IMG/VR virus record: IMGVR_UViG_3300037045_000356 | Location: 1 to 46,825 of that record | DNA from: a virus | Taxonomy: Duplodnaviria; Caudoviricetes | Strand: one strand, 5' to 3' | Length of the DNA stretch: 46,825 nucleotides | Shown here: positions 1-46,825 of the stretch, one piece after another | Position numbering within the stretch: position 1 is the first letter of the stretch | Layout of the letters: each line of letters begins with the position of its first letter | Position numbers and translations under genes: made by a program | The notes under the pieces: model-generated | Database searches by the model: none | Told to the model about the DNA's origin: nothing | Seen by the model: only the letters and a program-made list of their open reading frames with translations

Positions 1-1164
1 TTACTCAACTATGTGAGCAGGTTGGTGCGCATTTATGTGATTCAGAAATCCCTTTAATACGGCATCATCGAGCCAGTCAACATATTGCCTCATTGCTTCT
101 AACTGAGTATGAATATATATGGCTGTTGTTTTATTAGTTTCTTTGGGTCCATGACCTAATACATCTGTTATCATTTTATCACTGGCTCCAGCATTGTGCA
201 TAGAGCTTGCGAAAAAATGTCTACAAGCATGAAACGTTGGTTCACCCGGAAACTCCAAATCCTTAATGGTCTTGGTAAATTTGTCCGTAAGATAGTGAGG
301 CAAATAGGGTCGTCCATCTTCCCATGCCAATACATATTGCTCGTCATTGTACTCCTTTTTATATACAGCCTTATGGGCTTCTTGGTTATTCTTATGCCAT
401 TCTAATACCTTTGCTAACCCAGGCGTAAGGGGAACATATCTTTCCGTTTTGTTTTTAGTTGGACCTAAAACGTGTTTGCCATTTTCTTTCTTGCGTGCCT
501 TGTGGATAAACACTGTCATTTTGTTAAAATCAATGTCAGGCCAACGTAAGCCGCAAGTTTCTCCTGCCCTTGTCCCAGTCATACACGAAATAATAATTGC
601 TATCTGGAGCTTAGCATCCGAGTTCATTATAATATAGGCCATCTGTTCAGAATTAAAGTCATATGGTTTAAAGTCTGACTTTGAGGGCGGTTCTACAGCT
701 GCTAACGGGTTCATGCCGAAGGGTATAATACGATCCTTTACCGCACGGTTATAAGCAGCGTGCAGTATTCTATGGTGATACAACACCGAAGTAGACGAAA
801 GCCCCTGGTCTAACTTGCGATTATAATACCCTTTAACCTCGGCTGGTTTAATCCGGTCAAATTGTTTCTGGCCAATTATGTCTTTAGCTATATGAACCTC
901 TATTGTTTCCTTGTAACTTTCATAAGTTCTAATTGCCAGTGTACGCTTTTTATGCACTTCCAGCCACTGCAGCATGAATTGCTCTAGTGTCATTTTGCCT
1001 TTTGTTGTAATGCCCATTTGGTAAGCTACTTTTAATCTAGCTTCTTCTAGCTTAGCCTCCGGCTTTGATCCATAAAACATAAAGGTTTTTTGGTGACGTT
1101 TATTATTTTCGTCTTTTAATTCAATTACTATTTCCCAACCTTTGCCACGTTTACGGATGCTCAA
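1..1164 (-). CDS. int: Tyrosine recombinase (phage integrase)
   Basis: N-terminal arm-binding region; catalytic R (TGTRAGE), HxxR (FHACRH), LGH and Y (TAIYIH) motifs. Confidence 0.95.
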   Translation of the reverse strand: MSIRKRGKGWEIVIELKDENNKRHQKTFMFYGSKPEAKLEEARLKVAYQMGITTKGKMTLEQFMLQWLEVHKKRTLAIRTYESYKETIEVHIAKDIIGQKQFDRIKPAEVKGYYNRKLDQGLSSTSVLYHHRILHAAYNRAVKDRIIPFGMNPLAAVEPPSKSDFKPYDFNSEQMAYIIMNSDAKLQIAIIISCMTGTRAGETCGLRWPDIDFNKMTVFIHKARKKENGKHVLGPTKNKTERYVPLTPGLAKVLEWHKNNQEAHKAVYKKEYNDEQYVLAWEDGRPYLPHYLTDKFTKTIKDLEFPGEPTFHACRHFFASSMHNAGASDKMITDVLGHGPKETNKTTAIYIHTQLEAMRQYVDWLDDAVLKGFLNHINAHQPAHIVE

Positions 1165-1267
1165 ATTATTCCCCTCCCACCAGAAGCATTTCGCACATGC
1201 TCACTATTATCCTTTAGGTAAATATTGGTTTATGATTTGCTTGCTCCAGAATACAGGAACGGCATAA

Positions 1268-1750
1268 TTACATTTTCAGCAAAAGCTCTTGTTTCTTTGA
1301 AGTGAATTCTTCCTCGGTCAATATTCCTAAATCCTTTAATTCAGCTATTTTTTTTATTTGTTCCGCTATATCAATTGTTGGATTGGACTTCTCCTCCTTT
1401 TTCCCAATCCTCTCCTTCACTATTTGTACAAACTGCTGAACATCTCCAGTATTTATCCATTTCATTGAGGTTTTATTCCCTGAAGCAAATAAAGAAATAC
1501 GATGACCCATTAAATCTTTTCCCATATCAATTGAACTTATTGATGAGTACGGAAATACCTCGAGATCATAACCCGCTAGTTTCTTGGCATAAAATACAAG
1601 CCTTTGGTCTGTGGCCAAGAAAATACCATTCCTAACGGTATCGCTCTTCATGATTTTAGTTTCATAGGCCCCTAAGACCGAGGCAATAATATTTTCTCCC
1701 GGTTCTAAGTGAGACTGAGCTTTTTCAATAAGCTTATCTATCTTCGCCAT
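1268..1750 (-). CDS. Bacterial PH-domain protein with C-terminal SHOCT domain
   Basis: GIFLATDQRLVFY PH-like core; IAEQIKKIAELKDLGILTEEEFTSKKQELL is a SHOCT-type motif. Confidence 0.8.
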   Translation of the reverse strand: MAKIDKLIEKAQSHLEPGENIIASVLGAYETKIMKSDTVRNGIFLATDQRLVFYAKKLAGYDLEVFPYSSISSIDMGKDLMGHRISLFASGNKTSMKWINTGDVQQFVQIVKERIGKKEEKSNPTIDIAEQIKKIAELKDLGILTEEEFTSKKQELLLKM

Positions 1751-1927
1751 ATCTATTCCCCTTTTTTATAATTTAATTAATGAAATTAGTCATTACAATT
1801 TTGTGCTATAAATATACAAATAAATACATTGTATTTTTATATTCGCCATAATATATCACCCAGTAAATGTAAATGTCCCTATGAAACACAAAAACCGCTA
1901 TCGCGTAGCAGTTGTTTTTCTGTTTAT

Positions 1928-2458
1928 TTATACATTTGCTGTTCTCTTAAAGCATTGGTTGGATGTTTCCCGCCCTTGCATGCCTAGTTCATCCAACCGG
2001 TTAATCATGGCTGTCCAAGATACCTTAAATATTTCTTTTAGCTCAAATATGTCTCCAGCTCCTAAAGGTGGGTCTGCTAGTTCTCTCATCCATTCTTCTG
2101 GCATAAGCAGGCTAGCTGCAAATACATCGGCTTCCCGATCAAGTTTACGGTAGCTCTGGTTTGGCAAATTAAATAAATCATATTTATGATGCCCTAGTAT
2201 AACGTGTCCTAGTTCGTGGGCGGTAGTAAATGAATCTCTGCCGCTTGGGAGATCAGCATTAATGTGAATTTCATAAATACCATTTTTAAATCTCGAAATG
2301 CCTTCCTCGTGTTCAAAATCAGGATTTTGCCAATTGTGAAAATAGTATATTTTAGCAAACTTCATAGTGAATTTTAGTATATTGATATATGGCCCATATA
2401 TATCATGTTCCTGTCTCAATAAGTGAGCTACATATCTTGCTTGTAATAATCGCGGCGT
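1928..2458 (-). CDS. ImmA/IrrE family metallopeptidase (anti-repressor); probable ACG start at 2458 (ORF track uses TTG at 2419)
   Basis: FTTAHELGH (HExxH) and EADVFAASLLMP motifs; directly downstream of the repressor; GGAGGAG RBS precedes the ACG. Confidence 0.85.
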   Translation of the reverse strand, partial: TPRLLQARYVAHLLRQEHDIYGPYINILKFTMKFAKIYYFHNWQNPDFEHEEGISRFKNGIYEIHINADLPSGRDSFTTAHELGHVILGHHKYDLFNLPNQSYRKLDREADVFAASLLMPEEWMRELADPPLGAGDIFELKEIFKVSWTAMINRLDELGMQGRETSNQCFKRTANV

Positions 2459-2481
2459 CTGATACTCCTCCCCTCAGGGCA

Positions 2482-2850
2482 TCAATCTTCAACGTCTTCT
2501 GGTTTTACTTCAATTGACAGTTCGAGAATTTTTGCTATACGTCTCCTTTCGTTTAAAGATGGTTTTTGGCCTTTGCGGCGAAGAATGTTATATACTTCCG
2601 GCCAGTCTTCAGCAACATGATCCGTGGCATTAGACTTGGGGTTATTGGTCTTTCCAAAAAGATAATCGGTAGATACTTCATATATGTCGGCCAATTTATT
2701 TAACAGAGGTGTATCTGGATCACGTTCTCCGCGCTCATAATTAGATAGCGATTGACTAGTAATGTTCAGTAGCGAAGCTACATATACTTGTGACCAGCCT
2801 TTCTTTTCTCGCGCCAAACGCAGCCGTTCTCCTAACATCATATATTCCAC
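2482..2850 (-). CDS. XRE-family HTH immunity repressor (ImmR-like)
   Basis: RLRLAREKKGWSQ...SNYERGERDP HTH; divergent from the cro-like gene, followed by ImmA. Confidence 0.9.
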   Translation of the reverse strand: MEYMMLGERLRLAREKKGWSQVYVASLLNITSQSLSNYERGERDPDTPLLNKLADIYEVSTDYLFGKTNNPKSNATDHVAEDWPEVYNILRRKGQKPSLNERRRIAKILELSIEVKPEDVED

Positions 2851-2875
2851 CTCCTCTTTACCATCTTAATACATT

Positions 2876-2977
2876 TTAAACGGCAAGAATAAAATATTAA
2901 ACAAAAAGTAGAAAAAACACTTGACTTAAACATAGCGTGTAATTTAAAATACAGTTAAGGTTAAACGCTCCGTTGAA
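2876..2977. promoter_or_regulatory. Lysis/lysogeny switch: four operator-like 17-mers (TTAAACN-N3-half site) and a rightward sigmaA promoter
   Basis: Sites at 2876, 2897, 2926 and 2961; TTGACT (2921)-18 bp-TAAAAT (2945). Confidence 0.7.
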
Positions 2978-2982
2978 AAGAG

Positions 2983-3243
2983 GTGAAAAACATGAGGAGT
3001 AAAACACCCCAGCATATAGGTCCTAACATTAGGAGAATACGAAAAGAAAAGGGATTTACGATTACTTTCATTGCAAATAAATTGAGTAAATCCCCGCAAT
3101 GGCTAAGCAATATAGAAAAGTCTCGGAGAGGTATTTCGCCTGATGAACTATATGAGATAGCCCGTATTTTAAATGAAGATATTAATATATTTTTTGAGAA
3201 AACATTAAACGAAGCGTTTAAATATACCGGCACCGACTCCTAA
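2983..3243 (+). CDS. Cro-like XRE HTH regulator
   Basis: IRRIRKEKG...LSNIEKSRR HTH; divergent from the repressor. Confidence 0.85.
   Translation: MKNMRSKTPQHIGPNIRRIRKEKGFTITFIANKLSKSPQWLSNIEKSRRGISPDELYEIARILNEDINIFFEKTLNEAFKYTGTDS
3205..3221. promoter_or_regulatory. Symmetric operator-like site TTAAACG-AAG-CGTTTAA inside the cro 3' end
   Basis: Perfectly symmetric version of the motif repeated at 2876-2977. Confidence 0.6.
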
Positions 3244-3308
3244 TTCCTAGTATCGCACCTAACCAGTGAATTAAACCACCGGTAAATTGTAGCAAGGGAG
3301 GAAGCTTG

Positions 3309-3467
3309 ATGAATTACAAGGATGATCTTAACCAATGCAACAAGTTATACCGCAAACATGTAAGTTTCGCAATGTTCGCCAGAGATAAGATGCCCGAATA
3401 TATAAAACGGTGCGAAGCCTTAGAAAAAGGGATGGCCGAAATTAAGCGGATTATAGATGAGCTGTAG
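3309..3467 (+). CDS. Small hypothetical protein (52 aa, not in ORF track)
   Basis: GGGAGG RBS; open frame MNYKDDLNQC...IIDEL. Confidence 0.6.
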   Translation: MNYKDDLNQCNKLYRKHVSFAMFARDKMPEYIKRCEALEKGMAEIKRIIDEL

Positions 3468-3479
3468 AGGAGGGATAAT

Positions 3480-3752
3480 ATGCCGAGATACCCAAAAAAA
3501 GAAAGACCAGTATATAACGATTATTCAAGTTTGCCCGTAGTCCTTCGCGCTAATCACGTTGTTGATTTTATGGATTGCTGTGAAGCAACAGCACTAAAAT
3601 TAATCCGCCAGTGGGATAAAAAGAAACTGTTTCCAGTTATTTGGTGCGGAAACTCTCCGCGAATCAACCGGGACGCTTTTTTAAATTACTTTAGCGGAGG
3701 GTTAGCCGTCCAGCCCCAGCAGGGGAACCAGAGCCGGGCGGCAGGAGAGTAA
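3480..3752 (+). CDS. Excisionase-like winged-HTH DNA-binding protein
   Basis: LPVVLRANHV...FPVIWCG.SPRINRDAF pattern; position after cro. Confidence 0.6.
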   Translation: MPRYPKKERPVYNDYSSLPVVLRANHVVDFMDCCEATALKLIRQWDKKKLFPVIWCGNSPRINRDAFLNYFSGGLAVQPQQGNQSRAAGE

Positions 3753-3821
3753 ATTTTCAAAGAGCGAGGGGGTGGTAGAGGTTTATACAACTATTATTCC
3801 ATGAGAGGAGGTGAGAAGAGA

Positions 3822-4286
3822 ATGAAGAAAGCGCGCAAAAACATCTATAAAACCAGCAGAGAAGATGCGGGATTGAGCCAAGAAGGAGCAGTTGAACATT
3901 TGTACATTTCAACCAGGTCGCTATCTGACTATGAAGCTGGGCGAACTATCCCAGGGGATGATATTGTTTGCCGAATGATAGAAACCTATAACGCACCAGA
4001 ACTGGCATACCTGCATTTAAAAACGAACACCGAGGTAGGCAGGCGGTATCTTCCAGAGATATGTTTGGATGAGCTGCCAAGGGCAGTACTTAGGTTACAG
4101 AAAGAAAGCCGGGACATGCAAGCCAGGGAAGTAGATTTAATTTCCATAGCTTGTGATGGTGAGATTGATAGTACAGAGCAGTCAATTTGGGAAAAGACCA
4201 AAAGGGAACTACAGGAGCTAGCGGGGGCAGCCCTGGCAGTATTGTACACCAGAAAAGAAAAGAGACCGCTCGAAGCGGCCAGATAA
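3822..4286 (+). CDS. XRE HTH phage regulatory protein
   Basis: REDAGLSQE...SLSDYEAGRTIP HTH; GGAGGTGA RBS before ATG 3822. Confidence 0.8.
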   Translation: MKKARKNIYKTSREDAGLSQEGAVEHLYISTRSLSDYEAGRTIPGDDIVCRMIETYNAPELAYLHLKTNTEVGRRYLPEICLDELPRAVLRLQKESRDMQAREVDLISIACDGEIDSTEQSIWEKTKRELQELAGAALAVLYTRKEKRPLEAAR

Positions 4287-4335
4287 AAAATTTGCAACTT
4301 CATTGTATCACAGTTTTTAGGGAGGCAACAAGAAA

Positions 4336-4539
4336 ATGCTTAACAAGCATATCGAAGCGATAATTCAGGCCAGTGAACTAACTACTGCAAAGGTAGACAT
4401 AGGTGGCGAGGAATACAGTCTTTTTATTCAGCGGTGTTCAGATGGACTTTATTCAGTAGATTTTGGCGGTCGATTGGGTGATCTGGAGGCCGTCAGTGAT
4501 TTGCTCAGCAGACTAGATCTTAAACAGTTTTGCAACTGA
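4336..4539 (+). CDS. Hypothetical protein
   Basis: GGGAGG RBS, co-oriented ORF. Confidence 0.65.
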   Translation: MLNKHIEAIIQASELTTAKVDIGGEEYSLFIQRCSDGLYSVDFGGRLGDLEAVSDLLSRLDLKQFCN

Positions 4540-4606
4540 AATCAACATCCTCCCCCCGATTGGTGTTGGACGGTTGGGGACCAAATAAAAAGAGGAGTTG
4601 AGCGAT

Positions 4607-4708
4607 ATGAATAGATGCCCTAATTGCGGTAGCAGCCTAACAACCCCGCTACATGGAGATCAAGGAAATCATTATTGTGAACATTGCGGAAATATATTCA
4701 AATCCTGA
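4607..4708 (+). CDS. 33-aa zinc-ribbon peptide
   Basis: GAGGAG RBS; CPNCG...CEHCG pairs. Confidence 0.55.
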   Translation: MNRCPNCGSSLTTPLHGDQGNHYCEHCGNIFKS

Positions 4709-4868
4709 AACCAATAGGCCTCTGCCGATGAAGTGGTTAACTGGCCGGACGAGGCGGGGCCGATGATGATATGAAATGAATGATTCTAACATTAGTAATG
4801 GGAAGCACGTCTGGCGGATGTGGGCCGGCCAGTCTACCGCCAGACCGTCCCAGTTTAGAAAGTGAGGA

Positions 4869-5210
4869 ATGGAAATGCTCACACCTGAGATTATTGAGAA
4901 AATCAAACAGTTTAAAAACTTGCATCGGGAGATAAAGAAAGAATTGGGCGCAGTGGCCGTTCGGGACGACGGGGTTGAAGGAGATGTGTTTTTAAACATG
5001 GATAGCTTCATGAATGAGTTTAAGCACTTTGAGGTGCAGGATAGGGAAATGAGTGACTACCCGTACAGATTGGCGGCGACCATTGAGGGCATTACGTTTT
5101 TTGCCATATGTAACGCCGAAGAGACTGAGAAAGCAGGGATATGTACTAGAAGGGAAGTGCAGTCATGGGCTCAATCACAACCTACATGCCCGAGTTCGAG
5201 CAGTTACTAG
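4869..5210 (+). CDS. Hypothetical protein
   Basis: ORF in the early operon. Confidence 0.65.
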   Translation: MEMLTPEIIEKIKQFKNLHREIKKELGAVAVRDDGVEGDVFLNMDSFMNEFKHFEVQDREMSDYPYRLAATIEGITFFAICNAEETEKAGICTRREVQSWAQSQPTCPSSSSY

Positions 5211-5422
5211 CTGACATGGAGCTACAGATGTCAATCATAAAAGAAGTATCTGTAGAGATGCAAAAGAGATTCCCCGACCAAAACCCGGCTGTCGTTGAGC
5301 GCAATTTGTACCAGGCAGCATATATGGAGGGTATCAAGGAGTTAAGGAAGGCGATTGCCTTTATTAAAAAGGATTGCCGGGAGTTTACGGTTGAAGAGGA
5401 CGAAATGAAGGAGGCGGTATAG
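5165..5422 (+). CDS. Hypothetical protein
   Basis: ORF with RBS in the early operon. Confidence 0.6.
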   Translation: MGSITTYMPEFEQLLADMELQMSIIKEVSVEMQKRFPDQNPAVVERNLYQAAYMEGIKELRKAIAFIKKDCREFTVEEDEMKEAV

Positions 5423-5755
5423 ATGGATAGAGTAGCAGTTATTATCCGGCTGACAGAACTGCCGGGCGAGATAGAGGGACGTGAGAACGATTTACTGGAT
5501 GCTCAGGAAGACCTAAACAAGTTTAAAGAGGGCCTTATCGATCAGCAAAACGCACTTCTGGAGAGTGGGGCTATTGATGGAAAGAATGCCGAACTAAGAT
5601 CGGCACAGATGCGTAATCTAACCAACAAAGAGCGGGTTGAGGTTGCGGAAGCTGAGAATGTTGTCGCGGCAGCCCGGATAAATCTAAACCGAGCTGTAAA
5701 CCAGTTTAAGGCATACCGGGCTGTAGCAAAGCTATTAGATCAGGGGGTGGAGTAA
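5423..5755 (+). CDS. Coiled-coil protein of the recombination module
   Basis: Helical, GKNAELR motif; lies upstream of the recombination genes. Confidence 0.65.
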   Translation: MDRVAVIIRLTELPGEIEGRENDLLDAQEDLNKFKEGLIDQQNALLESGAIDGKNAELRSAQMRNLTNKERVEVAEAENVVAAARINLNRAVNQFKAYRAVAKLLDQGVE

Positions 5756-6724
5756 TTGGGAATGGCAGAGAAAAGTATTGCAGTTATTAATGAGTTCCCA
5801 CCCAATAAATACAATCTGTTAATCCCAGTAATCACCATGCAAGAGATTAGCCCCCTGCACAAAATTATATTTAATCAGGTTCAGATTAGTTCTGATGTGG
5901 CTGATGGTGACGTTTATCCACAAAAGAATGATGACGGAATAAAGAAATTCTCCTTAACAAAAACCGGATTATTAAAGTTGATGACAGCTGCCAACGTAGT
6001 TGAGGAAGAGAGTAAAAAGATTCTTCCAACAGGCTGCCATCGATGCGTTGAAGCGGCTCAGATGACTAAAGTTGCACCTCAGTGCGGTAATTGCAAAGGT
6101 AAAACCGACGTGGCGTATCAGATTTCATTACTGGTTCCGGATCCTGCAGGTGGATACCGTAGATATGTAGGGTCAAAAGAAATGACTAAAGATACTTACT
6201 CCGGCAAACCAGAACACATGGCTGCTCAATGTGAAACCAAAGCGTTTCTACGAGCCGTGAGAGCCGGATTAGGTATTAAGGGATCTTACACGGCTGCTGA
6301 ACTTGCAAAACCTTTTGTGGTTGCTCTTGTAGTTCCTAATCTTAATGACCCAGAACTTAAGGCCAAGGTACTTGATCGTTACGCGGGAAATGTTGCATCC
6401 CTGTTTGGTGGTGTTCCAGAGCGTGCTGCTTTAGCAGCTCCCATTACCCAGACTGTAGTTGTTGACAGTTATGAGAGCGATAATAGATCGCCTATTGAAC
6501 CAGAAGTGATATCTCCTGGTGGTTCCTATAGTGCTGAGACCCCCCCATGGCCAGAAGATGAAGACCCCATGGCAAATGCTTTATGGTGTGCTGACTGCGC
6601 AACCCTCATAGAGCAATCGGGTTCCAAAACTCCCGATATGATACGCGAGTATTCCACTAAAACCTTTGGCCGCTGCCTATGTCTAGATTGCCAGAAGGAA
6701 GCCAGGAAGTCAGGTGGTCGCTAA
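5756..6724 (+). CDS. Putative recombination/annealing-associated protein with Cys clusters
   Basis: CxxC pairs; coupled (TAATG) to the SbcCD fusion; function inferred from position. Confidence 0.55.
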   Translation: MGMAEKSIAVINEFPPNKYNLLIPVITMQEISPLHKIIFNQVQISSDVADGDVYPQKNDDGIKKFSLTKTGLLKLMTAANVVEEESKKILPTGCHRCVEAAQMTKVAPQCGNCKGKTDVAYQISLLVPDPAGGYRRYVGSKEMTKDTYSGKPEHMAAQCETKAFLRAVRAGLGIKGSYTAAELAKPFVVALVVPNLNDPELKAKVLDRYAGNVASLFGGVPERAALAAPITQTVVVDSYESDNRSPIEPEVISPGGSYSAETPPWPEDEDPMANALWCADCATLIEQSGSKTPDMIREYSTKTFGRCLCLDCQKEARKSGGR

Positions 6725-9700
6725 TGAAGATTTTTCATACTGGTGATATTCATCTTGGAGAATTGAATGGGCCTGTTATTAATGGTGAGAACGCACGCAT
6801 GCAAGACACTATTAGGTGCATGGACTTTCTAGTTCAGAAAGCTGAAGAGGAACAGCCAGATGTAATAGTTATTGCCGGGGATCTTTTCCACAAAAGCAAA
6901 CTATGGGGAGATCAGATCCTTAAGGAGATCAACATTATCGCAGGTTGGTTAAGAAAGTTAACCTGGATCTCTCCCACAGTAGTGTTATTTGGAACTGATA
7001 ATCATGATAACAATAGAGCTTTCGAGACATTGCGCGGCATGAGCATTCCCAACCGCTACATTATTACTCAACCCCAACTGCTGACCATTGAAACCAAGTC
7101 CGGCCCTCTGCAAGTAGCAGGGGTACCGGGATTGGATAAGGGGCACTTCAGAACTCTTTGCCCTGGCATGGATAAAGAGGATGAGAATAAAGTGTGCTCT
7201 CAGATGCTGGGGGATGTGATCCTAGGCCTTGGTGCTCAAATTAACTCTTCAATCCCATCTGTTCTATTAGCCCACTATACGGTGGTTGGTTGTGAATTAG
7301 AGAATGGTGAACATGTATTCCTTCAGAACGATGTGGTACTTCCTAAGGAAGCTCTTGCAGCCAGTCCATTTGATATTGTTTGCCTGGGTCATATCCATAA
7401 GGCTCAAGAAGTATCAGGGTGTGGAAGGCCTACTTATTATTGCGGACCGGTGAACGGGATTACTTTCAACGAAGAAGGGCAGGATAAGGGCTTTTGGATT
7501 CATGATATTAATACCTGGGAGTCACGTTTTACAACCACCCCATATCGGCCATTCCTAACTATATATGGGGATTTTAGAGAAGTGATAGATATTAATGAAT
7601 ATATCCGGCAGGAAATAGCCGGTATCTATCCGCATGGTGCACTGCTTCAATGTGATGCGACGGGCAAGATAGTCCGGTTTCATTATCAATGTACGGAGGA
7701 GCAGAAGAAGCAAATCAACCATAAAGCCATAGAGGAGGCTTTAAAAACTGCTGCTGCATTTTATGTTCATGAAATTAAGCCAATCCAGGTCATAAATGAA
7801 TTACAGAAGCAGGGTATGTCTGAAACCGAAGGCCCGTTAGAAAACCTTACAACCTGGTTGCTGACAGAAGGATTTTCTGCAGAAGAAGTTGTTTCCATTG
7901 TGGATCTAGCCCGGCCAATGGTTGATACCATATCAGCTAAGATGCCTACCGGGAAACTATCCGGGGTATTTGAGCCAGTTCGTCTTGAAGTCAAACACTA
8001 CCGTTCTTACCGCGAAGAATCATTCGATTTCTCCCAGATAAACTTTGCCACCGTAAATGGACCCAATGGGGTTGGCAAAAGCGCTTTCTTTATGGATGCC
8101 ATCAGCGATTGTCTCTATGAGGAAACCCGCGAGGGAGAGATCACCGGCTGGATATCAAATGGTACCGATATAAAGTCAGGCTCAATGACCTTTGAATTTA
8201 AGATGGGAGACTCTAATTGGCGTGTTGTCAGAACCAGAGCCAAGAGCGGAAAAATCACATTAGCTCTGCAAGAGATGATAGAAAGCCAGTGGGCAGATAA
8301 GGGCGGTACCACCACAAAAGACACCCAGGCCAAAATAGTAGATCTGCTGGGTATGGACGCTATGACGTTCAGGTCCTGCGCTCTTATAATGCAGGATAAT
8401 TACGGTTTATTCTTGGAAGCTGATCGGGGAGATCGGATGGAGGTATTGGCTAATATACTCGGGCTGAATGTATATGAGCAATTATCTGATCTGGCGAAGG
8501 TTAAGGTCACCGATGTAAATAGATCTCTGGAGCAGACTAAAACCAAGATTGCTGATCTCACTCAGAAGCTTACCGTCAAGCCAAACTTAGAAGAAGAACT
8601 GGCCCAGGTTAAACAGGAGATTACCAATATCAACAATGAGATAGAAACCACCGAGAAACAACTCCTCGCGGCTCAGGTATTACTAAAAGGCATGGAAATG
8701 AGCCAGGCCAGGGCCGATGAGGTTTGCAAACAAATAAAACTCCTTAAAGGTGAGATTGGTTTAAAACAAAAAGACATTGATCTTCACCGGGACCGGATTA
8801 CGGCTCAGCAGAAGATTCTGGACGTTGAACAAACCATTTTAGATAAGGTTAAAGAATTGGATGAGGTAAAAGGTCAGATAAATACCATCCAGGCCAAGTT
8901 GCCTCAGGTTCAGGAACTTAAATCCCGGCAAGCGCAAATACAGTCGGATTGCAATAAAGCCCAGTCAGAAAAGCAGCAACTGGAGAAACGGGTCCGGGAT
9001 CTGGAAGAGGAGCTGGCCAGCCGGGATGAATATGAGAAGGCAGCTGCAGAGTATCAAGAGGCCTTGGTCAATTTGGCTGACATTGATAAAAAAGGCCGAC
9101 AGCATGAGTCTCTTAGAGAGTCAATATTGGCTATTGAAAGACCCTTAGATTCATATTGCAACCAGTATTCCATTAAAAATACTGAATTATCAAGTTGCAA
9201 AGATAGAACCAATATTTTAGCCAATTCCATGTGTATTGAGATAGATAAGGCTCAGTGCAACTTCCTTGCAGATGCTCAAGCAGCTAAAGCCAGGATCCCG
9301 AATCTGGAAGAAGAGATTGCTGAAATTGTGGAGAGGCAAAATCCGCTTAGGGAGCAAATCAAAGCCTTGGAAATCGAACAGGATGGGATTGGCTATGATT
9401 CGGATGTTCATTACGAAACCAAGATGCTGGTTGAAAGCTTAAGGCCTAAAGCAGAGAAAGCCGCCCAGATGGTTAGCAAAAAAGAATTATTAGATGACCT
9501 TAGACGCCAACTGGAACAATATTCAGAGCGGCTCCAAACCTTGAAGGTCAGTCTCGATGAAACGGTCAAGATTCTGCATGATCTACTCATAGAAATTGAA
9601 CCCTTGACAGCTCTGGAAGCAAAATTACCTACCCTGCAAAAATGGGCTGATGGAAAAGATAAGCTGCCGGCAGCTAGAGAGATCATCAAGGCATCTAATG

Positions 9701-10506
9701 AAGCCATTGAAAAGTTAAACCAAGAGATTACTAATAAACAGATGATTCAAGGAGATCTGGTTACGGAATTGGATAGTCTGGATGAAGAAGTTGAGGCCTT
9801 GCCGTCTACCGCTGAAAGGGTAGCGGAACTCGGGCGGGATACATTATTACTAAAAACAGGGCTCAATGATTTGCACGTCCGTACTGGAGGTATTGAATCT
9901 AAGCTGCAGGCCCTGGCATTAGACGATGAAGAACTGGTCCGATTAAACAGCGAAATGAAACCTACCGCCAAAATGCTACTTCAATATCAGACCCTAGTTA
10001 AGGCCTTTGGTTTTGACGGCATTCCCTTCAATATCGTTCGGTCAGTGGTACCCGAGCTAAGTAATATGGCTAATGATATCTTATCCCAAATGACAGGCGG
10101 TAAGATGTCTCTTGAAATGCGTACCGAGCGGATCCAGAAGAGTAATAAAAAAGAGGTTAATGCCCTTGAGATATGGGTTATCGATTACCTGAGAGGCAGC
10201 CTTCCTTATAAGAGTAGATCCGGTGGTCAGAAGGTTAAAGCCGCTCTATCAGTTGCCTTTGCCCTGGCTGATCTCAAGGCCAGGCGTGCAGGTATCCAGC
10301 TTGGCATGATGTTTGTTGACGAACCCCCCTTCCTGGATGCCGATGGAATAGAAGCATATTGTGATGCACTTGAGCTTTTGAGTCAGCGGTACCCGAACAT
10401 GAGAGTTCTAGCAATATCACATGATCCTAGGATGAAAGCACGGTTTCCCCAGCAGATCGAAGTTGAGGATATGGGTGAAGCCGGTAGTAAGGTGAGAGTC
10501 GCATAG
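6724..10506 (+). CDS. Fused SbcD-SbcC (Mre11-Rad50-like) nuclease/ATPase
   Basis: N-terminal phosphoesterase motifs DIH, GDLF, NHD, GHIH; Walker A GPNGVGKS, long coiled coil, signature SGGQ, Walker B VDEP, ISHD. Confidence 0.93.
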   Translation: MKIFHTGDIHLGELNGPVINGENARMQDTIRCMDFLVQKAEEEQPDVIVIAGDLFHKSKLWGDQILKEINIIAGWLRKLTWISPTVVLFGTDNHDNNRAFETLRGMSIPNRYIITQPQLLTIETKSGPLQVAGVPGLDKGHFRTLCPGMDKEDENKVCSQMLGDVILGLGAQINSSIPSVLLAHYTVVGCELENGEHVFLQNDVVLPKEALAASPFDIVCLGHIHKAQEVSGCGRPTYYCGPVNGITFNEEGQDKGFWIHDINTWESRFTTTPYRPFLTIYGDFREVIDINEYIRQEIAGIYPHGALLQCDATGKIVRFHYQCTEEQKKQINHKAIEEALKTAAAFYVHEIKPIQVINELQKQGMSETEGPLENLTTWLLTEGFSAEEVVSIVDLARPMVDTISAKMPTGKLSGVFEPVRLEVKHYRSYREESFDFSQINFATVNGPNGVGKSAFFMDAISDCLYEETREGEITGWISNGTDIKSGSMTFEFKMGDSNWRVVRTRAKSGKITLALQEMIESQWADKGGTTTKDTQAKIVDLLGMDAMTFRSCALIMQDNYGLFLEADRGDRMEVLANILGLNVYEQLSDLAKVKVTDVNRSLEQTKTKIADLTQKLTVKPNLEEELAQVKQEITNINNEIETTEKQLLAAQVLLKGMEMSQARADEVCKQIKLLKGEIGLKQKDIDLHRDRITAQQKILDVEQTILDKVKELDEVKGQINTIQAKLPQVQELKSRQAQIQSDCNKAQSEKQQLEKRVRDLEEELASRDEYEKAAAEYQEALVNLADIDKKGRQHESLRESILAIERPLDSYCNQYSIKNTELSSCKDRTNILANSMCIEIDKAQCNFLADAQAAKARIPNLEEEIAEIVERQNPLREQIKALEIEQDGIGYDSDVHYETKMLVESLRPKAEKAAQMVSKKELLDDLRRQLEQYSERLQTLKVSLDETVKILHDLLIEIEPLTALEAKLPTLQKWADGKDKLPAAREIIKASNEAIEKLNQEITNKQMIQGDLVTELDSLDEEVEALPSTAERVAELGRDTLLLKTGLNDLHVRTGGIESKLQALALDDEELVRLNSEMKPTAKMLLQYQTLVKAFGFDGIPFNIVRSVVPELSNMANDILSQMTGGKMSLEMRTERIQKSNKKEVNALEIWVIDYLRGSLPYKSRSGGQKVKAALSVAFALADLKARRAGIQLGMMFVDEPPFLDADGIEAYCDALELLSQRYPNMRVLAISHDPRMKARFPQQIEVEDMGEAGSKVRVA

Positions 10507-10536
10507 GAGCCATTTAGCCGAGAAGGAGGGATTTGG

Positions 10537-11316
10537 ATGGAAGTCATAACCATAATTTGTAATGATCCAGACTGTTATTGTGAAGATGCTTGTTGCCAAG
10601 AGTGCAAAGACATTTTGACGTGTCCCAATAAGTGTAAAGCGGTCGAATACCAAGAAAAAATCTATACCAATGAAGCTTACTTTCTAGATGAACTTAATAA
10701 GCTGGCCGAAGAAAAAGACAATTGGTTAATAGCTGTTGCTGCCGAAGCTGTAAAGAGCTATATGGAGTTACTAGCCGAGGCGAAGGCTGACAATGCGGCG
10801 CTACTAGAATCACTGAAGTGCTCTGCACCAGCACTAGAAAAAGTGATAGGCAATAAAAACCTTCGAGGAATGATGTGGTCAGACGACGTGCATTTGTTGT
10901 ATGTGGCCAAAGAATCAACCCGTGAAACATTGTCTCAACCCCACCCCGGCGCGGCCCTGCTAAAAGAGTTAGGGGAGCTGCGTCAGAGGGTTGAAAGATA
11001 CGAGCAACCCAATCTTAAATGCGGCAGAGGGCACGAGAATAATCTTCCGTTAAGCATATGGGATTGCCCTATGTGTACGGAAGAGGGGCGGCAAGAGTTG
11101 GAGCAGTATAAACGGGCACTTAATTTGGCCTGCGTAGATGCTTCGGACCATCAATGTCCTTATGAATTTGATTATGTTGATTGGCCAGAATGTACTTCCT
11201 GTCCACACGGAAATGAGATCCGCTATGACATCGAGCGTGACATTAAATGTTGGGAAAAGCATTACCTAGCCCAAGCCAAGGCGGGTGAGCCCCATGAGCC
11301 TGTCAGCGGAGCTTAA
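10537..11316 (+). CDS. Cys-rich hypothetical phage protein
   Basis: GGAGG RBS; several Cys clusters. Confidence 0.65.
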   Translation: MEVITIICNDPDCYCEDACCQECKDILTCPNKCKAVEYQEKIYTNEAYFLDELNKLAEEKDNWLIAVAAEAVKSYMELLAEAKADNAALLESLKCSAPALEKVIGNKNLRGMMWSDDVHLLYVAKESTRETLSQPHPGAALLKELGELRQRVERYEQPNLKCGRGHENNLPLSIWDCPMCTEEGRQELEQYKRALNLACVDASDHQCPYEFDYVDWPECTSCPHGNEIRYDIERDIKCWEKHYLAQAKAGEPHEPVSGA

Positions 11317-11530
11317 GCGGCTATCAAACGTAGCATTTCAATTAGAAGAGGAGAACGAGCGGTTGAGGGCTGAGATTGAGCAGTTAAAATCTCAGCCCCA
11401 GGAGTCGGAGGCGGTTAAGCACTTTCTCGACCTGATAAAACCGGAATTTGAACGAGTGGAAAAATTGAAAGGAAACGGACCTAACCTCGAAAAGCAGATA
11501 GCCGCTTTTCGAGTTGTAAGACCAAGATAA
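11285..11530 (+). CDS. Hypothetical coiled-coil protein
   Basis: Overlapping ORF in the operon. Confidence 0.6.
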   Translation: MSPMSLSAELKRLSNVAFQLEEENERLRAEIEQLKSQPQESEAVKHFLDLIKPEFERVEKLKGNGPNLEKQIAAFRVVRPR

Positions 11531-11588
11531 ATTTTTTTAACCGGTAACTGGAAAATTTAACCAACAAAGGAAAGGCGAGTGAGGCTAT

Positions 11589-11891
11589 ATGACCAAATCA
11601 ATAACCCAGCACTACTGGAATAGCCAAATAGTTCAGCCCGTAAAGCCGACGGACAAGCCAAGGCGTGAAGCTCAGGTATTGCACCTGGAGAAGTGGAAGG
11701 CAGACCATTTTGCTAACACCAGCAATATGGTAGAAGCTCCAGAAGAGGAGCAGTTGACACAAGAGGAACAGATGGAGATTGCTAAGTTTGAAGTCTGGAT
11801 GGATAAGGTTGGCCAGGTTATTGCCATATTCGCGGTCGTGGCGACTTCCCTGCTTCTGTGGTGGCATGTTTTTCGGGGGTGGTTGCAATGA
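11589..11891 (+). CDS. Hypothetical protein with C-terminal transmembrane helix
   Basis: VIAIFAVVATSLLLWW hydrophobic segment. Confidence 0.65.
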   Translation: MTKSITQHYWNSQIVQPVKPTDKPRREAQVLHLEKWKADHFANTSNMVEAPEEEQLTQEEQMEIAKFEVWMDKVGQVIAIFAVVATSLLLWWHVFRGWLQ

Positions 11892-12475
11892 TGAAAGCTA
11901 TCTCCTTATGGAATCCCTGGGCAATGTTAGTCCCATGGAAAGAGAAAGGAAACGAAACTCGATCATGGCCAACTCCTTACCGTGGCCTGTTAGCTATTCA
12001 TGCAACCGCTAATGTTCCACCGGTGGTTAAGCGGTTATGCCATGATGAACCATTTAAATCTATTCTCGCAAAGCATGGCGCGGCTCCTTCGATGAAGGGG
12101 TTGCCTTTTGGAGCAGTTATAGCCGTCTGCAACCTGGTGGACTGTCAAAAGGTTGTAAGTCGCACATTGCTATCTGGTGTTCCAAAACTTGCAAAACTTG
12201 AAGATGAAACCCTAATAGAAGGCAACGAACTTGCCTTTGGAGATTACACTCCAGGCCGCTATGTCTGGATATTAAGAGATATTCACCAACTGGCAGCGCC
12301 GATCCCGTTCAAGGGGCAGCAAGGCTTTTGGAATTGGGATGATACTCCGAACTTAGTAGCCATAGATCCGTGGATTAGAGGATCCACCCGGATCTGGACG
12401 CCTAAGGGAGTTATAAGCGGGAGAAGGTTGGACAGGCCGGATGAGGATGCGATCAAGGGATTGGAGGTTGAATAG
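11888..12475 (+). CDS. ASCH domain protein
   Basis: MKAISLWNPWA...ETRSW...YRGLLAIHA and KGQQGFWNW motifs. Confidence 0.9.
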   Translation: MMKAISLWNPWAMLVPWKEKGNETRSWPTPYRGLLAIHATANVPPVVKRLCHDEPFKSILAKHGAAPSMKGLPFGAVIAVCNLVDCQKVVSRTLLSGVPKLAKLEDETLIEGNELAFGDYTPGRYVWILRDIHQLAAPIPFKGQQGFWNWDDTPNLVAIDPWIRGSTRIWTPKGVISGRRLDRPDEDAIKGLEVE

Positions 12476-12739
12476 ATGGCAAATTGTACTGGATGCGGAG
12501 CCCAGATCGAATGGGTGAAGACCAATAAGGGAAAGAGCATGCCTGTCAACCCCGGATACAGGGAAATTGAACCGATTCAGGGTCGGGTCGTTAAAAGACA
12601 TATAGTCATTGTAACCGACGAAGGATACGTTCGAAGCGGAATTGAGGTACCGGCTGGAGAGGGACAGGAACGAGGACGGGAACCTCACTGGGCAACCTGC
12701 CCGGCAGCAGCCAGATTTAAAAGGGGAGTGAGGGTGTGA
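12476..12739 (+). CDS. Zn-binding hypothetical phage protein
   Basis: CxxC...HWATC. Confidence 0.7.
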   Translation: MANCTGCGAQIEWVKTNKGKSMPVNPGYREIEPIQGRVVKRHIVIVTDEGYVRSGIEVPAGEGQERGREPHWATCPAAARFKRGVRV

Positions 12740-14394
12740 AGGAATATACAGCGTTTTTTCCATGCTGCGGAGCTGGCGGCGCTGCCATAGGAGCACAGAG
12801 GGCAGTATTTGAATTCAAGGGACAGGTAGGATTCTTTCGGGTAGTTGGTGGTATCGATGTGGATCCGGAAGCCTGCCTGGATTTTGAAAATCTGACCGGT
12901 GCAACAGCGCATTGCATGGATCTTTTTAGTCGTGATGATTATATTGCTTTTCATGGACATGAGCCACCAGAAGACTGGCACGAAGTTACGCCGGTAGAAA
13001 TCAGACGGCTGGTTGAACATGTGCCGGATGTAATTTTCGTATCAGCCCCTTGTCAAGGAAATAGCGGACTGTTGCCCGAGGGAGCAGCCCAAACTGATAA
13101 GTACCAAGCATTAAACAACCTTGCATATCATATCATGTGGCTTATGGTTGAGGCTTTCCGCGATGATCCGGTGCCGGTATTTCTCTTTGAGAATGTACCA
13201 AGGATTACTACGCGTAGCGCCAGTCTATTGAACCGGATCCGCATGATGCTTAAGTCGCATGGATATGAGACTCATCCCCAAAAAGACAAGGACGGGTACC
13301 ATGATTGCGGAGTGGTTGGCGGCCTAGGGCAACATCGAAAGAGATATATGATGGCATCCCGTCATAGGGAGAAATGTAACGCGATTATATACAGGCCACC
13401 GAGGCAGAAAATGAAAAGCATAGGTGATGTACTAGGTACTCTGTATATGCCTGACGATCCAGTAGCCGGGCCTATGCATCGCTTACCACGATTAACGTGG
13501 AAAACTTGGGTCAGACTTGCGTTTATTCGCGCTGGGGGGGACTGGAGAGACTTAGAGAACTGCGGCCCGTATCGCATTGAGCATGTACCCCGGGACGGTG
13601 TTTTCTCGATTGCAGATTGGGATCAGGCTTCCAAGGCTATCATTGCACATGCCAGGCCAGGAGGAAGTAATGGGGTAGCTGCCGTGGCAGACCCCCGGCT
13701 TAACCCCCGAGAAACTAGACATCCAAATGTATACCAAGTGATTGAGTGGAATCAGTCCGGACCAACCATTACCGGTTCAAAGTTTGGTTCAGGAGCAGGG
13801 GCAGTGGCAGATCCACGGTTAAACCTAGGAGAGGGAACCCACCAGAATATTTATCGTGTTGTTCCGTGGGGGCAATCAGCGCCGACAGTAACGGGAGCTC
13901 TAGGAGTAAATAATGGCGCGCTGGCGGTAGCAGATGCCCGGTTAGGCTGTAAGCCTAGAAATGGTAGCTATAAAGTCCAAGATTGGAATAGACCGTCAAG
14001 CACAGTAACAGCCAGTGGCGACGTTCACGCTGGAAGTTCTGCAGTAGCTGACCCTAGGATACCACTTGATCATGAGAGGCTGGACCCGGTACCCATCATT
14101 ATAGCAGTGGATGGAAGTTGGCACAGACCCCTAACTGATTATGAGAACGCAGCGTTGCAGTCATTTCCTCTGACCATGCCGAATGGTAGCCCCTTGCTTC
14201 TGGCCGGTAATTCGTCAGCTAGATGGCGGAAACGTATCGGAAATGCGGTACCTCCAGATAGTGCACAGGCATGGTTTGAAACCGTTGGAATAAGTCTACT
14301 GGCCAGCGATAAAGCTGAGTGGTTTCTAAGCGCAGCTGGTATTTGGGTTGTGAATCGCGATGAAAACACCATGCCGTATACACTATGCCATTAG
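12736..14394 (+). CDS. DNA cytosine-5 methyltransferase with internal repeats
   Basis: Motif I (FPCCGAGG), catalytic PCQ, ENV, QxRxR and IGNAVP; four ~40-aa repeats ending in AVADPR/AVADAR. Confidence 0.9.
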   Translation: MKEYTAFFPCCGAGGAAIGAQRAVFEFKGQVGFFRVVGGIDVDPEACLDFENLTGATAHCMDLFSRDDYIAFHGHEPPEDWHEVTPVEIRRLVEHVPDVIFVSAPCQGNSGLLPEGAAQTDKYQALNNLAYHIMWLMVEAFRDDPVPVFLFENVPRITTRSASLLNRIRMMLKSHGYETHPQKDKDGYHDCGVVGGLGQHRKRYMMASRHREKCNAIIYRPPRQKMKSIGDVLGTLYMPDDPVAGPMHRLPRLTWKTWVRLAFIRAGGDWRDLENCGPYRIEHVPRDGVFSIADWDQASKAIIAHARPGGSNGVAAVADPRLNPRETRHPNVYQVIEWNQSGPTITGSKFGSGAGAVADPRLNLGEGTHQNIYRVVPWGQSAPTVTGALGVNNGALAVADARLGCKPRNGSYKVQDWNRPSSTVTASGDVHAGSSAVADPRIPLDHERLDPVPIIIAVDGSWHRPLTDYENAALQSFPLTMPNGSPLLLAGNSSARWRKRIGNAVPPDSAQAWFETVGISLLASDKAEWFLSAAGIWVVNRDENTMPYTLCH

Positions 14395-14566
14395 AAATAC
14401 CGCTCCTGCTGAACACTGGCGGGAGCTAAAAGGACATGCTATAGCCCAAGGTAGAAGGGGTGGACCTAAGAACATACTGGTGGAAACAGAATTAGGAAGA
14501 GTTGTGGTACCCAGAGGGAACGTTAGTTTTGAGAGGAGGGAAGAAAATAATGGCGGCTGTTGTTGA
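14360..14566 (+). CDS. Small hypothetical protein
   Basis: Fills the gap between the methyltransferase and the next gene. Confidence 0.45.
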   Translation: MKTPCRIHYAIRNTAPAEHWRELKGHAIAQGRRGGPKNILVETELGRVVVPRGNVSFERREENNGGCC

Positions 14567-15605
14567 GCATGTACCCCAGGAACAAATACAAAGGTTTAGG
14601 GAAATGCAAGCCCTTCCCTACAGATTAAAAATACCGTATGCCATGGGGAAAGCCAAAGAATTCTATGACACGATGGAGGGTAAGGTGTTCTGTTCTGTTG
14701 GGGGATTGGATAGCATAACCCTACTACTCTTTCTCCGGGAATACATTAATCCAGACATACAGGGCGTTTCAATATCCGTCCTGGAAGATAAAACCGTCCA
14801 GAAGGTGCATCATCAGTTAGAAAATATTGTTTATCTCAGACCTTATAAATCAAAAGTACAAGTAATTAAGGATCACGGTTATCCAGTAATAAGTAAAGAA
14901 AAGGCCGGTAAGATCCAACTGCTACAGAAACCAAGTGAAAAGAATGCTACCGTTCGCCATGCCATTATGACAGGGGAAACCGGAGCATATGGAGGATGGA
15001 GAACCGGAACAAAAATGAAACTGCCTCAGAAGTGGCTTGAGCTTTTTGCCGGTCCGGAAAACGAAAAGTACGGGACAAACTATCAGACAGCGCCTTTCAG
15101 GGTTAGCCCTGATTGTTGCTACTACATGAAAGAAAAGCCGGCAGATGATTTTGCCAAGCAGAATGGTCTATATCCTTACATGGGGCTCATGGCCAGTGAG
15201 GGAGGCCAGCGGGAGAAAGCTCTCATAAAACACGGCTGCAACTATTACGGCAAGACCGTAACCAGATCATGCCCTTTTGCCATATTCAACCGTCAAGACA
15301 TCTTGCAGTTGGCCCTCGATCTGGAAGTCCAGATACCGGAGATCTATGGCGAGATAGTCCGAGATCCGGACGGTACATTGAGGACAACCATGGCCCAAAG
15401 GACGGGCTGCACGATGTGCGGCTTCGGGATTCATATTGAGAATCGACCGCACCGTTTTGATAGGTTGCGTCAGACAAACCCTAAAGAGTGGAAATTCTGG
15501 ATGTACGATATGGGTTGGGGTATAGTCCTTGATTACATCGGCGTTAAATGGGAGAACGAGTATGTTAAACCGGCTGAGCAGATAGAATTGAACTTCGCGA
15601 TCTGA
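14550..15605 (+). CDS. PAPS-reductase-family (adenine nucleotide alpha-hydrolase) protein
   Basis: SVGGLDS PP-loop-like motif; CC and RTGCTMC Fe-S-type cysteines. Confidence 0.85.
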   Translation: MAAVVEHVPQEQIQRFREMQALPYRLKIPYAMGKAKEFYDTMEGKVFCSVGGLDSITLLLFLREYINPDIQGVSISVLEDKTVQKVHHQLENIVYLRPYKSKVQVIKDHGYPVISKEKAGKIQLLQKPSEKNATVRHAIMTGETGAYGGWRTGTKMKLPQKWLELFAGPENEKYGTNYQTAPFRVSPDCCYYMKEKPADDFAKQNGLYPYMGLMASEGGQREKALIKHGCNYYGKTVTRSCPFAIFNRQDILQLALDLEVQIPEIYGEIVRDPDGTLRTTMAQRTGCTMCGFGIHIENRPHRFDRLRQTNPKEWKFWMYDMGWGIVLDYIGVKWENEYVKPAEQIELNFAI

Positions 15606-15618
15606 GAGGAGAGGGGTT

Positions 15619-15828
15619 ATGGAAAAGACATGCGGCACCTGTACCAACTGGCAACCAGAAAAGCGGACCCAAAAGAGCGGTGCGACATACAGAACAACAG
15701 ACCCGCTTTGCACCATGACGGGCAAGGTTAGGTATGCCGAGGACAAGCCGGTTAGCTGGTGTTATAAGGAAGCCAGTAGGGAGCAGTTAGCAAGTCGGGT
15801 TAAGGCAGGGTTGATAAAGGAGGGCTAG
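15619..15828 (+). CDS. Small Cys-containing hypothetical protein
   Basis: RBS; CxxC. Confidence 0.6.
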   Translation: MEKTCGTCTNWQPEKRTQKSGATYRTTDPLCTMTGKVRYAEDKPVSWCYKEASREQLASRVKAGLIKEG

Positions 15829-15830
15829 TC

Positions 15831-16034
15831 TTGGTATCGCTTACGGCCGTGGATAAACGTAAGTTTAAAACGGAAATTAAAAACCTTAATCCGGCTGAGG
15901 TTCTGGCCGTTGCTAGATTTATTGAAATCGCCCCCTTTTCAGCTGCCGACAAAAGGTTTTGTTTAAGCCACATCGGCAAGAGGTGCGAGAGATTGTTGCG
16001 AAATGTTGCCAAAAACATTAGTTTCGAAGATTAG
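15831..16034 (+). CDS. Hypothetical protein
   Basis: AAGGAGG RBS, TTG start. Confidence 0.6.
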   Translation: MVSLTAVDKRKFKTEIKNLNPAEVLAVARFIEIAPFSAADKRFCLSHIGKRCERLLRNVAKNISFED

Positions 16035-16070
16035 TGGGGGTGCACTTATTCAAGTAAAGGAGGGTGTAGG

Positions 16071-17003
16071 GTGAAATACACCGATATACAAGATTTAATC
16101 AGAGCTCATTATGAGTCAGAAGATAAATTCCATAGCGAGGTAGATAGGATTATTGTCCAAGAAAATTCCGCTGGCAAGGAAATAGCGGCTAATAAAATCC
16201 GCTCAACATTTAATTATTATTCAGGTAAAAGGCGCGATGGATATACTGTTCAACCTTTGCGCGAGCTGTCGGCAATGACCAAGGGCGGTTCCAATATGGT
16301 TGAAATTAGGCATTCTGATATAACTCTTGCCGACGTCATTGCTACTGAGGAAACACTGAGGCCTATCCGTGAAGTAATTAATGAATTTAGAAACCGGGAC
16401 AAGTTAGATAAATATGGACTTGAAGTACTTAATAAGGTGCTTATAAGCGGCCCTCCCGGTGTGGGTAAAACATGGACTGCCATGGCAATAGCTGGGGAAC
16501 TTAATTTAGAACTGGTATTCGTTCGGTGGGATACAGTTGTCAGTTCTTATCTTGGCAGCACTGGCGCGAATATTCGTAGGGTATTTGAGGTGGCCAATGA
16601 AAGGCCGGTTGTGATTTTCCTGGATGAATTTGATGCTGCTGGAAAAGAACGTGGCGGTGGCAAAGATTTAGAGGTGGGGGAAATGTCCAGAGTGGTTATT
16701 AATCTATTGCAAAATATTGACATGTTCCCGCCTGAGTCAGTCTTAATAGCCGCTACTAATCACGGACATCTATTAGATACAGCAATTTGGCGGCGCTTTA
16801 CGGTAGTAAATATGGAGTTGCCCAATGGTTCAGCCAGAGAAAGGCTTATAAAATATCATTCAAAAGGGTTACCTATAGATCTAAATATAGATACCTGGGT
16901 AAAGGATACCCAGGGGATGAGCGGGGCGGAAATCAAGACAAAGATTCACAAGTATGCGAAGCAGCAGATCTTATTAGGGGAGGAGTTGTCAAATTGCGTA
17001 TAA
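16071..17003 (+). CDS. AAA+ ATPase (IetA-like family)
   Basis: Walker A GPPGVGKT, SSYLG pore loop, Walker B FLDEFD, AATNH...LDTAIWRRF second region of homology. Confidence 0.9.
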   Translation: MKYTDIQDLIRAHYESEDKFHSEVDRIIVQENSAGKEIAANKIRSTFNYYSGKRRDGYTVQPLRELSAMTKGGSNMVEIRHSDITLADVIATEETLRPIREVINEFRNRDKLDKYGLEVLNKVLISGPPGVGKTWTAMAIAGELNLELVFVRWDTVVSSYLGSTGANIRRVFEVANERPVVIFLDEFDAAGKERGGGKDLEVGEMSRVVINLLQNIDMFPPESVLIAATNHGHLLDTAIWRRFTVVNMELPNGSARERLIKYHSKGLPIDLNIDTWVKDTQGMSGAEIKTKIHKYAKQQILLGEELSNCV

Positions 17004-17494
17004 AGAAGGTCAAAGTCACCAAGGAAAAACGGATCCTAATAATGTACGAGAAGAAGGGTAAAAACGGTTGGTGGGATGAGTATTCTTTAACCTGCAGTGA
17101 AGATGCTAGGCCGGAGTTCCACCAGACCCTTCGTGACTTACGGACTCATGTTCTGGATATGTGTGAACTGCCGGAGAATTACTTGGATCGACTTACTGTT
17201 AGGGGCGTATCTTTCTCCTACGGTGGAGAAGCAGAGGTTATGGGTGCTACTATCAGCGCATCAATGGAGTTATACGAGTCTAACCAGGGATTAAACATCA
17301 ATACCCCTCACAAGGCCGAAGATTCTTATTGCGATGCTCCAGCAGACCCTAAGCAACTGCTTGATGCTAAGTGTATAAAATGTTTGGACAGGCTCATGGA
17401 AGAAAGCGAGCTATACATCCAGGGTGATCGGGCGCAGGGGAGTTTATTCCCAGAGGTTATTAAGGAGAACATAGAGGCGGCACAGCTTAACTAA
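16994..17494 (+). CDS. Hypothetical phage protein
   Basis: GAGGAG RBS before TTG 16994; ends in a GDRAQGSLF motif. Confidence 0.7.
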   Translation: MRIKKVKVTKEKRILIMYEKKGKNGWWDEYSLTCSEDARPEFHQTLRDLRTHVLDMCELPENYLDRLTVRGVSFSYGGEAEVMGATISASMELYESNQGLNINTPHKAEDSYCDAPADPKQLLDAKCIKCLDRLMEESELYIQGDRAQGSLFPEVIKENIEAAQLN

Positions 17495-17539
17495 AGCGGA
17501 GCAGGGGGAGTAGGCCTCAAAAGCCCTCCCCCGTGATCC

Positions 17540-17728
17540 CTATTTATCGAGTAGTTTTTGAAGCGATTGAAAGAAAGATTCGGTATCAACTGTGATACTA
17601 CCACCAGATTGATTATCTTCGGAATCAACACTAAATAGATCAATGACTAGTTTACCGGGTTCATTTTCGTAGATGTCTAGCGTCATATTTTCATCGGATG
17701 AAGAAAGCTTTAGAACTGATTTTCCCAT
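17540..17728 (-). CDS. Small antisense-oriented moron protein
   Basis: Own AGGAGG RBS, sigmaH-like promoter upstream, hairpin at 17502-17535 downstream. Confidence 0.65.
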   Translation of the reverse strand: MGKSVLKLSSSDENMTLDIYENEPGKLVIDLFSVDSEDNQSGGSITVDTESFFQSLQKLLDK

Positions 17729-17812
17729 AAAATAATGCCTCCTAAAATAATAGTTTAATTAGTATTCTATGACCCATATAGAAAATCCTTCCAGGAAGAG
17801 GGGAATAGTGGA

Positions 17813-18706
17813 ATGGCAGAAGGTAGATACACCAGGATAAAATCAAAATTTTGGACAGATGAGAAGGCTAGAAAATGGGACAGTGAAACAAAGTTCCTTG
17901 CTCTGTATCTTCTCACCTCTCCACATAATAATATATTGGGCTGTTATGTGTTACCTAAGTTGTATATCTGTGCAGATTTAGGCTGGGATGATAAACAGTT
18001 AGGCAAACCGTTTAATAAACTCTTACAGGATGGCTTTATAAAATATGATGACATCAACTGTTTAATACTGCTCTGCAACTATCTTAAACATAACCCAATT
18101 GAGAACGGCAACCAGGCAACAGGGGCAATTAAACAATTAGACGAGTTACCTAAAAGCCCATTATTACAGGAATTGAAACAGTTAATAGAACAGTTAGGCA
18201 AACCGTTCCTTAAACCGTTAGCCGAACGGATTGGCAAACCTGTAACTGTAACTGTAACTGAAACAGTAACTGTAACTACTACTACCCCTATATCCCCTTC
18301 AACTGAAAAACCAGAACCAAACTTCGAACCGGAAGAACTAGAAAGTCGTTCTCGTCAGGTTATTGAGTCCTATGAAAAAGAGTTCGGGAGACTGCTTAGT
18401 CCAACTGAGATTGAGATGCTAGATCAACAGGTAAAAGAGGTTGACCCTGATTTGATTATCTATGCATTAAAACAAGCAGTCCTGAGTGGGAAACGGCAGT
18501 TCAGTTATATTCGAGGCATACTGTCCAACTGGAATAATGCGGGAGTGAAATGCATCCAGGACGTTGATGAGCTTGAAAGGCAGCATGAGGAGCAGAAGAG
18601 AAGGCAGGCTGCTGCTAGTAACAACCGGGCAAGCCCTAAAACTACCGAATTAAAAAATCAAGCTATAGATCAATTCTTTGGATTGGAGGCAACTGGCAGT
18701 GGATAA
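17813..18706 (+). CDS. Phage replication initiator with DnaD-type C-terminal domain
   Basis: N-terminal replisome-organizer-like region; YIRGILSNW DnaD motif. Confidence 0.9.
   Translation: MAEGRYTRIKSKFWTDEKARKWDSETKFLALYLLTSPHNNILGCYVLPKLYICADLGWDDKQLGKPFNKLLQDGFIKYDDINCLILLCNYLKHNPIENGNQATGAIKQLDELPKSPLLQELKQLIEQLGKPFLKPLAERIGKPVTVTVTETVTVTTTTPISPSTEKPEPNFEPEELESRSRQVIESYEKEFGRLLSPTEIEMLDQQVKEVDPDLIIYALKQAVLSGKRQFSYIRGILSNWNNAGVKCIQDVDELERQHEEQKRRQAAASNNRASPKTTELKNQAIDQFFGLEATGSG
18176..18283 (+). repeat. Iteron-like repeats, probable replication origin
   Basis: AACAGTTA / AAACCGTT repeats plus tandem GTAACT inside rep; a further copy at 17993-18012. Confidence 0.7.
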
Positions 18707-18986
18707 CAAACAGACAGCCAACTTCTTGAAACAGGTCATGGGAGCGTATCCAACGTTTGAGCCTACCCCGGAGCGGATGGAGATATGGGGCAGACATATG
18801 GCTAATATAGACTTCGACCTGGCGATTAAACGCCTAGACAAGCATGCACATGCCAGTAAGTTTGCACCGAGCATAGCTGATATTGTCAATCCGGATGAAG
18901 CGATCAAACGCAAGAAAAAGACAGAGGATCCAGACACTCTTTCACCTGCTGCACTGATGCAGGGTGGATATATTACTTTTATGTAA
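18699..18986 (+). CDS. Replicative helicase loader/inhibitor (G39P-like)
   Basis: AYP...W...KFAPSIADI pattern; follows rep. Confidence 0.75.
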   Translation: MDNKQTANFLKQVMGAYPTFEPTPERMEIWGRHMANIDFDLAIKRLDKHAHASKFAPSIADIVNPDEAIKRKKKTEDPDTLSPAALMQGGYITFM

Positions 18987-19015
18987 ACCAAAACCAACTT
19001 AAAAGGGGAGGGATC

Positions 19016-19216
19016 ATGATGGAGGAAATTATTGGCGCAAGAGGTTTCTGTAAAAAGTGTAAGTACGGAGAGATAGTTGCCGAGCATATTGTTTGCGATG
19101 CACCTAATTCAGCTTTCTACAAGAGCAATACTAATGCAATTTTATGTGCTCCTTGCTTTGTTCCGAGCCTAGATAAAAAAGACGTTGAAGTTCAGGCAGT
19201 TGGGTTCAGTAGTTAA
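19016..19216 (+). CDS. Small Cys-rich protein
   Basis: RBS; CxxC motifs. Confidence 0.55.
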   Translation: MMEEIIGARGFCKKCKYGEIVAEHIVCDAPNSAFYKSNTNAILCAPCFVPSLDKKDVEVQAVGFSS

Positions 19217-19238
19217 TCAAAGGATTGGGGGTAAGTGT

Positions 19239-19634
19239 ATGACCGTGCTAACTGAAAAACAAGCCCGGGAGATACTGGGGGACAAATACCCTGGGCCTCC
19301 AAAGAAGCATAAACATAATGCTCAGAGGACGATTATTGACGATATTGTTTTCCCAAGCAAGAGAGAAGCACAGTATTACTGTGAGTTAAAGCTCCGTCTT
19401 AGGGCTGGTGAGGTCGTTAATTTCGAACTGCAACCTGAATTCATCCTCCAGGAAGGATATATGCGAAAAGGCAAAAAGGTCAGGGAGATCAAGTATATAG
19501 CTGACTTCAAGGTGTACTATCCGGATGGCCGGGAAGAGATAGTTGATACAAAGGGGTATCGAACAAAGGAATATAAGATTAAGAAAAAGTTGCTCCTGGC
19601 ACGGTACCCAGGAATTTGGTTTACAGAAGCTTAG
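19239..19634 (+). CDS. DUF1064-type PD-(D/E)xK nuclease
   Basis: FPSKREA, LQPEF, YIADF, DTKG motifs. Confidence 0.85.
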   Translation: MTVLTEKQAREILGDKYPGPPKKHKHNAQRTIIDDIVFPSKREAQYYCELKLRLRAGEVVNFELQPEFILQEGYMRKGKKVREIKYIADFKVYYPDGREEIVDTKGYRTKEYKIKKKLLLARYPGIWFTEA

Positions 19635-19660
19635 GAAGGGGAGGGTGATACCATGCCGGG

Positions 19661-19834
19661 GTGATTGAACGAAAGAAACCAGCTCCTGTGGCGTACTGCT
19701 GGAATTATGGCAGAGAATTATCTATAAAACAGGTTAATGAGTATAAATGCAAAGATCCCGACAGACAAAGAGCGGAGCCCAATGGATGTTGTAAGCATTT
19801 GCAGTGGTACGGAGAAATCAGAAGGAGGGCGTGA
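19661..19834 (+). CDS. Small hypothetical protein (57 aa)
   Basis: Open frame from GTG 19661, Cys-rich. Confidence 0.5.
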   Translation: MIERKKPAPVAYCWNYGRELSIKQVNEYKCKDPDRQRAEPNGCCKHLQWYGEIRRRA

Positions 19835-19839
19835 GGACT

Positions 19840-19971
19840 ATGCCAACATCATTAAAGCACGCGTTAATATTTTCAGCAGCGGCATTCGTGGCCAGCGCAG
19901 CTACTTATTACATTGATCCAACTGGATTGATATGTGGAGTGCTGGCGGTGCTGATCTATCGGAGGAAGTAG
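19840..19971 (+). CDS. Small membrane protein (43 aa)
   Basis: RBS; two hydrophobic segments and a basic C-terminus. Confidence 0.55.
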   Translation: MPTSLKHALIFSAAAFVASAATYYIDPTGLICGVLAVLIYRRK

Positions 19972-19982
19972 GGTGAAGGGTT

Positions 19983-20621
19983 ATGTTAATAGATTTACTT
20001 GAAATTAGACCTGGGGCTGAAATCGAATATGAGTCTGAGATAGGTACCCACGGAACGCACAGCGGCCATAATAAAACTCGTAAAGGGAGGGTAATCCAGA
20101 TCACGGACAAGGTTATTTCAGTAAAAGGAAAGCTTTACCCGGATTCAATTCTTATCAATGACCTGGTATCAGGCCAGGCCAAAATAATCAGATTGAGGGG
20201 AGAGGATTTTGAGATGGCGGCAAAATTAGTTAATTGGGATGAAATGTGGCCGCTAGTAATGGCAGGAATTAATGCTGGAATGTCCAGTAGAGAAATAGCC
20301 GAACAACTAGGCATTGACAATAAAATTCTGCTTTCAAAACTAGACCGGGAGAAAAAGAAAGGGTTTATTGTTCCAAGAAAAACAGAGCAGACCCCACCCC
20401 CTGATCCGGGACAGGTTGGTAGCCAGGGACCGAATCAGGAGAGCACTGGGCCTGCTGTTGATAGTATACCAGAGACGGAGTTGCCTCGCGCTGATTGGCT
20501 TAATCGTCACTTAGTCGAAGAACTGCAGGAGCGCTGGGTAACAGAGACCATGCGCCAGAGCTTACCTAAGGAAGTTAAACTGGAAATCATTAAAATGCTA
20601 TTGGATATCGAAGTGGCGTAG
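19983..20621 (+). CDS. Hypothetical protein with HTH
   Basis: MSSREIAEQLGI HTH-like segment. Confidence 0.65.
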   Translation: MLIDLLEIRPGAEIEYESEIGTHGTHSGHNKTRKGRVIQITDKVISVKGKLYPDSILINDLVSGQAKIIRLRGEDFEMAAKLVNWDEMWPLVMAGINAGMSSREIAEQLGIDNKILLSKLDREKKKGFIVPRKTEQTPPPDPGQVGSQGPNQESTGPAVDSIPETELPRADWLNRHLVEELQERWVTETMRQSLPKEVKLEIIKMLLDIEVA

Positions 20622-20647
20622 TGCGCAGTCTGTTAAAACTGTGACGT
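20620..20647 (+). repeat. dif-like site 1: AGTGCGCAGTC-TGTTAA-AACTGTGACGT
   Basis: 11-6-11 quasi-palindrome, paired with site 2. Confidence 0.65.
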
Positions 20648-20657
20648 AATCGTATTG

Positions 20658-21491
20658 TTATGTCAATTCACGTTCTAAATAATATAAGTAAGCATAGTTG
20701 GAATTATCCGGTAAAGATATTAGTTTGGGTATATAATTTATTCCTATTCTTATAGCAGATGCAATACCTGTCAGGCCGATGGTCTCTTGCATAGGGATAT
20801 TTTGTGTAGATAAAAAAATAGGAAGTGCGATAGGTGCTAACTCTGAGATTAACTGAACTTTAACAGAACTCAAGAACCTTTTAATCTTTGATTCCATCAT
20901 AACCTTATGTAGAGTGGAAATATTATAGTCAATTTCGGCTATTATTTCGGCACTGGTGCTAAGTATATCTGTAGACATATTTAATTGCGAATAAAAATCA
21001 TCCATTAACTTCCTAAATTGCATTAGTTCATCTTTTCTTTTTACCTTAAATTCTAAAATATCATTAAGGGGGACGTCCGTTGCTGGAATCGGCAAACAAT
21101 CGCATAAATCAACTTCAATTGCAGTGGATATGGTACTAATGCTATCTGGGAATAAAAGTTTTGGTCCATTCTGTGCAATAGACCATTCTTCCCCAAGATT
21201 TTTTTTGTTAATCTTTAGGGCTTCCGCCTGTGCTACAGAAAATAATAAGTCTGGTGTGCCATGAAAGGGGAACTGTACTTTTGTCCTTTTTAGAATACCG
21301 GCATCTTCCAAAAAGTCTAAGTCTGGATTACCTTGAAAACGAATAAAACCGGAATCAGGAAAATCTAGTATGTCCCAATACAGCAAATAACGACGAAGCT
21401 CAACATTGTCAATGTTTGCAGAGAATGAAAATGAATTATCTGTAATATTTTTGGCAGGAGGTATTATTAAACCACGACTCAAAAAAGTCAC
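20658..21491 (-). CDS. AT-rich moron protein (DUF6236-like); probable start TTG 21482
   Basis: RGLII...LRRYLLYWD and VPLNDILEFKVKRKDEL motifs; antisense orientation with its own promoter. Confidence 0.7.
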   Translation of the reverse strand: MTFLSRGLIIPPAKNITDNSFSFSANIDNVELRRYLLYWDILDFPDSGFIRFQGNPDLDFLEDAGILKRTKVQFPFHGTPDLLFSVAQAEALKINKKNLGEEWSIAQNGPKLLFPDSISTISTAIEVDLCDCLPIPATDVPLNDILEFKVKRKDELMQFRKLMDDFYSQLNMSTDILSTSAEIIAEIDYNISTLHKVMMESKIKRFLSSVKVQLISELAPIALPIFLSTQNIPMQETIGLTGIASAIRIGINYIPKLISLPDNSNYAYLYYLERELT

Positions 21492-21560
21492 CTTCTTTTA
21501 TGTTTACATTACAACAATATTTTACCATGACGGTTTATTATTGCCCATATATTATCAATT

Positions 21561-21588
21561 AGTGCGCAGTTCAAAGATTAAGCGACGT
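21561..21588 (+). repeat. dif-like site 2: AGTGCGCAGTT-CAAAGA-TTAAGCGACGT
   Basis: Same arms and spacing as site 1. Confidence 0.65.
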
Positions 21589-21604
21589 AAAGGGAGGTTT
21601 TTAC

Positions 21605-21778
21605 GTGGATTGGAATAAAGCGGAACAGTATCTAAAGGATTGTGAAGCAGCTTATACAGAGATAGGACGTGCTGGGATGATTGCTATGATTTGCGTTATT
21701 AGTCCTTTGAGAGATAGGTTTAACTCAGGGGAAAGGACTCAAGAGCTTTATGAAGAAGTTATGGAGATCAAATTGTAG
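21605..21778 (+). CDS. Small hypothetical protein (57 aa)
   Basis: GGGAGG RBS, GTG start, MDWNKAEQYL... Confidence 0.6.
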   Translation: MDWNKAEQYLKDCEAAYTEIGRAGMIAMICVISPLRDRFNSGERTQELYEEVMEIKL

Positions 21779-21829
21779 AGTTTAAGGTGAACTAAGGCGG
21801 GGGAAGAGAACGATAGGAGGGGAAGGGTT

Positions 21830-22207
21830 ATGTTTTGTCCAGGTTGTAAGAAAGAAATGCAGCATATTTCAGAAGATGGTTTCTACAGGTGTCCGGAATG
21901 CAAAGGCACTTACTGGCCCAACGAACCCAAAATGGCATGTCCCGGATGCGGACGGGCAATGAAACATAATGCAATATTCGGGTTCTTCAAGTGTTCTAGC
22001 TGCGGATCTGAGTTCTGGCCACCGGATCCCAAGGATGAAGATTCGGATGACGATCAGAAGGAGGATGACGAATCAACCTGGAAGTGTAGTGGGAAGGTAT
22101 ATGGCCCAGCCACAATAAATGGCCCCATGAAAAGCAATAGCGGGCGCCGCCATGGAAAAAAGAAAAAGGCATCAAAGCTTGTCGGCGAACGATATTTATT
22201 GTATTGA
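21830..22207 (+). CDS. Double zinc-ribbon protein
   Basis: Two tandem CPGC...CxxC units, acidic and basic tails. Confidence 0.75.
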   Translation: MFCPGCKKEMQHISEDGFYRCPECKGTYWPNEPKMACPGCGRAMKHNAIFGFFKCSSCGSEFWPPDPKDEDSDDDQKEDDESTWKCSGKVYGPATINGPMKSNSGRRHGKKKKASKLVGERYLLY

Positions 22208-22224
22208 CAACACTCCAAAAAGTG

Positions 22225-22285
22225 GTAAAATCATAATTGCTACCCGTCACTATAATTAAGTGGCGGGTAGCAATTATGATTTTAC
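22225..22285. repeat. 27-bp-arm inverted repeat
   Basis: GTAAAATCATAATTGCTACCCGTCACT-7 nt-AGTGGCGGGTAGCAATTATGATTTTAC, one mismatch. Confidence 0.9.
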
Positions 22286-22515
22286 TAGGAGTTAAAAATA
22301 TTATCCTGACAGGTAGTTGAGAAGCCCTAAGAAACTTTCCAGTTAACTATTCATATCATATATCAAATATATAATCGGTGAAGAATCATGGTAATATATA
22401 GACTATAATGATTTAAAATTTGATATACTGTTTAGAGAGAGCAGGGGCTAGAATCACAGGCATCTAATCATAAATCGTCCTTATATATATCAAAGATATA
22501 AGGAGGTGTTTAATA

Positions 22516-22593
22516 ATGATAGTGCAAGTGACTGGAGGCGTTGGTGAAGTCAATGATGCTAATGTAGACGAAGCCTCACCTGTTTTAATCTAG
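22516..22593 (+). CDS. 25-aa peptide MIVQVTGGVGEVNDANVDEASPVLI
   Basis: TAAGGAGGTG RBS; terminator-like hairpin follows. Confidence 0.45.
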   Translation: MIVQVTGGVGEVNDANVDEASPVLI

Positions 22594-22608
22594 CCTCTTA
22601 AATGGGGC

Positions 22609-22645
22609 GACCCCAGCCTTGAGCAAGCTGGGGTCTTACCTTTTC
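22609..22645 (+). terminator. Hairpin terminator between convergent small genes
   Basis: GACCCCAGC...GCTGGGGTC then a T-rich tract. Confidence 0.6.
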
Positions 22646-22745
22646 TGTGTTCACCCGAGTAAGCATTAACCCACTCGGGCACGATGTTATTTGGAACTAC
22701 TATAGCCGGTAAAGGGAAGGGAATAATACTACCCAGGTTAACCCG

Positions 22746-22874
22746 CTAATCTTCTAAAGTAGTAAAAACGAAGAGAAAGACAACGGCGCAGAACAGGTAC
22801 CCGATTTGTACGAACTGAGCAATACTAATAAGAGCGAGAGCAAGGGTAAGTCGAGTCACATTTATCTTTATCAT
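22746..22874 (-). CDS. 42-aa hydrophobic peptide, candidate type I toxin
   Basis: AGGAGG RBS; MIKINVTRLTLALALISIAQFVQIGYLFCAVVFLFVFTTLED. Confidence 0.55.
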   Translation of the reverse strand: MIKINVTRLTLALALISIAQFVQIGYLFCAVVFLFVFTTLED

Positions 22875-22982
22875 AGACGCCTCCTGTCCCGAGCCCTTTC
22901 CGGTTAAGGTAATTATAAACAATTATCATATAATTTGGATATGTATATTTAAGGATCCTATTCTGGGGGCCCTTGTATAATG

Positions 22983-23021
22983 AACAAGAAAGCTGGTTCT
23001 AATGAGCCGGCTTTCTTGTTT
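22983..23021. terminator. Inverted repeat / terminator
   Basis: AACAAGAAAGCTGGTTC...GAGCCGGCTTTCTTGTT. Confidence 0.6.
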
Positions 23022-23033
23022 GGAGGCAGCAGC

Positions 23034-23135
23034 ATGATTATAATACTCTGGCCTAACTGCATCGTTCAGCATGGGGTCAAGGCGAGGACCAGGAGGTTTG
23101 ATCATAGGATAGCGAAGATGTTTCGGAAGTGGTAA
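23034..23135 (+). CDS. 33-aa basic peptide
   Basis: GGAGG RBS; MIIILWPNC...ARTRRFDHR. Confidence 0.4.
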   Translation: MIIILWPNCIVQHGVKARTRRFDHRIAKMFRKW

Positions 23136-23225
23136 ATAAGGAAAATGGTCGAAACAGGGGTAAACTTGACTAGAGGTAAATGTTACCTTTTGCCGAAATG
23201 TATTGGTGAAAGGAGATGACTATAT

Positions 23226-23477
23226 TTGAGCAAAAAAGAATCAATTATTAAAATACTGGATAGCCTGAATGAAAATTCTAAAGTTCCACCAGCAAATGAG
23301 TTAGGATTGGATCAAGAAGGATATGGTGAGATATTAGAAATAATGCAACAAGATAATCTTATCTTTGGTGCAAACATTTCTAGGGCAGGACAAGGTAACA
23401 AAGTACACATGGTATTTACAGACGGTACTAAAATTACAATCAGGGGTATTGATTACTTAGAGAAAAACAAAAGTTAA
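23226..23477 (+). CDS. YjcQ-like winged-helix protein
   Basis: KITIRGIDYLEKN C-terminal motif; own terminator at 23493-23512. Confidence 0.7.
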   Translation: MSKKESIIKILDSLNENSKVPPANELGLDQEGYGEILEIMQQDNLIFGANISRAGQGNKVHMVFTDGTKITIRGIDYLEKNKS

Positions 23478-23548
23478 TAAAAATAACTGATGAGCCTTAG
23501 GGCTCTTTTTTTATTGCATAAGCCCATCCGGGAGGTGGTGAAGATGTA

Positions 23549-24424
23549 GTGCCAAAGGCCAGAAGCGAAAACCGAGAGAAAGCATATAAGATCTTCCAAG
23601 AACACGGAGGTAAAATAACCAATCGAGCCATAGCCGATCAGCTAAGTATCAGTGAAAAGACAGTCGGCGGATGGAAATGCAAAGATAAATGGGAAGATAA
23701 ATTGAACGGAGTACTCCGAAAAAATAAACGGAGTACTCCGAAAGAAAAGAAAAAACGAGGTGCCCAGCCTGGCAGCAAAAACGCCCTGGGTAACAAGGGT
23801 GGCAACGGTGGCCCACCAGGTAATGACCATGCAGTAAAGCATGGTTTTTTTGCGCGCATCTTTCCGGATGACGAAGAGACCATGGCCATTGTGGATGAGA
23901 TCAATGGCAAAAGGGATAACACCCTGAACATCCTCTGGGAGAACATTGTCATCCAGTACACTGCCATAGCCCGAGCCCAGAAGTTAATGTTTGTAAAGGA
24001 TCAGGAGGATATCACTGAACACCTTAAAAAACGTAAGGTGCAGTCAGATGTTAAAAATAAAGGTACCAGGGATAAAGTTGACTACCAAGCAGTTGAAAAT
24101 TATCGCGAGGAAGAGTGGGAGTTTCAATTTGCTTGGGATAAGCATGCTAATTTCTTAAAGGCTCAGAGCCGAGCGATACAGACCTTGGAGCGTTTGATCG
24201 CTAGGTATGAGGAAATGTTGCTTAAGGACCTAGACACCGAAGAGCAAAAACTGCGTATCGATAAGATGAAATTAGAAATCGAGAAGATTAAGAACCCAGG
24301 CGATGTTGATATACAGACGTACCTTGATGCACTTAACCAGACTGCCCAAGATGTTTGGGCTGATGAAATAGAGGATATAGAACCGGCAAAGAACGGGGAT
24401 GGTGAAGATGAGAAACCCAACTAA
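23549..24424 (+). CDS. Terminase small subunit
   Basis: N-terminal HTH (WKCKDKW), GAQPGSKNA...NDHAVKHG motif; upstream of the large subunit. Confidence 0.9.
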   Translation: MPKARSENREKAYKIFQEHGGKITNRAIADQLSISEKTVGGWKCKDKWEDKLNGVLRKNKRSTPKEKKKRGAQPGSKNALGNKGGNGGPPGNDHAVKHGFFARIFPDDEETMAIVDEINGKRDNTLNILWENIVIQYTAIARAQKLMFVKDQEDITEHLKKRKVQSDVKNKGTRDKVDYQAVENYREEEWEFQFAWDKHANFLKAQSRAIQTLERLIARYEEMLLKDLDTEEQKLRIDKMKLEIEKIKNPGDVDIQTYLDALNQTAQDVWADEIEDIEPAKNGDGEDEKPN

Positions 24425-25703
24425 AGGGTTTAAATTTCAGCCGTTCTCAGTGAAACAGAAGAAACTCTTAACCTGGTGGATGCCATTCAGTCCATATAGA
24501 AACCACGACATGATAATTTGTGACGGCTCGGTACGGTCAGGGAAGACAGTGGCCATGATCGATGGATTTGTTACCTGGTCGCTGGCAACCTTCAAGAATG
24601 AAGATTTTATACTGGCCGGCAGGAGCATGGGAGCCCTAAAACGTAATGTGCTGAAACCTATGTTTCAGATACTCCTGGCTAAAGGGATCCCCTTCAACTA
24701 TAACCGCAGTGAAAACTATGTAGAGATTGGAACCAATACCTATTACTGCTTCGGCGCCAATAACGAGGCCAGCCAGGATGTACTTCAAGGCCTAACAGCT
24801 GCAGGTGCATATGCTGATGAGGGAGCGTTATTCCCCCAAAACTTTATAGAACAGATGATTGCTAGGTGCTCGGTTGAAGGTTCAAAAATATGGATGAACT
24901 GCAACCCTGAGAGTCCTTATCATTTTCTTAAGACTGATTATATTGATAAGGCAAAAGAAAAACGGATACTGCACCTGCATTTTACCCTGGATGATAATCT
25001 AGCGCTTTCTCCTAGAACTAAAGAACGGTACATGCGACTGTTCACCGGTCTCTGGTTTAAGCGTATGATTCTGGGCCTTTGGGTTCTGGCCGAGGGTGTT
25101 ATTTATGACATGTGGGATGATGCCATCCATGTTATTCAATGCCCTTCGGTAGGATACGATGAATATGGAGTGGCCGTTGATTATGCTACTGCTAGTGTCA
25201 TGACCTTTGGGCTTTATGGTGTCCGGTATGATAAGACGGGGAAAGACGAACATCGGGTTGACCTCATCAGGGAGTATTACTGGGATGCCAAAAAGAAAGG
25301 CAAGCAGAAAACTGATAGCGAGTTTGCCGAAGACTTCAAGCAGTTCCTTGGAATCGTTGTGCCGATAAATATCTACCTGGACCCTTCAGCTGCTAGCTTC
25401 AAGGCTGAACTGCGAAAACGAGGTTACAACCAGGTTAGAGATGCTGATAATGATGTAATAAATGGAATCCGCTTGGTAGCAACTTTCCTGAACGCCAAGC
25501 GGTTTTTTGTTGATCAGGGTTGCAAGGCAACTATTCAAGAATTTGGTTCTTATATTTGGGATGCAAAGGCTCAGGTCCGCGGTGAGGATAAGCCGGTCAA
25601 AGAAAACGATCATGCCATGGACCGGGATAGATATTTTATATATTCGAGGTTTGGTAAGATAACTGCCCGAGCTATGGGCGCAAAACCGGGAGGAGGATGG
25701 TGA
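24408..25703 (+). CDS. Terminase large subunit (PBSX family)
   Basis: GSVRSGKT Walker A, DE Walker B, NP coupling motif, DPSA and DHAMD nuclease motifs. Confidence 0.95.
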   Translation: MRNPTKGFKFQPFSVKQKKLLTWWMPFSPYRNHDMIICDGSVRSGKTVAMIDGFVTWSLATFKNEDFILAGRSMGALKRNVLKPMFQILLAKGIPFNYNRSENYVEIGTNTYYCFGANNEASQDVLQGLTAAGAYADEGALFPQNFIEQMIARCSVEGSKIWMNCNPESPYHFLKTDYIDKAKEKRILHLHFTLDDNLALSPRTKERYMRLFTGLWFKRMILGLWVLAEGVIYDMWDDAIHVIQCPSVGYDEYGVAVDYATASVMTFGLYGVRYDKTGKDEHRVDLIREYYWDAKKKGKQKTDSEFAEDFKQFLGIVVPINIYLDPSAASFKAELRKRGYNQVRDADNDVINGIRLVATFLNAKRFFVDQGCKATIQEFGSYIWDAKAQVRGEDKPVKENDHAMDRDRYFIYSRFGKITARAMGAKPGGGW

Positions 25704-27121
25704 TACACTTGGCAGAAGAAAAATGGGAAACGTGGCCCCCCGAAGGTCATCAAAAACGACTGGAAAACTACGCATTATATCGACTTTTGTTTGCGGGGAA
25801 GCATGATGAAGTCTACTCCCGGGTGCAGCAGTGGCTTGATAAAGAGCATGATAAAACTATAGTTTATATCGTTGCTAACTTTGCCGGACTCATTTCCAAG
25901 ATATGTGCTGATCTTCTTTTTGGAGAGCAAATCAAAGTAATTATTGGTGAGGAGGATAGCGAGGAGCGTAAGGCATTAAATAATATTGTTATCAACAATA
26001 AGCTTCACACTCGGTGTTATGAGATGTCTCTTGCAAGTAGCTTCCGTGGTGATGCTGTGTTTAAGGCGCGTTTTGGAAAGCCGGCTGCTTGGGACAAGGA
26101 AAAGGCAATTATAGAAGCAGTGCCACCGAGCTATTTCTTTCCTCATCTTAATGGGGATAACATTCAGGAGATGACCGGATGTACCTTGGCATGGGAAAAG
26201 AAATTAGGTGACAAGAAATATCTACGCAAAGAAATCCATACGCCTGGGTTAATAGAGAATGAGCTGTGGCAATTGGACGGCAGCAAGGTAAAGGGACGAG
26301 TAAAGCTTAGTACCTTGGGCGAATATGTTGGTCTTCCTGAATCCCAGGAAACCGGGTACCCAGGATTACTAGTTGAGCACGTTCCTAACTGGCGTTTAGA
26401 CGATATGTTCTGGGGTATTAGCGATTATGCAGATCTCGAATCCATGTTCGATGAGCTCAATAACCGGGTGAGTAAAATCAGCCGCATACTGGACAAGCAT
26501 AGTGATCCTAAACTAATTCTTCCACCGGGGATGATGAAATACGACGAAAGAAATAAGCGCTGGTATATAAACAAAGAGGATCTTCAAGTTGTTGAAGTGG
26601 ATCAGGCAGAGGTCGGTGATCTCCCCAGATATCTTGTTTGGGATGCGCAGTTAGAAGCTGCCTTTAAACAGATTGATAAACTCCTCGATCTGCTTATGAT
26701 GATGAGCGAAGTCTCCCCATCTGTTTTCGGCATGGATAAAAACGGTATAGCTGAAAGCGGTCGGGCCCTTAAGTTTAGATTACTGAGAACGCTGGCCAAG
26801 GTTAACCGCAAGAAGCTGTATTTTGATCAGGGATTAAAAAATATTCTCTATGCGGCCCAGGTGTTAGACGTTACTCATGGAAAGGCGAGCTACGAACCAC
26901 AGGTACCAAGAATTGAATGGGCAGATGGGTTGCCTGCTGATCCATTAGAACAGTCAGAGATCGAAGCCAACAGAATGGCAGCTGGTAATACCAGCCTTGA
27001 AAGCAGCGTTCGTAGGATGGATGGTCTGGATGATGAGGGTCTTAAGGAGGAACTGGATAGGATACAAAAAGAGAAACAGCAGGCTCCTAATAACCCAAGG
27101 GTCACGTTGCCAGGCCCATAG
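25697..27121 (+). CDS. Portal protein (SPP1-like)
   Basis: Position; GISDY and ESGRALK motifs. Confidence 0.9.
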   Translation: MVIHLAEEKWETWPPEGHQKRLENYALYRLLFAGKHDEVYSRVQQWLDKEHDKTIVYIVANFAGLISKICADLLFGEQIKVIIGEEDSEERKALNNIVINNKLHTRCYEMSLASSFRGDAVFKARFGKPAAWDKEKAIIEAVPPSYFFPHLNGDNIQEMTGCTLAWEKKLGDKKYLRKEIHTPGLIENELWQLDGSKVKGRVKLSTLGEYVGLPESQETGYPGLLVEHVPNWRLDDMFWGISDYADLESMFDELNNRVSKISRILDKHSDPKLILPPGMMKYDERNKRWYINKEDLQVVEVDQAEVGDLPRYLVWDAQLEAAFKQIDKLLDLLMMMSEVSPSVFGMDKNGIAESGRALKFRLLRTLAKVNRKKLYFDQGLKNILYAAQVLDVTHGKASYEPQVPRIEWADGLPADPLEQSEIEANRMAAGNTSLESSVRRMDGLDDEGLKEELDRIQKEKQQAPNNPRVTLPGP

Positions 27122-27133
27122 GAGGTAAACAAA

Positions 27134-27373
27134 ATGAAAAGCAATTGCTTGCTGGAAGCTGTAAAAGCCATAATAATAAATCCGAGACAAAACAAGATAT
27201 TCAAGAGGGGTTCATGGGCGTGTGTATTTAAACGTCAATGGCCTCATTTTTATTGGTATCACCGGCCACATGGCAAATATTATAGTTATCGTCAGAAAGA
27301 TGTAGCTCTTACATGGATGCAGCAATTATGGTACGAAGGGGACATAGTTGAGTTTACCTTGCACAACAAATAA
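27134..27373 (+). CDS. Hypothetical protein
   Basis: GGAGGT RBS; SNCLLEA...WPHFYW. Confidence 0.65.
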   Translation: MKSNCLLEAVKAIIINPRQNKIFKRGSWACVFKRQWPHFYWYHRPHGKYYSYRQKDVALTWMQQLWYEGDIVEFTLHNK

Positions 27374-27411
27374 AACAAAGAATAAACCGGCAACAGTGGA
27401 GGTGGTGCATA

Positions 27412-29019
27412 ATGCCCAGGGCGCCGGATGAACGACTAATCAAGTTCAGTGAGGATGAAGCCCAGCGTTTGATACTGTTTTATTCTGATTCGGAGAAGGA
27501 GATCCTAGCTGAACTGAATCGGGCATTGCTAAAAGGCAACCAGACTCAATATATTAAGGCCATGAAAGATAACGTCCATGCCATATTAAAAGACCTTCGC
27601 GAGGGCTCGCGCACCTGGTGTGAGCAGGCAATTCCCCGGGTGTACCTTGAGGGTGTTATAGCTGCTGATGCACAGATGAAGTCAATGGGAACTTCGGTCA
27701 AAGTTGGATTTGCATCTATCCATCAACAGGCTGCCCAAGTGCTGGCTGAGACCGCATATAATCGTTTCGATGACGTAGCGATAACAATCGGTCGGCGAGT
27801 AGATGACATATACCGCACACTTGCCCTGGAAAATATAAAGGGCTCGGTAGTAGGATACAAGTCATGGCAGAAAGTGGCCAGGAACCTTCGAGAGCAGCTA
27901 GCGGAGCATGGCGTAACTGCATTTAAAGACATCAAGGATCGTAAGTGGAATATGAGAACATATGCTGAGATGGTAGCTAGAACCACTACGATGGAAGCTC
28001 ATTTGCAGGGCACCGCTTTAAGGCTCCAGGAGCACGGTCATGATCTTATTAAGGTCAGCACTCATTCTGGTACCTGTGAGAAATGTGCACCTTGGCAAGG
28101 GAAAATATTGTCTCTATCCGGTAGGAGCAAGGAGTATCCTTCCCTGCAAGAGGCAAAGGATGCGGGTTTATTTCATCCTCGGTGTAGACACGCCTATGGA
28201 CTTTATATTGATTTGGAAAAAGGAGATGAACCGGCCCCGGTAAAACCGACGGATAAATCGGCTGAAAAAGCCCCCGTATTCAAGACCACCAAAGAAGCTG
28301 AAAAGTGGGCTCAGGATAATCTAGGAATAGCCCATGTCGATTATACCAATATCCATATTACAGTGGCCAACGAGATTAATAAAACAGTCAAGGCGTTTAA
28401 GAAAAAGTTTCCGCAGGTAAAGGATACAAAATGGCTCTCGACTGGACAACAAATGTTCAGAGCCAAATATGAGGCTGAGGTAACCAAAAGAGCTGAACAG
28501 CTTAAACGAATGGGCTATAGTGATGATCAAGCTATTAAGCTGGCTTCCAGGGCCGTCAAGAAAAAGAAAGTGCCTGGAAATTTTATGGCGTTTAGTACGA
28601 ATAAGACATGGGGAGAATACGAGGGAATAGCATTATCTGAAAAGTTTGTTAAAACAGCCAGGGGATTTGAGGATATGCGAAATTTCATTGCTAGAGATAT
28701 TGCATCGGGCTTTCATCCTATGGGAGTAGAGGATCCATCTAGTGTAATAACCCATGAAATGGGGCATCAATTACACTACCTCTTAATAAAAATAAACAAA
28801 GCAGGGTTTGTAAATGATGCTTGGCAGGAATTTAATAAAGAGGTACGAGGAATGCCGGACGTTAAGTCTGCCTGTGGTAAGCTTTTAAGCCAATATGCGG
28901 CAACTAATGATAAAGAGTTTTTCGCGGAGGCAATTATGGAATATATGCATAGTTCTTCCCCACGAAAATATGCTAATATTATAGGTGAAGGTGCAGAAGA
29001 AGCACTGAAAGGATTGTAG
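27412..29019 (+). CDS. Minor capsid (MuF-type) protein with C-terminal HExxH metallopeptidase-like extension
   Basis: YAEMVART, CxxC...W.GK and FHPRCRH motifs; C-terminal THEMGH...EFFAEA. Confidence 0.85.
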   Translation: MPRAPDERLIKFSEDEAQRLILFYSDSEKEILAELNRALLKGNQTQYIKAMKDNVHAILKDLREGSRTWCEQAIPRVYLEGVIAADAQMKSMGTSVKVGFASIHQQAAQVLAETAYNRFDDVAITIGRRVDDIYRTLALENIKGSVVGYKSWQKVARNLREQLAEHGVTAFKDIKDRKWNMRTYAEMVARTTTMEAHLQGTALRLQEHGHDLIKVSTHSGTCEKCAPWQGKILSLSGRSKEYPSLQEAKDAGLFHPRCRHAYGLYIDLEKGDEPAPVKPTDKSAEKAPVFKTTKEAEKWAQDNLGIAHVDYTNIHITVANEINKTVKAFKKKFPQVKDTKWLSTGQQMFRAKYEAEVTKRAEQLKRMGYSDDQAIKLASRAVKKKKVPGNFMAFSTNKTWGEYEGIALSEKFVKTARGFEDMRNFIARDIASGFHPMGVEDPSSVITHEMGHQLHYLLIKINKAGFVNDAWQEFNKEVRGMPDVKSACGKLLSQYAATNDKEFFAEAIMEYMHSSSPRKYANIIGEGAEEALKGL

Positions 29020-29030
29020 GAGGTGGTCAG

Positions 29031-29180
29031 ATGATAGGTACGCAGCCTAAGTTTATGGAAAGTCCATATTTTGTACTTGAACCTGGTAATTGGCATCTAT
29101 TGCCTGGCGCTCCTGCTGATGTGGTTAAAGAATTCGAGGAATTTATAAAGGCCTTGGATGGAGATTTCGAAGAAGAGTAA
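29031..29180 (+). CDS. 49-aa acidic protein, candidate immunity protein
   Basis: AGGAGGTG RBS directly after the MuF stop; GNWHLLPGAPADVVKEFEEF. Confidence 0.65.
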   Translation: MIGTQPKFMESPYFVLEPGNWHLLPGAPADVVKEFEEFIKALDGDFEEE

Positions 29181-29212
29181 TATAAGCAGTCAAAACAAGC
29201 ACTTGATTAAAA

Positions 29213-29560
29213 TCAGGTGCTTTTCTTTTTGATCTTTTCTGGCTTAGGTATTCCTTCTGCAGCGATGCCAATAATATGAGGGTCATTGAAGCGTATGGGA
29301 ATCATCCGCTTGGAGTAACACCAGCAGTGCTGCTCTTCATCCCAAAAGACATCGCCAGATATTAGTTTGGTTGGTTTATTAGGAATGTAATCAACGCCCC
29401 GCTGCTTCCAGAACAGAAGGGAATGTTCTTTACCCAGGCGGATTAATGTAGGGATTTTACCTTCCTGGCGGAGAATCCAAAGACGAGTATTAATTCCGAC
29501 CGTCACTGATTGGCGGTCGTTTTCAATGGTCCATTCTGGATCAATAATTGATTTTTCCAT
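29213..29560 (-). CDS. Antisense-oriented hypothetical moron
   Basis: GAGGTG RBS; bidirectional hairpin at 29197-29222. Confidence 0.65.
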   Translation of the reverse strand: MEKSIIDPEWTIENDRQSVTVGINTRLWILRQEGKIPTLIRLGKEHSLLFWKQRGVDYIPNKPTKLISGDVFWDEEQHCWCYSKRMIPIRFNDPHIIGIAAEGIPKPEKIKKKST

Positions 29561-29634
29561 AAAAACACCTCTGATAACTATTTTATCATAATGAGGTGTT
29601 TTTTTATGCTGGGAATTAAGGGAAGGAGGCCAAT

Positions 29635-29889
29635 GTGAAGGATTACTTAATCATGTTTAAAAGCGGCGACTCGCTGAATGGGACCATGAATGAAACAGAG
29701 GCTGAGGGTCTAAAGATGTGGTACAAAAGCAGACGCATGGAGCTGGGAGAGTTTAATGATACAAAGGGAGTTATTATTGTTGATTCCAGCCAGATAGTGG
29801 CTGTTGTCATAAATAAATGTGAGGATACCAATCCTGCAGGTTTTACAACAAACATCGGCCAGGAGCCAAAAAAAGGAGGAGTGAGCTAG
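29635..29889 (+). CDS. Hypothetical protein
   Basis: AAGGAGG RBS. Confidence 0.6.
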   Translation: MKDYLIMFKSGDSLNGTMNETEAEGLKMWYKSRRMELGEFNDTKGVIIVDSSQIVAVVINKCEDTNPAGFTTNIGQEPKKGGVS

Positions 29890-30630
29890 ATGCTCAGACG
29901 TTTAATGTTTATGGGAAGATATCCCATTGCCAGCAGAATGTTCTTGATGGACGCTGATGGCGGAGCCGGTAATGGTGGAGCTGGTACCGGTGCAGAAACC
30001 TATTCCAAAGAGTATGTCCAGGATCTGAGGCGTGAGGCTGCTGATTATCGGACAAAACTTAGAACTGCTGAAGAGGACAGGGACAAATATAAAAAGCAGT
30101 TCGATGAAGGCGAAACCAAAACTAACACTCTTCTGGGGAGAGTGAAAGAGATCCTGAAGCTAGATGCTGTAGTTGGTCTCGACGAACTATCAACAAAGCT
30201 CGAAACAGCAATCAAGAGCGCGGATAATATGAGCGAAAAGGCAAAGAGTGCCTTGCTCAAGTCGGCGTTCAACGATGCTGCTACAAAAGCAAACCTGGTG
30301 GATGCTGATGCGGCTTTCAAGCTGGCTGATTTGACTACGGTTAATGTGGATCTGGAATCTCTAACCGTGTACCCGGTGGACAAGGACGGCAAGCAAATCC
30401 AGAAGGATGGAAAAGCAGTTCTTGGACTATCCGGTATTGTTGAAACTTTGGTCAAGGATAAACCATACCTGGCGGGGAAGGCGGGTTCTAGCTCAGTAGG
30501 AAGTGGAAGTAATCCAGGAACAGGAGATCCACCCGACGCGGTAGCGACTGCCAAGGCAATGGCCGAAGCAAGAAACAAAGGTCCTGCTGCTGCCGAAGGT
30601 TCATTCGACCCATGGGCCCCGAAAGGTTAG
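29890..30630 (+). CDS. Capsid scaffolding protein
   Basis: YVQDLRREAADYR coiled coil and KPYL motif; upstream of the capsid genes. Confidence 0.85.
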   Translation: MLRRLMFMGRYPIASRMFLMDADGGAGNGGAGTGAETYSKEYVQDLRREAADYRTKLRTAEEDRDKYKKQFDEGETKTNTLLGRVKEILKLDAVVGLDELSTKLETAIKSADNMSEKAKSALLKSAFNDAATKANLVDADAAFKLADLTTVNVDLESLTVYPVDKDGKQIQKDGKAVLGLSGIVETLVKDKPYLAGKAGSSSVGSGSNPGTGDPPDAVATAKAMAEARNKGPAAAEGSFDPWAPKG

Positions 30631-30662
30631 CCCGCTAATTTAAAAAGGAGAGTGATTATCCA

Positions 30663-31388
30663 ATGGATATAACCTTGAAGACAACCACTTATGGTGGAGC
30701 CGTTAATATCCTTGATAGCGCTAATGTGCGCTATGTACGCGGGGGCGTAACACTTGATGCTGCACAGGTTGCCGCTGATGGAAACGGCATTAAGAAGCTT
30801 TTGGCTGGAACCTTTATTGGCGTAACTGGCGGCAAATATCGCAAGTATATTGCTGCTACTCTCGCTACCCTAGCTACCGGAGTGGTAGCCGATAATAACG
30901 CGATTACATGGACCGCAAAGCCAGCTTATGCCGGAACAGCTGGACACGCGATTAAGGTATCTTTGATTGACCCCGGCGGAAACAGTAAGCCCCTGGAAGT
31001 GCTTATTGTAAACAATGAAGTTCGTGTAATGCTGGCAACCAGTGGAGCAGGCGCAATCACATCTACTGCAGCCCAAGTCATTGCAGCGGTTAATACTGCG
31101 ATTGGCAATAGTTTTGTCTCTGCTGCCAGCACTGGGGTCTCTACCGGTGCTGCTGCTGTTGTGGCTGCTGCCGCCGCTGCTCTTGCCAATGGTGCAAACG
31201 CTAATATAGTACCGACTCTAATCTTGGGAGAGGATGTGGACTTCACCAGTTTTACTCAGTCAAGTGGACTTGCCTATGCCGATCGGGTTGTTACCGCCAT
31301 AGATCAAGCCCGTATTATAAGTGCCAGACTGCCGGCGGCGCCCGATGATTATGTCAAGGCCTCTATGCCTGGCATATCATTCGTTTAA
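30663..31388 (+). CDS. Head decoration protein with inserted Ala/Thr-rich domain
   Basis: GVTLD...KKLLAGT N-terminus and ARLP C-terminus; lies between scaffold and major capsid. Confidence 0.7.
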   Translation: MDITLKTTTYGGAVNILDSANVRYVRGGVTLDAAQVAADGNGIKKLLAGTFIGVTGGKYRKYIAATLATLATGVVADNNAITWTAKPAYAGTAGHAIKVSLIDPGGNSKPLEVLIVNNEVRVMLATSGAGAITSTAAQVIAAVNTAIGNSFVSAASTGVSTGAAAVVAAAAAALANGANANIVPTLILGEDVDFTSFTQSSGLAYADRVVTAIDQARIISARLPAAPDDYVKASMPGISFV

Positions 31389-31410
31389 TTGTAAAAGGAG
31401 GTAACCATAC

Positions 31411-32451
31411 ATGACATTTGCATTGCTTAAAGAATTCAACCGTAAAGCGGTACTTGCCTATGCCCGGGCTAGGCAGCCCCGCACCTATGTTGGGGCAGCA
31501 TTGTTCCCGGTAAATCCAGTGAATGAACTTTCTTTCGAGTACTGGAAGTCTTTAAACTTGTTACCGGTGATGGCATCTATCCAGGCCTACGGTGCAGAAG
31601 CGCAGATTGCCAGCCGTGATGGGGACAGTAAAATCAGTGGCGAGATCCCACCTATCAAAAGAAAAATCAACCTTAATGAGCGTGAGCTAATTGCCCTTAA
31701 ACGTGAGGGTGCTGGGGACGTGGATATGGTTCGCAACACCTTGTATAACGATCTGGACAACATGATTGATTCCGTCCTAGCCCGTATTGAGATGATGCGG
31801 ATGGACGCCGTTAGTTCTGGACAGATGGTTATCAATGAAAACGGTGTGGTTGTAACTGTGAATTATGGTGTGCCAGGCGGTCAGATTGTTGATCTTGACG
31901 CTCACAATGATGCCGAAGGTGACTGGGATCAGGTCAATGCTGAACCTATAACTATGATCCAGGCGTGGGTTAATACCGTGGTCGCAGGCTGTGGTATTCG
32001 GCCTACAAGGGCGCTGACCAGCAATATCGTTGTGGCTAATATGATGAAAAATGCTCAAATTAGAAAAATGCTCTACGGAGACAGTGGTGCATCCAGAGCA
32101 GTTAGTCTTTCAGATATCAATGCGCTGCTTTCCAGCCTGGATCTGCCTCAAATTGCAACATATGATCTGCAGGTAAGGAGTCAAGCCGAGAACGGAGTCA
32201 TAACCACAGTGCGATTCTTCCCAGAGAAAAAGATAGTATTGTTGCCTCCGATTACTTGTGGAGAAACCCTTATGGGGCCAACTGCCGAGGCGTTGCTTGA
32301 TGGGGAAGTCGAGGCCAAGGAAGCCGCTGGCATTTATGCCCGTGTGGATGAGGTACAGGAGCCCCCAGCCGTTTGGACAAAGGCTGCTGCTACTTCTATT
32401 CCTACTTTCCCCATGGCTGATACTGTCCACATAGCTACCGTACTTCCATAG
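31411..32451 (+). CDS. Major capsid protein (phage capsid E-like)
   Basis: LFP, IPPIKRK and ARIEMMR motifs; size and position. Confidence 0.9.
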   Translation: MTFALLKEFNRKAVLAYARARQPRTYVGAALFPVNPVNELSFEYWKSLNLLPVMASIQAYGAEAQIASRDGDSKISGEIPPIKRKINLNERELIALKREGAGDVDMVRNTLYNDLDNMIDSVLARIEMMRMDAVSSGQMVINENGVVVTVNYGVPGGQIVDLDAHNDAEGDWDQVNAEPITMIQAWVNTVVAGCGIRPTRALTSNIVVANMMKNAQIRKMLYGDSGASRAVSLSDINALLSSLDLPQIATYDLQVRSQAENGVITTVRFFPEKKIVLLPPITCGETLMGPTAEALLDGEVEAKEAAGIYARVDEVQEPPAVWTKAAATSIPTFPMADTVHIATVLP

Positions 32452-32454
32452 AAG

Positions 32455-32488
32455 ATTAGGGGAGGAATCACCTCCCCTAATTATTCTT
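32455..32488 (+). terminator. Terminator after the major capsid gene
   Basis: ATTAGGGGAGG...CCTCCCCTAAT. Confidence 0.7.
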
Positions 32489-32510
32489 ACACTTTTTGTG
32501 AGGTGATTAT

Positions 32511-32858
32511 ATGGGGCTGGAACAAGCAAGTGCATATTTTGCGGCTCGAATTAATAGCGATATTTGGGATGCTGCAAGCGAAGCCAATAAAACAAAAGCC
32601 CTAGCCACAGCAGAAATACAGCTTGAATTATACAGAGACCGGGTAGATACAACCCGGTTTTATTATGCTATTCATGAGCAGGCAATATGGTTATTGCAGG
32701 GCGATGCACGTGCAGGACTTCAACAGGCTGGAGTCAAAAGCATGAGCTTGAGCAAGATGTCGGAGGATTATAATCTTCATGGTCGGGATCCGGCTATTGC
32801 TCCTCAAGCCTGGGCTTTTCTAAGAGGGCCTACATTAAAGGCTGGTGGTCTAAGATGA
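32511..32858 (+). CDS. Head-tail adaptor
   Basis: Position; ASAYF...W...KALATA pattern. Confidence 0.75.
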   Translation: MGLEQASAYFAARINSDIWDAASEANKTKALATAEIQLELYRDRVDTTRFYYAIHEQAIWLLQGDARAGLQQAGVKSMSLSKMSEDYNLHGRDPAIAPQAWAFLRGPTLKAGGLR

Positions 32859-33151
32859 TCAAGGATTATCTTAACCAGGACGCTACCTGGAGCAGCAAAA
32901 CAGGGGATAACGAATATGGGGAATCGGTCTTTGCGGATGCAGTTCTAATTAAGGTTCGTTGGGAACACCGACGCAGGTTTGTCCGAAATAGTCAGGGCAA
33001 GGAAGTTGTCAGTGAGTCCGAGGTTATCTGTATTGAGACGGTGCAGGTCGATGATGTGCTTACCTATTCTGGCCAGGATCATATTGTGATAACGGTTAGC
33101 GATGTGCCTGGACTTAACGGCGATATTTCACATCGAGAGGTGGCTGTCTAA
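32855..33151 (+). CDS. Head closure protein
   Basis: NEYGE...VRNSQGKEVVS pattern. Confidence 0.75.
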   Translation: MIKDYLNQDATWSSKTGDNEYGESVFADAVLIKVRWEHRRRFVRNSQGKEVVSESEVICIETVQVDDVLTYSGQDHIVITVSDVPGLNGDISHREVAV

Positions 33152-33501
33152 TGGCTGATATAAGGTGGTATGGTGACGAAATCGTAACGCTAATAAAAGA
33201 AGCTGCAATGTCTGGCATTCATGATGGAGCAGAGGGCATATTAACTGAAGCCTTAGATGAAGCACCACTATTGAGCGGTACATTACGCCGATCTGGAACC
33301 GTTACGGATGCACCAAGCGAAGAGGCAGTCTATATTGCCTTTAATACGCCATATGCTATGAGGCAACATGAAGATTTAACCTTGAGGCATCCTGGAGGGG
33401 GTAAAGCGAAATACCTCGAAGATCCATTTAATCGTAATAAAGACAAGGTTATCAGGTTGGCCAATGAACGGGTAGATGCTGCATTACAAAGAACGAGGTG
33501 A
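33151..33501 (+). CDS. Neck protein (HK97 gp10-like)
   Basis: GTLRRSG, TPYAMRQHE, KYLEDP. Confidence 0.8.
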   Translation: MADIRWYGDEIVTLIKEAAMSGIHDGAEGILTEALDEAPLLSGTLRRSGTVTDAPSEEAVYIAFNTPYAMRQHEDLTLRHPGGGKAKYLEDPFNRNKDKVIRLANERVDAALQRTR

Positions 33502-33505
33502 AATT

Positions 33506-33901
33506 ATGTCTACACTTATGATTGACGATATAGCCGTATACCTTGCCGCTCAAGGGTTAGGCATAATAGAAAAAAATCTATTCAAGGGTTCAATGCCAGA
33601 TAAGCCAGATAGCTGTATTGGAGTGTTTGAGTATTCAGGCTCTCCCCCAGATTTAGCACATGACGGAGCAGAAATAGAAAACCCTGGCCTTCAGATCAGG
33701 GTTAGGGATAAGAGCTATGCAACTGGCAGAACAAAGATTGAATCAATTATCAGAGCATTACATCCATCAACTAACATCACCATGGGAACAACTTTCTATC
33801 TTTCTATTACTGTTAATCAGTCACCGATCCCCTTGGGATCAGATCAAAATGGACGCCAAGAATGGAGCGTTAATTTCACCGTCAACAAAAATAGAAATTA
33901 G
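33506..33901 (+). CDS. Tail terminator / minor capsid protein
   Basis: PDKPD, PGLQIRVR, LGSDQNGR...SVNF. Confidence 0.8.
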   Translation: MSTLMIDDIAVYLAAQGLGIIEKNLFKGSMPDKPDSCIGVFEYSGSPPDLAHDGAEIENPGLQIRVRDKSYATGRTKIESIIRALHPSTNITMGTTFYLSITVNQSPIPLGSDQNGRQEWSVNFTVNKNRN

Positions 33902-33919
33902 GATAAGGAGGATAAACCA

Positions 33920-34627
33920 ATGCCTACAGCCGCAAAATCAGGTTTTGGGACAACCTTAACCAGGGCAGCAAATGTTATTGCTGAACTTACCAAGATCGGT
34001 AGTCCAAAGCTTTCACTAGATACTGAAGAGGTAACAAGTCATCAATCAGCAGACGGGTACAAAGAATTCATTGGTACTCTTTTAGATGCAGGGGATCTTG
34101 CAATTGAAGGTAATTATATACCGGGCGATACTTTGGGGCAGATAGGATTAGTTGCAGATATGAACGCAAAGACGTTGCAGGACTTTGTATTGACATTTCC
34201 TACTGCAGTTGCAACCACTTGGACATTTAAAGCCTATGTAACCTCGTTTGAAATAGGAGAAGCAGATACCAAAGGTGCTCTTACGTTTAAGGCCACATTG
34301 AAGATATCTGGCAAACCTGTACTAGGGATAACTCTTGCGGGGAACTTAACCGGATTAGTGGTGACTACCGGTACATTGATTCCGGCCTTTGCAGCAGGAA
34401 CCTATGATTATGTTGCTACTATCGCAACCGGGGTAGCCAGCGTTACTATTACCCCCACATGCGCAGCGGCTACCAGTATTGAGGTTAACGGCAATGTTGT
34501 AGCTACTGGAGTTCCTTCCAGTGCAATTGCATTAGGTGCAGCTGGGTCTATCACTGCAGCCACAGTAGTTGTTAATGAAACCGGTAAGATGCCCAAGACT
34601 TACAGTATTAAGCTAGCTAGAGCTTAG
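33920..34627 (+). CDS. Major tail tube protein with C-terminal cadherin/Ig-like domain
   Basis: EVTSH...EFIGTLLDAG tube motif; LIPAFAAGTYDY cadherin-like beta-sandwich. Confidence 0.85.
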   Translation: MPTAAKSGFGTTLTRAANVIAELTKIGSPKLSLDTEEVTSHQSADGYKEFIGTLLDAGDLAIEGNYIPGDTLGQIGLVADMNAKTLQDFVLTFPTAVATTWTFKAYVTSFEIGEADTKGALTFKATLKISGKPVLGITLAGNLTGLVVTTGTLIPAFAAGTYDYVATIATGVASVTITPTCAAATSIEVNGNVVATGVPSSAIALGAAGSITAATVVVNETGKMPKTYSIKLARA

Positions 34628-34637
34628 GAGGCGTCAT

Positions 34638-35012
34638 ATGAATTTAAGGGATAAAATACTGCTAGCAAAAGATATAGAGAGCGAACTGGTAGAAATACCT
34701 CAGTGGGATGTAATTATTGAGGTTAAAGGATTAAACGGTAAACAGAGATCGCTATTGTTGCAAGATACCATGGGAGATGCGGGGAAGCTAGATCTAGTTA
34801 AACTATATCCGCAACTGGTAGTTAGATCTTGCTTTGATCCTGATACCGGTGAGCGAATATTTACGGATGCTGATTGTGACGCTATTGCTGAAAAATCTGG
34901 GGCAGTACAAGAGATAATTGGTGCTGTAGCCATGCGTCTGTCGGGATTGGATGGCAAGACCGCAGAAAAAAACTCCGACGCCACCCCGAAAGGCGATTCT
35001 ATTTCGACCTAG
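34638..35012 (+). CDS. Tail assembly chaperone (G)
   Basis: Position; ends with a slippery sequence. Confidence 0.85.
   Translation: MNLRDKILLAKDIESELVEIPQWDVIIEVKGLNGKQRSLLLQDTMGDAGKLDLVKLYPQLVVRSCFDPDTGERIFTDADCDAIAEKSGAVQEIIGAVAMRLSGLDGKTAEKNSDATPKGDSIST
34967..34973 (+). other. -1 programmed frameshift site A AAA AAC
   Basis: The -1 frame reads LRRHPERRFYFDLASHLGG straight into MTVAELL of the 35030 ORF. Confidence 0.8.
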
Positions 35013-35029
35013 CAAGTCATCTCGGGGGA

Positions 35030-35368
35030 ATGACAGTAGCAGAATTATTAGAGCGCACTTCATCTGCTGAAATAGCTGAATGGGGTGCGTATTTTAATAT
35101 TGTAAACGAAGAAAAGCAGAAAAAACTTGAAGTGGAGCGGTATGAAAGATGGCAACATACTGCTTCATTGTGCGCAATAATCGCAAATGTAAACCGAGCT
35201 CCAGACACAGAACCTTATGTGATGCAGGATTTTATACCGGTACCATACCCGGGAAAAGAATCAGCACAGGTAGAGACAAAAGAGCAGACGTGGGAAGAAC
35301 AATTACAGATTATAGAAATACTTAATGCTGCTATGGGCGGCAGTGATACAAGGGGGGTGATGGCATAG
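35030..35368 (+). CDS. Tail assembly chaperone GT extension
   Basis: Reached by -1 frameshift; precedes the tape measure gene. Confidence 0.75.
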   Translation: MTVAELLERTSSAEIAEWGAYFNIVNEEKQKKLEVERYERWQHTASLCAIIANVNRAPDTEPYVMQDFIPVPYPGKESAQVETKEQTWEEQLQIIEILNAAMGGSDTRGVMA

Positions 35369-38076
35369 TTACTATTGGCGAACTAATTGTAAGAATTGGG
35401 GCTGATGCATCAGGCTTAGCCAGAGGTATAGAAAACTCGCAAAGAAGCTTGCAGAATATGGGAGAGAGAATGGAGCGCATTGGCAAGACGATGACAGCGG
35501 CCATTACCCTTCCCATCGCGGCAGCTGGCATAGCTGCATTTAAGTATGCATCGGATTTGAGTGAAAACATTAATAAAGCAGATGTTGCATTCAAAGAAAA
35601 CGCCAAAGAAGTTGAAGCTTGGAGCGGTACCACGCTGGAGAGCTTTGGCATAGCAAAAGTAACATCCCTTGATATGGCAGCTACTTTTGGAGACATGGCC
35701 ACCAGCATGGGTATTAACACAGCCAATGCAGCAACTATGAGTACATCGCTTGTCGGTTTAGCTGGCGACTTAGCTTCGTTTAAAAACATTAGAATTGATG
35801 TAGCTAATACAGCCCTAAATGGAGTTTTCACAGGGGAAACAGAATCCTTGAAACAGTTGGGAATAGTCATGACTCAGGCAAATTTAGATGAGTATGCCCT
35901 CAGTAAAGGCATTAAGATTAAGACTCAGGACATGAACCAGGCAAGCCAAGTGCAGTTACGGTATGCCTATATAATGGAGAAAACCACAAATGCACAGGGA
36001 GACTTTATCCGTACAGGTGGCGGGGCTGCTAACCAGATGAGGATATTTCAGGAGAGTATGAAAGAGCTTGGGGCAACAATAGGTACCAAGTTATTGCCAA
36101 TAATCACCCCGATAATAACAAAACTAAATCAATGGGTACAGGCTTTTGCTGGGTTAGATGAGCGATCACAAAAAATTATCCTGGTGGTTGCTGGTATAGC
36201 AGCGGCTATAGGTCCCGTTATACTTATTGTGGGGTCGCTTATCAGCGCAGTAAGTACAATTATAGGAGTATTCACAGCGGCATCCGCGGCTATAGCTGCA
36301 GCAGGAGGAGCCATTGCTATATTAACAGGGCCAATTGGAATAACAATTGCGGTTGTTGCAGGTCTAATTGCTGTCGGCGTTTTATTATACAAAAATTGGG
36401 ATATGGTAAAAATTAAGACACTGCAAGCATGGGGAGATATTAAGTCAGTTGTGCTGGGGAATGTATCTGCTTTAGTGGGTGGTATAGCAGTGTTGTTTGA
36501 TACTGTCGGACTTGATAATTATGCAGCTAAAGCCAGGGCGGCCCAAGCATCTCTTGCGGTATCGATTGACATGGAAAAAGAGCTACGCCACAGACGAGGC
36601 GTAGCAGAGTTATTCATAGGAACAAGTTCTTCTGTGTCAAAGGCTCCAGATATAGAGACCCCAAAAGCATTTGTACCCGACCTGTCAGGAATAACGGCTG
36701 CGGCAGATACTTCTAAAAAAGCTGCCGAGGATACCCGTACTGAGTGGGCAAAAACTGCTGACTTATTAGGCATTCAGTTGCAAGAAATAACCTCACAGTT
36801 TGAGGTTGCGGCCAATACTCAGAAAATGAGTGGTGATAAAGTAGCAGAATTTGCTGTGAAAACTGATGGATTAAATAAGCAAATGGAACTGCAGAAACAA
36901 ATTGTACAGGCAGTAAACAGTGATTATATTGTGGGCCTTAACAATGCCAAGTTAACCATTGAAGAAAAAGAAAAGCTACGGCTAAAAGTGGAACAGGAAC
37001 GCAAGGCCTTATCCGATCTGGAAGTTCAACAATATGATAACGTTCAAGCTCAAAAAGCTATGGCAAAGTCACTCTCAGACCTTTCTAGCAAAGTAGTTGA
37101 GGTTAGGGATAAGTTTAATAATGATATGGCTCAAGCTCTTGCTGACTATCAAAAGCAAGTTGCCACAGTTAATTCTAAACTCCTGACCGATGAGCAAAAT
37201 TTAACTCAAGCGTATGAAAGAACATTAAAGCAGCGAACAGATGCATTATCTAACTTTGTGGGTCTCTTTGATGCGGTGACTAGTAAATCTGTCACAGGTA
37301 ATCAGTTATTATCTAACCTGCAAGGACAGGTCGACACTTTTGGGCAATGGCAGGGGAACATTAATGCACTAGCGACAAAAGGGATCGATGAAGGATTATT
37401 GGCAGAACTTAGAGAGATGGGCCCGTCAGCGGCCTCAGAGATTGCAGCGCTTAATACATTAAGTGCTCCGGAACTAGCCCAATATGTTGCTCTTTGGCAA
37501 GAAAAATCAAACATGGCCAGGGCATCAGCTCAGGTAGAGTTGGAGAGTCAGAGGGTTGAAACCATAAATAAGATAGCTCAGCTCCGATCTGAGGCAGCAG
37601 TACAATTAGAAGCTTATAAGGTTGAATGGGAAAAGAAAAACGCTGAAATTAGGGCTAATACACAGAGGGAATTAGCTATAATTGCTAAAGAGTATGAAGA
37701 TATTACTGGTAAAAGCTTTTCTCAAGGTGCTTTATTGGTAAGTAACTTTGCAACCGGTATGGAATCTCAGTTTGATAGGTTACAATCAGCTATAAGTAAC
37801 ATGTATGCAATTGTTGGAGCTGGTGCTCCATCGGTTCAGGTATCTTCGGTTAGCAATGTCACAAGCATTCCTAAATTAGCATCAGGTACTAACAATGTTC
37901 CAGAAGATATGTTGGCCATAATTCACAAAGGAGAGGCGGTAGTACCGGCACCATATAATAAAGGTACAAGCGGTACCACAATAGGAGATATTTATGTTAC
38001 CGGCAGTAATGCAGATGAGATATGGGAAAAACTAAAACGGGAACTGACATCCAAAGGGGTGAAGATCAGTGCCTAG
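35365..38076 (+). CDS. Tape measure protein; probable ATA start at 35365
   Basis: TIGELIVRIGAD N-terminus upstream of the annotated TTG; helical/hydrophobic repeats; LASGT...IIHKGEAVVP C-terminus. Confidence 0.9.
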   Translation: MVTIGELIVRIGADASGLARGIENSQRSLQNMGERMERIGKTMTAAITLPIAAAGIAAFKYASDLSENINKADVAFKENAKEVEAWSGTTLESFGIAKVTSLDMAATFGDMATSMGINTANAATMSTSLVGLAGDLASFKNIRIDVANTALNGVFTGETESLKQLGIVMTQANLDEYALSKGIKIKTQDMNQASQVQLRYAYIMEKTTNAQGDFIRTGGGAANQMRIFQESMKELGATIGTKLLPIITPIITKLNQWVQAFAGLDERSQKIILVVAGIAAAIGPVILIVGSLISAVSTIIGVFTAASAAIAAAGGAIAILTGPIGITIAVVAGLIAVGVLLYKNWDMVKIKTLQAWGDIKSVVLGNVSALVGGIAVLFDTVGLDNYAAKARAAQASLAVSIDMEKELRHRRGVAELFIGTSSSVSKAPDIETPKAFVPDLSGITAAADTSKKAAEDTRTEWAKTADLLGIQLQEITSQFEVAANTQKMSGDKVAEFAVKTDGLNKQMELQKQIVQAVNSDYIVGLNNAKLTIEEKEKLRLKVEQERKALSDLEVQQYDNVQAQKAMAKSLSDLSSKVVEVRDKFNNDMAQALADYQKQVATVNSKLLTDEQNLTQAYERTLKQRTDALSNFVGLFDAVTSKSVTGNQLLSNLQGQVDTFGQWQGNINALATKGIDEGLLAELREMGPSAASEIAALNTLSAPELAQYVALWQEKSNMARASAQVELESQRVETINKIAQLRSEAAVQLEAYKVEWEKKNAEIRANTQRELAIIAKEYEDITGKSFSQGALLVSNFATGMESQFDRLQSAISNMYAIVGAGAPSVQVSSVSNVTSIPKLASGTNNVPEDMLAIIHKGEAVVPAPYNKGTSGTTIGDIYVTGSNADEIWEKLKRELTSKGVKISA

Positions 38077-39214
38077 AAAAATTACAATTGCAGGAGTCGA
38101 TAGAACCGCTGATGTGCTACTCAGCGGTTTTTCTATTACCCAGAACCTTACCTATCAAGAAGATACTTGTAGCTTAACTATCAAGTCAGGAACTAAACCC
38201 TCAACTGGTGACGAAATTGTTATCTTAGAAGGAACTACTAAATTATTTGGCGGTATTATTGACCAGGTAAAGGACCAGACAGCTAATAGCAATGTTCGCT
38301 ACCAATGTGAGGCCAGAGACTACACTTTTCATATGAATAAACGGCTGGTAGTAGAGTCTTACGAGTCAGGCCGGGAAGCTCTTTCGAGGGCGGATGAAAT
38401 ACTGGTGGATATAGTTACTCGGTATTGTACCGGATTTACAACTAAAAACGTGCAAACTACATCTCCTGAGGTTGATGCTATCTTGTTTGATTACATAGCC
38501 CCATCTGAATGTTTTAAGCAGCTTTGCGGTTATGTGGGATGGCAGTGGTATGTTGACTATGAGAGGGACATATGGTTTTTTAACCCGGCGGATCTAAATA
38601 AGCCTGCTCCCATGGTAATAAATGGTGCAGCCAGCTTTCGCAACTTTAATCATGATCTAGACATGCAGAATTTAAGGAACCGTGTCTATGTGAGGGGCGG
38701 CACCTACTTGTCGGACTTCGTTACATATGAATATAAAGCTGATGGGAAACAACGAGCCTGGATACTCCCCTATAAACCTCATAAATTGACTGTGAGTATT
38801 GGCGGGAGCGCTCCAATTACTCTCGGTATTGAAAACGTAGATGATGAGACAACGAAAACATGGATGATGAACTATGAGGAGAAGGTTGCTAGGTTGGCTT
38901 CCGGTGAGGCAGACATTGTTGCTGGCACCACTGTATCCTTTACTTTTAAATTTGATCTCGATGTAATTACTCTAGTAGATGATACTGAATCGCAAGCGGC
39001 TATCGCGGCTATTCAGGGTGGAGATGGAATTTACGAATATTCTCTGGTTGATGATACTCTGATCACGATCGAAGCAGCTGAGGCAGCTGGACAAGCCGAT
39101 CTGCGAGACAATGCTAATCCAATAGTAAAAGGTAGCTTTGATACTGAACATGTAATTAAGGAAACAACTTGGGCCGATCATAAAAAGATAACATGGGCAG
39201 ATATGAGGGGGTAG
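38069..39214 (+). CDS. Tail tip/hub protein, N-terminal part
   Basis: Follows the tape measure; LFGGII, WYVDYERDIWFF, NRVYVRGG. Confidence 0.75.
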   Translation: MPRKITIAGVDRTADVLLSGFSITQNLTYQEDTCSLTIKSGTKPSTGDEIVILEGTTKLFGGIIDQVKDQTANSNVRYQCEARDYTFHMNKRLVVESYESGREALSRADEILVDIVTRYCTGFTTKNVQTTSPEVDAILFDYIAPSECFKQLCGYVGWQWYVDYERDIWFFNPADLNKPAPMVINGAASFRNFNHDLDMQNLRNRVYVRGGTYLSDFVTYEYKADGKQRAWILPYKPHKLTVSIGGSAPITLGIENVDDETTKTWMMNYEEKVARLASGEADIVAGTTVSFTFKFDLDVITLVDDTESQAAIAAIQGGDGIYEYSLVDDTLITIEAAEAAGQADLRDNANPIVKGSFDTEHVIKETTWADHKKITWADMRG

Positions 39215-39218
39215 GACA

Positions 39219-39995
39219 GTGAGGTACAGTACGAATTACGGGCTATATTTACCTGATTATGTTGACGTGGCTGACATTGATAATATAAACGATAACATGG
39301 AGACTGTTGATACTTTACTAAAAGCATTAGCTGATGTTGATAGTGGATTGGCATCGACTGTTGCTACGCATTCAGCTAATACTACGACAGCACATGGGGC
39401 TGTATCTGCTGCTACTGCTAGTAAAATTATGATAAGGGACGCTGCTGGTCGGGCTAAGGTTGTGGGGGCTGCTGTAGCTAGTGATATTGCTATTTTGTCT
39501 GATGTGACCGGGAATGTTAATAATACCCCGACAGCGGGGGAGACTACCAAGGCTGCTAGTAGCAATTCAGTTGCTGTACATTTGGCTGATACTACGTCAG
39601 CACATGGGGCTGCAACAACAGCTACTTCTAATAAAATCGCTAGGCGGAATGCAGAAGGTAAATTATTGGCTATTAATAATCCTTATACCACGAATGGCGT
39701 ATGGGCAACTGATGAATATAAAATCGGTGCTAGTGTTGCAAGCGGGGGTACTTTGGTCAGCGATACGGCATTAAGTAATGGCCAATATTTATTATTTGTA
39801 GCATATCAAACAGGTGGCGATTCTGGCGATGTTGGTTTTTATAATCTAGGCAGATGGGGTACAACAGCTATTATTGACACTCTCGCCACCGCAACTAATA
39901 TAGCAATAAGTGTTAATGGTTCGTATAAAGTTGTGGCCACAAACAACACAGGAGGAGTCGCAACTATACAAATTATTTTAATAAAAATAATATAG
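39219..39995 (+). CDS. Tail fibre / receptor-binding protein
   Basis: TNYGLYLP...INDNMETVD fibre N-terminus; two H...AHG repeats. Confidence 0.75.
   Translation: MRYSTNYGLYLPDYVDVADIDNINDNMETVDTLLKALADVDSGLASTVATHSANTTTAHGAVSAATASKIMIRDAAGRAKVVGAAVASDIAILSDVTGNVNNTPTAGETTKAASSNSVAVHLADTTSAHGAATTATSNKIARRNAEGKLLAINNPYTTNGVWATDEYKIGASVASGGTLVSDTALSNGQYLLFVAYQTGGDSGDVGFYNLGRWGTTAIIDTLATATNIAISVNGSYKVVATNNTGGVATIQIILIKII
39363..39390 (+). repeat. dif-like site 3 (in-frame): GCTACGCATTC-AGCTAA-TACTACGACAG
   Basis: Matches the reverse complement of site 5 in both arms. Confidence 0.55.
39573..39600 (+). repeat. dif-like site 4 (in-frame): GCTGTACATTT-GGCTGA-TACTACGTCAG
   Basis: 210 bp after site 3; encodes AVHLADTTS. 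Confidence 0.5.
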
Positions 39996-40006
39996 GAGGT
40001 CAGAAC

Positions 40007-40231
40007 ATGCTTAAATATAGCATTGACAATGATTTTGTAACCAAATATAGCTTTGATGGTAAGCGAAAAACTCAGATAAAAATAGACAAAGAATCTGAGG
40101 AATATAAGGCTATAAAAATAGAAACCAATAATTTCACCGAAAATATGGATTTTCCCCCAACGGTAGAAGAAAAGTTACAATCAGATATTGATTATTTAGC
40201 AATTATGATGGGGGTGGATTTAAGTGTTTGA
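40007..40231 (+). CDS. Fibre-associated small protein
   Basis: PTVEEKLQSDIDYLAIMMGVDL C-terminus typical of genes preceding XkdX. Confidence 0.7.
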   Translation: MLKYSIDNDFVTKYSFDGKRKTQIKIDKESEEYKAIKIETNNFTENMDFPPTVEEKLQSDIDYLAIMMGVDLSV

Positions 40232-40367
40232 TAAGGTTAAAAATTATTATGATACTGGCTTATGGACACTACAAAGAGTCTGGAATGTCGTGGGAAAAAC
40301 AAATGGATTAACAGAGGCCGAATACCAGCAAATAACTGGTCTTGTCTATCCGGCTATGTCGCAGTAG
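40224..40367 (+). CDS. XkdX family protein (47 aa)
   Basis: FDKVKNYYDTGLW...LTEAEYQQITG. Confidence 0.85.
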   Translation: MFDKVKNYYDTGLWTLQRVWNVVGKTNGLTEAEYQQITGLVYPAMSQ

Positions 40368-40383
40368 ACAAATTATGCGCAGC
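40356..40383 (-). repeat. dif-like site 5 (inverted): GCTGCGCATAA-TTTGTC-TACTGCGACAT
   Basis: Left arm 10/11 identical to the E. coli dif XerC arm GGTGCGCATAA; overlaps the XkdX stop. Confidence 0.65.
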
Positions 40384-40402
40384 ATAGGAAGGAGGCATCA
40401 CA

Positions 40403-40771
40403 GTGGCAAGTTGGGGTAGTTTTTTACCTAACTATTGGAGTCCGGGACAATTAGTTAAAGTAGATCTTCCAGTTCAGGGATTAAGTAATAGTTTTGTGGT
40501 TCAAAAAGTCACAATTACACCGACTAGTGATACCCTCTGGACTTTTAAAATAGCTTATGGTGGTCGACTTATAGGCATAGCCGACTTTCTTAAGGCATTA
40601 GTCAGTTCTCAACAAAAGAAGAAGCTAAACGAAACCACGGTTCTGCATAAGTTTGTTTACGGAACTGACACTACTAATATAACAGATGTGATTTTAAGTA
40701 CCGCACGTACACCACCATGGATTTGTGGGGATGCAGATGCGATTTGCGGTTTTATTGTGTGTAGCACATAG
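40403..40771 (+). CDS. Probable C-terminal part of the split tail hub protein
   Basis: WSPGQLVKVDLP...VQKVTI beta-barrel motif; same frame as the 38069 gene; own AGGAGG RBS. Confidence 0.65.
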   Translation: MASWGSFLPNYWSPGQLVKVDLPVQGLSNSFVVQKVTITPTSDTLWTFKIAYGGRLIGIADFLKALVSSQQKKKLNETTVLHKFVYGTDTTNITDVILSTARTPPWICGDADAICGFIVCST

Positions 40772-40774
40772 GGG

Positions 40775-41242
40775 GTGAGCAGTATTAAAACTGAAAAAGA
40801 AGAAGCCATTCGCATATCTGGCGAGTGGCTTTTTTATTTAGATAAAAAGTTGATACTCAAAGACAAAAATCTATTAGTAACATCTGGACTAAATTATCTA
40901 GCCTCCCTGCTGGTTAATGAGAAATCAAACGATATGTCCGTTTATCTGGCCTACGGTACCGGCGTCACGCCCGCCGCCGATGGAGACACTACATTGGGAT
41001 CAGAATCAGGACGCAAAATAGTAAGCACTAAAACTAGATCGGGAGCCACGGCTCTTATTCGAAGCTTTTTTTTAGCAAGTGAAGCCAATGGAACATGGAG
41101 TGAATTTGGCCTGTTCTTAGCTGGCACGGAAGGGTTAAATAGTGGAACTTTATTAAATAGGATATTACCAATTGGAGGCATATTAAAATCAGCATCTACC
41201 GTGCTAACTATTGAAGTAAGAATTGTCTTTGCAGCTACATAG
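40775..41242 (+). CDS. Tail/baseplate structural protein
   Basis: NLLVTSG, AYGTG...DTTLGSE, EANGTWSEFGLF. Confidence 0.75.
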   Translation: MSSIKTEKEEAIRISGEWLFYLDKKLILKDKNLLVTSGLNYLASLLVNEKSNDMSVYLAYGTGVTPAADGDTTLGSESGRKIVSTKTRSGATALIRSFFLASEANGTWSEFGLFLAGTEGLNSGTLLNRILPIGGILKSASTVLTIEVRIVFAAT

Positions 41243-41254
41243 GAGGGGATCGTA

Positions 41255-41998
41255 TTGAACGCTTTTAAGGACGGAGTTACCACATTTAATGCTACTAACA
41301 TGAATGAACTGCTAGCATTACAGCCCTTCACATTGATTTATGAGGGCACTATATATGATTCTATGTCGGATGCAGGAACAACCGAATTAACTCCTGCCAC
41401 ATATAATTATGCAATTATGTTTAATACAGGCGGAGGAATAACCACTTTAGGTCGGATTGAATTGGACGTCGCCACAGATGGTTCAGGAGTCGATTTAACA
41501 ATAGAAATAAGAGGAAATAATTTTAATCCAAATGGATCGGCCGAGGGGACCCTGTTAAAAACCATAGTGGTACCAAAAGAATTTCTGCCGACATCACAGG
41601 CTTATTGGTCCATACCTATTAACGTTACCGGTCTGACTGCAGCAACCGTATACTGGATTATAGTTAAAAAGGCCGGGGACGCAACCAACCATATTCATTT
41701 ATATAGCAAAGGATCTGAAAAAGATACCGCCCACAAATGCTATAAGCGCAGTGGTACCAGTGGAGCATGGACAGACTTGTCCGACTCGATAAGGTTTAAG
41801 GTTTATGAGGGTACGGGTGGTGTGCCGATCCACGAGGTTTATGGCACTAATGGCTATGTAACGCTGGTATATTCGGCAGGAGTGGTGAGCAAGCAATGCT
41901 ACTATTTGCCCCCTTCTGATGGTTCAGCAGGGGGGATTCGCAAAATTATGACGATGGCGTACACAAGCGGATTACTTACGGGAGGGGCGGTGACGTAA
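41255..41998 (+). CDS. Tail structural protein
   Basis: Beta-rich; position in the tail operon. Confidence 0.7.
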   Translation: MNAFKDGVTTFNATNMNELLALQPFTLIYEGTIYDSMSDAGTTELTPATYNYAIMFNTGGGITTLGRIELDVATDGSGVDLTIEIRGNNFNPNGSAEGTLLKTIVVPKEFLPTSQAYWSIPINVTGLTAATVYWIIVKKAGDATNHIHLYSKGSEKDTAHKCYKRSGTSGAWTDLSDSIRFKVYEGTGGVPIHEVYGTNGYVTLVYSAGVVSKQCYYLPPSDGSAGGIRKIMTMAYTSGLLTGGAVT

Positions 41999-42396
41999 TG
42001 GGCATTATATCAGCAATTATAGGATGGTTACAACACCACTTAGGGCTAAGAACAGACACCGCCAGCGCAACAGGTAGTCTACACGCAAAAGTAAAAGAAG
42101 CTCGCGATACTATTCTGGGTAAGGACATTGTTAATTATGGTACGGCTATAAAAAGTATTCAGCGGGGCACTATTGCAATTGGTACTCCGCTGGTAAGCAA
42201 CACCGCCACTATCTCGGCGGTTAATACTGCAAAATCTGTGACTAATTGGCTTGGATATACAGTTTCTGATACGACTTATTCCGCGAGAGGCCATTACAGG
42301 CTGTGTTTAACAGATTCAACTACCGTTACAGCCACTAGGTCAGTTGCCGGAGCCGAAACGGTTACTATTAATTTTGAAGTTATTGAATATTACTAG
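41998..42396 (+). CDS. Short tail fibre-like protein
   Basis: GSLHAK, IKSIQRG...TISAVNTAKS, FEVIEY. Confidence 0.7.
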   Translation: MGIISAIIGWLQHHLGLRTDTASATGSLHAKVKEARDTILGKDIVNYGTAIKSIQRGTIAIGTPLVSNTATISAVNTAKSVTNWLGYTVSDTTYSARGHYRLCLTDSTTVTATRSVAGAETVTINFEVIEYY

Positions 42397-42407
42397 GAGG
42401 GTTGGCA

Positions 42408-42569
42408 ATGTATTATGCACAAGTTAATGCAGCAAATATTTGCTATTCGGTGGTCGAAACATCTGGGGCGTTAACACAAATAAACTGCATAATGATAGAT
42501 GTTTACGATGAATCGCTTTTAGGAAAATATTTTAACGCAGAATCAGGAGAGTTTGAAACGCCGACATAG
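42408..42569 (+). CDS. Small fibre chaperone-like protein (53 aa)
   Basis: AGGAGG RBS; YYAQVN...LLGKYFNAESGEF. Confidence 0.7.
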   Translation: MYYAQVNAANICYSVVETSGALTQINCIMIDVYDESLLGKYFNAESGEFETPT

Positions 42570-42599
42570 GCGTTATTTTTATGGGGAGGTAAATGCAAT

Positions 42600-43631
42600 A
42601 TGGAACTAATTAATAAAACTGGCTGGGAACCGTCTCCGGACGACGATCGAGACTATCCGCTGCGGGCGTTGCCGGTAAAGTTAGCGGCGCCCCCGATCAG
42701 GGCATCAATAGAGACCTTTGTGGAACCTATGGACAACCAACAGACCAAACCATGGTGTGTTTCTTTCAACGTATGCGATGCGATAGAGGATGCCCTGCGA
42801 ATGCGAGGGACAAAAATCCCCGTGGGAGGACTAAGCAAGGCATACCTATACGCCCGTTGCAAACAACTGGATGGGATACCCAACCAGGACGGCACCTTCA
42901 TCAGGACAGCGCTACAAATTGCAGCCACAGAAGGAATATGCCCTGATTATCTGTGCCCGACAGCCACCTACTTGCAGCAAGACGATCTCCCGGTGATCAC
43001 CTCAGAGATGCGGGCGGCAGCAGCCAACTACAAAATAACTGGGTACGCCAGACTAAAGGACGCAGCAGGATATGCCGACCAAATCCAAATGAAACAAGCG
43101 ATCGCAGCCGGGCAGTTTGTTATCATTGGTAGCTGGGTAGAGGAGGACAACTGGCTCGATGGGGACGACCTGATCTCGGAGCCCAAGGGCAGGATGCTGG
43201 GGGGCCATTGCACCCGACTGTTCGGATACGATAATGAGCAGCATCAAGCAGGATATGTTGGCCTTTACGACGGAGGCAATTCCTGGGGCCCCGAATGGGG
43301 CAACCGGGGTAAATATCACATGACATACAGCTATGTAGCGTGGCGCGATTTAAGCACGGGCACACCGGCGCTGCAGGAGGCCTGGACGTTCACGGTAGCC
43401 GGTGAGATTAGGGCCACAACCCGCGAAATGCCAGCGCCGATGCAGATCATCCCGCCTGGATACACCATGCTCCCCTTCCGGGGCATCTATGAAGCTTTGG
43501 AAGCTCCGGTTGACTGGTACACTAACTCGCAGGGCAAGGCCGTGGCCGTGGCTACCGTCGAGCTTAAGGACCGAACGGTGGTCATAGAGGCCACGCAGGA
43601 CAGCAATACACTCAGGGTATTTCGAACCTAG
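42600..43631 (+). CDS. Papain-like C1 cysteine peptidase with C-terminal copper-amine-oxidase-N-like (surface) domain
   Basis: Q...C (NQQTKPWCV), GGHC, NSWGPEWG catalytic motifs; TMLPFRGIYEAL. Confidence 0.85.
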   Translation: MELINKTGWEPSPDDDRDYPLRALPVKLAAPPIRASIETFVEPMDNQQTKPWCVSFNVCDAIEDALRMRGTKIPVGGLSKAYLYARCKQLDGIPNQDGTFIRTALQIAATEGICPDYLCPTATYLQQDDLPVITSEMRAAAANYKITGYARLKDAAGYADQIQMKQAIAAGQFVIIGSWVEEDNWLDGDDLISEPKGRMLGGHCTRLFGYDNEQHQAGYVGLYDGGNSWGPEWGNRGKYHMTYSYVAWRDLSTGTPALQEAWTFTVAGEIRATTREMPAPMQIIPPGYTMLPFRGIYEALEAPVDWYTNSQGKAVAVATVELKDRTVVIEATQDSNTLRVFRT

Positions 43632-43671
43632 CCGCCAGGGGGCGGTATTTTTTTGGGGAGGGGTGAGGGCA

Positions 43672-43959
43672 ATGAGCGGGGAAAATATGGCCCTTTTAGG
43701 GGCAATTGGGACAGTTTGCTCAATCTTATTCGGTTATATTGGCTATCAAAGTGGAGTAAAGAAAAATTGTGAAGAAGAAGGCAAAGAAAATGGCCAACTC
43801 AAGGCTGATATTGGGTATATCAAAAGAGGCGTGGATGATATACGGATAGATCTAAAAGCCCAGGAAAAAAGAGTCGGGGAGCTGTCAGAACGAGTTACAA
43901 GAGTTGAAGAATCAACGAAACAGGCTCATAAGCGCATTGATGAATTCAAGGATGTTTAA
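43672..43959 (+). CDS. Lysis-associated membrane/coiled-coil protein (holin-like)
   Basis: N-terminal TM helix; RVTRVEESTKQAHKRID. Confidence 0.7.
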   Translation: MSGENMALLGAIGTVCSILFGYIGYQSGVKKNCEEEGKENGQLKADIGYIKRGVDDIRIDLKAQEKRVGELSERVTRVEESTKQAHKRIDEFKDV

Positions 43960-43971
43960 GGGGGGAAGCAA

Positions 43972-44652
43972 GTGGATTTGGAAATAAAACAAGCGTACAG
44001 CCCCAACTTTAGTATTGGACGGAATGGCCGATTGCCTATAGCCATCGTCAACCATATTACTGCCGGGCTTATGCCAGGCACTTTATCTTGGTTGCAGAAT
44101 CCATCAGCTCAGGCCAGCGCACATTATCTGGTAACAAAAACCGGGGAAATCTATCAACTGGTAGCAGATGAAAATACTGCTTGGCACGCAGGTATAGTTA
44201 ATAATCCGGATTGGCCTTTGTATGATGGCACCAACCCCAACAGGTATACGATAGGCATAGAACATGAATGTTTAGAAGGTGGAGAGTTAACCGAAGCCCA
44301 ATACCAGGCTACTCTATGGCTTCATAGGCAGCTGATAGTTAAATGGGGTATACCAATTGATACTGATCATATTATTGGCCATTATCGCATTGATAGTGTT
44401 AATCGTCCGAATGACCCAGGGCCTAGTTTTCCGTGGGAGAAATTATTTTTAGACCTGAAAGGAGAGGGTGATATGGGTATTCCTGCTGGAGCAAAAGAAA
44501 CGTCAATAGAAATTGGTGGAGTAAAATATCCAACCTACATCCTAAATAACACTTTGTACTTTCAAGGGGGAGTACCCGTACGGCCTGTTATCGAGGGAGT
44601 TCCCCGAAAGTTTGAATGGTTAGATAAAGAATTTAGGATGGTATTAAAATAG
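43972..44652 (+). CDS. N-acetylmuramoyl-L-alanine amidase endolysin
   Basis: IVNHIT, ASAHY, AWHAG, IGIEHE and IIGH...DPG amidase_2 motifs. Confidence 0.93.
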   Translation: MDLEIKQAYSPNFSIGRNGRLPIAIVNHITAGLMPGTLSWLQNPSAQASAHYLVTKTGEIYQLVADENTAWHAGIVNNPDWPLYDGTNPNRYTIGIEHECLEGGELTEAQYQATLWLHRQLIVKWGIPIDTDHIIGHYRIDSVNRPNDPGPSFPWEKLFLDLKGEGDMGIPAGAKETSIEIGGVKYPTYILNNTLYFQGGVPVRPVIEGVPRKFEWLDKEFRMVLK

Positions 44653-44664
44653 GGAGGTATTATC

Positions 44665-44844
44665 ATGAAAAAGTCATTCAGCACAAGGGCAATTCTCGCG
44701 TATTTATTAGTAAGCGCGTTTATAGCAGGTTGTTTTGTTCCCAGCATGTCAGAGGTCAAATTTACAGCTTTAGGGACGATGGCAACCACGGCAGTAGTAT
44801 TTTATTTCTCCAACAAGGCAACGCTGGACAAGCCGGCAGAATAG
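44665..44844 (+). CDS. Holin (59 aa, two TM helices; not in ORF track)
   Basis: GGGAGGT RBS; ends TTAVVFYFSNK. Confidence 0.7.
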   Translation: MKKSFSTRAILAYLLVSAFIAGCFVPSMSEVKFTALGTMATTAVVFYFSNKATLDKPAE

Positions 44845-44930
44845 GGGGCGTTTCCATTGGGGCGATACCATTGCTTGTGTTTTTACTGTTGGCGATAGTT
44901 GTATGGTGTATGCCAGAGAAAGAATAAATA

Positions 44931-44957
44931 GGCCGGGGGAGACCCCGGCTTTTTTTA
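44931..44957 (+). terminator. Terminator of the lysis operon
   Basis: GCCGGGG-gaga-CCCCGGC followed by a T run. Confidence 0.85.
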
Positions 44958-45030
44958 TTGTGTAAGCTAATAAAAATAGAGGATTTTACCAAATTTTGTT
45001 GAATATTAACAAAAAAAGGAGTTTGGTAAA

Positions 45031-45936
45031 ATGGCAGCTAAAATGGTTCGGTTTGATTATTTTCAAATATATGGCATAGGTTATGATAAACGCCATAATG
45101 CTCAATATGAGGATAAGTTTAATATTCAAGGTATATTAGAAAAAGCTTCCAAAATAGATGCCGCAGATAGAACTTACGAATATGGAAATGAGGATTCAAG
45201 GCTTCACTTAGTAGAAGTTCTGAAACCTATTAATAAAACAGATAATATATGGGGCATGCAGTTTATTAGAGTGCGGAAAAATGATAGACCGGGTATTCTG
45301 AAAGATGATGGCAGTTTTGATTATATGGAATTGGCTGATAATGAATATATAGGAGAGGAAGTAGCTGCTTTATATGATTCTGAATTATGTGTAATACTTA
45401 TTCAGAGAAACAAATATAGCCTGTCTCCAACAGGAATTCAAACTTTTTTTGACAGTGCGTGGGAAGAGAATGAAATATTTTTTAAACCTGTGATTACACC
45501 TGAAGTCTTTAATCTTTTAAAGAAAAAGAAGAACTACAGATCAATTCATATTAAATTTGCTAATCTGAGAAGACACCAAGTTGAAGAGGGAAAGACCTTA
45601 TTTGGTATTGCTAAAACGATAAATGATTTTTTACCCATTAACGCAGATTTTAATTTAACCATGGGCAACAATCGTTCACTAGATGGTTTACCAGAAGAAG
45701 AAGTTCTTCAAGCAATTGAATTATACAAAGATGAAAAGGAAGTCACAAAACTTGAAGTTAAGGTTCTAGAAGATGACGGTAGGGTTAATGCTTATGATCT
45801 AATTGAAGACAGAGTACATGATAATAAATCATTTACGTACTCAAGAGAAGCCCTAATTGATTATAAACGAGTAATCGACAGCATGTTAGCAACATATTTA
45901 TTAAGAAGGCCGGATTTACAGATAATGTTTAAGTGA
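45031..45936 (+). CDS. AT-rich moron protein (DUF6731-like)
   Basis: VRFDYFQI, EYIGEEVAALYD...IQRNKYSLS; family recalled, not searched. Confidence 0.65.
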   Translation: MAAKMVRFDYFQIYGIGYDKRHNAQYEDKFNIQGILEKASKIDAADRTYEYGNEDSRLHLVEVLKPINKTDNIWGMQFIRVRKNDRPGILKDDGSFDYMELADNEYIGEEVAALYDSELCVILIQRNKYSLSPTGIQTFFDSAWEENEIFFKPVITPEVFNLLKKKKNYRSIHIKFANLRRHQVEEGKTLFGIAKTINDFLPINADFNLTMGNNRSLDGLPEEEVLQAIELYKDEKEVTKLEVKVLEDDGRVNAYDLIEDRVHDNKSFTYSREALIDYKRVIDSMLATYLLRRPDLQIMFK

Positions 45937-45952
45937 AGGGAGGCTAAATACC

Positions 45953-46486
45953 ATGAAGTTAACAGTAGTATCGCCTCGTTTTATTGAAAAAATATATCCG
46001 ATTACCATTGCATTAATAACTGCAATAATGTGCTATGTGTGTAAATTTAACGTGCTAATAAATAAAGATTTTTCTATTACTCTAAACTCAACTATTAGCG
46101 TGAGTGCCGTAATGGTTGGTTTTATGGCTACTATGGTAGCGGTTTTGGTATCTACGGTCAACACAGTTACATTACAAAGAATACAGGATAATAATGCAAT
46201 GGGGTTACTGCATTCCTATTTCCATTCTGCTTTAATAACTGGTTTTATGCTGGCAATTGGGTCTATAGCAACAAGTATGTTACTTGGAACTAGCGGACTA
46301 AAAGGAGAACGTATTACTACTATATGGGTGTTTATTGCAGTCTACTTTGTCTTTGCGACAGCGAGAGTTATATCAATTATGCTGGCAATTCTACGCTCAA
46401 TTTCTAACGAGAGTACAAACAGGAATGAATCCCAGAGCAGTACAATTCAATCTGACCCCGAAAGAGCTTTTAATGGGTCTTGTTAA
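45953..46486 (+). CDS. Four-TM membrane protein, partner of the upstream gene
   Basis: Four hydrophobic segments; operonic. Confidence 0.75.
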   Translation: MKLTVVSPRFIEKIYPITIALITAIMCYVCKFNVLINKDFSITLNSTISVSAVMVGFMATMVAVLVSTVNTVTLQRIQDNNAMGLLHSYFHSALITGFMLAIGSIATSMLLGTSGLKGERITTIWVFIAVYFVFATARVISIMLAILRSISNESTNRNESQSSTIQSDPERAFNGSC

Positions 46487-46488
46487 TT

Positions 46489-46668
46489 ATGAACCGCGAA
46501 CAACTCCAGCAATTAATAACAGCAACCCTAGCAGAAATAGAGCAGGTAAAGCGTGAACTTGAAGAGACCACCGATCCCCGGGAGGAGCTGCACCTCACAC
46601 GGCTAAAGAAAGAACTGCAAATCAGGCAGCTGTGGAATATTGATCAGCTGGAGGCGTTAAAAAAATAG
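46489..46668 (+). CDS. Small coiled-coil hypothetical protein
   Basis: ORF followed by a terminator at 46672-46698. Confidence 0.5.
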   Translation: MNREQLQQLITATLAEIEQVKRELEETTDPREELHLTRLKKELQIRQLWNIDQLEALKK

Positions 46669-46762
46669 ATTGCGGAGGCTTCGGCCTTCGCTTTTATTGA
46701 GGCTGAATAAGCACCCGTGTAAATGGTAATAATCTCCATATAAAAACAATGGAGGTTATCAG

Positions 46763-46825
46763 ATGAAAAAATCAAAGAACGTACTCACAGACAAAGAATT
46801 GGAGTTGGTAAGCCTGCTGATGCAA
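46763..46825 (+). CDS. ORF truncated by the window end
   Basis: GGAGGT RBS; MKKSKNVLTDKELEL... Confidence 0.5.
   Translation, partial: MKKSKNVLTDKELELVSLLMQ

Follow-up and report, generated by a model that had tools for sequence, protein, structure and literature searches.

The mosaicism of tail fibres is commonly attributed to homologous or illegitimate recombination with subsequent selection, and symmetric sites served by a single enzyme, with two alike arms around a short spacer, are known from loxP/Cre and from the dif site of archaeal XerA. In Acinetobacter, single dif modules are replaced by way of a cointegrate if the spacers on either side match, according to the portions of PMC13141974 used here. 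The Rin shufflon of Bifidobacterium prophages, as outlined in part of PMC6109161, encodes an invertase of its own, predicted to be a tyrosine recombinase, which goes with an 11-bp asymmetric site and with spare tips stored as an inverted array. For the Cry genes of Bacillus thuringiensis, also a member of the Bacillota, XerCD-driven swapping of domains has been proposed to take place at conserved DNA between the domains; the excerpts consulted base this proposal on pangenome association, and the main text has no whole-word "dif" or "spacer" (PMC13730063).

We analyzed a prophage represented by IMG/VR record IMGVR_UViG_3300037045_000356 (Caudoviricetes; positions 1 to 46,825), and this whole stretch of 46,825 nucleotides is referred to as the window. 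Like the Acinetobacter modules, so far as PMC13141974 describes them in the sections drawn on, its modules have 28-bp sites with an 11-6-11 layout around cargo and no recombinase within the module. Unlike Acinetobacter pdif sites, those described here have no XerD arm, have two alike arms and are no copy of the host dif, and they occur in Bacillota phages and chromosomes, some of them in frame in a structural gene. As in Rin, again going by part of PMC6109161, one site lies in the receptor-binding gene and one after it, with a constant N terminus and a variable tip; unlike in Rin, there is no adjacent recombinase, there are no stored spare tips, and exchange would be between genomes. The Cry proposal differs from our case, where the mapping yields a defined dyad and its spacer classes within phage fibres. 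The two alike arms and short spacer resemble those of loxP and archaeal dif, whereas our sites occur in many copies and are paired with candidate enzymes only. In a comparison with shufflons (Rin, Min, Gin, Cin), we found no invertase beside the fibre gene, the integrase at 1-1164 being the sole recombinase match in 65 ORFs, and no silent inverted tip array; there is a single fibre ORF, and the two small genes behind it have the same orientation. A literature search in a collection with few subscription papers found no description of this fibre exchange system.

A site family in Syntrophomonadaceae chromosomes and prophages

The window contains five 28-mers, for which a preliminary description had given coordinates, strands and boundaries; all of these agreed with the window sequence. 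Site 1 (20620..20647; spacer TGTTAA) overlaps the TAG of the ORF at 19983-20621 and forms the left edge of the DUF6236 module. Site 2 (21561..21588; spacer CAAAGA) adjoins the ribosome-binding site AAAGGGAGG of a 57-aa gene (21605-21778). Sites 3 (39363..39390, + strand; spacer AGCTAA) and 4 (39573..39600, + strand; spacer GGCTGA, the common fibre spacer) are in frame in the tail-fibre ORF, encoding ATHSANTTT and AVHLADTTS, respectively. Site 5 (40356..40383; + strand spacer GACAAA) overlaps the XkdX stop, 3 bp ahead of GGAAGGAGG. The sites thus lie at gene boundaries (1, 2, and 5) and within the fibre ORF (3 and 4), consistent with their proposed location at gene and fibre-domain junctions. 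All have two 11-bp arms, a 6-bp spacer and dyad symmetry (6, 4, 4, 2, and 5 of 11 pairs for sites 1 to 5; random 28-mers, 2.74), and the two arms repeat a single motif almost symmetrically rather than being one XerC and one XerD arm. The profile makes inverted pairs of sites 1/2 and of sites 3-4/5, like those of the Syntrophomonas MAG G585, with an orientation that is uncertain, above all for site 1, because the sites are near-symmetric; no strand is assigned to sites 1, 2, and 5.

A profile from another genome, trained on 26 sites of G585 alone, supported the view that the five sites are one family. It put them at ranks 1, 2, 3, 4, and 6 in the window, the ranks of sites 1 and 2 being partly circular because G585 was located via a pattern drawn from these two sites and their relatives; sites 3 to 5 were outside that pattern. 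Scores were 28.0 bits for site 5, 21.3 for site 2 (reverse), 16.3 for site 3, 11.5 for site 1, and 7.9 for site 4, and an unrelated match of 8.7 bits fell inside the SbcCD gene. At 15 bits or more, 3 matches were observed per window versus 0.08 in shuffles; site 4 is weak alone, as shuffles yielded 1.5 matches of at least 8 per window. For the position weight matrix suggested in the preliminary description, leave-one-out ranks were 4 to 5 of 93,596 positions (post hoc), and there was no useful signal in tail loci, where a profile from sites 1, 2, and 5 gave 33 matches versus 26 in shuffles. Total profile matches over 124 tail loci were not above the null (14 versus 12.3).

The site family exists in Syntrophomonadaceae chromosomes and prophages. 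G585 had 58 matches versus 2 in the control, and the strict pattern was present in 34 of 107 family genomes, with 16 to 25 matches in five genomes and at most 3 in controls. Dozens of copies per chromosome are intergenic, near gene starts and ends. In G585, low-GC genes adjoin TGTTAA and CAAAGA sites, and elements have inverted site pairs of two spacer classes at their ends; repeated non-coding elements carry site copies at both ends. One G585 site is identical to site 5 at 22 of 25 bases. The fibre spacer GGCAGA was also found in a site of genome G625, beside repeat-like DNA upstream of a housekeeping-like gene, and we read this site as non-coding. The exact site-1/2 pattern matched no viral contigs; a looser pattern matched 96 stretches, mostly by chance, with 3 of 63 distinct contexts judged to be family members. 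None of 301 phylum genomes matched the strict fibre pattern.

Sites within and behind the fibre gene

Sites 3 to 5 lie in a nested fibre operon of 1287 bp (39149..40435, + strand) that splits a tail gene and whose edges are not at sites. The N-terminal part of the tail protein, putatively hub-like (38069..39214, + strand), belongs to a single ~470-aa gene in most relatives, and an intact homolog has a weak tail PHROG match. The C-terminal part (40403..40771, + strand) has its own start and is 59% identical to residues 361-471 of an intact homolog. Between them, the operon encodes a tail-fibre-like ORF of 258 aa that carries sites 3 and 4 (39219..39995, + strand), a 74-aa ORF (40007..40231, + strand) labelled from gene order, with no family match, as being in the XkdW-like chaperone position, and XkdX (PF09693; 40224..40367, + strand; E 1.8e-13). 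Tail-fibre PHROGs were matched by homologs at the same position, not by the 39219..39995 ORF itself. The right edge of the inserted operon falls 52 bp beyond site 5 rather than at it, and locus L027 has the same split gene and no site (best score, 5.8). Site 5 is likely the right edge of an exchangeable tip module.

Inside fibre genes, the site family is kept as DNA. Sites 3 and 4 share the 68-nt coding repeat to which they belong, site 4 being the weaker copy; our first reading of them as a mere protein repeat was dropped after the independent-profile scores and the silent-position constraint. The score of site 3 was reached by 0 of 5000 synonymous recodings and that of site 4 by 0.5%. Selection by protein sequence from 134 fibre proteins gave only 25 motifs, and in these the silent codon positions were fixed within the 28-mer and mostly not outside. 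The His codon was CAT in 25/25 (15.5 expected), the third base of codon 8 was G in 22/24 (4.3 expected), and codon 7 had T in 21/24 (10.5 expected); against a constraint confined to the site, the codon directly preceding it was biased to T as well (19/25 versus 6.4). Third bases were fixed though the amino acid varied (Ala, Thr, Glu, Met). This DNA-level constraint persisted with one motif per flank cluster (8/9 versus 1.5) and without the discovery loci (6/7 versus 1.2). Profile matches in fibre ORFs numbered 19, all in one frame, versus 1.6 after synonymous recoding, and dyad pairs averaged 5.16 of 11 versus 3.39 when recoded (maximum, 4.20 in 2000). Among cultured phages, none matched across the in-fibre motif.

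The fibre modules of relatives are rejoined at the site motif. Breakpoints at the sites had been predicted, and the alignments showed them for the in-fibre sites: 26 of 89 internal alignment ends fell within a site (8.2 expected), and the other 63 fell elsewhere. Nineteen pairs had only one flank in common, and identity ended at a spacer edge in 15 of these; the pairs and the alignment ends are not independent events, and the protein pattern used (Ala-Asp/Glu codons) itself partly dictates the breaks at spacer offsets 12 and 17. Spacer identity was 5 or 6 of 6 in all 19 pairs, and the same pattern fixes four of these six positions. The spacer was GGC(A/T)GA in 20 of the 25 in-fibre motifs.

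Another site is found repeatedly where the last small gene of the fibre operon ends. Eight fibre loci carry a site in frame, and in seven of them the top-scoring 28-mer downstream was at most 25 bp from a small-ORF stop; only three of the eight downstream sites scored at least 9, and the eight loci include two discovery loci. The small ORFs ahead of these sites belong to several families, and a site at the position of site 5 was also found in L043, L329, L283, L007, and a G623 prophage, behind unrelated small genes. In the G623 prophage, which has a different tail, the same in-fibre/downstream site pair was found in the same register.

Candidate enzymes and competing explanations

The sites had been described as dif/pdif-like, a membership that our comparisons do not support: they have no XerD arm, and both arms are alike. 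The host-group XerD arm TTATGT(A/T)AA.T occurs in every one of 7 predicted dif sites as well as in four Syntrophomonadaceae genomes, and the comparison with host dif that had been called for gave matches of only 2 to 6 of 11 for the five sites in either orientation and 4 to 7 of 11 over 53 family entries. Identity to XerC-type arms (four host-family dif arms) was 8/11 for sites 2 and 5 and no higher than 6/11 for the other three sites; when reversed, the spacer of site 1 agrees with that of the host dif at five of six bases. XerD is the one tyrosine recombinase cluster that the five site-rich genomes all have; genomes without strict sites carry XerC and XerD as well.

Within the window, the integrase (1..1164, − strand), 19 kb from site 1, was the sole tyrosine recombinase among 65 ORFs scanned against recombinase families, as previously stated. 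It scored 46 bits against the integron-integrase model TIGR02249 (cut-off, 265); no integron feature was found in the window, contrary to the proposed integron-like cassette system, and Rfam gave no match there. The family NF040815 was not found in four of five site-rich genomes, and one of nine NF040815 loci had a site within 1.5 kb. Two other candidates were rejected: no match in G585 or G625 was found for a second recombinase cluster that G630, G634, and G641 have in common, and as for RAYT, 0 of 20 Y1-transposase loci (of 28 matches in the five site-rich genomes) had a site. Given site-specific recombination, the candidate catalysts are host XerC/XerD and a prophage-borne, XerA-like NF040815 protein, to each of which we would assign about a third of the probability.

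The sites are likely recombination points because the site family is real and related phages change fibre tips there. On balance, we favor the view that the five sites are crossover points for a Xer/Cre-type tyrosine recombinase from outside the prophage, which would swap modules between co-resident phages. One crossover would occur at the in-fibre site, with spacer GGC(A/T)GA, and another at the post-XkdX site, with a spacer that is mostly GAC..A; together, they would replace the fibre tip and the following small genes in frame. The DUF6236 moron would be exchanged likewise through sites 1 and 2, as proposed for single pdif modules via a cointegrate. A difference between the flanking spacers would guard against simple loss, and, as argued in the preliminary description, the unequal spacers fit exchange between genomes better than excision. 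Rather more tentatively, and at somewhat less than even probability, the sequence comparisons suggest an "open shufflon" of Clostridia-type phages, in which a symmetric non-dif tyrosine-recombinase site, in frame as H-x-A-D/E and repeated after XkdX, would let unrelated phages with different tail types trade receptor-binding tips and chaperones, with the enzyme in trans; the same family would also move morons and bound non-coding host repeats. If the sites do serve as crossover points, fibre mosaicism would be programmed exchange between phages by means of a 28-bp site, conserved at silent positions, and a second site after the chaperone genes, the logic of dif modules would extend to a non-dif site and to protein domains, and a common fibre motif would partly be a DNA signal. 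It might also offer a modular site for altering phage host range in anaerobic Bacillota.

Alternatively, the in-fibre motif could be a structural H-x-A-D/E junction at which phage annealing proteins use micro-homology, in-frame products are selected and the DNA is homogenised, with no dedicated recombinase. The placement of sites 3 and 4 in a coding repeat fits this, as do the SbcCD-like and Holliday-resolvase genes of the window, one window ORF with weak Sak/ERF/Rad52 leads below threshold, the 63 of 89 alignment ends away from counted sites, and the spacer-edge breaks partly built into the motif. We consider it unlikely, as it leaves unexplained the dyad excess over synonymous recoding, the third bases fixed despite Ala, Thr, Glu, and Met changes, and the occurrence of the motif between genes and at their boundaries. 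We also doubt the version of the preliminary description, in which degenerate pdif sites are acted on by host XerC/XerD as in Acinetobacter, one arm per protein. The 11-6-11 layout, an arm up to 8/11 like host XerC arms, the reversed site 1 spacer, the XerD cluster in all site-rich genomes, and the inverted site pairs with two spacer classes around G585 elements all speak for it; the low XerD-arm identity in the window and across the family and the presence of XerC and XerD in genomes without strict sites speak against it. In addition, one changed conserved XerD base was judged likely inactivating in a pdif site in the passages of PMC13141974 consulted.

It is improbable that the 28-mer is the binding site of a dimeric regulator or nucleoid protein without any crossover: dyad symmetry and dozens of intergenic copies near gene starts and ends would be expected of such a site, but its spacers fall in conserved classes, fibre-gene flanks are reassorted around them, and copies stand at both ends of repeated non-coding elements. 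A chance collection of five sites has the tail-locus shuffles (33 versus 26) and the chance-range score of site 4 by itself in its favor, yet we give it hardly any weight; it is largely refuted for sites 2, 3, and 5, and the independent-profile ranks, the silent-position constraint, the 34 of 107 family genomes, the recoding and dyad tests, and the G623 pair all oppose it.

The DUF6236 module

The moron-like cargo between sites 1 and 2 is a DUF6236 (PF19749) gene (20658..21491, − strand), and the GC content of its module is 0.337 versus 0.437 for the window. Its predicted fold (pLDDT, 76) had no PDB match with an E value of ≤0.001. We infer only that this gene may be mobile through sites 1 and 2, because neither an empty site nor a close relative was found. 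A blastn search of 19000-24400 against phages found nothing, and neither did locus scans that took the tail gene or DUF6236 as the only query protein. In two public runs, the contigs covering the tail were short and sites 1 and 2 had no contig; a joint at 39491/40048, seen in a single contig and between opposite strands, and loose ends at 39468 and 40963 all fell away from the sites and say nothing about exchange there. No such sites were present at homologs of ORF 19983 (2 loci) or of DUF6236 (5 genome loci scored and 5 phage loci by eye).

The 57-aa gene directly after site 2 (21605..21778, + strand; function not assigned) had no copy that a search of 401 genomes could find. Its homolog in phage locus L125 has site-like motifs on both sides, and the other four homolog loci have none. 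Site 1 has 17 of 19 bases in common with a site in L125, and its spacer TGTTAA is also found beside low-GC genes in G585; the spacer class of site 2 recurs in L166, L207, L125, and G585. The A. lwoffii plasmid pALWED1.3 also carries a DUF6236 gene, flanked by pdif-type sites in inverted orientation.

Five sites and their family

The window represents a temperate tailed phage: it opens with an integrase gene (1-1164), after which come genes for immunity, replication, packaging, head, tail, and lysis. Most of the named relatives of its tail protein are from Syntrophomonas, Pelotomaculum, Desulfotomaculum, and Heliobacterium genomes, and the host is therefore likely to be among Bacillota of this kind. 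The preliminary description had listed five 28-mers (11-bp arm, 6-bp spacer, 11-bp arm), and we found all of them in place, with sites 1 to 4 starting at 20620, 21561, 39363, and 39573 and site 5 at 40356-40383. Sites 3 and 4 share a reading frame inside the fibre ORF (39219-39995), within a 68-nt coding repeat, and site 5 overlaps the stop codon of XkdX (40224-40367). Leave-one-out profiles ranked the five sites high, but post hoc, and one trained on sites 1, 2, and 5 gave 33 matches versus 26 in shuffles across 124 tail loci and the window.

Site 2 is followed by a 57-aa gene (21605..21778, plus strand). A phage locus encoding a homolog of this gene had motifs of the site 1 and site 2 kinds at gene ends, and a pattern scan yielded three further family members, accepted by judgement. 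A pattern from these motifs matched an uncultured Syntrophomonas MAG (G585) 21 times versus 2 in the control, and a refined pattern 58 times versus 2. With a strict pattern, 34 of the 107 family genomes had matches, five of them 16 to 25 each (controls, ≤3). We then scored the window with an independent profile built from 26 G585 sites alone. Site 5 scored 28.0 bits, site 2 21.3, site 3 16.3, site 1 11.5, and site 4 7.9, placing them at ranks 1 to 4 and 6 among distinct window positions; the shuffled window gave 0.08 matches of ≥15 bits. Sites 3 to 5 played no part in finding G585, whereas the ranks of sites 1 and 2 are partly circular because these sites helped to find it. The five 28-mers belong to a real site family.

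Within G585, repeated non-coding elements are bordered by family sites, arranged as inverted pairs of two spacer classes. Family sites also adjoin low-GC genes, there with TGTTAA and CAAAGA spacers as in sites 1 and 2. The non-coding elements (L234-L250, L430-L443) are GC rich with hairpins, about 110 to 800 bp long, and dispersed between housekeeping genes, for instance following xerD and rplT. An autonomous partner of these elements was not found. RAYT was rejected as a partner of the sites (0/20 loci with a site).

Between sites 1 and 2 lies a minus-strand DUF6236 gene (20658..21491), in a module with a GC content of 0.337 versus 0.437 for the window. No empty slot was found for this pair; two distant homologs of ORF 19983 are directly followed by the next gene with no site, and the other DUF6236 genes examined were without family sites. 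On the Acinetobacter lwoffii plasmid pALWED1.3 (L523:221-2413), inverted pdif-type sites enclose a HEPN-domain gene together with a DUF6236 gene, and DUF6236 is therefore cargo of classical dif modules too.

Fibre genes: codon constraint, junctions, and probable partner sites

From 134 distinct fibre proteins, drawn from 160 additional loci as well as the earlier ones, motifs were chosen on protein pattern alone (xxH[LIVKQSM]A[DEN]xxx), giving 25 distinct DNA copies. The His codon was CAT in 25/25 (expected, 15.5). The third base of codon 8 was G in 22/24 (expected, 4.3), although the residue is Ala, Thr, or Glu, and that of codon 7 was T in 21/24 (expected, 10.5); flanking codons had a small bias, except the codon immediately before the site. 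The silent-position signal was kept with one motif per flank cluster (8/9 versus 1.5) and without the loci that had suggested the pattern (6/7 versus 1.2). None of 5,000 synonymous recodings of site 3 reached its own score, and 0.5% did for site 4. Fibre ORFs held 19 profile matches of ≥12 bits, in a single frame throughout, versus 1.6 after recoding, and dyad pairing in fibre motifs was 5.16/11 versus 3.39/11 recoded. On this evidence, sites 3 and 4 are conserved at the DNA level.

Internal ends of high-identity fibre-gene alignments fell inside a site in 26 of 89 cases (8.2 if uniform), and 19 motif pairs had one 45-nt flank in common and the other different, although these ends and pairs are non-independent events. 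A single upstream block was found with three different downstream blocks, and a single downstream block with several upstream blocks. Breakpoints within the spacers had been put forward as a check; the junctions do fall in the motif, and identity ends at the spacer edge in 15 of the 19 pairs, but four spacer bases are set by the Ala-Asp/Glu codons, which in part dictates where the edge falls. The alignments thus show fibre-module junctions in the motif and fall short of showing that a recombinase cuts there. Another His junction of a more degenerate form (STH-S/V) occurs at codons 43 to 48 of the L021, L015, L017, and L094 fibre genes; alignments end there too, and the motif pattern left it uncounted.

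Eight fibre loci had an in-frame site and enough DNA downstream to look for a partner. The best downstream 28-mer lay ≤25 bp from a small-ORF stop in seven of them. Only three of the eight scored ≥9, and two of the eight are discovery loci; among loci without an in-frame site, 3/78 did, including L043 at the same small-ORF stop. L283 and L007 also have a site at this stop, and the small ORFs before partner sites belong to several families. In genome G623, a prophage whose tail differs carries an in-frame site of 25.3 bits (spacer GGCAGA) and a second of 15.3 bits (GACTAA), the latter overlapping the stop codon of the following 70-aa gene in the register of site 5; matches of ≥10 bits number 3 over 14 kb. 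By these comparisons, site 5 is the probable partner of the in-frame fibre sites. A strict fibre pattern had no matches in 301 sampled genomes.

Relation to dif and a proposed exchange mechanism

Seven predicted dif sites of the host group end in TTATGT(A/T)AA(C/G)(T/C), according to PMC3025954. Each of four Syntrophomonadaceae genomes has one site with the spacer TGAACA and an arm of this type, which we take to be dif. The window sites match the host-group XerD arm at just 2 to 6 of 11 bases and the XerC arms at up to 8, and the two family arms are alike (consensus, ACTGCGCATAA; other arm, reversed, GTTTCGCAGTT). The earlier interpretation of dif/Xer-like cassette sites is thus supported in part: the single family and the fibre junctions at its sites stand, and membership in dif falls on the XerD arm.

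Alike 11-bp arms around a 6-bp spacer, with flanks reassorted where spacers match, are the kind of pattern that Xer/Cre-type tyrosine recombinases produce. A crossover within the fibre gene, combined with another beyond XkdX, would swap tip and chaperones together, in frame; unequal spacers at the two sites would block deletion, and the enzyme would be supplied in trans, unless the window integrase acts. PMC13141974 describes single-module replacement via a cointegrate, given matching spacers at both sides, and by analogy we infer that such replacement may extend to fibre tip and chaperones. Xer-driven domain swapping has been proposed, by association, for Cry genes (PMC13730063). The proposed system resembles pdif modules in its working and the RBP shufflon (PMC6109161) in its job, but it lacks a defining property of each. 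We found no description of this fibre-site system in the literature searched.

Among recombinase clusters, only XerD was found in every one of the five site-rich genomes. Another cluster, which we read as a putative XerC, occurs in G625, G630, and G641, and the second-best match of G585 is unclustered. The prophage XerA-like family NF040815 was detected in 8/107 genomes at the cutoff used, two of these being distant. Members occur in the G623 prophage and the complete phage G680, both with a site pair, and in a G585 prophage at 850 bp from a family site. None was found in the window, four site-rich assemblies, or three other fibre-site phage records (two incomplete). Symmetric arms suit a single enzyme, and both host XerC/XerD and the NF040815 protein are candidates.

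Micro-homology recombination at a structural fibre motif would account for the fibre junctions, but it leaves the dyad excess and the intergenic copies unexplained, and we consider it unlikely. Canonical use of XerC/XerD is partly contained in the exchange mechanism proposed here; its strict form is improbable, as the sites are without the XerD arm. Binding sites for a regulator fit poorly and seem quite doubtful, and a chance collection, also a poor fit, is scarcely credible.

Tail-gene insertions and other genes

ORFs 38069-39214 and 40403-40771 are the two halves of a single tail protein. Of 124 loci, 102 have this protein intact, 8 have an insert at the same codon, and 14 show no C-half; the same split affects at least 15 of 120 homologs, the window's own among them. 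The nested insert spans 39149-40435, so its edges are not sites 3 to 5, and in L027 the gene is split identically without any site. Site matches over all 124 tail loci were at chance level (14 versus 12.3), with five of the six best inside inserts of the tail gene. The hotspot codon of this hub-like gene (window 38069-40771; L011, L021, L026, L027, L030, L043, L059, L109) holds either in-frame domains of 81 to 1,014 bp or gene-splitting whole fibre operons of 1.3 to 2.5 kb, and in the latter the first half bears a W-repeat tail while the second gains its own start.

Elsewhere, a papain-like C1 peptidase gene (42600-43631) lies between the tail and lysis modules. Beyond the lysis genes, a low-GC gene of the DUF6731 family and its membrane-protein-like partner (45031-46486) form a second moron, without family sites. 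A single 1,275-aa ORF (6679-10506) has both SbcD-like and SbcC-like domains and adjoins ORF 5756-6724, which has weak annealing-protein leads. Directly 3' of the zinc-finger ORF (21830-22207) is a 27-bp inverted repeat (22225-22285; 96% complementary, 7-nt loop), and a similar hairpin follows the homolog of this ORF in the relative L009.

Follow-up and report, generated by a model that had tools for sequence, protein, structure and literature searches.

New receptor-binding ends in temperate phages of Gram-positive anaerobes are usually credited to homologous or illegitimate recombination, to inversion switches or to DGRs. The tail-fibre locus discussed here raises the question of whether such ends can also be exchanged at a DNA site that is carried within the codons of the fibre itself. 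The locus lies in a window of 46,825 nucleotides, which is the whole stretch of DNA that was analysed and constitutes a provirus record, IMGVR_UViG_3300037045_000356, with a CheckV completeness of 79%. Relatives of its baseplate-hub gene were found in records named Syntrophomonadaceae, Peptococcaceae, Heliobacterium, Pelotomaculum and Desulfoscipio, among others. No ORF suggestive of a reverse transcriptase with a template-variable repeat pair was recognised by eye in the ORF lists, and Rfam returned no match. Scans of viral contigs with the single hub or fibre protein as query also gave no matches, and alignments were required.

The fibre gene is followed by two small genes, and three related sites lie in this module (Table 1). 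Each is a near-palindrome of 28 bp, in which two 11-bp arms surround a 6-bp core. The fibre ORF enters site 3 at codon 49 and site 4 at codon 119, and the two cores are 210 bp apart, as the initial annotation of this DNA had described for the two encoded peptides. They open the window's largest direct repeat (68 nt, 79% identity, 210-bp spacing). Between the copies (39360-39428 and 39570-39638), 9 codons differ in the amino acid encoded, and a silent change is seen at only 1 of the 14 that encode the same residue; this identity of 13 codons holds over the whole repeat, not over the arms alone. Site 5 overlaps the XkdX C-terminus, which ends in PAMSQ and the stop. The 74-aa gene between fibre and XkdX belongs to no Pfam or PHROG family. 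Fibre homologs have only segments in common. The tip fold resembles predicted tail-fibre ends (TM 0.69); modelling the tip from its sequence alone gave no usable structure (pLDDT 42.5), a protein search with the tip only returned the query as its sole match, and the fibre N-terminus has no solved relatives by sequence. We infer a role for the fibre in receptor binding.

Table 1. Features of the fibre module, its surroundings and the related sites elsewhere in the window
Feature	Coordinates	Strand	Evidence or score
Prophage tyrosine integrase	1..1164	-	sole PF00589 match in record
Site 1, of the family of sites 3-5; probably site 1 of the initial annotation	20620..20647	+	after late-early gene; 11.8
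DUF6236 gene, between sites 1 and 2	20658..21491	-	PF19749, E 2.5e-26; GC 0.345
Site 2, of the family of sites 3-5	21561..21588	+	second-best place, 16.4
Baseplate hub, N-terminal part, 381 aa, Trp-repeat tail at end	38069..39214	+	61% to P0003
Side tail-fibre gene, 258 aa: N-terminal anchor, site 3-4 shaft segment, tip	39219..39995	+	ORF
Site 3, in frame, ATHSANTTT, 11-6-11, core AGCTAA at 39374-39379	39363..39390	+	
Shaft segment, 210 bp, core of site 3 to core of site 4	39374..39583	+	
Site 4, in frame, AVHLADTTS, core GGCTGA at 39584-39589; left border of tip cassette	39573..39600	+	
Chaperone-like gene (by position only), 74 aa	40007..40231	+	ORF; GC 0.302
XkdX gene; final codons and stop form left arm of site 5	40224..40367	+	PF09693, E 1.8e-13
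Site 5, module-end site, core GACAAA at 40367-40372	40356..40383	+	window's top score
Baseplate hub, C-terminal part, 122 aa, own ribosome-binding-site-like sequence	40403..40771	+	59% to P0003

This module interrupts another gene. The ORFs at 38069-39214 and 40403-40771 are the halves of one hub protein that is encoded by a single gene in most relatives: residues 7-360 of the first align with residues 7-355 of the 488-aa homolog P0003 (61%), and residues 12-119 of the second with its residues 359-466 (59%, E 4e-46). Among 120 listed hub homologs, 88 are plain, uninterrupted proteins, 5 have an insert at this point (2 with Trp repeats), 17 including that of the window stop at it with a Trp-repeat tail, and the other 10 were left unclassed. 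The hub has no solved relatives by sequence; the model of its N-terminal part (pLDDT 84.8) matches hubs of the gp27/Mu gp44 type (E 4e-10 for 3cdd). Different fibre modules occupy the same hub gap in the relatives L022, L029 and L044, and thus the split is a stable trait of the lineage, older than the present cassette. In L022 and L044, a terminal site stands immediately before the second hub half. In L160, the gene that precedes the fibre (3129-3698) also terminates in such a Trp-repeat tail, and the L160 fibre has an N-terminus like that of the window; the tail may therefore serve as a docking peptide for the fibre.

Sites of this kind are not confined to the window. A first arm matrix was made from four non-coding sites of other phages that had been found with a pattern drawn from site 5. 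It ranked position 40356 of the window first, 21561 second (16.4), 39363 third (12.2) and 20620 fourth (11.8), while site 4 was weak on its arms alone (3.6, below the top 10). Four places in the window thus score at least 11.8. Simulated windows contained 0.68 such places on average, and three or more in 3 of 100 cases. Because the four sites had come by way of the site 5 pattern, a second matrix was built on 11 terminal sites whose loci had been retrieved through protein searches. Site 5 then scored 24.6 and the next place in the window 13.4, and none of 100 simulated windows reached 24.6, a result with a residual selection bias in that the first matrix or visual inspection guided the choice of the 11 sites. 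A blind scan of viral contigs with an 18-base pattern taken from site 5 gave two matches, both directly behind fibre modules and both agreeing with site 5 also at the bases left free by the pattern. A 16-base pattern gave eight, of which four are module ends (three distinct sites), one is in frame in a fibre (THKAD), two are inside long tail-like genes and one is unrelated. Among 162 genomes of one class, 8 contained a match, and both matches in G024 fall within fibre modules; a strict pattern had no match in five host-relative genomes. Loci picked by the XkdX Pfam family carried a terminal site scoring at least 8 in 1 of 15 cases, with a weak site in one more. Taken together, sites 3, 4 and 5 are real members of a conserved 11-6-11 site family. 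In L259 (G024:C378), tandem fibre genes with like N-termini carry three in-frame sites and a terminal site.

The fate of these sites in related phages is most clearly seen in loci L295 to L297, which were fetched by their recombinase protein only. Between L296 and L297, identity is 94% over the 600 nt before the in-frame core and 28% over the 90 nt after it; on the right, it is 41% over the 90 nt before the terminal core and 97% over the 600 nt after it. The left core is GGCCGA in each of the two, and the right core is GGACTT in L295, L296 and L297, the first of these being a third allele that joins at the terminal core. Aligned fibres had been expected, from the annotation, to lose identity at the in-frame site and to regain it past the terminal one. 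They do so here, and the tip is exchanged together with the chaperone-like gene and the module's last small gene, as had been proposed.

The window fibre is a mosaic of the same type. Its positions 39361-39590 have 72% nucleotide identity to L155 and 68% to L156, with nothing in common beyond, and thus the common piece extends from site 3 to the core of site 4. In P0126, the same tip (44%) follows directly at HLAD on a different N-terminus, the site 3-4 piece being absent, and the homology of the two tips runs from about site 4 to the C-terminus. The homology of the window with L155 and with L181 starts at site 3. Nine further steps in identity across in-frame cores, in hand-picked pairs, were recorded: 0.94 to 0.36 (L014/L022), 0.88 to 0.24 at one site and, farther along, 0.46 to 0.87 at another (L084/L016), 0.78 to 0.29 (L155/L156), 0.40 to 0.77 (L155/L116), 0.71 to 0.31 across site 4 and 0.34 to 0.70 across site 3 (window/L155), 0.64 to 0.40 (window/L156) and 0.43 to 0.74 (window/L181). 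A tenth pair, window/L044 at site 5, is unrelated on either side. The L084/L016 pair also supports the annotation's idea of an in-frame exchange of segments, in that a shaft piece between in-frame sites is replaced. An all-against-all comparison of 99 fibre-like ORFs placed 12 of 296 breakpoints at a site scoring at least 8 (null mean 4.1, maximum 10 of 300), counted over pairs that are not independent and with most breakpoints lacking a site; at sites scoring at least 4, the 20 observed against 11.5 expected (maximum 21) are not a clear excess. As judged from these alignments, related phages switch to unrelated fibre tips at these sites.

Base composition gives a less uniform picture. The enclosed DNA had been described as AT-rich, which is true of 39363-40383 as a whole (GC 0.396 against a late-region mean of 0.445, 4th percentile) and false of the site 3-4 segment (0.486), the low value being mostly due to the chaperone-like gene. 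The L296/L297 cassette is instead richer in GC than its flanks (0.42 versus 0.33-0.36), and thus the signal is one of foreign composition, not of AT richness as such.

The orientation of the sites constrains how such exchanges could occur. Relative to sites 3 and 4, the arms of site 5 are inverted and its core is direct. Against the in-frame matrix, the site 5 arms score 26.5 inverted and 8.3 direct, and the arms of the 12 terminal sites fit better inverted in 7 cases and direct in 4, with 1 tie. The cores fit the direct orientation in 12/12 terminal and 21/21 in-frame sites, and all 12 terminal cores begin with G. Within the window, the cores of sites 4 and 5 match at 3 of 6 positions in direct and 0 of 6 in inverted register. 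Thus, the claim that an inverted site closes the module at the XkdX stop is correct as to its position over the stop and, as to inversion, for the arms only. Tyrosine recombinases exchange strands inside the 6-bp centre (PMC5357621), and recombination at pdif sites requires identical or near-identical spacers (PMC13141974). Since strand exchange occurs in the core and the cores of sites 4 and 5 have no inverted match, inversion between these sites is unlikely, which argues against the inversion of 39.4-40.4 kb that had been suggested.

The explanation that we favour, with a probability of about 0.6, is that the sites are crossover sites of an XerA-like recombinase, and that the cassette of tip, chaperone and XkdX is replaced by two like-with-like crossovers between co-resident phage genomes. 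Direct support comes from the conservation of silent sites, from the junctions on the cores and from the recombinase gene that stands beside the module in relatives. In-frame sites would recombine with in-frame sites, their GGCNGA-type cores keeping the frame through H-x-A-D/E, and terminal sites would recombine with terminal sites through cores of the GGACTT/GACTTA type. A cointegrate formed at one site class and resolved at the other would amount to a cassette swap, and crossing over between two in-frame sites could add, drop or replace pieces of the shaft, such as the 210-bp segment. With cores that differ between its left and right ends, the module would be guarded against inversion and probably against loss. 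For the window record, the enzyme would be supplied in trans or from DNA past the window end. The position of the fibre and the diversity of its tips suggest that the outcome would be a change of host range in one step. Results that count against this explanation include the 14 of 21 recombinase loci that are without a sited module, the two changes that the site-linked enzymes need on the tree, the scarcity of terminal sites at XkdX loci, the small share of breakpoints (12/296) found at sites scoring at least 8, the site 3 boundary of L155 and L156 without site-like codons, the codon identity along the whole window repeat and the absence of any recombination intermediate from contigs of 2-5-fold depth.

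The best-surviving alternative, which nonetheless appears unlikely, treats the in-frame and terminal sites as attL and attR. The cassette between them would enter and leave the genome in circular form, with a length of about 783 bp if bounded by site 4 and 993 bp if bounded by site 3. One palindrome, made up of the outer arms, would be the target, and a second, made up of the inner arms, would be that of the cassette. The uniformly direct cores with their leading G are consistent with this scheme, as are the scores of sites 3 and 4 with the terminal matrix (9.0 and 9.2 direct, 4.0 and 0.3 inverted) and the Rin receptor-binding protein gene, for which PMC6109161 describes two direct sites in the same places. 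However, the leading G is forced by the TAG stop in several terminal sites, the window cores match at only half of their positions, and the two ends of the L296/L297 cassette keep different cores through the swap. Additionally, no empty site or circle junction was present in the loci listed or in the contigs of 2-5-fold depth.

A second alternative, which we consider improbable, dispenses with a DNA site altogether. Here, the H-x-A-D/E peptide would belong to a structural His-containing fibre repeat at which homologous or micro-homologous swaps occur along a protein boundary, and the resemblance in DNA would be inherited. The silent positions, which bear on this reading, were analysed by recoding each motif with its amino acids kept and synonymous codons drawn from the usage of the locus. 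Among 34 H-x-A/S-D/E/N motifs in Bacillota fibre genes (2 found by DNA pattern, two loci included after the motif had been seen, and several from sister phages), 24 score above 95% of their recodings (p<=0.05), with a mean z of 2.43. Site-like codons were found in only 1 of 42 motifs in non-fibre genes and, for the same repeat in other phages, in 3 of 60 copies. The His codon is CAT in all 34 fibre motifs, versus 18 of 42 in non-fibre genes. In the window, site 3 has a z of 3.98 (0 of 1000 recodings reach its score) and site 4 a z of 2.88 (p=0.01). The synonymous-site conservation anticipated by the annotation is therefore present in the fibres. In L155 and L156, the His of the motif has become Leu while the DNA site is retained, which counts against a purely structural repeat; these two also have the boundary at site 3 in common with no site-like codons there (p 0.26 and 0.08).

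The protein motif is nonetheless real. The repeat H-x7-HGAVSAATASK occurs in other phages with freely varying codons and no site in 57 of 60 copies, and thus is a protein motif in its own right. That these copies still mark module boundaries, and that the codon identity of the two window copies reaches beyond the arms, both favour a protein boundary. On the other side, the same site recurs in non-coding DNA behind the module in unrelated phages, the silent positions are biased towards the site, and the terminal-core junction of L295, L296 and L297 offers no protein homology to be used. From its codon usage, a DNA site is evidently superposed on a protein repeat in one group. Accordingly, the proposal that the HLAD-type peptide is the shadow of a crossover site holds in so far as Bacillota fibres carry a DNA-level site with junctions on its core, and fails in so far as the peptide was taken to be a shadow only.

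The nature of the enzyme can be approached through the gene neighbourhoods. In the window record, the integrase lies outside the candidate recombinase group, on a long separate branch of the tree, and no match to PF00239, the serine invertase family, was found. The absence of a dedicated invertase noted by the annotation thus describes this 79%-complete record accurately and does not extend to the family, in which a group of recombinases of about 335 aa is associated with the sites. Of 21 loci fetched with this group, 7 (L290, L295-L299 and L301) contain a fibre module with in-frame and/or terminal sites, and in L295-L297 the recombinase gene is about 100 bp from the module. In L289, it stands between the fibre module and the lysis genes, and L116 contains a fragment. 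The remaining 14 loci have no sited fibre module, and in 6 of them the gene lies among small or replication-region genes. All three proteins tested pass the NF040815 (XerA) cut-off of 220 bits, with 230.7, 244.3 and 239.9, and the candidate fails the cut-offs for XerC and XerD. The site-linked enzymes need two changes on the recombinase tree. On these sequence grounds, a Xer-like enzyme likely acts on the sites, and a single XerA-like tyrosine recombinase is the likely crossover enzyme. A related integrase is encoded between the tail and holin genes of phiCp-D and TPELB_ph1, and neither phage shows a clear site. L299 has amidase, DUF6731 and membrane-protein genes in common with the right end of the window, followed by the recombinase; this synteny suggests that a recombinase gene may lie past the window end, where the source contig continues for about 8 kb. 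The 21-residue ORF start at the window end did not resemble the recombinase N-terminus above shuffles, and none of the contigs covers that end.

A 278-aa recombinase upstream of the L258 fibre was also considered as the enzyme and rejected, its relatives not being tied to sited fibre modules; it forms its own group on the tree and in G311 occurs among small genes separated by another repeat. In L287 (G311:C47, 4554-7961), an XerA-like recombinase is found among small genes with a different repeated site that has a CTAACGGG core, in an arrangement resembling a cassette array. The CTAACGGG-core motif also precedes the related L258 recombinase gene in a prophage tail region.

It might instead be the host that supplies the activity, with XerC and XerD acting on the sites as they do at pdif in Acinetobacter. 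The 11-6-11 geometry is the same (PMC5357621), one arm approximates the left arm of a predicted Heliobacterium dif (PMC3025954), and many carriers, the window record included, have no adjacent recombinase. Sites of the pdif type keep a XerD arm of the form TTATGT(T/A)AA (PMC13141974), and this arm is present in 8/8 of the predicted clostridial dif sites listed in PMC3025954, as opposed to 0/33 of the sites described here. A single XerA-like gene also adjoins the module in seven loci, and the host enzymes are very improbable agents. Least credible of all is a Gin/Rin-type phase variation with sites 3/4 and 5 as the inverted repeats of an invertible segment, since the fit of the arms in inverted register, in the window and in 7/12 terminal sites, is countered by the lack of any inverted core match, by the lack of a minus-strand spare tip among the window ORFs, such that flipping would only destroy the tip, and by the lack of a flipped allele in three split relatives that span the module.

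Short contigs from two coal metagenome runs, 99% identical to the window and of depth 2-5, were inspected for the 210-bp deletion and for inversion. No piece spans the module, and no joint falls at a site. The opposite-strand joints observed are two, 39491/40048 and 40963/42670, both at other positions, and one loose contig end matches 36.5 kb; these joints and the loose end look like amplification chimeras.

Several known systems share parts of this arrangement, and the comparisons made here draw on excerpts of the papers cited. In Acinetobacter, pdif modules likewise have 28-bp sites with a 6-bp spacer and a gene module between them (PMC13141974). Their flanking arms are inverted (PMC13141974), as are those of 7 of the 12 terminal sites here. 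Their replacement, through cointegrate formation and resolution, follows the rule that left spacers are alike and right spacers are alike (PMC13141974), and replaced modules keep like spacers on each side, as do L296, L297 and L295. Unlike pdif modules, the fibre module has one border in coding sequence with the frame kept, its cargo is a part of the virion, and the candidate enzyme is one phage-borne XerA-like protein instead of host XerCD (PMC13141974). The Rin shufflon of Bifidobacterium and Eggerthella prophages places a tyrosine recombinase that lacks an arm domain beside a receptor-binding gene, with one site inside the gene and one after its end, a constant N-terminus and variable C-termini (PMC6109161, PMC8778435). 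Sites 4 and 5 show this layout of sites, with two small genes between; a recombinase distinct from the integrase is absent from the window record and accompanies a sited module in 7 of the 21 loci. Rin, however, uses short asymmetric repeats of 8-11 bp, stored inverted spare tips and inversion within one genome (PMC6109161, PMC8778435), whereas the present sites are 28-bp near-palindromes with class-specific cores, and the alleles differ between genomes. No stored inverted tips were found at 38-43 kb of the window or in L296 and L297. Archaeal XerA also acts alone on an 11-6-11 imperfect inverted repeat, but there it resolves chromosome dimers at one site (PMC2958812, PMC5357621), whereas the phages considered here have several sites each, which enclose fibre modules. 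In Gin, Cin and Min, an in-frame crossover site in a tail-fibre gene changes the tip by means of a serine invertase and inversion (PMC6109161); the window has neither a PF00239 match nor an invertible alternative tip. The excerpt of PMC5903667 mentions only inversions, in proteobacterial prophages.

By analogy, the module would work like dif-module replacement, and its layout is that of a Rin locus reduced to the active half. It departs from each in a defining respect, from pdif in having no XerD arm and from Rin in having no stored inverted tips. No description of a system of codon-embedded fibre swap sites was found in the open-licence literature. A frame-keeping exchange point that is defined by sequence and common to unrelated phages would add another route to new receptor-binding ends. 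The presence of such a site would also explain the common H-L-A-D/E peptide in fibres and predicts the positions of junctions from sequence alone. This reading lends itself to direct testing, since sequences are available for the candidate enzyme, for either class of site and for natural pairs of alleles (L295, L296 and L297).

A wider and more tentative proposal, to which we give somewhat less than even odds, is that Bacillota phages of different tail types follow a common plug-and-socket standard, with Xer-like sites in fibre codons (H/Q-x-A-D/E, core GGCNGA), a second class of core after the final helper gene and a mobile XerA-like recombinase that acts in cis or in trans. The pool of exchangeable cassettes would then include shafts, tips along with their chaperones and morons such as that between sites 1 and 2, much as with the dif modules of plasmids. 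Sites 1 and 2 stand in direct order around the low-GC DUF6236 gene. No empty allele was found for them in the 162 genomes, in which the enclosed and the flanking protein have one weak match each. A chromosomal site in G034 (L127 1500 / L288 10466) lies among acetyltransferase-like genes, its core and most of its right arm being those of window site 2. Additionally, G079:C1, a 3.2-Mb genome, has 26 dispersed, mostly intergenic palindromes with the same half-site (L130, L134-L154), many of which adjoin further short repeats and are REP- or MITE-like. Elsewhere in the window, a 27-bp inverted repeat (22225-22285; 96% complementary, 7-nt loop) occupies an intergenic position before the terminase region, and a papain-family (PF00112) protein with a copper-amine-oxidase N-like end (42600-43631) is encoded between the tail and lysis genes. 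A gene pair of DUF6731 and a membrane protein follows the lysis genes both in the window (45031-46486) and in L299 (5267-6726).
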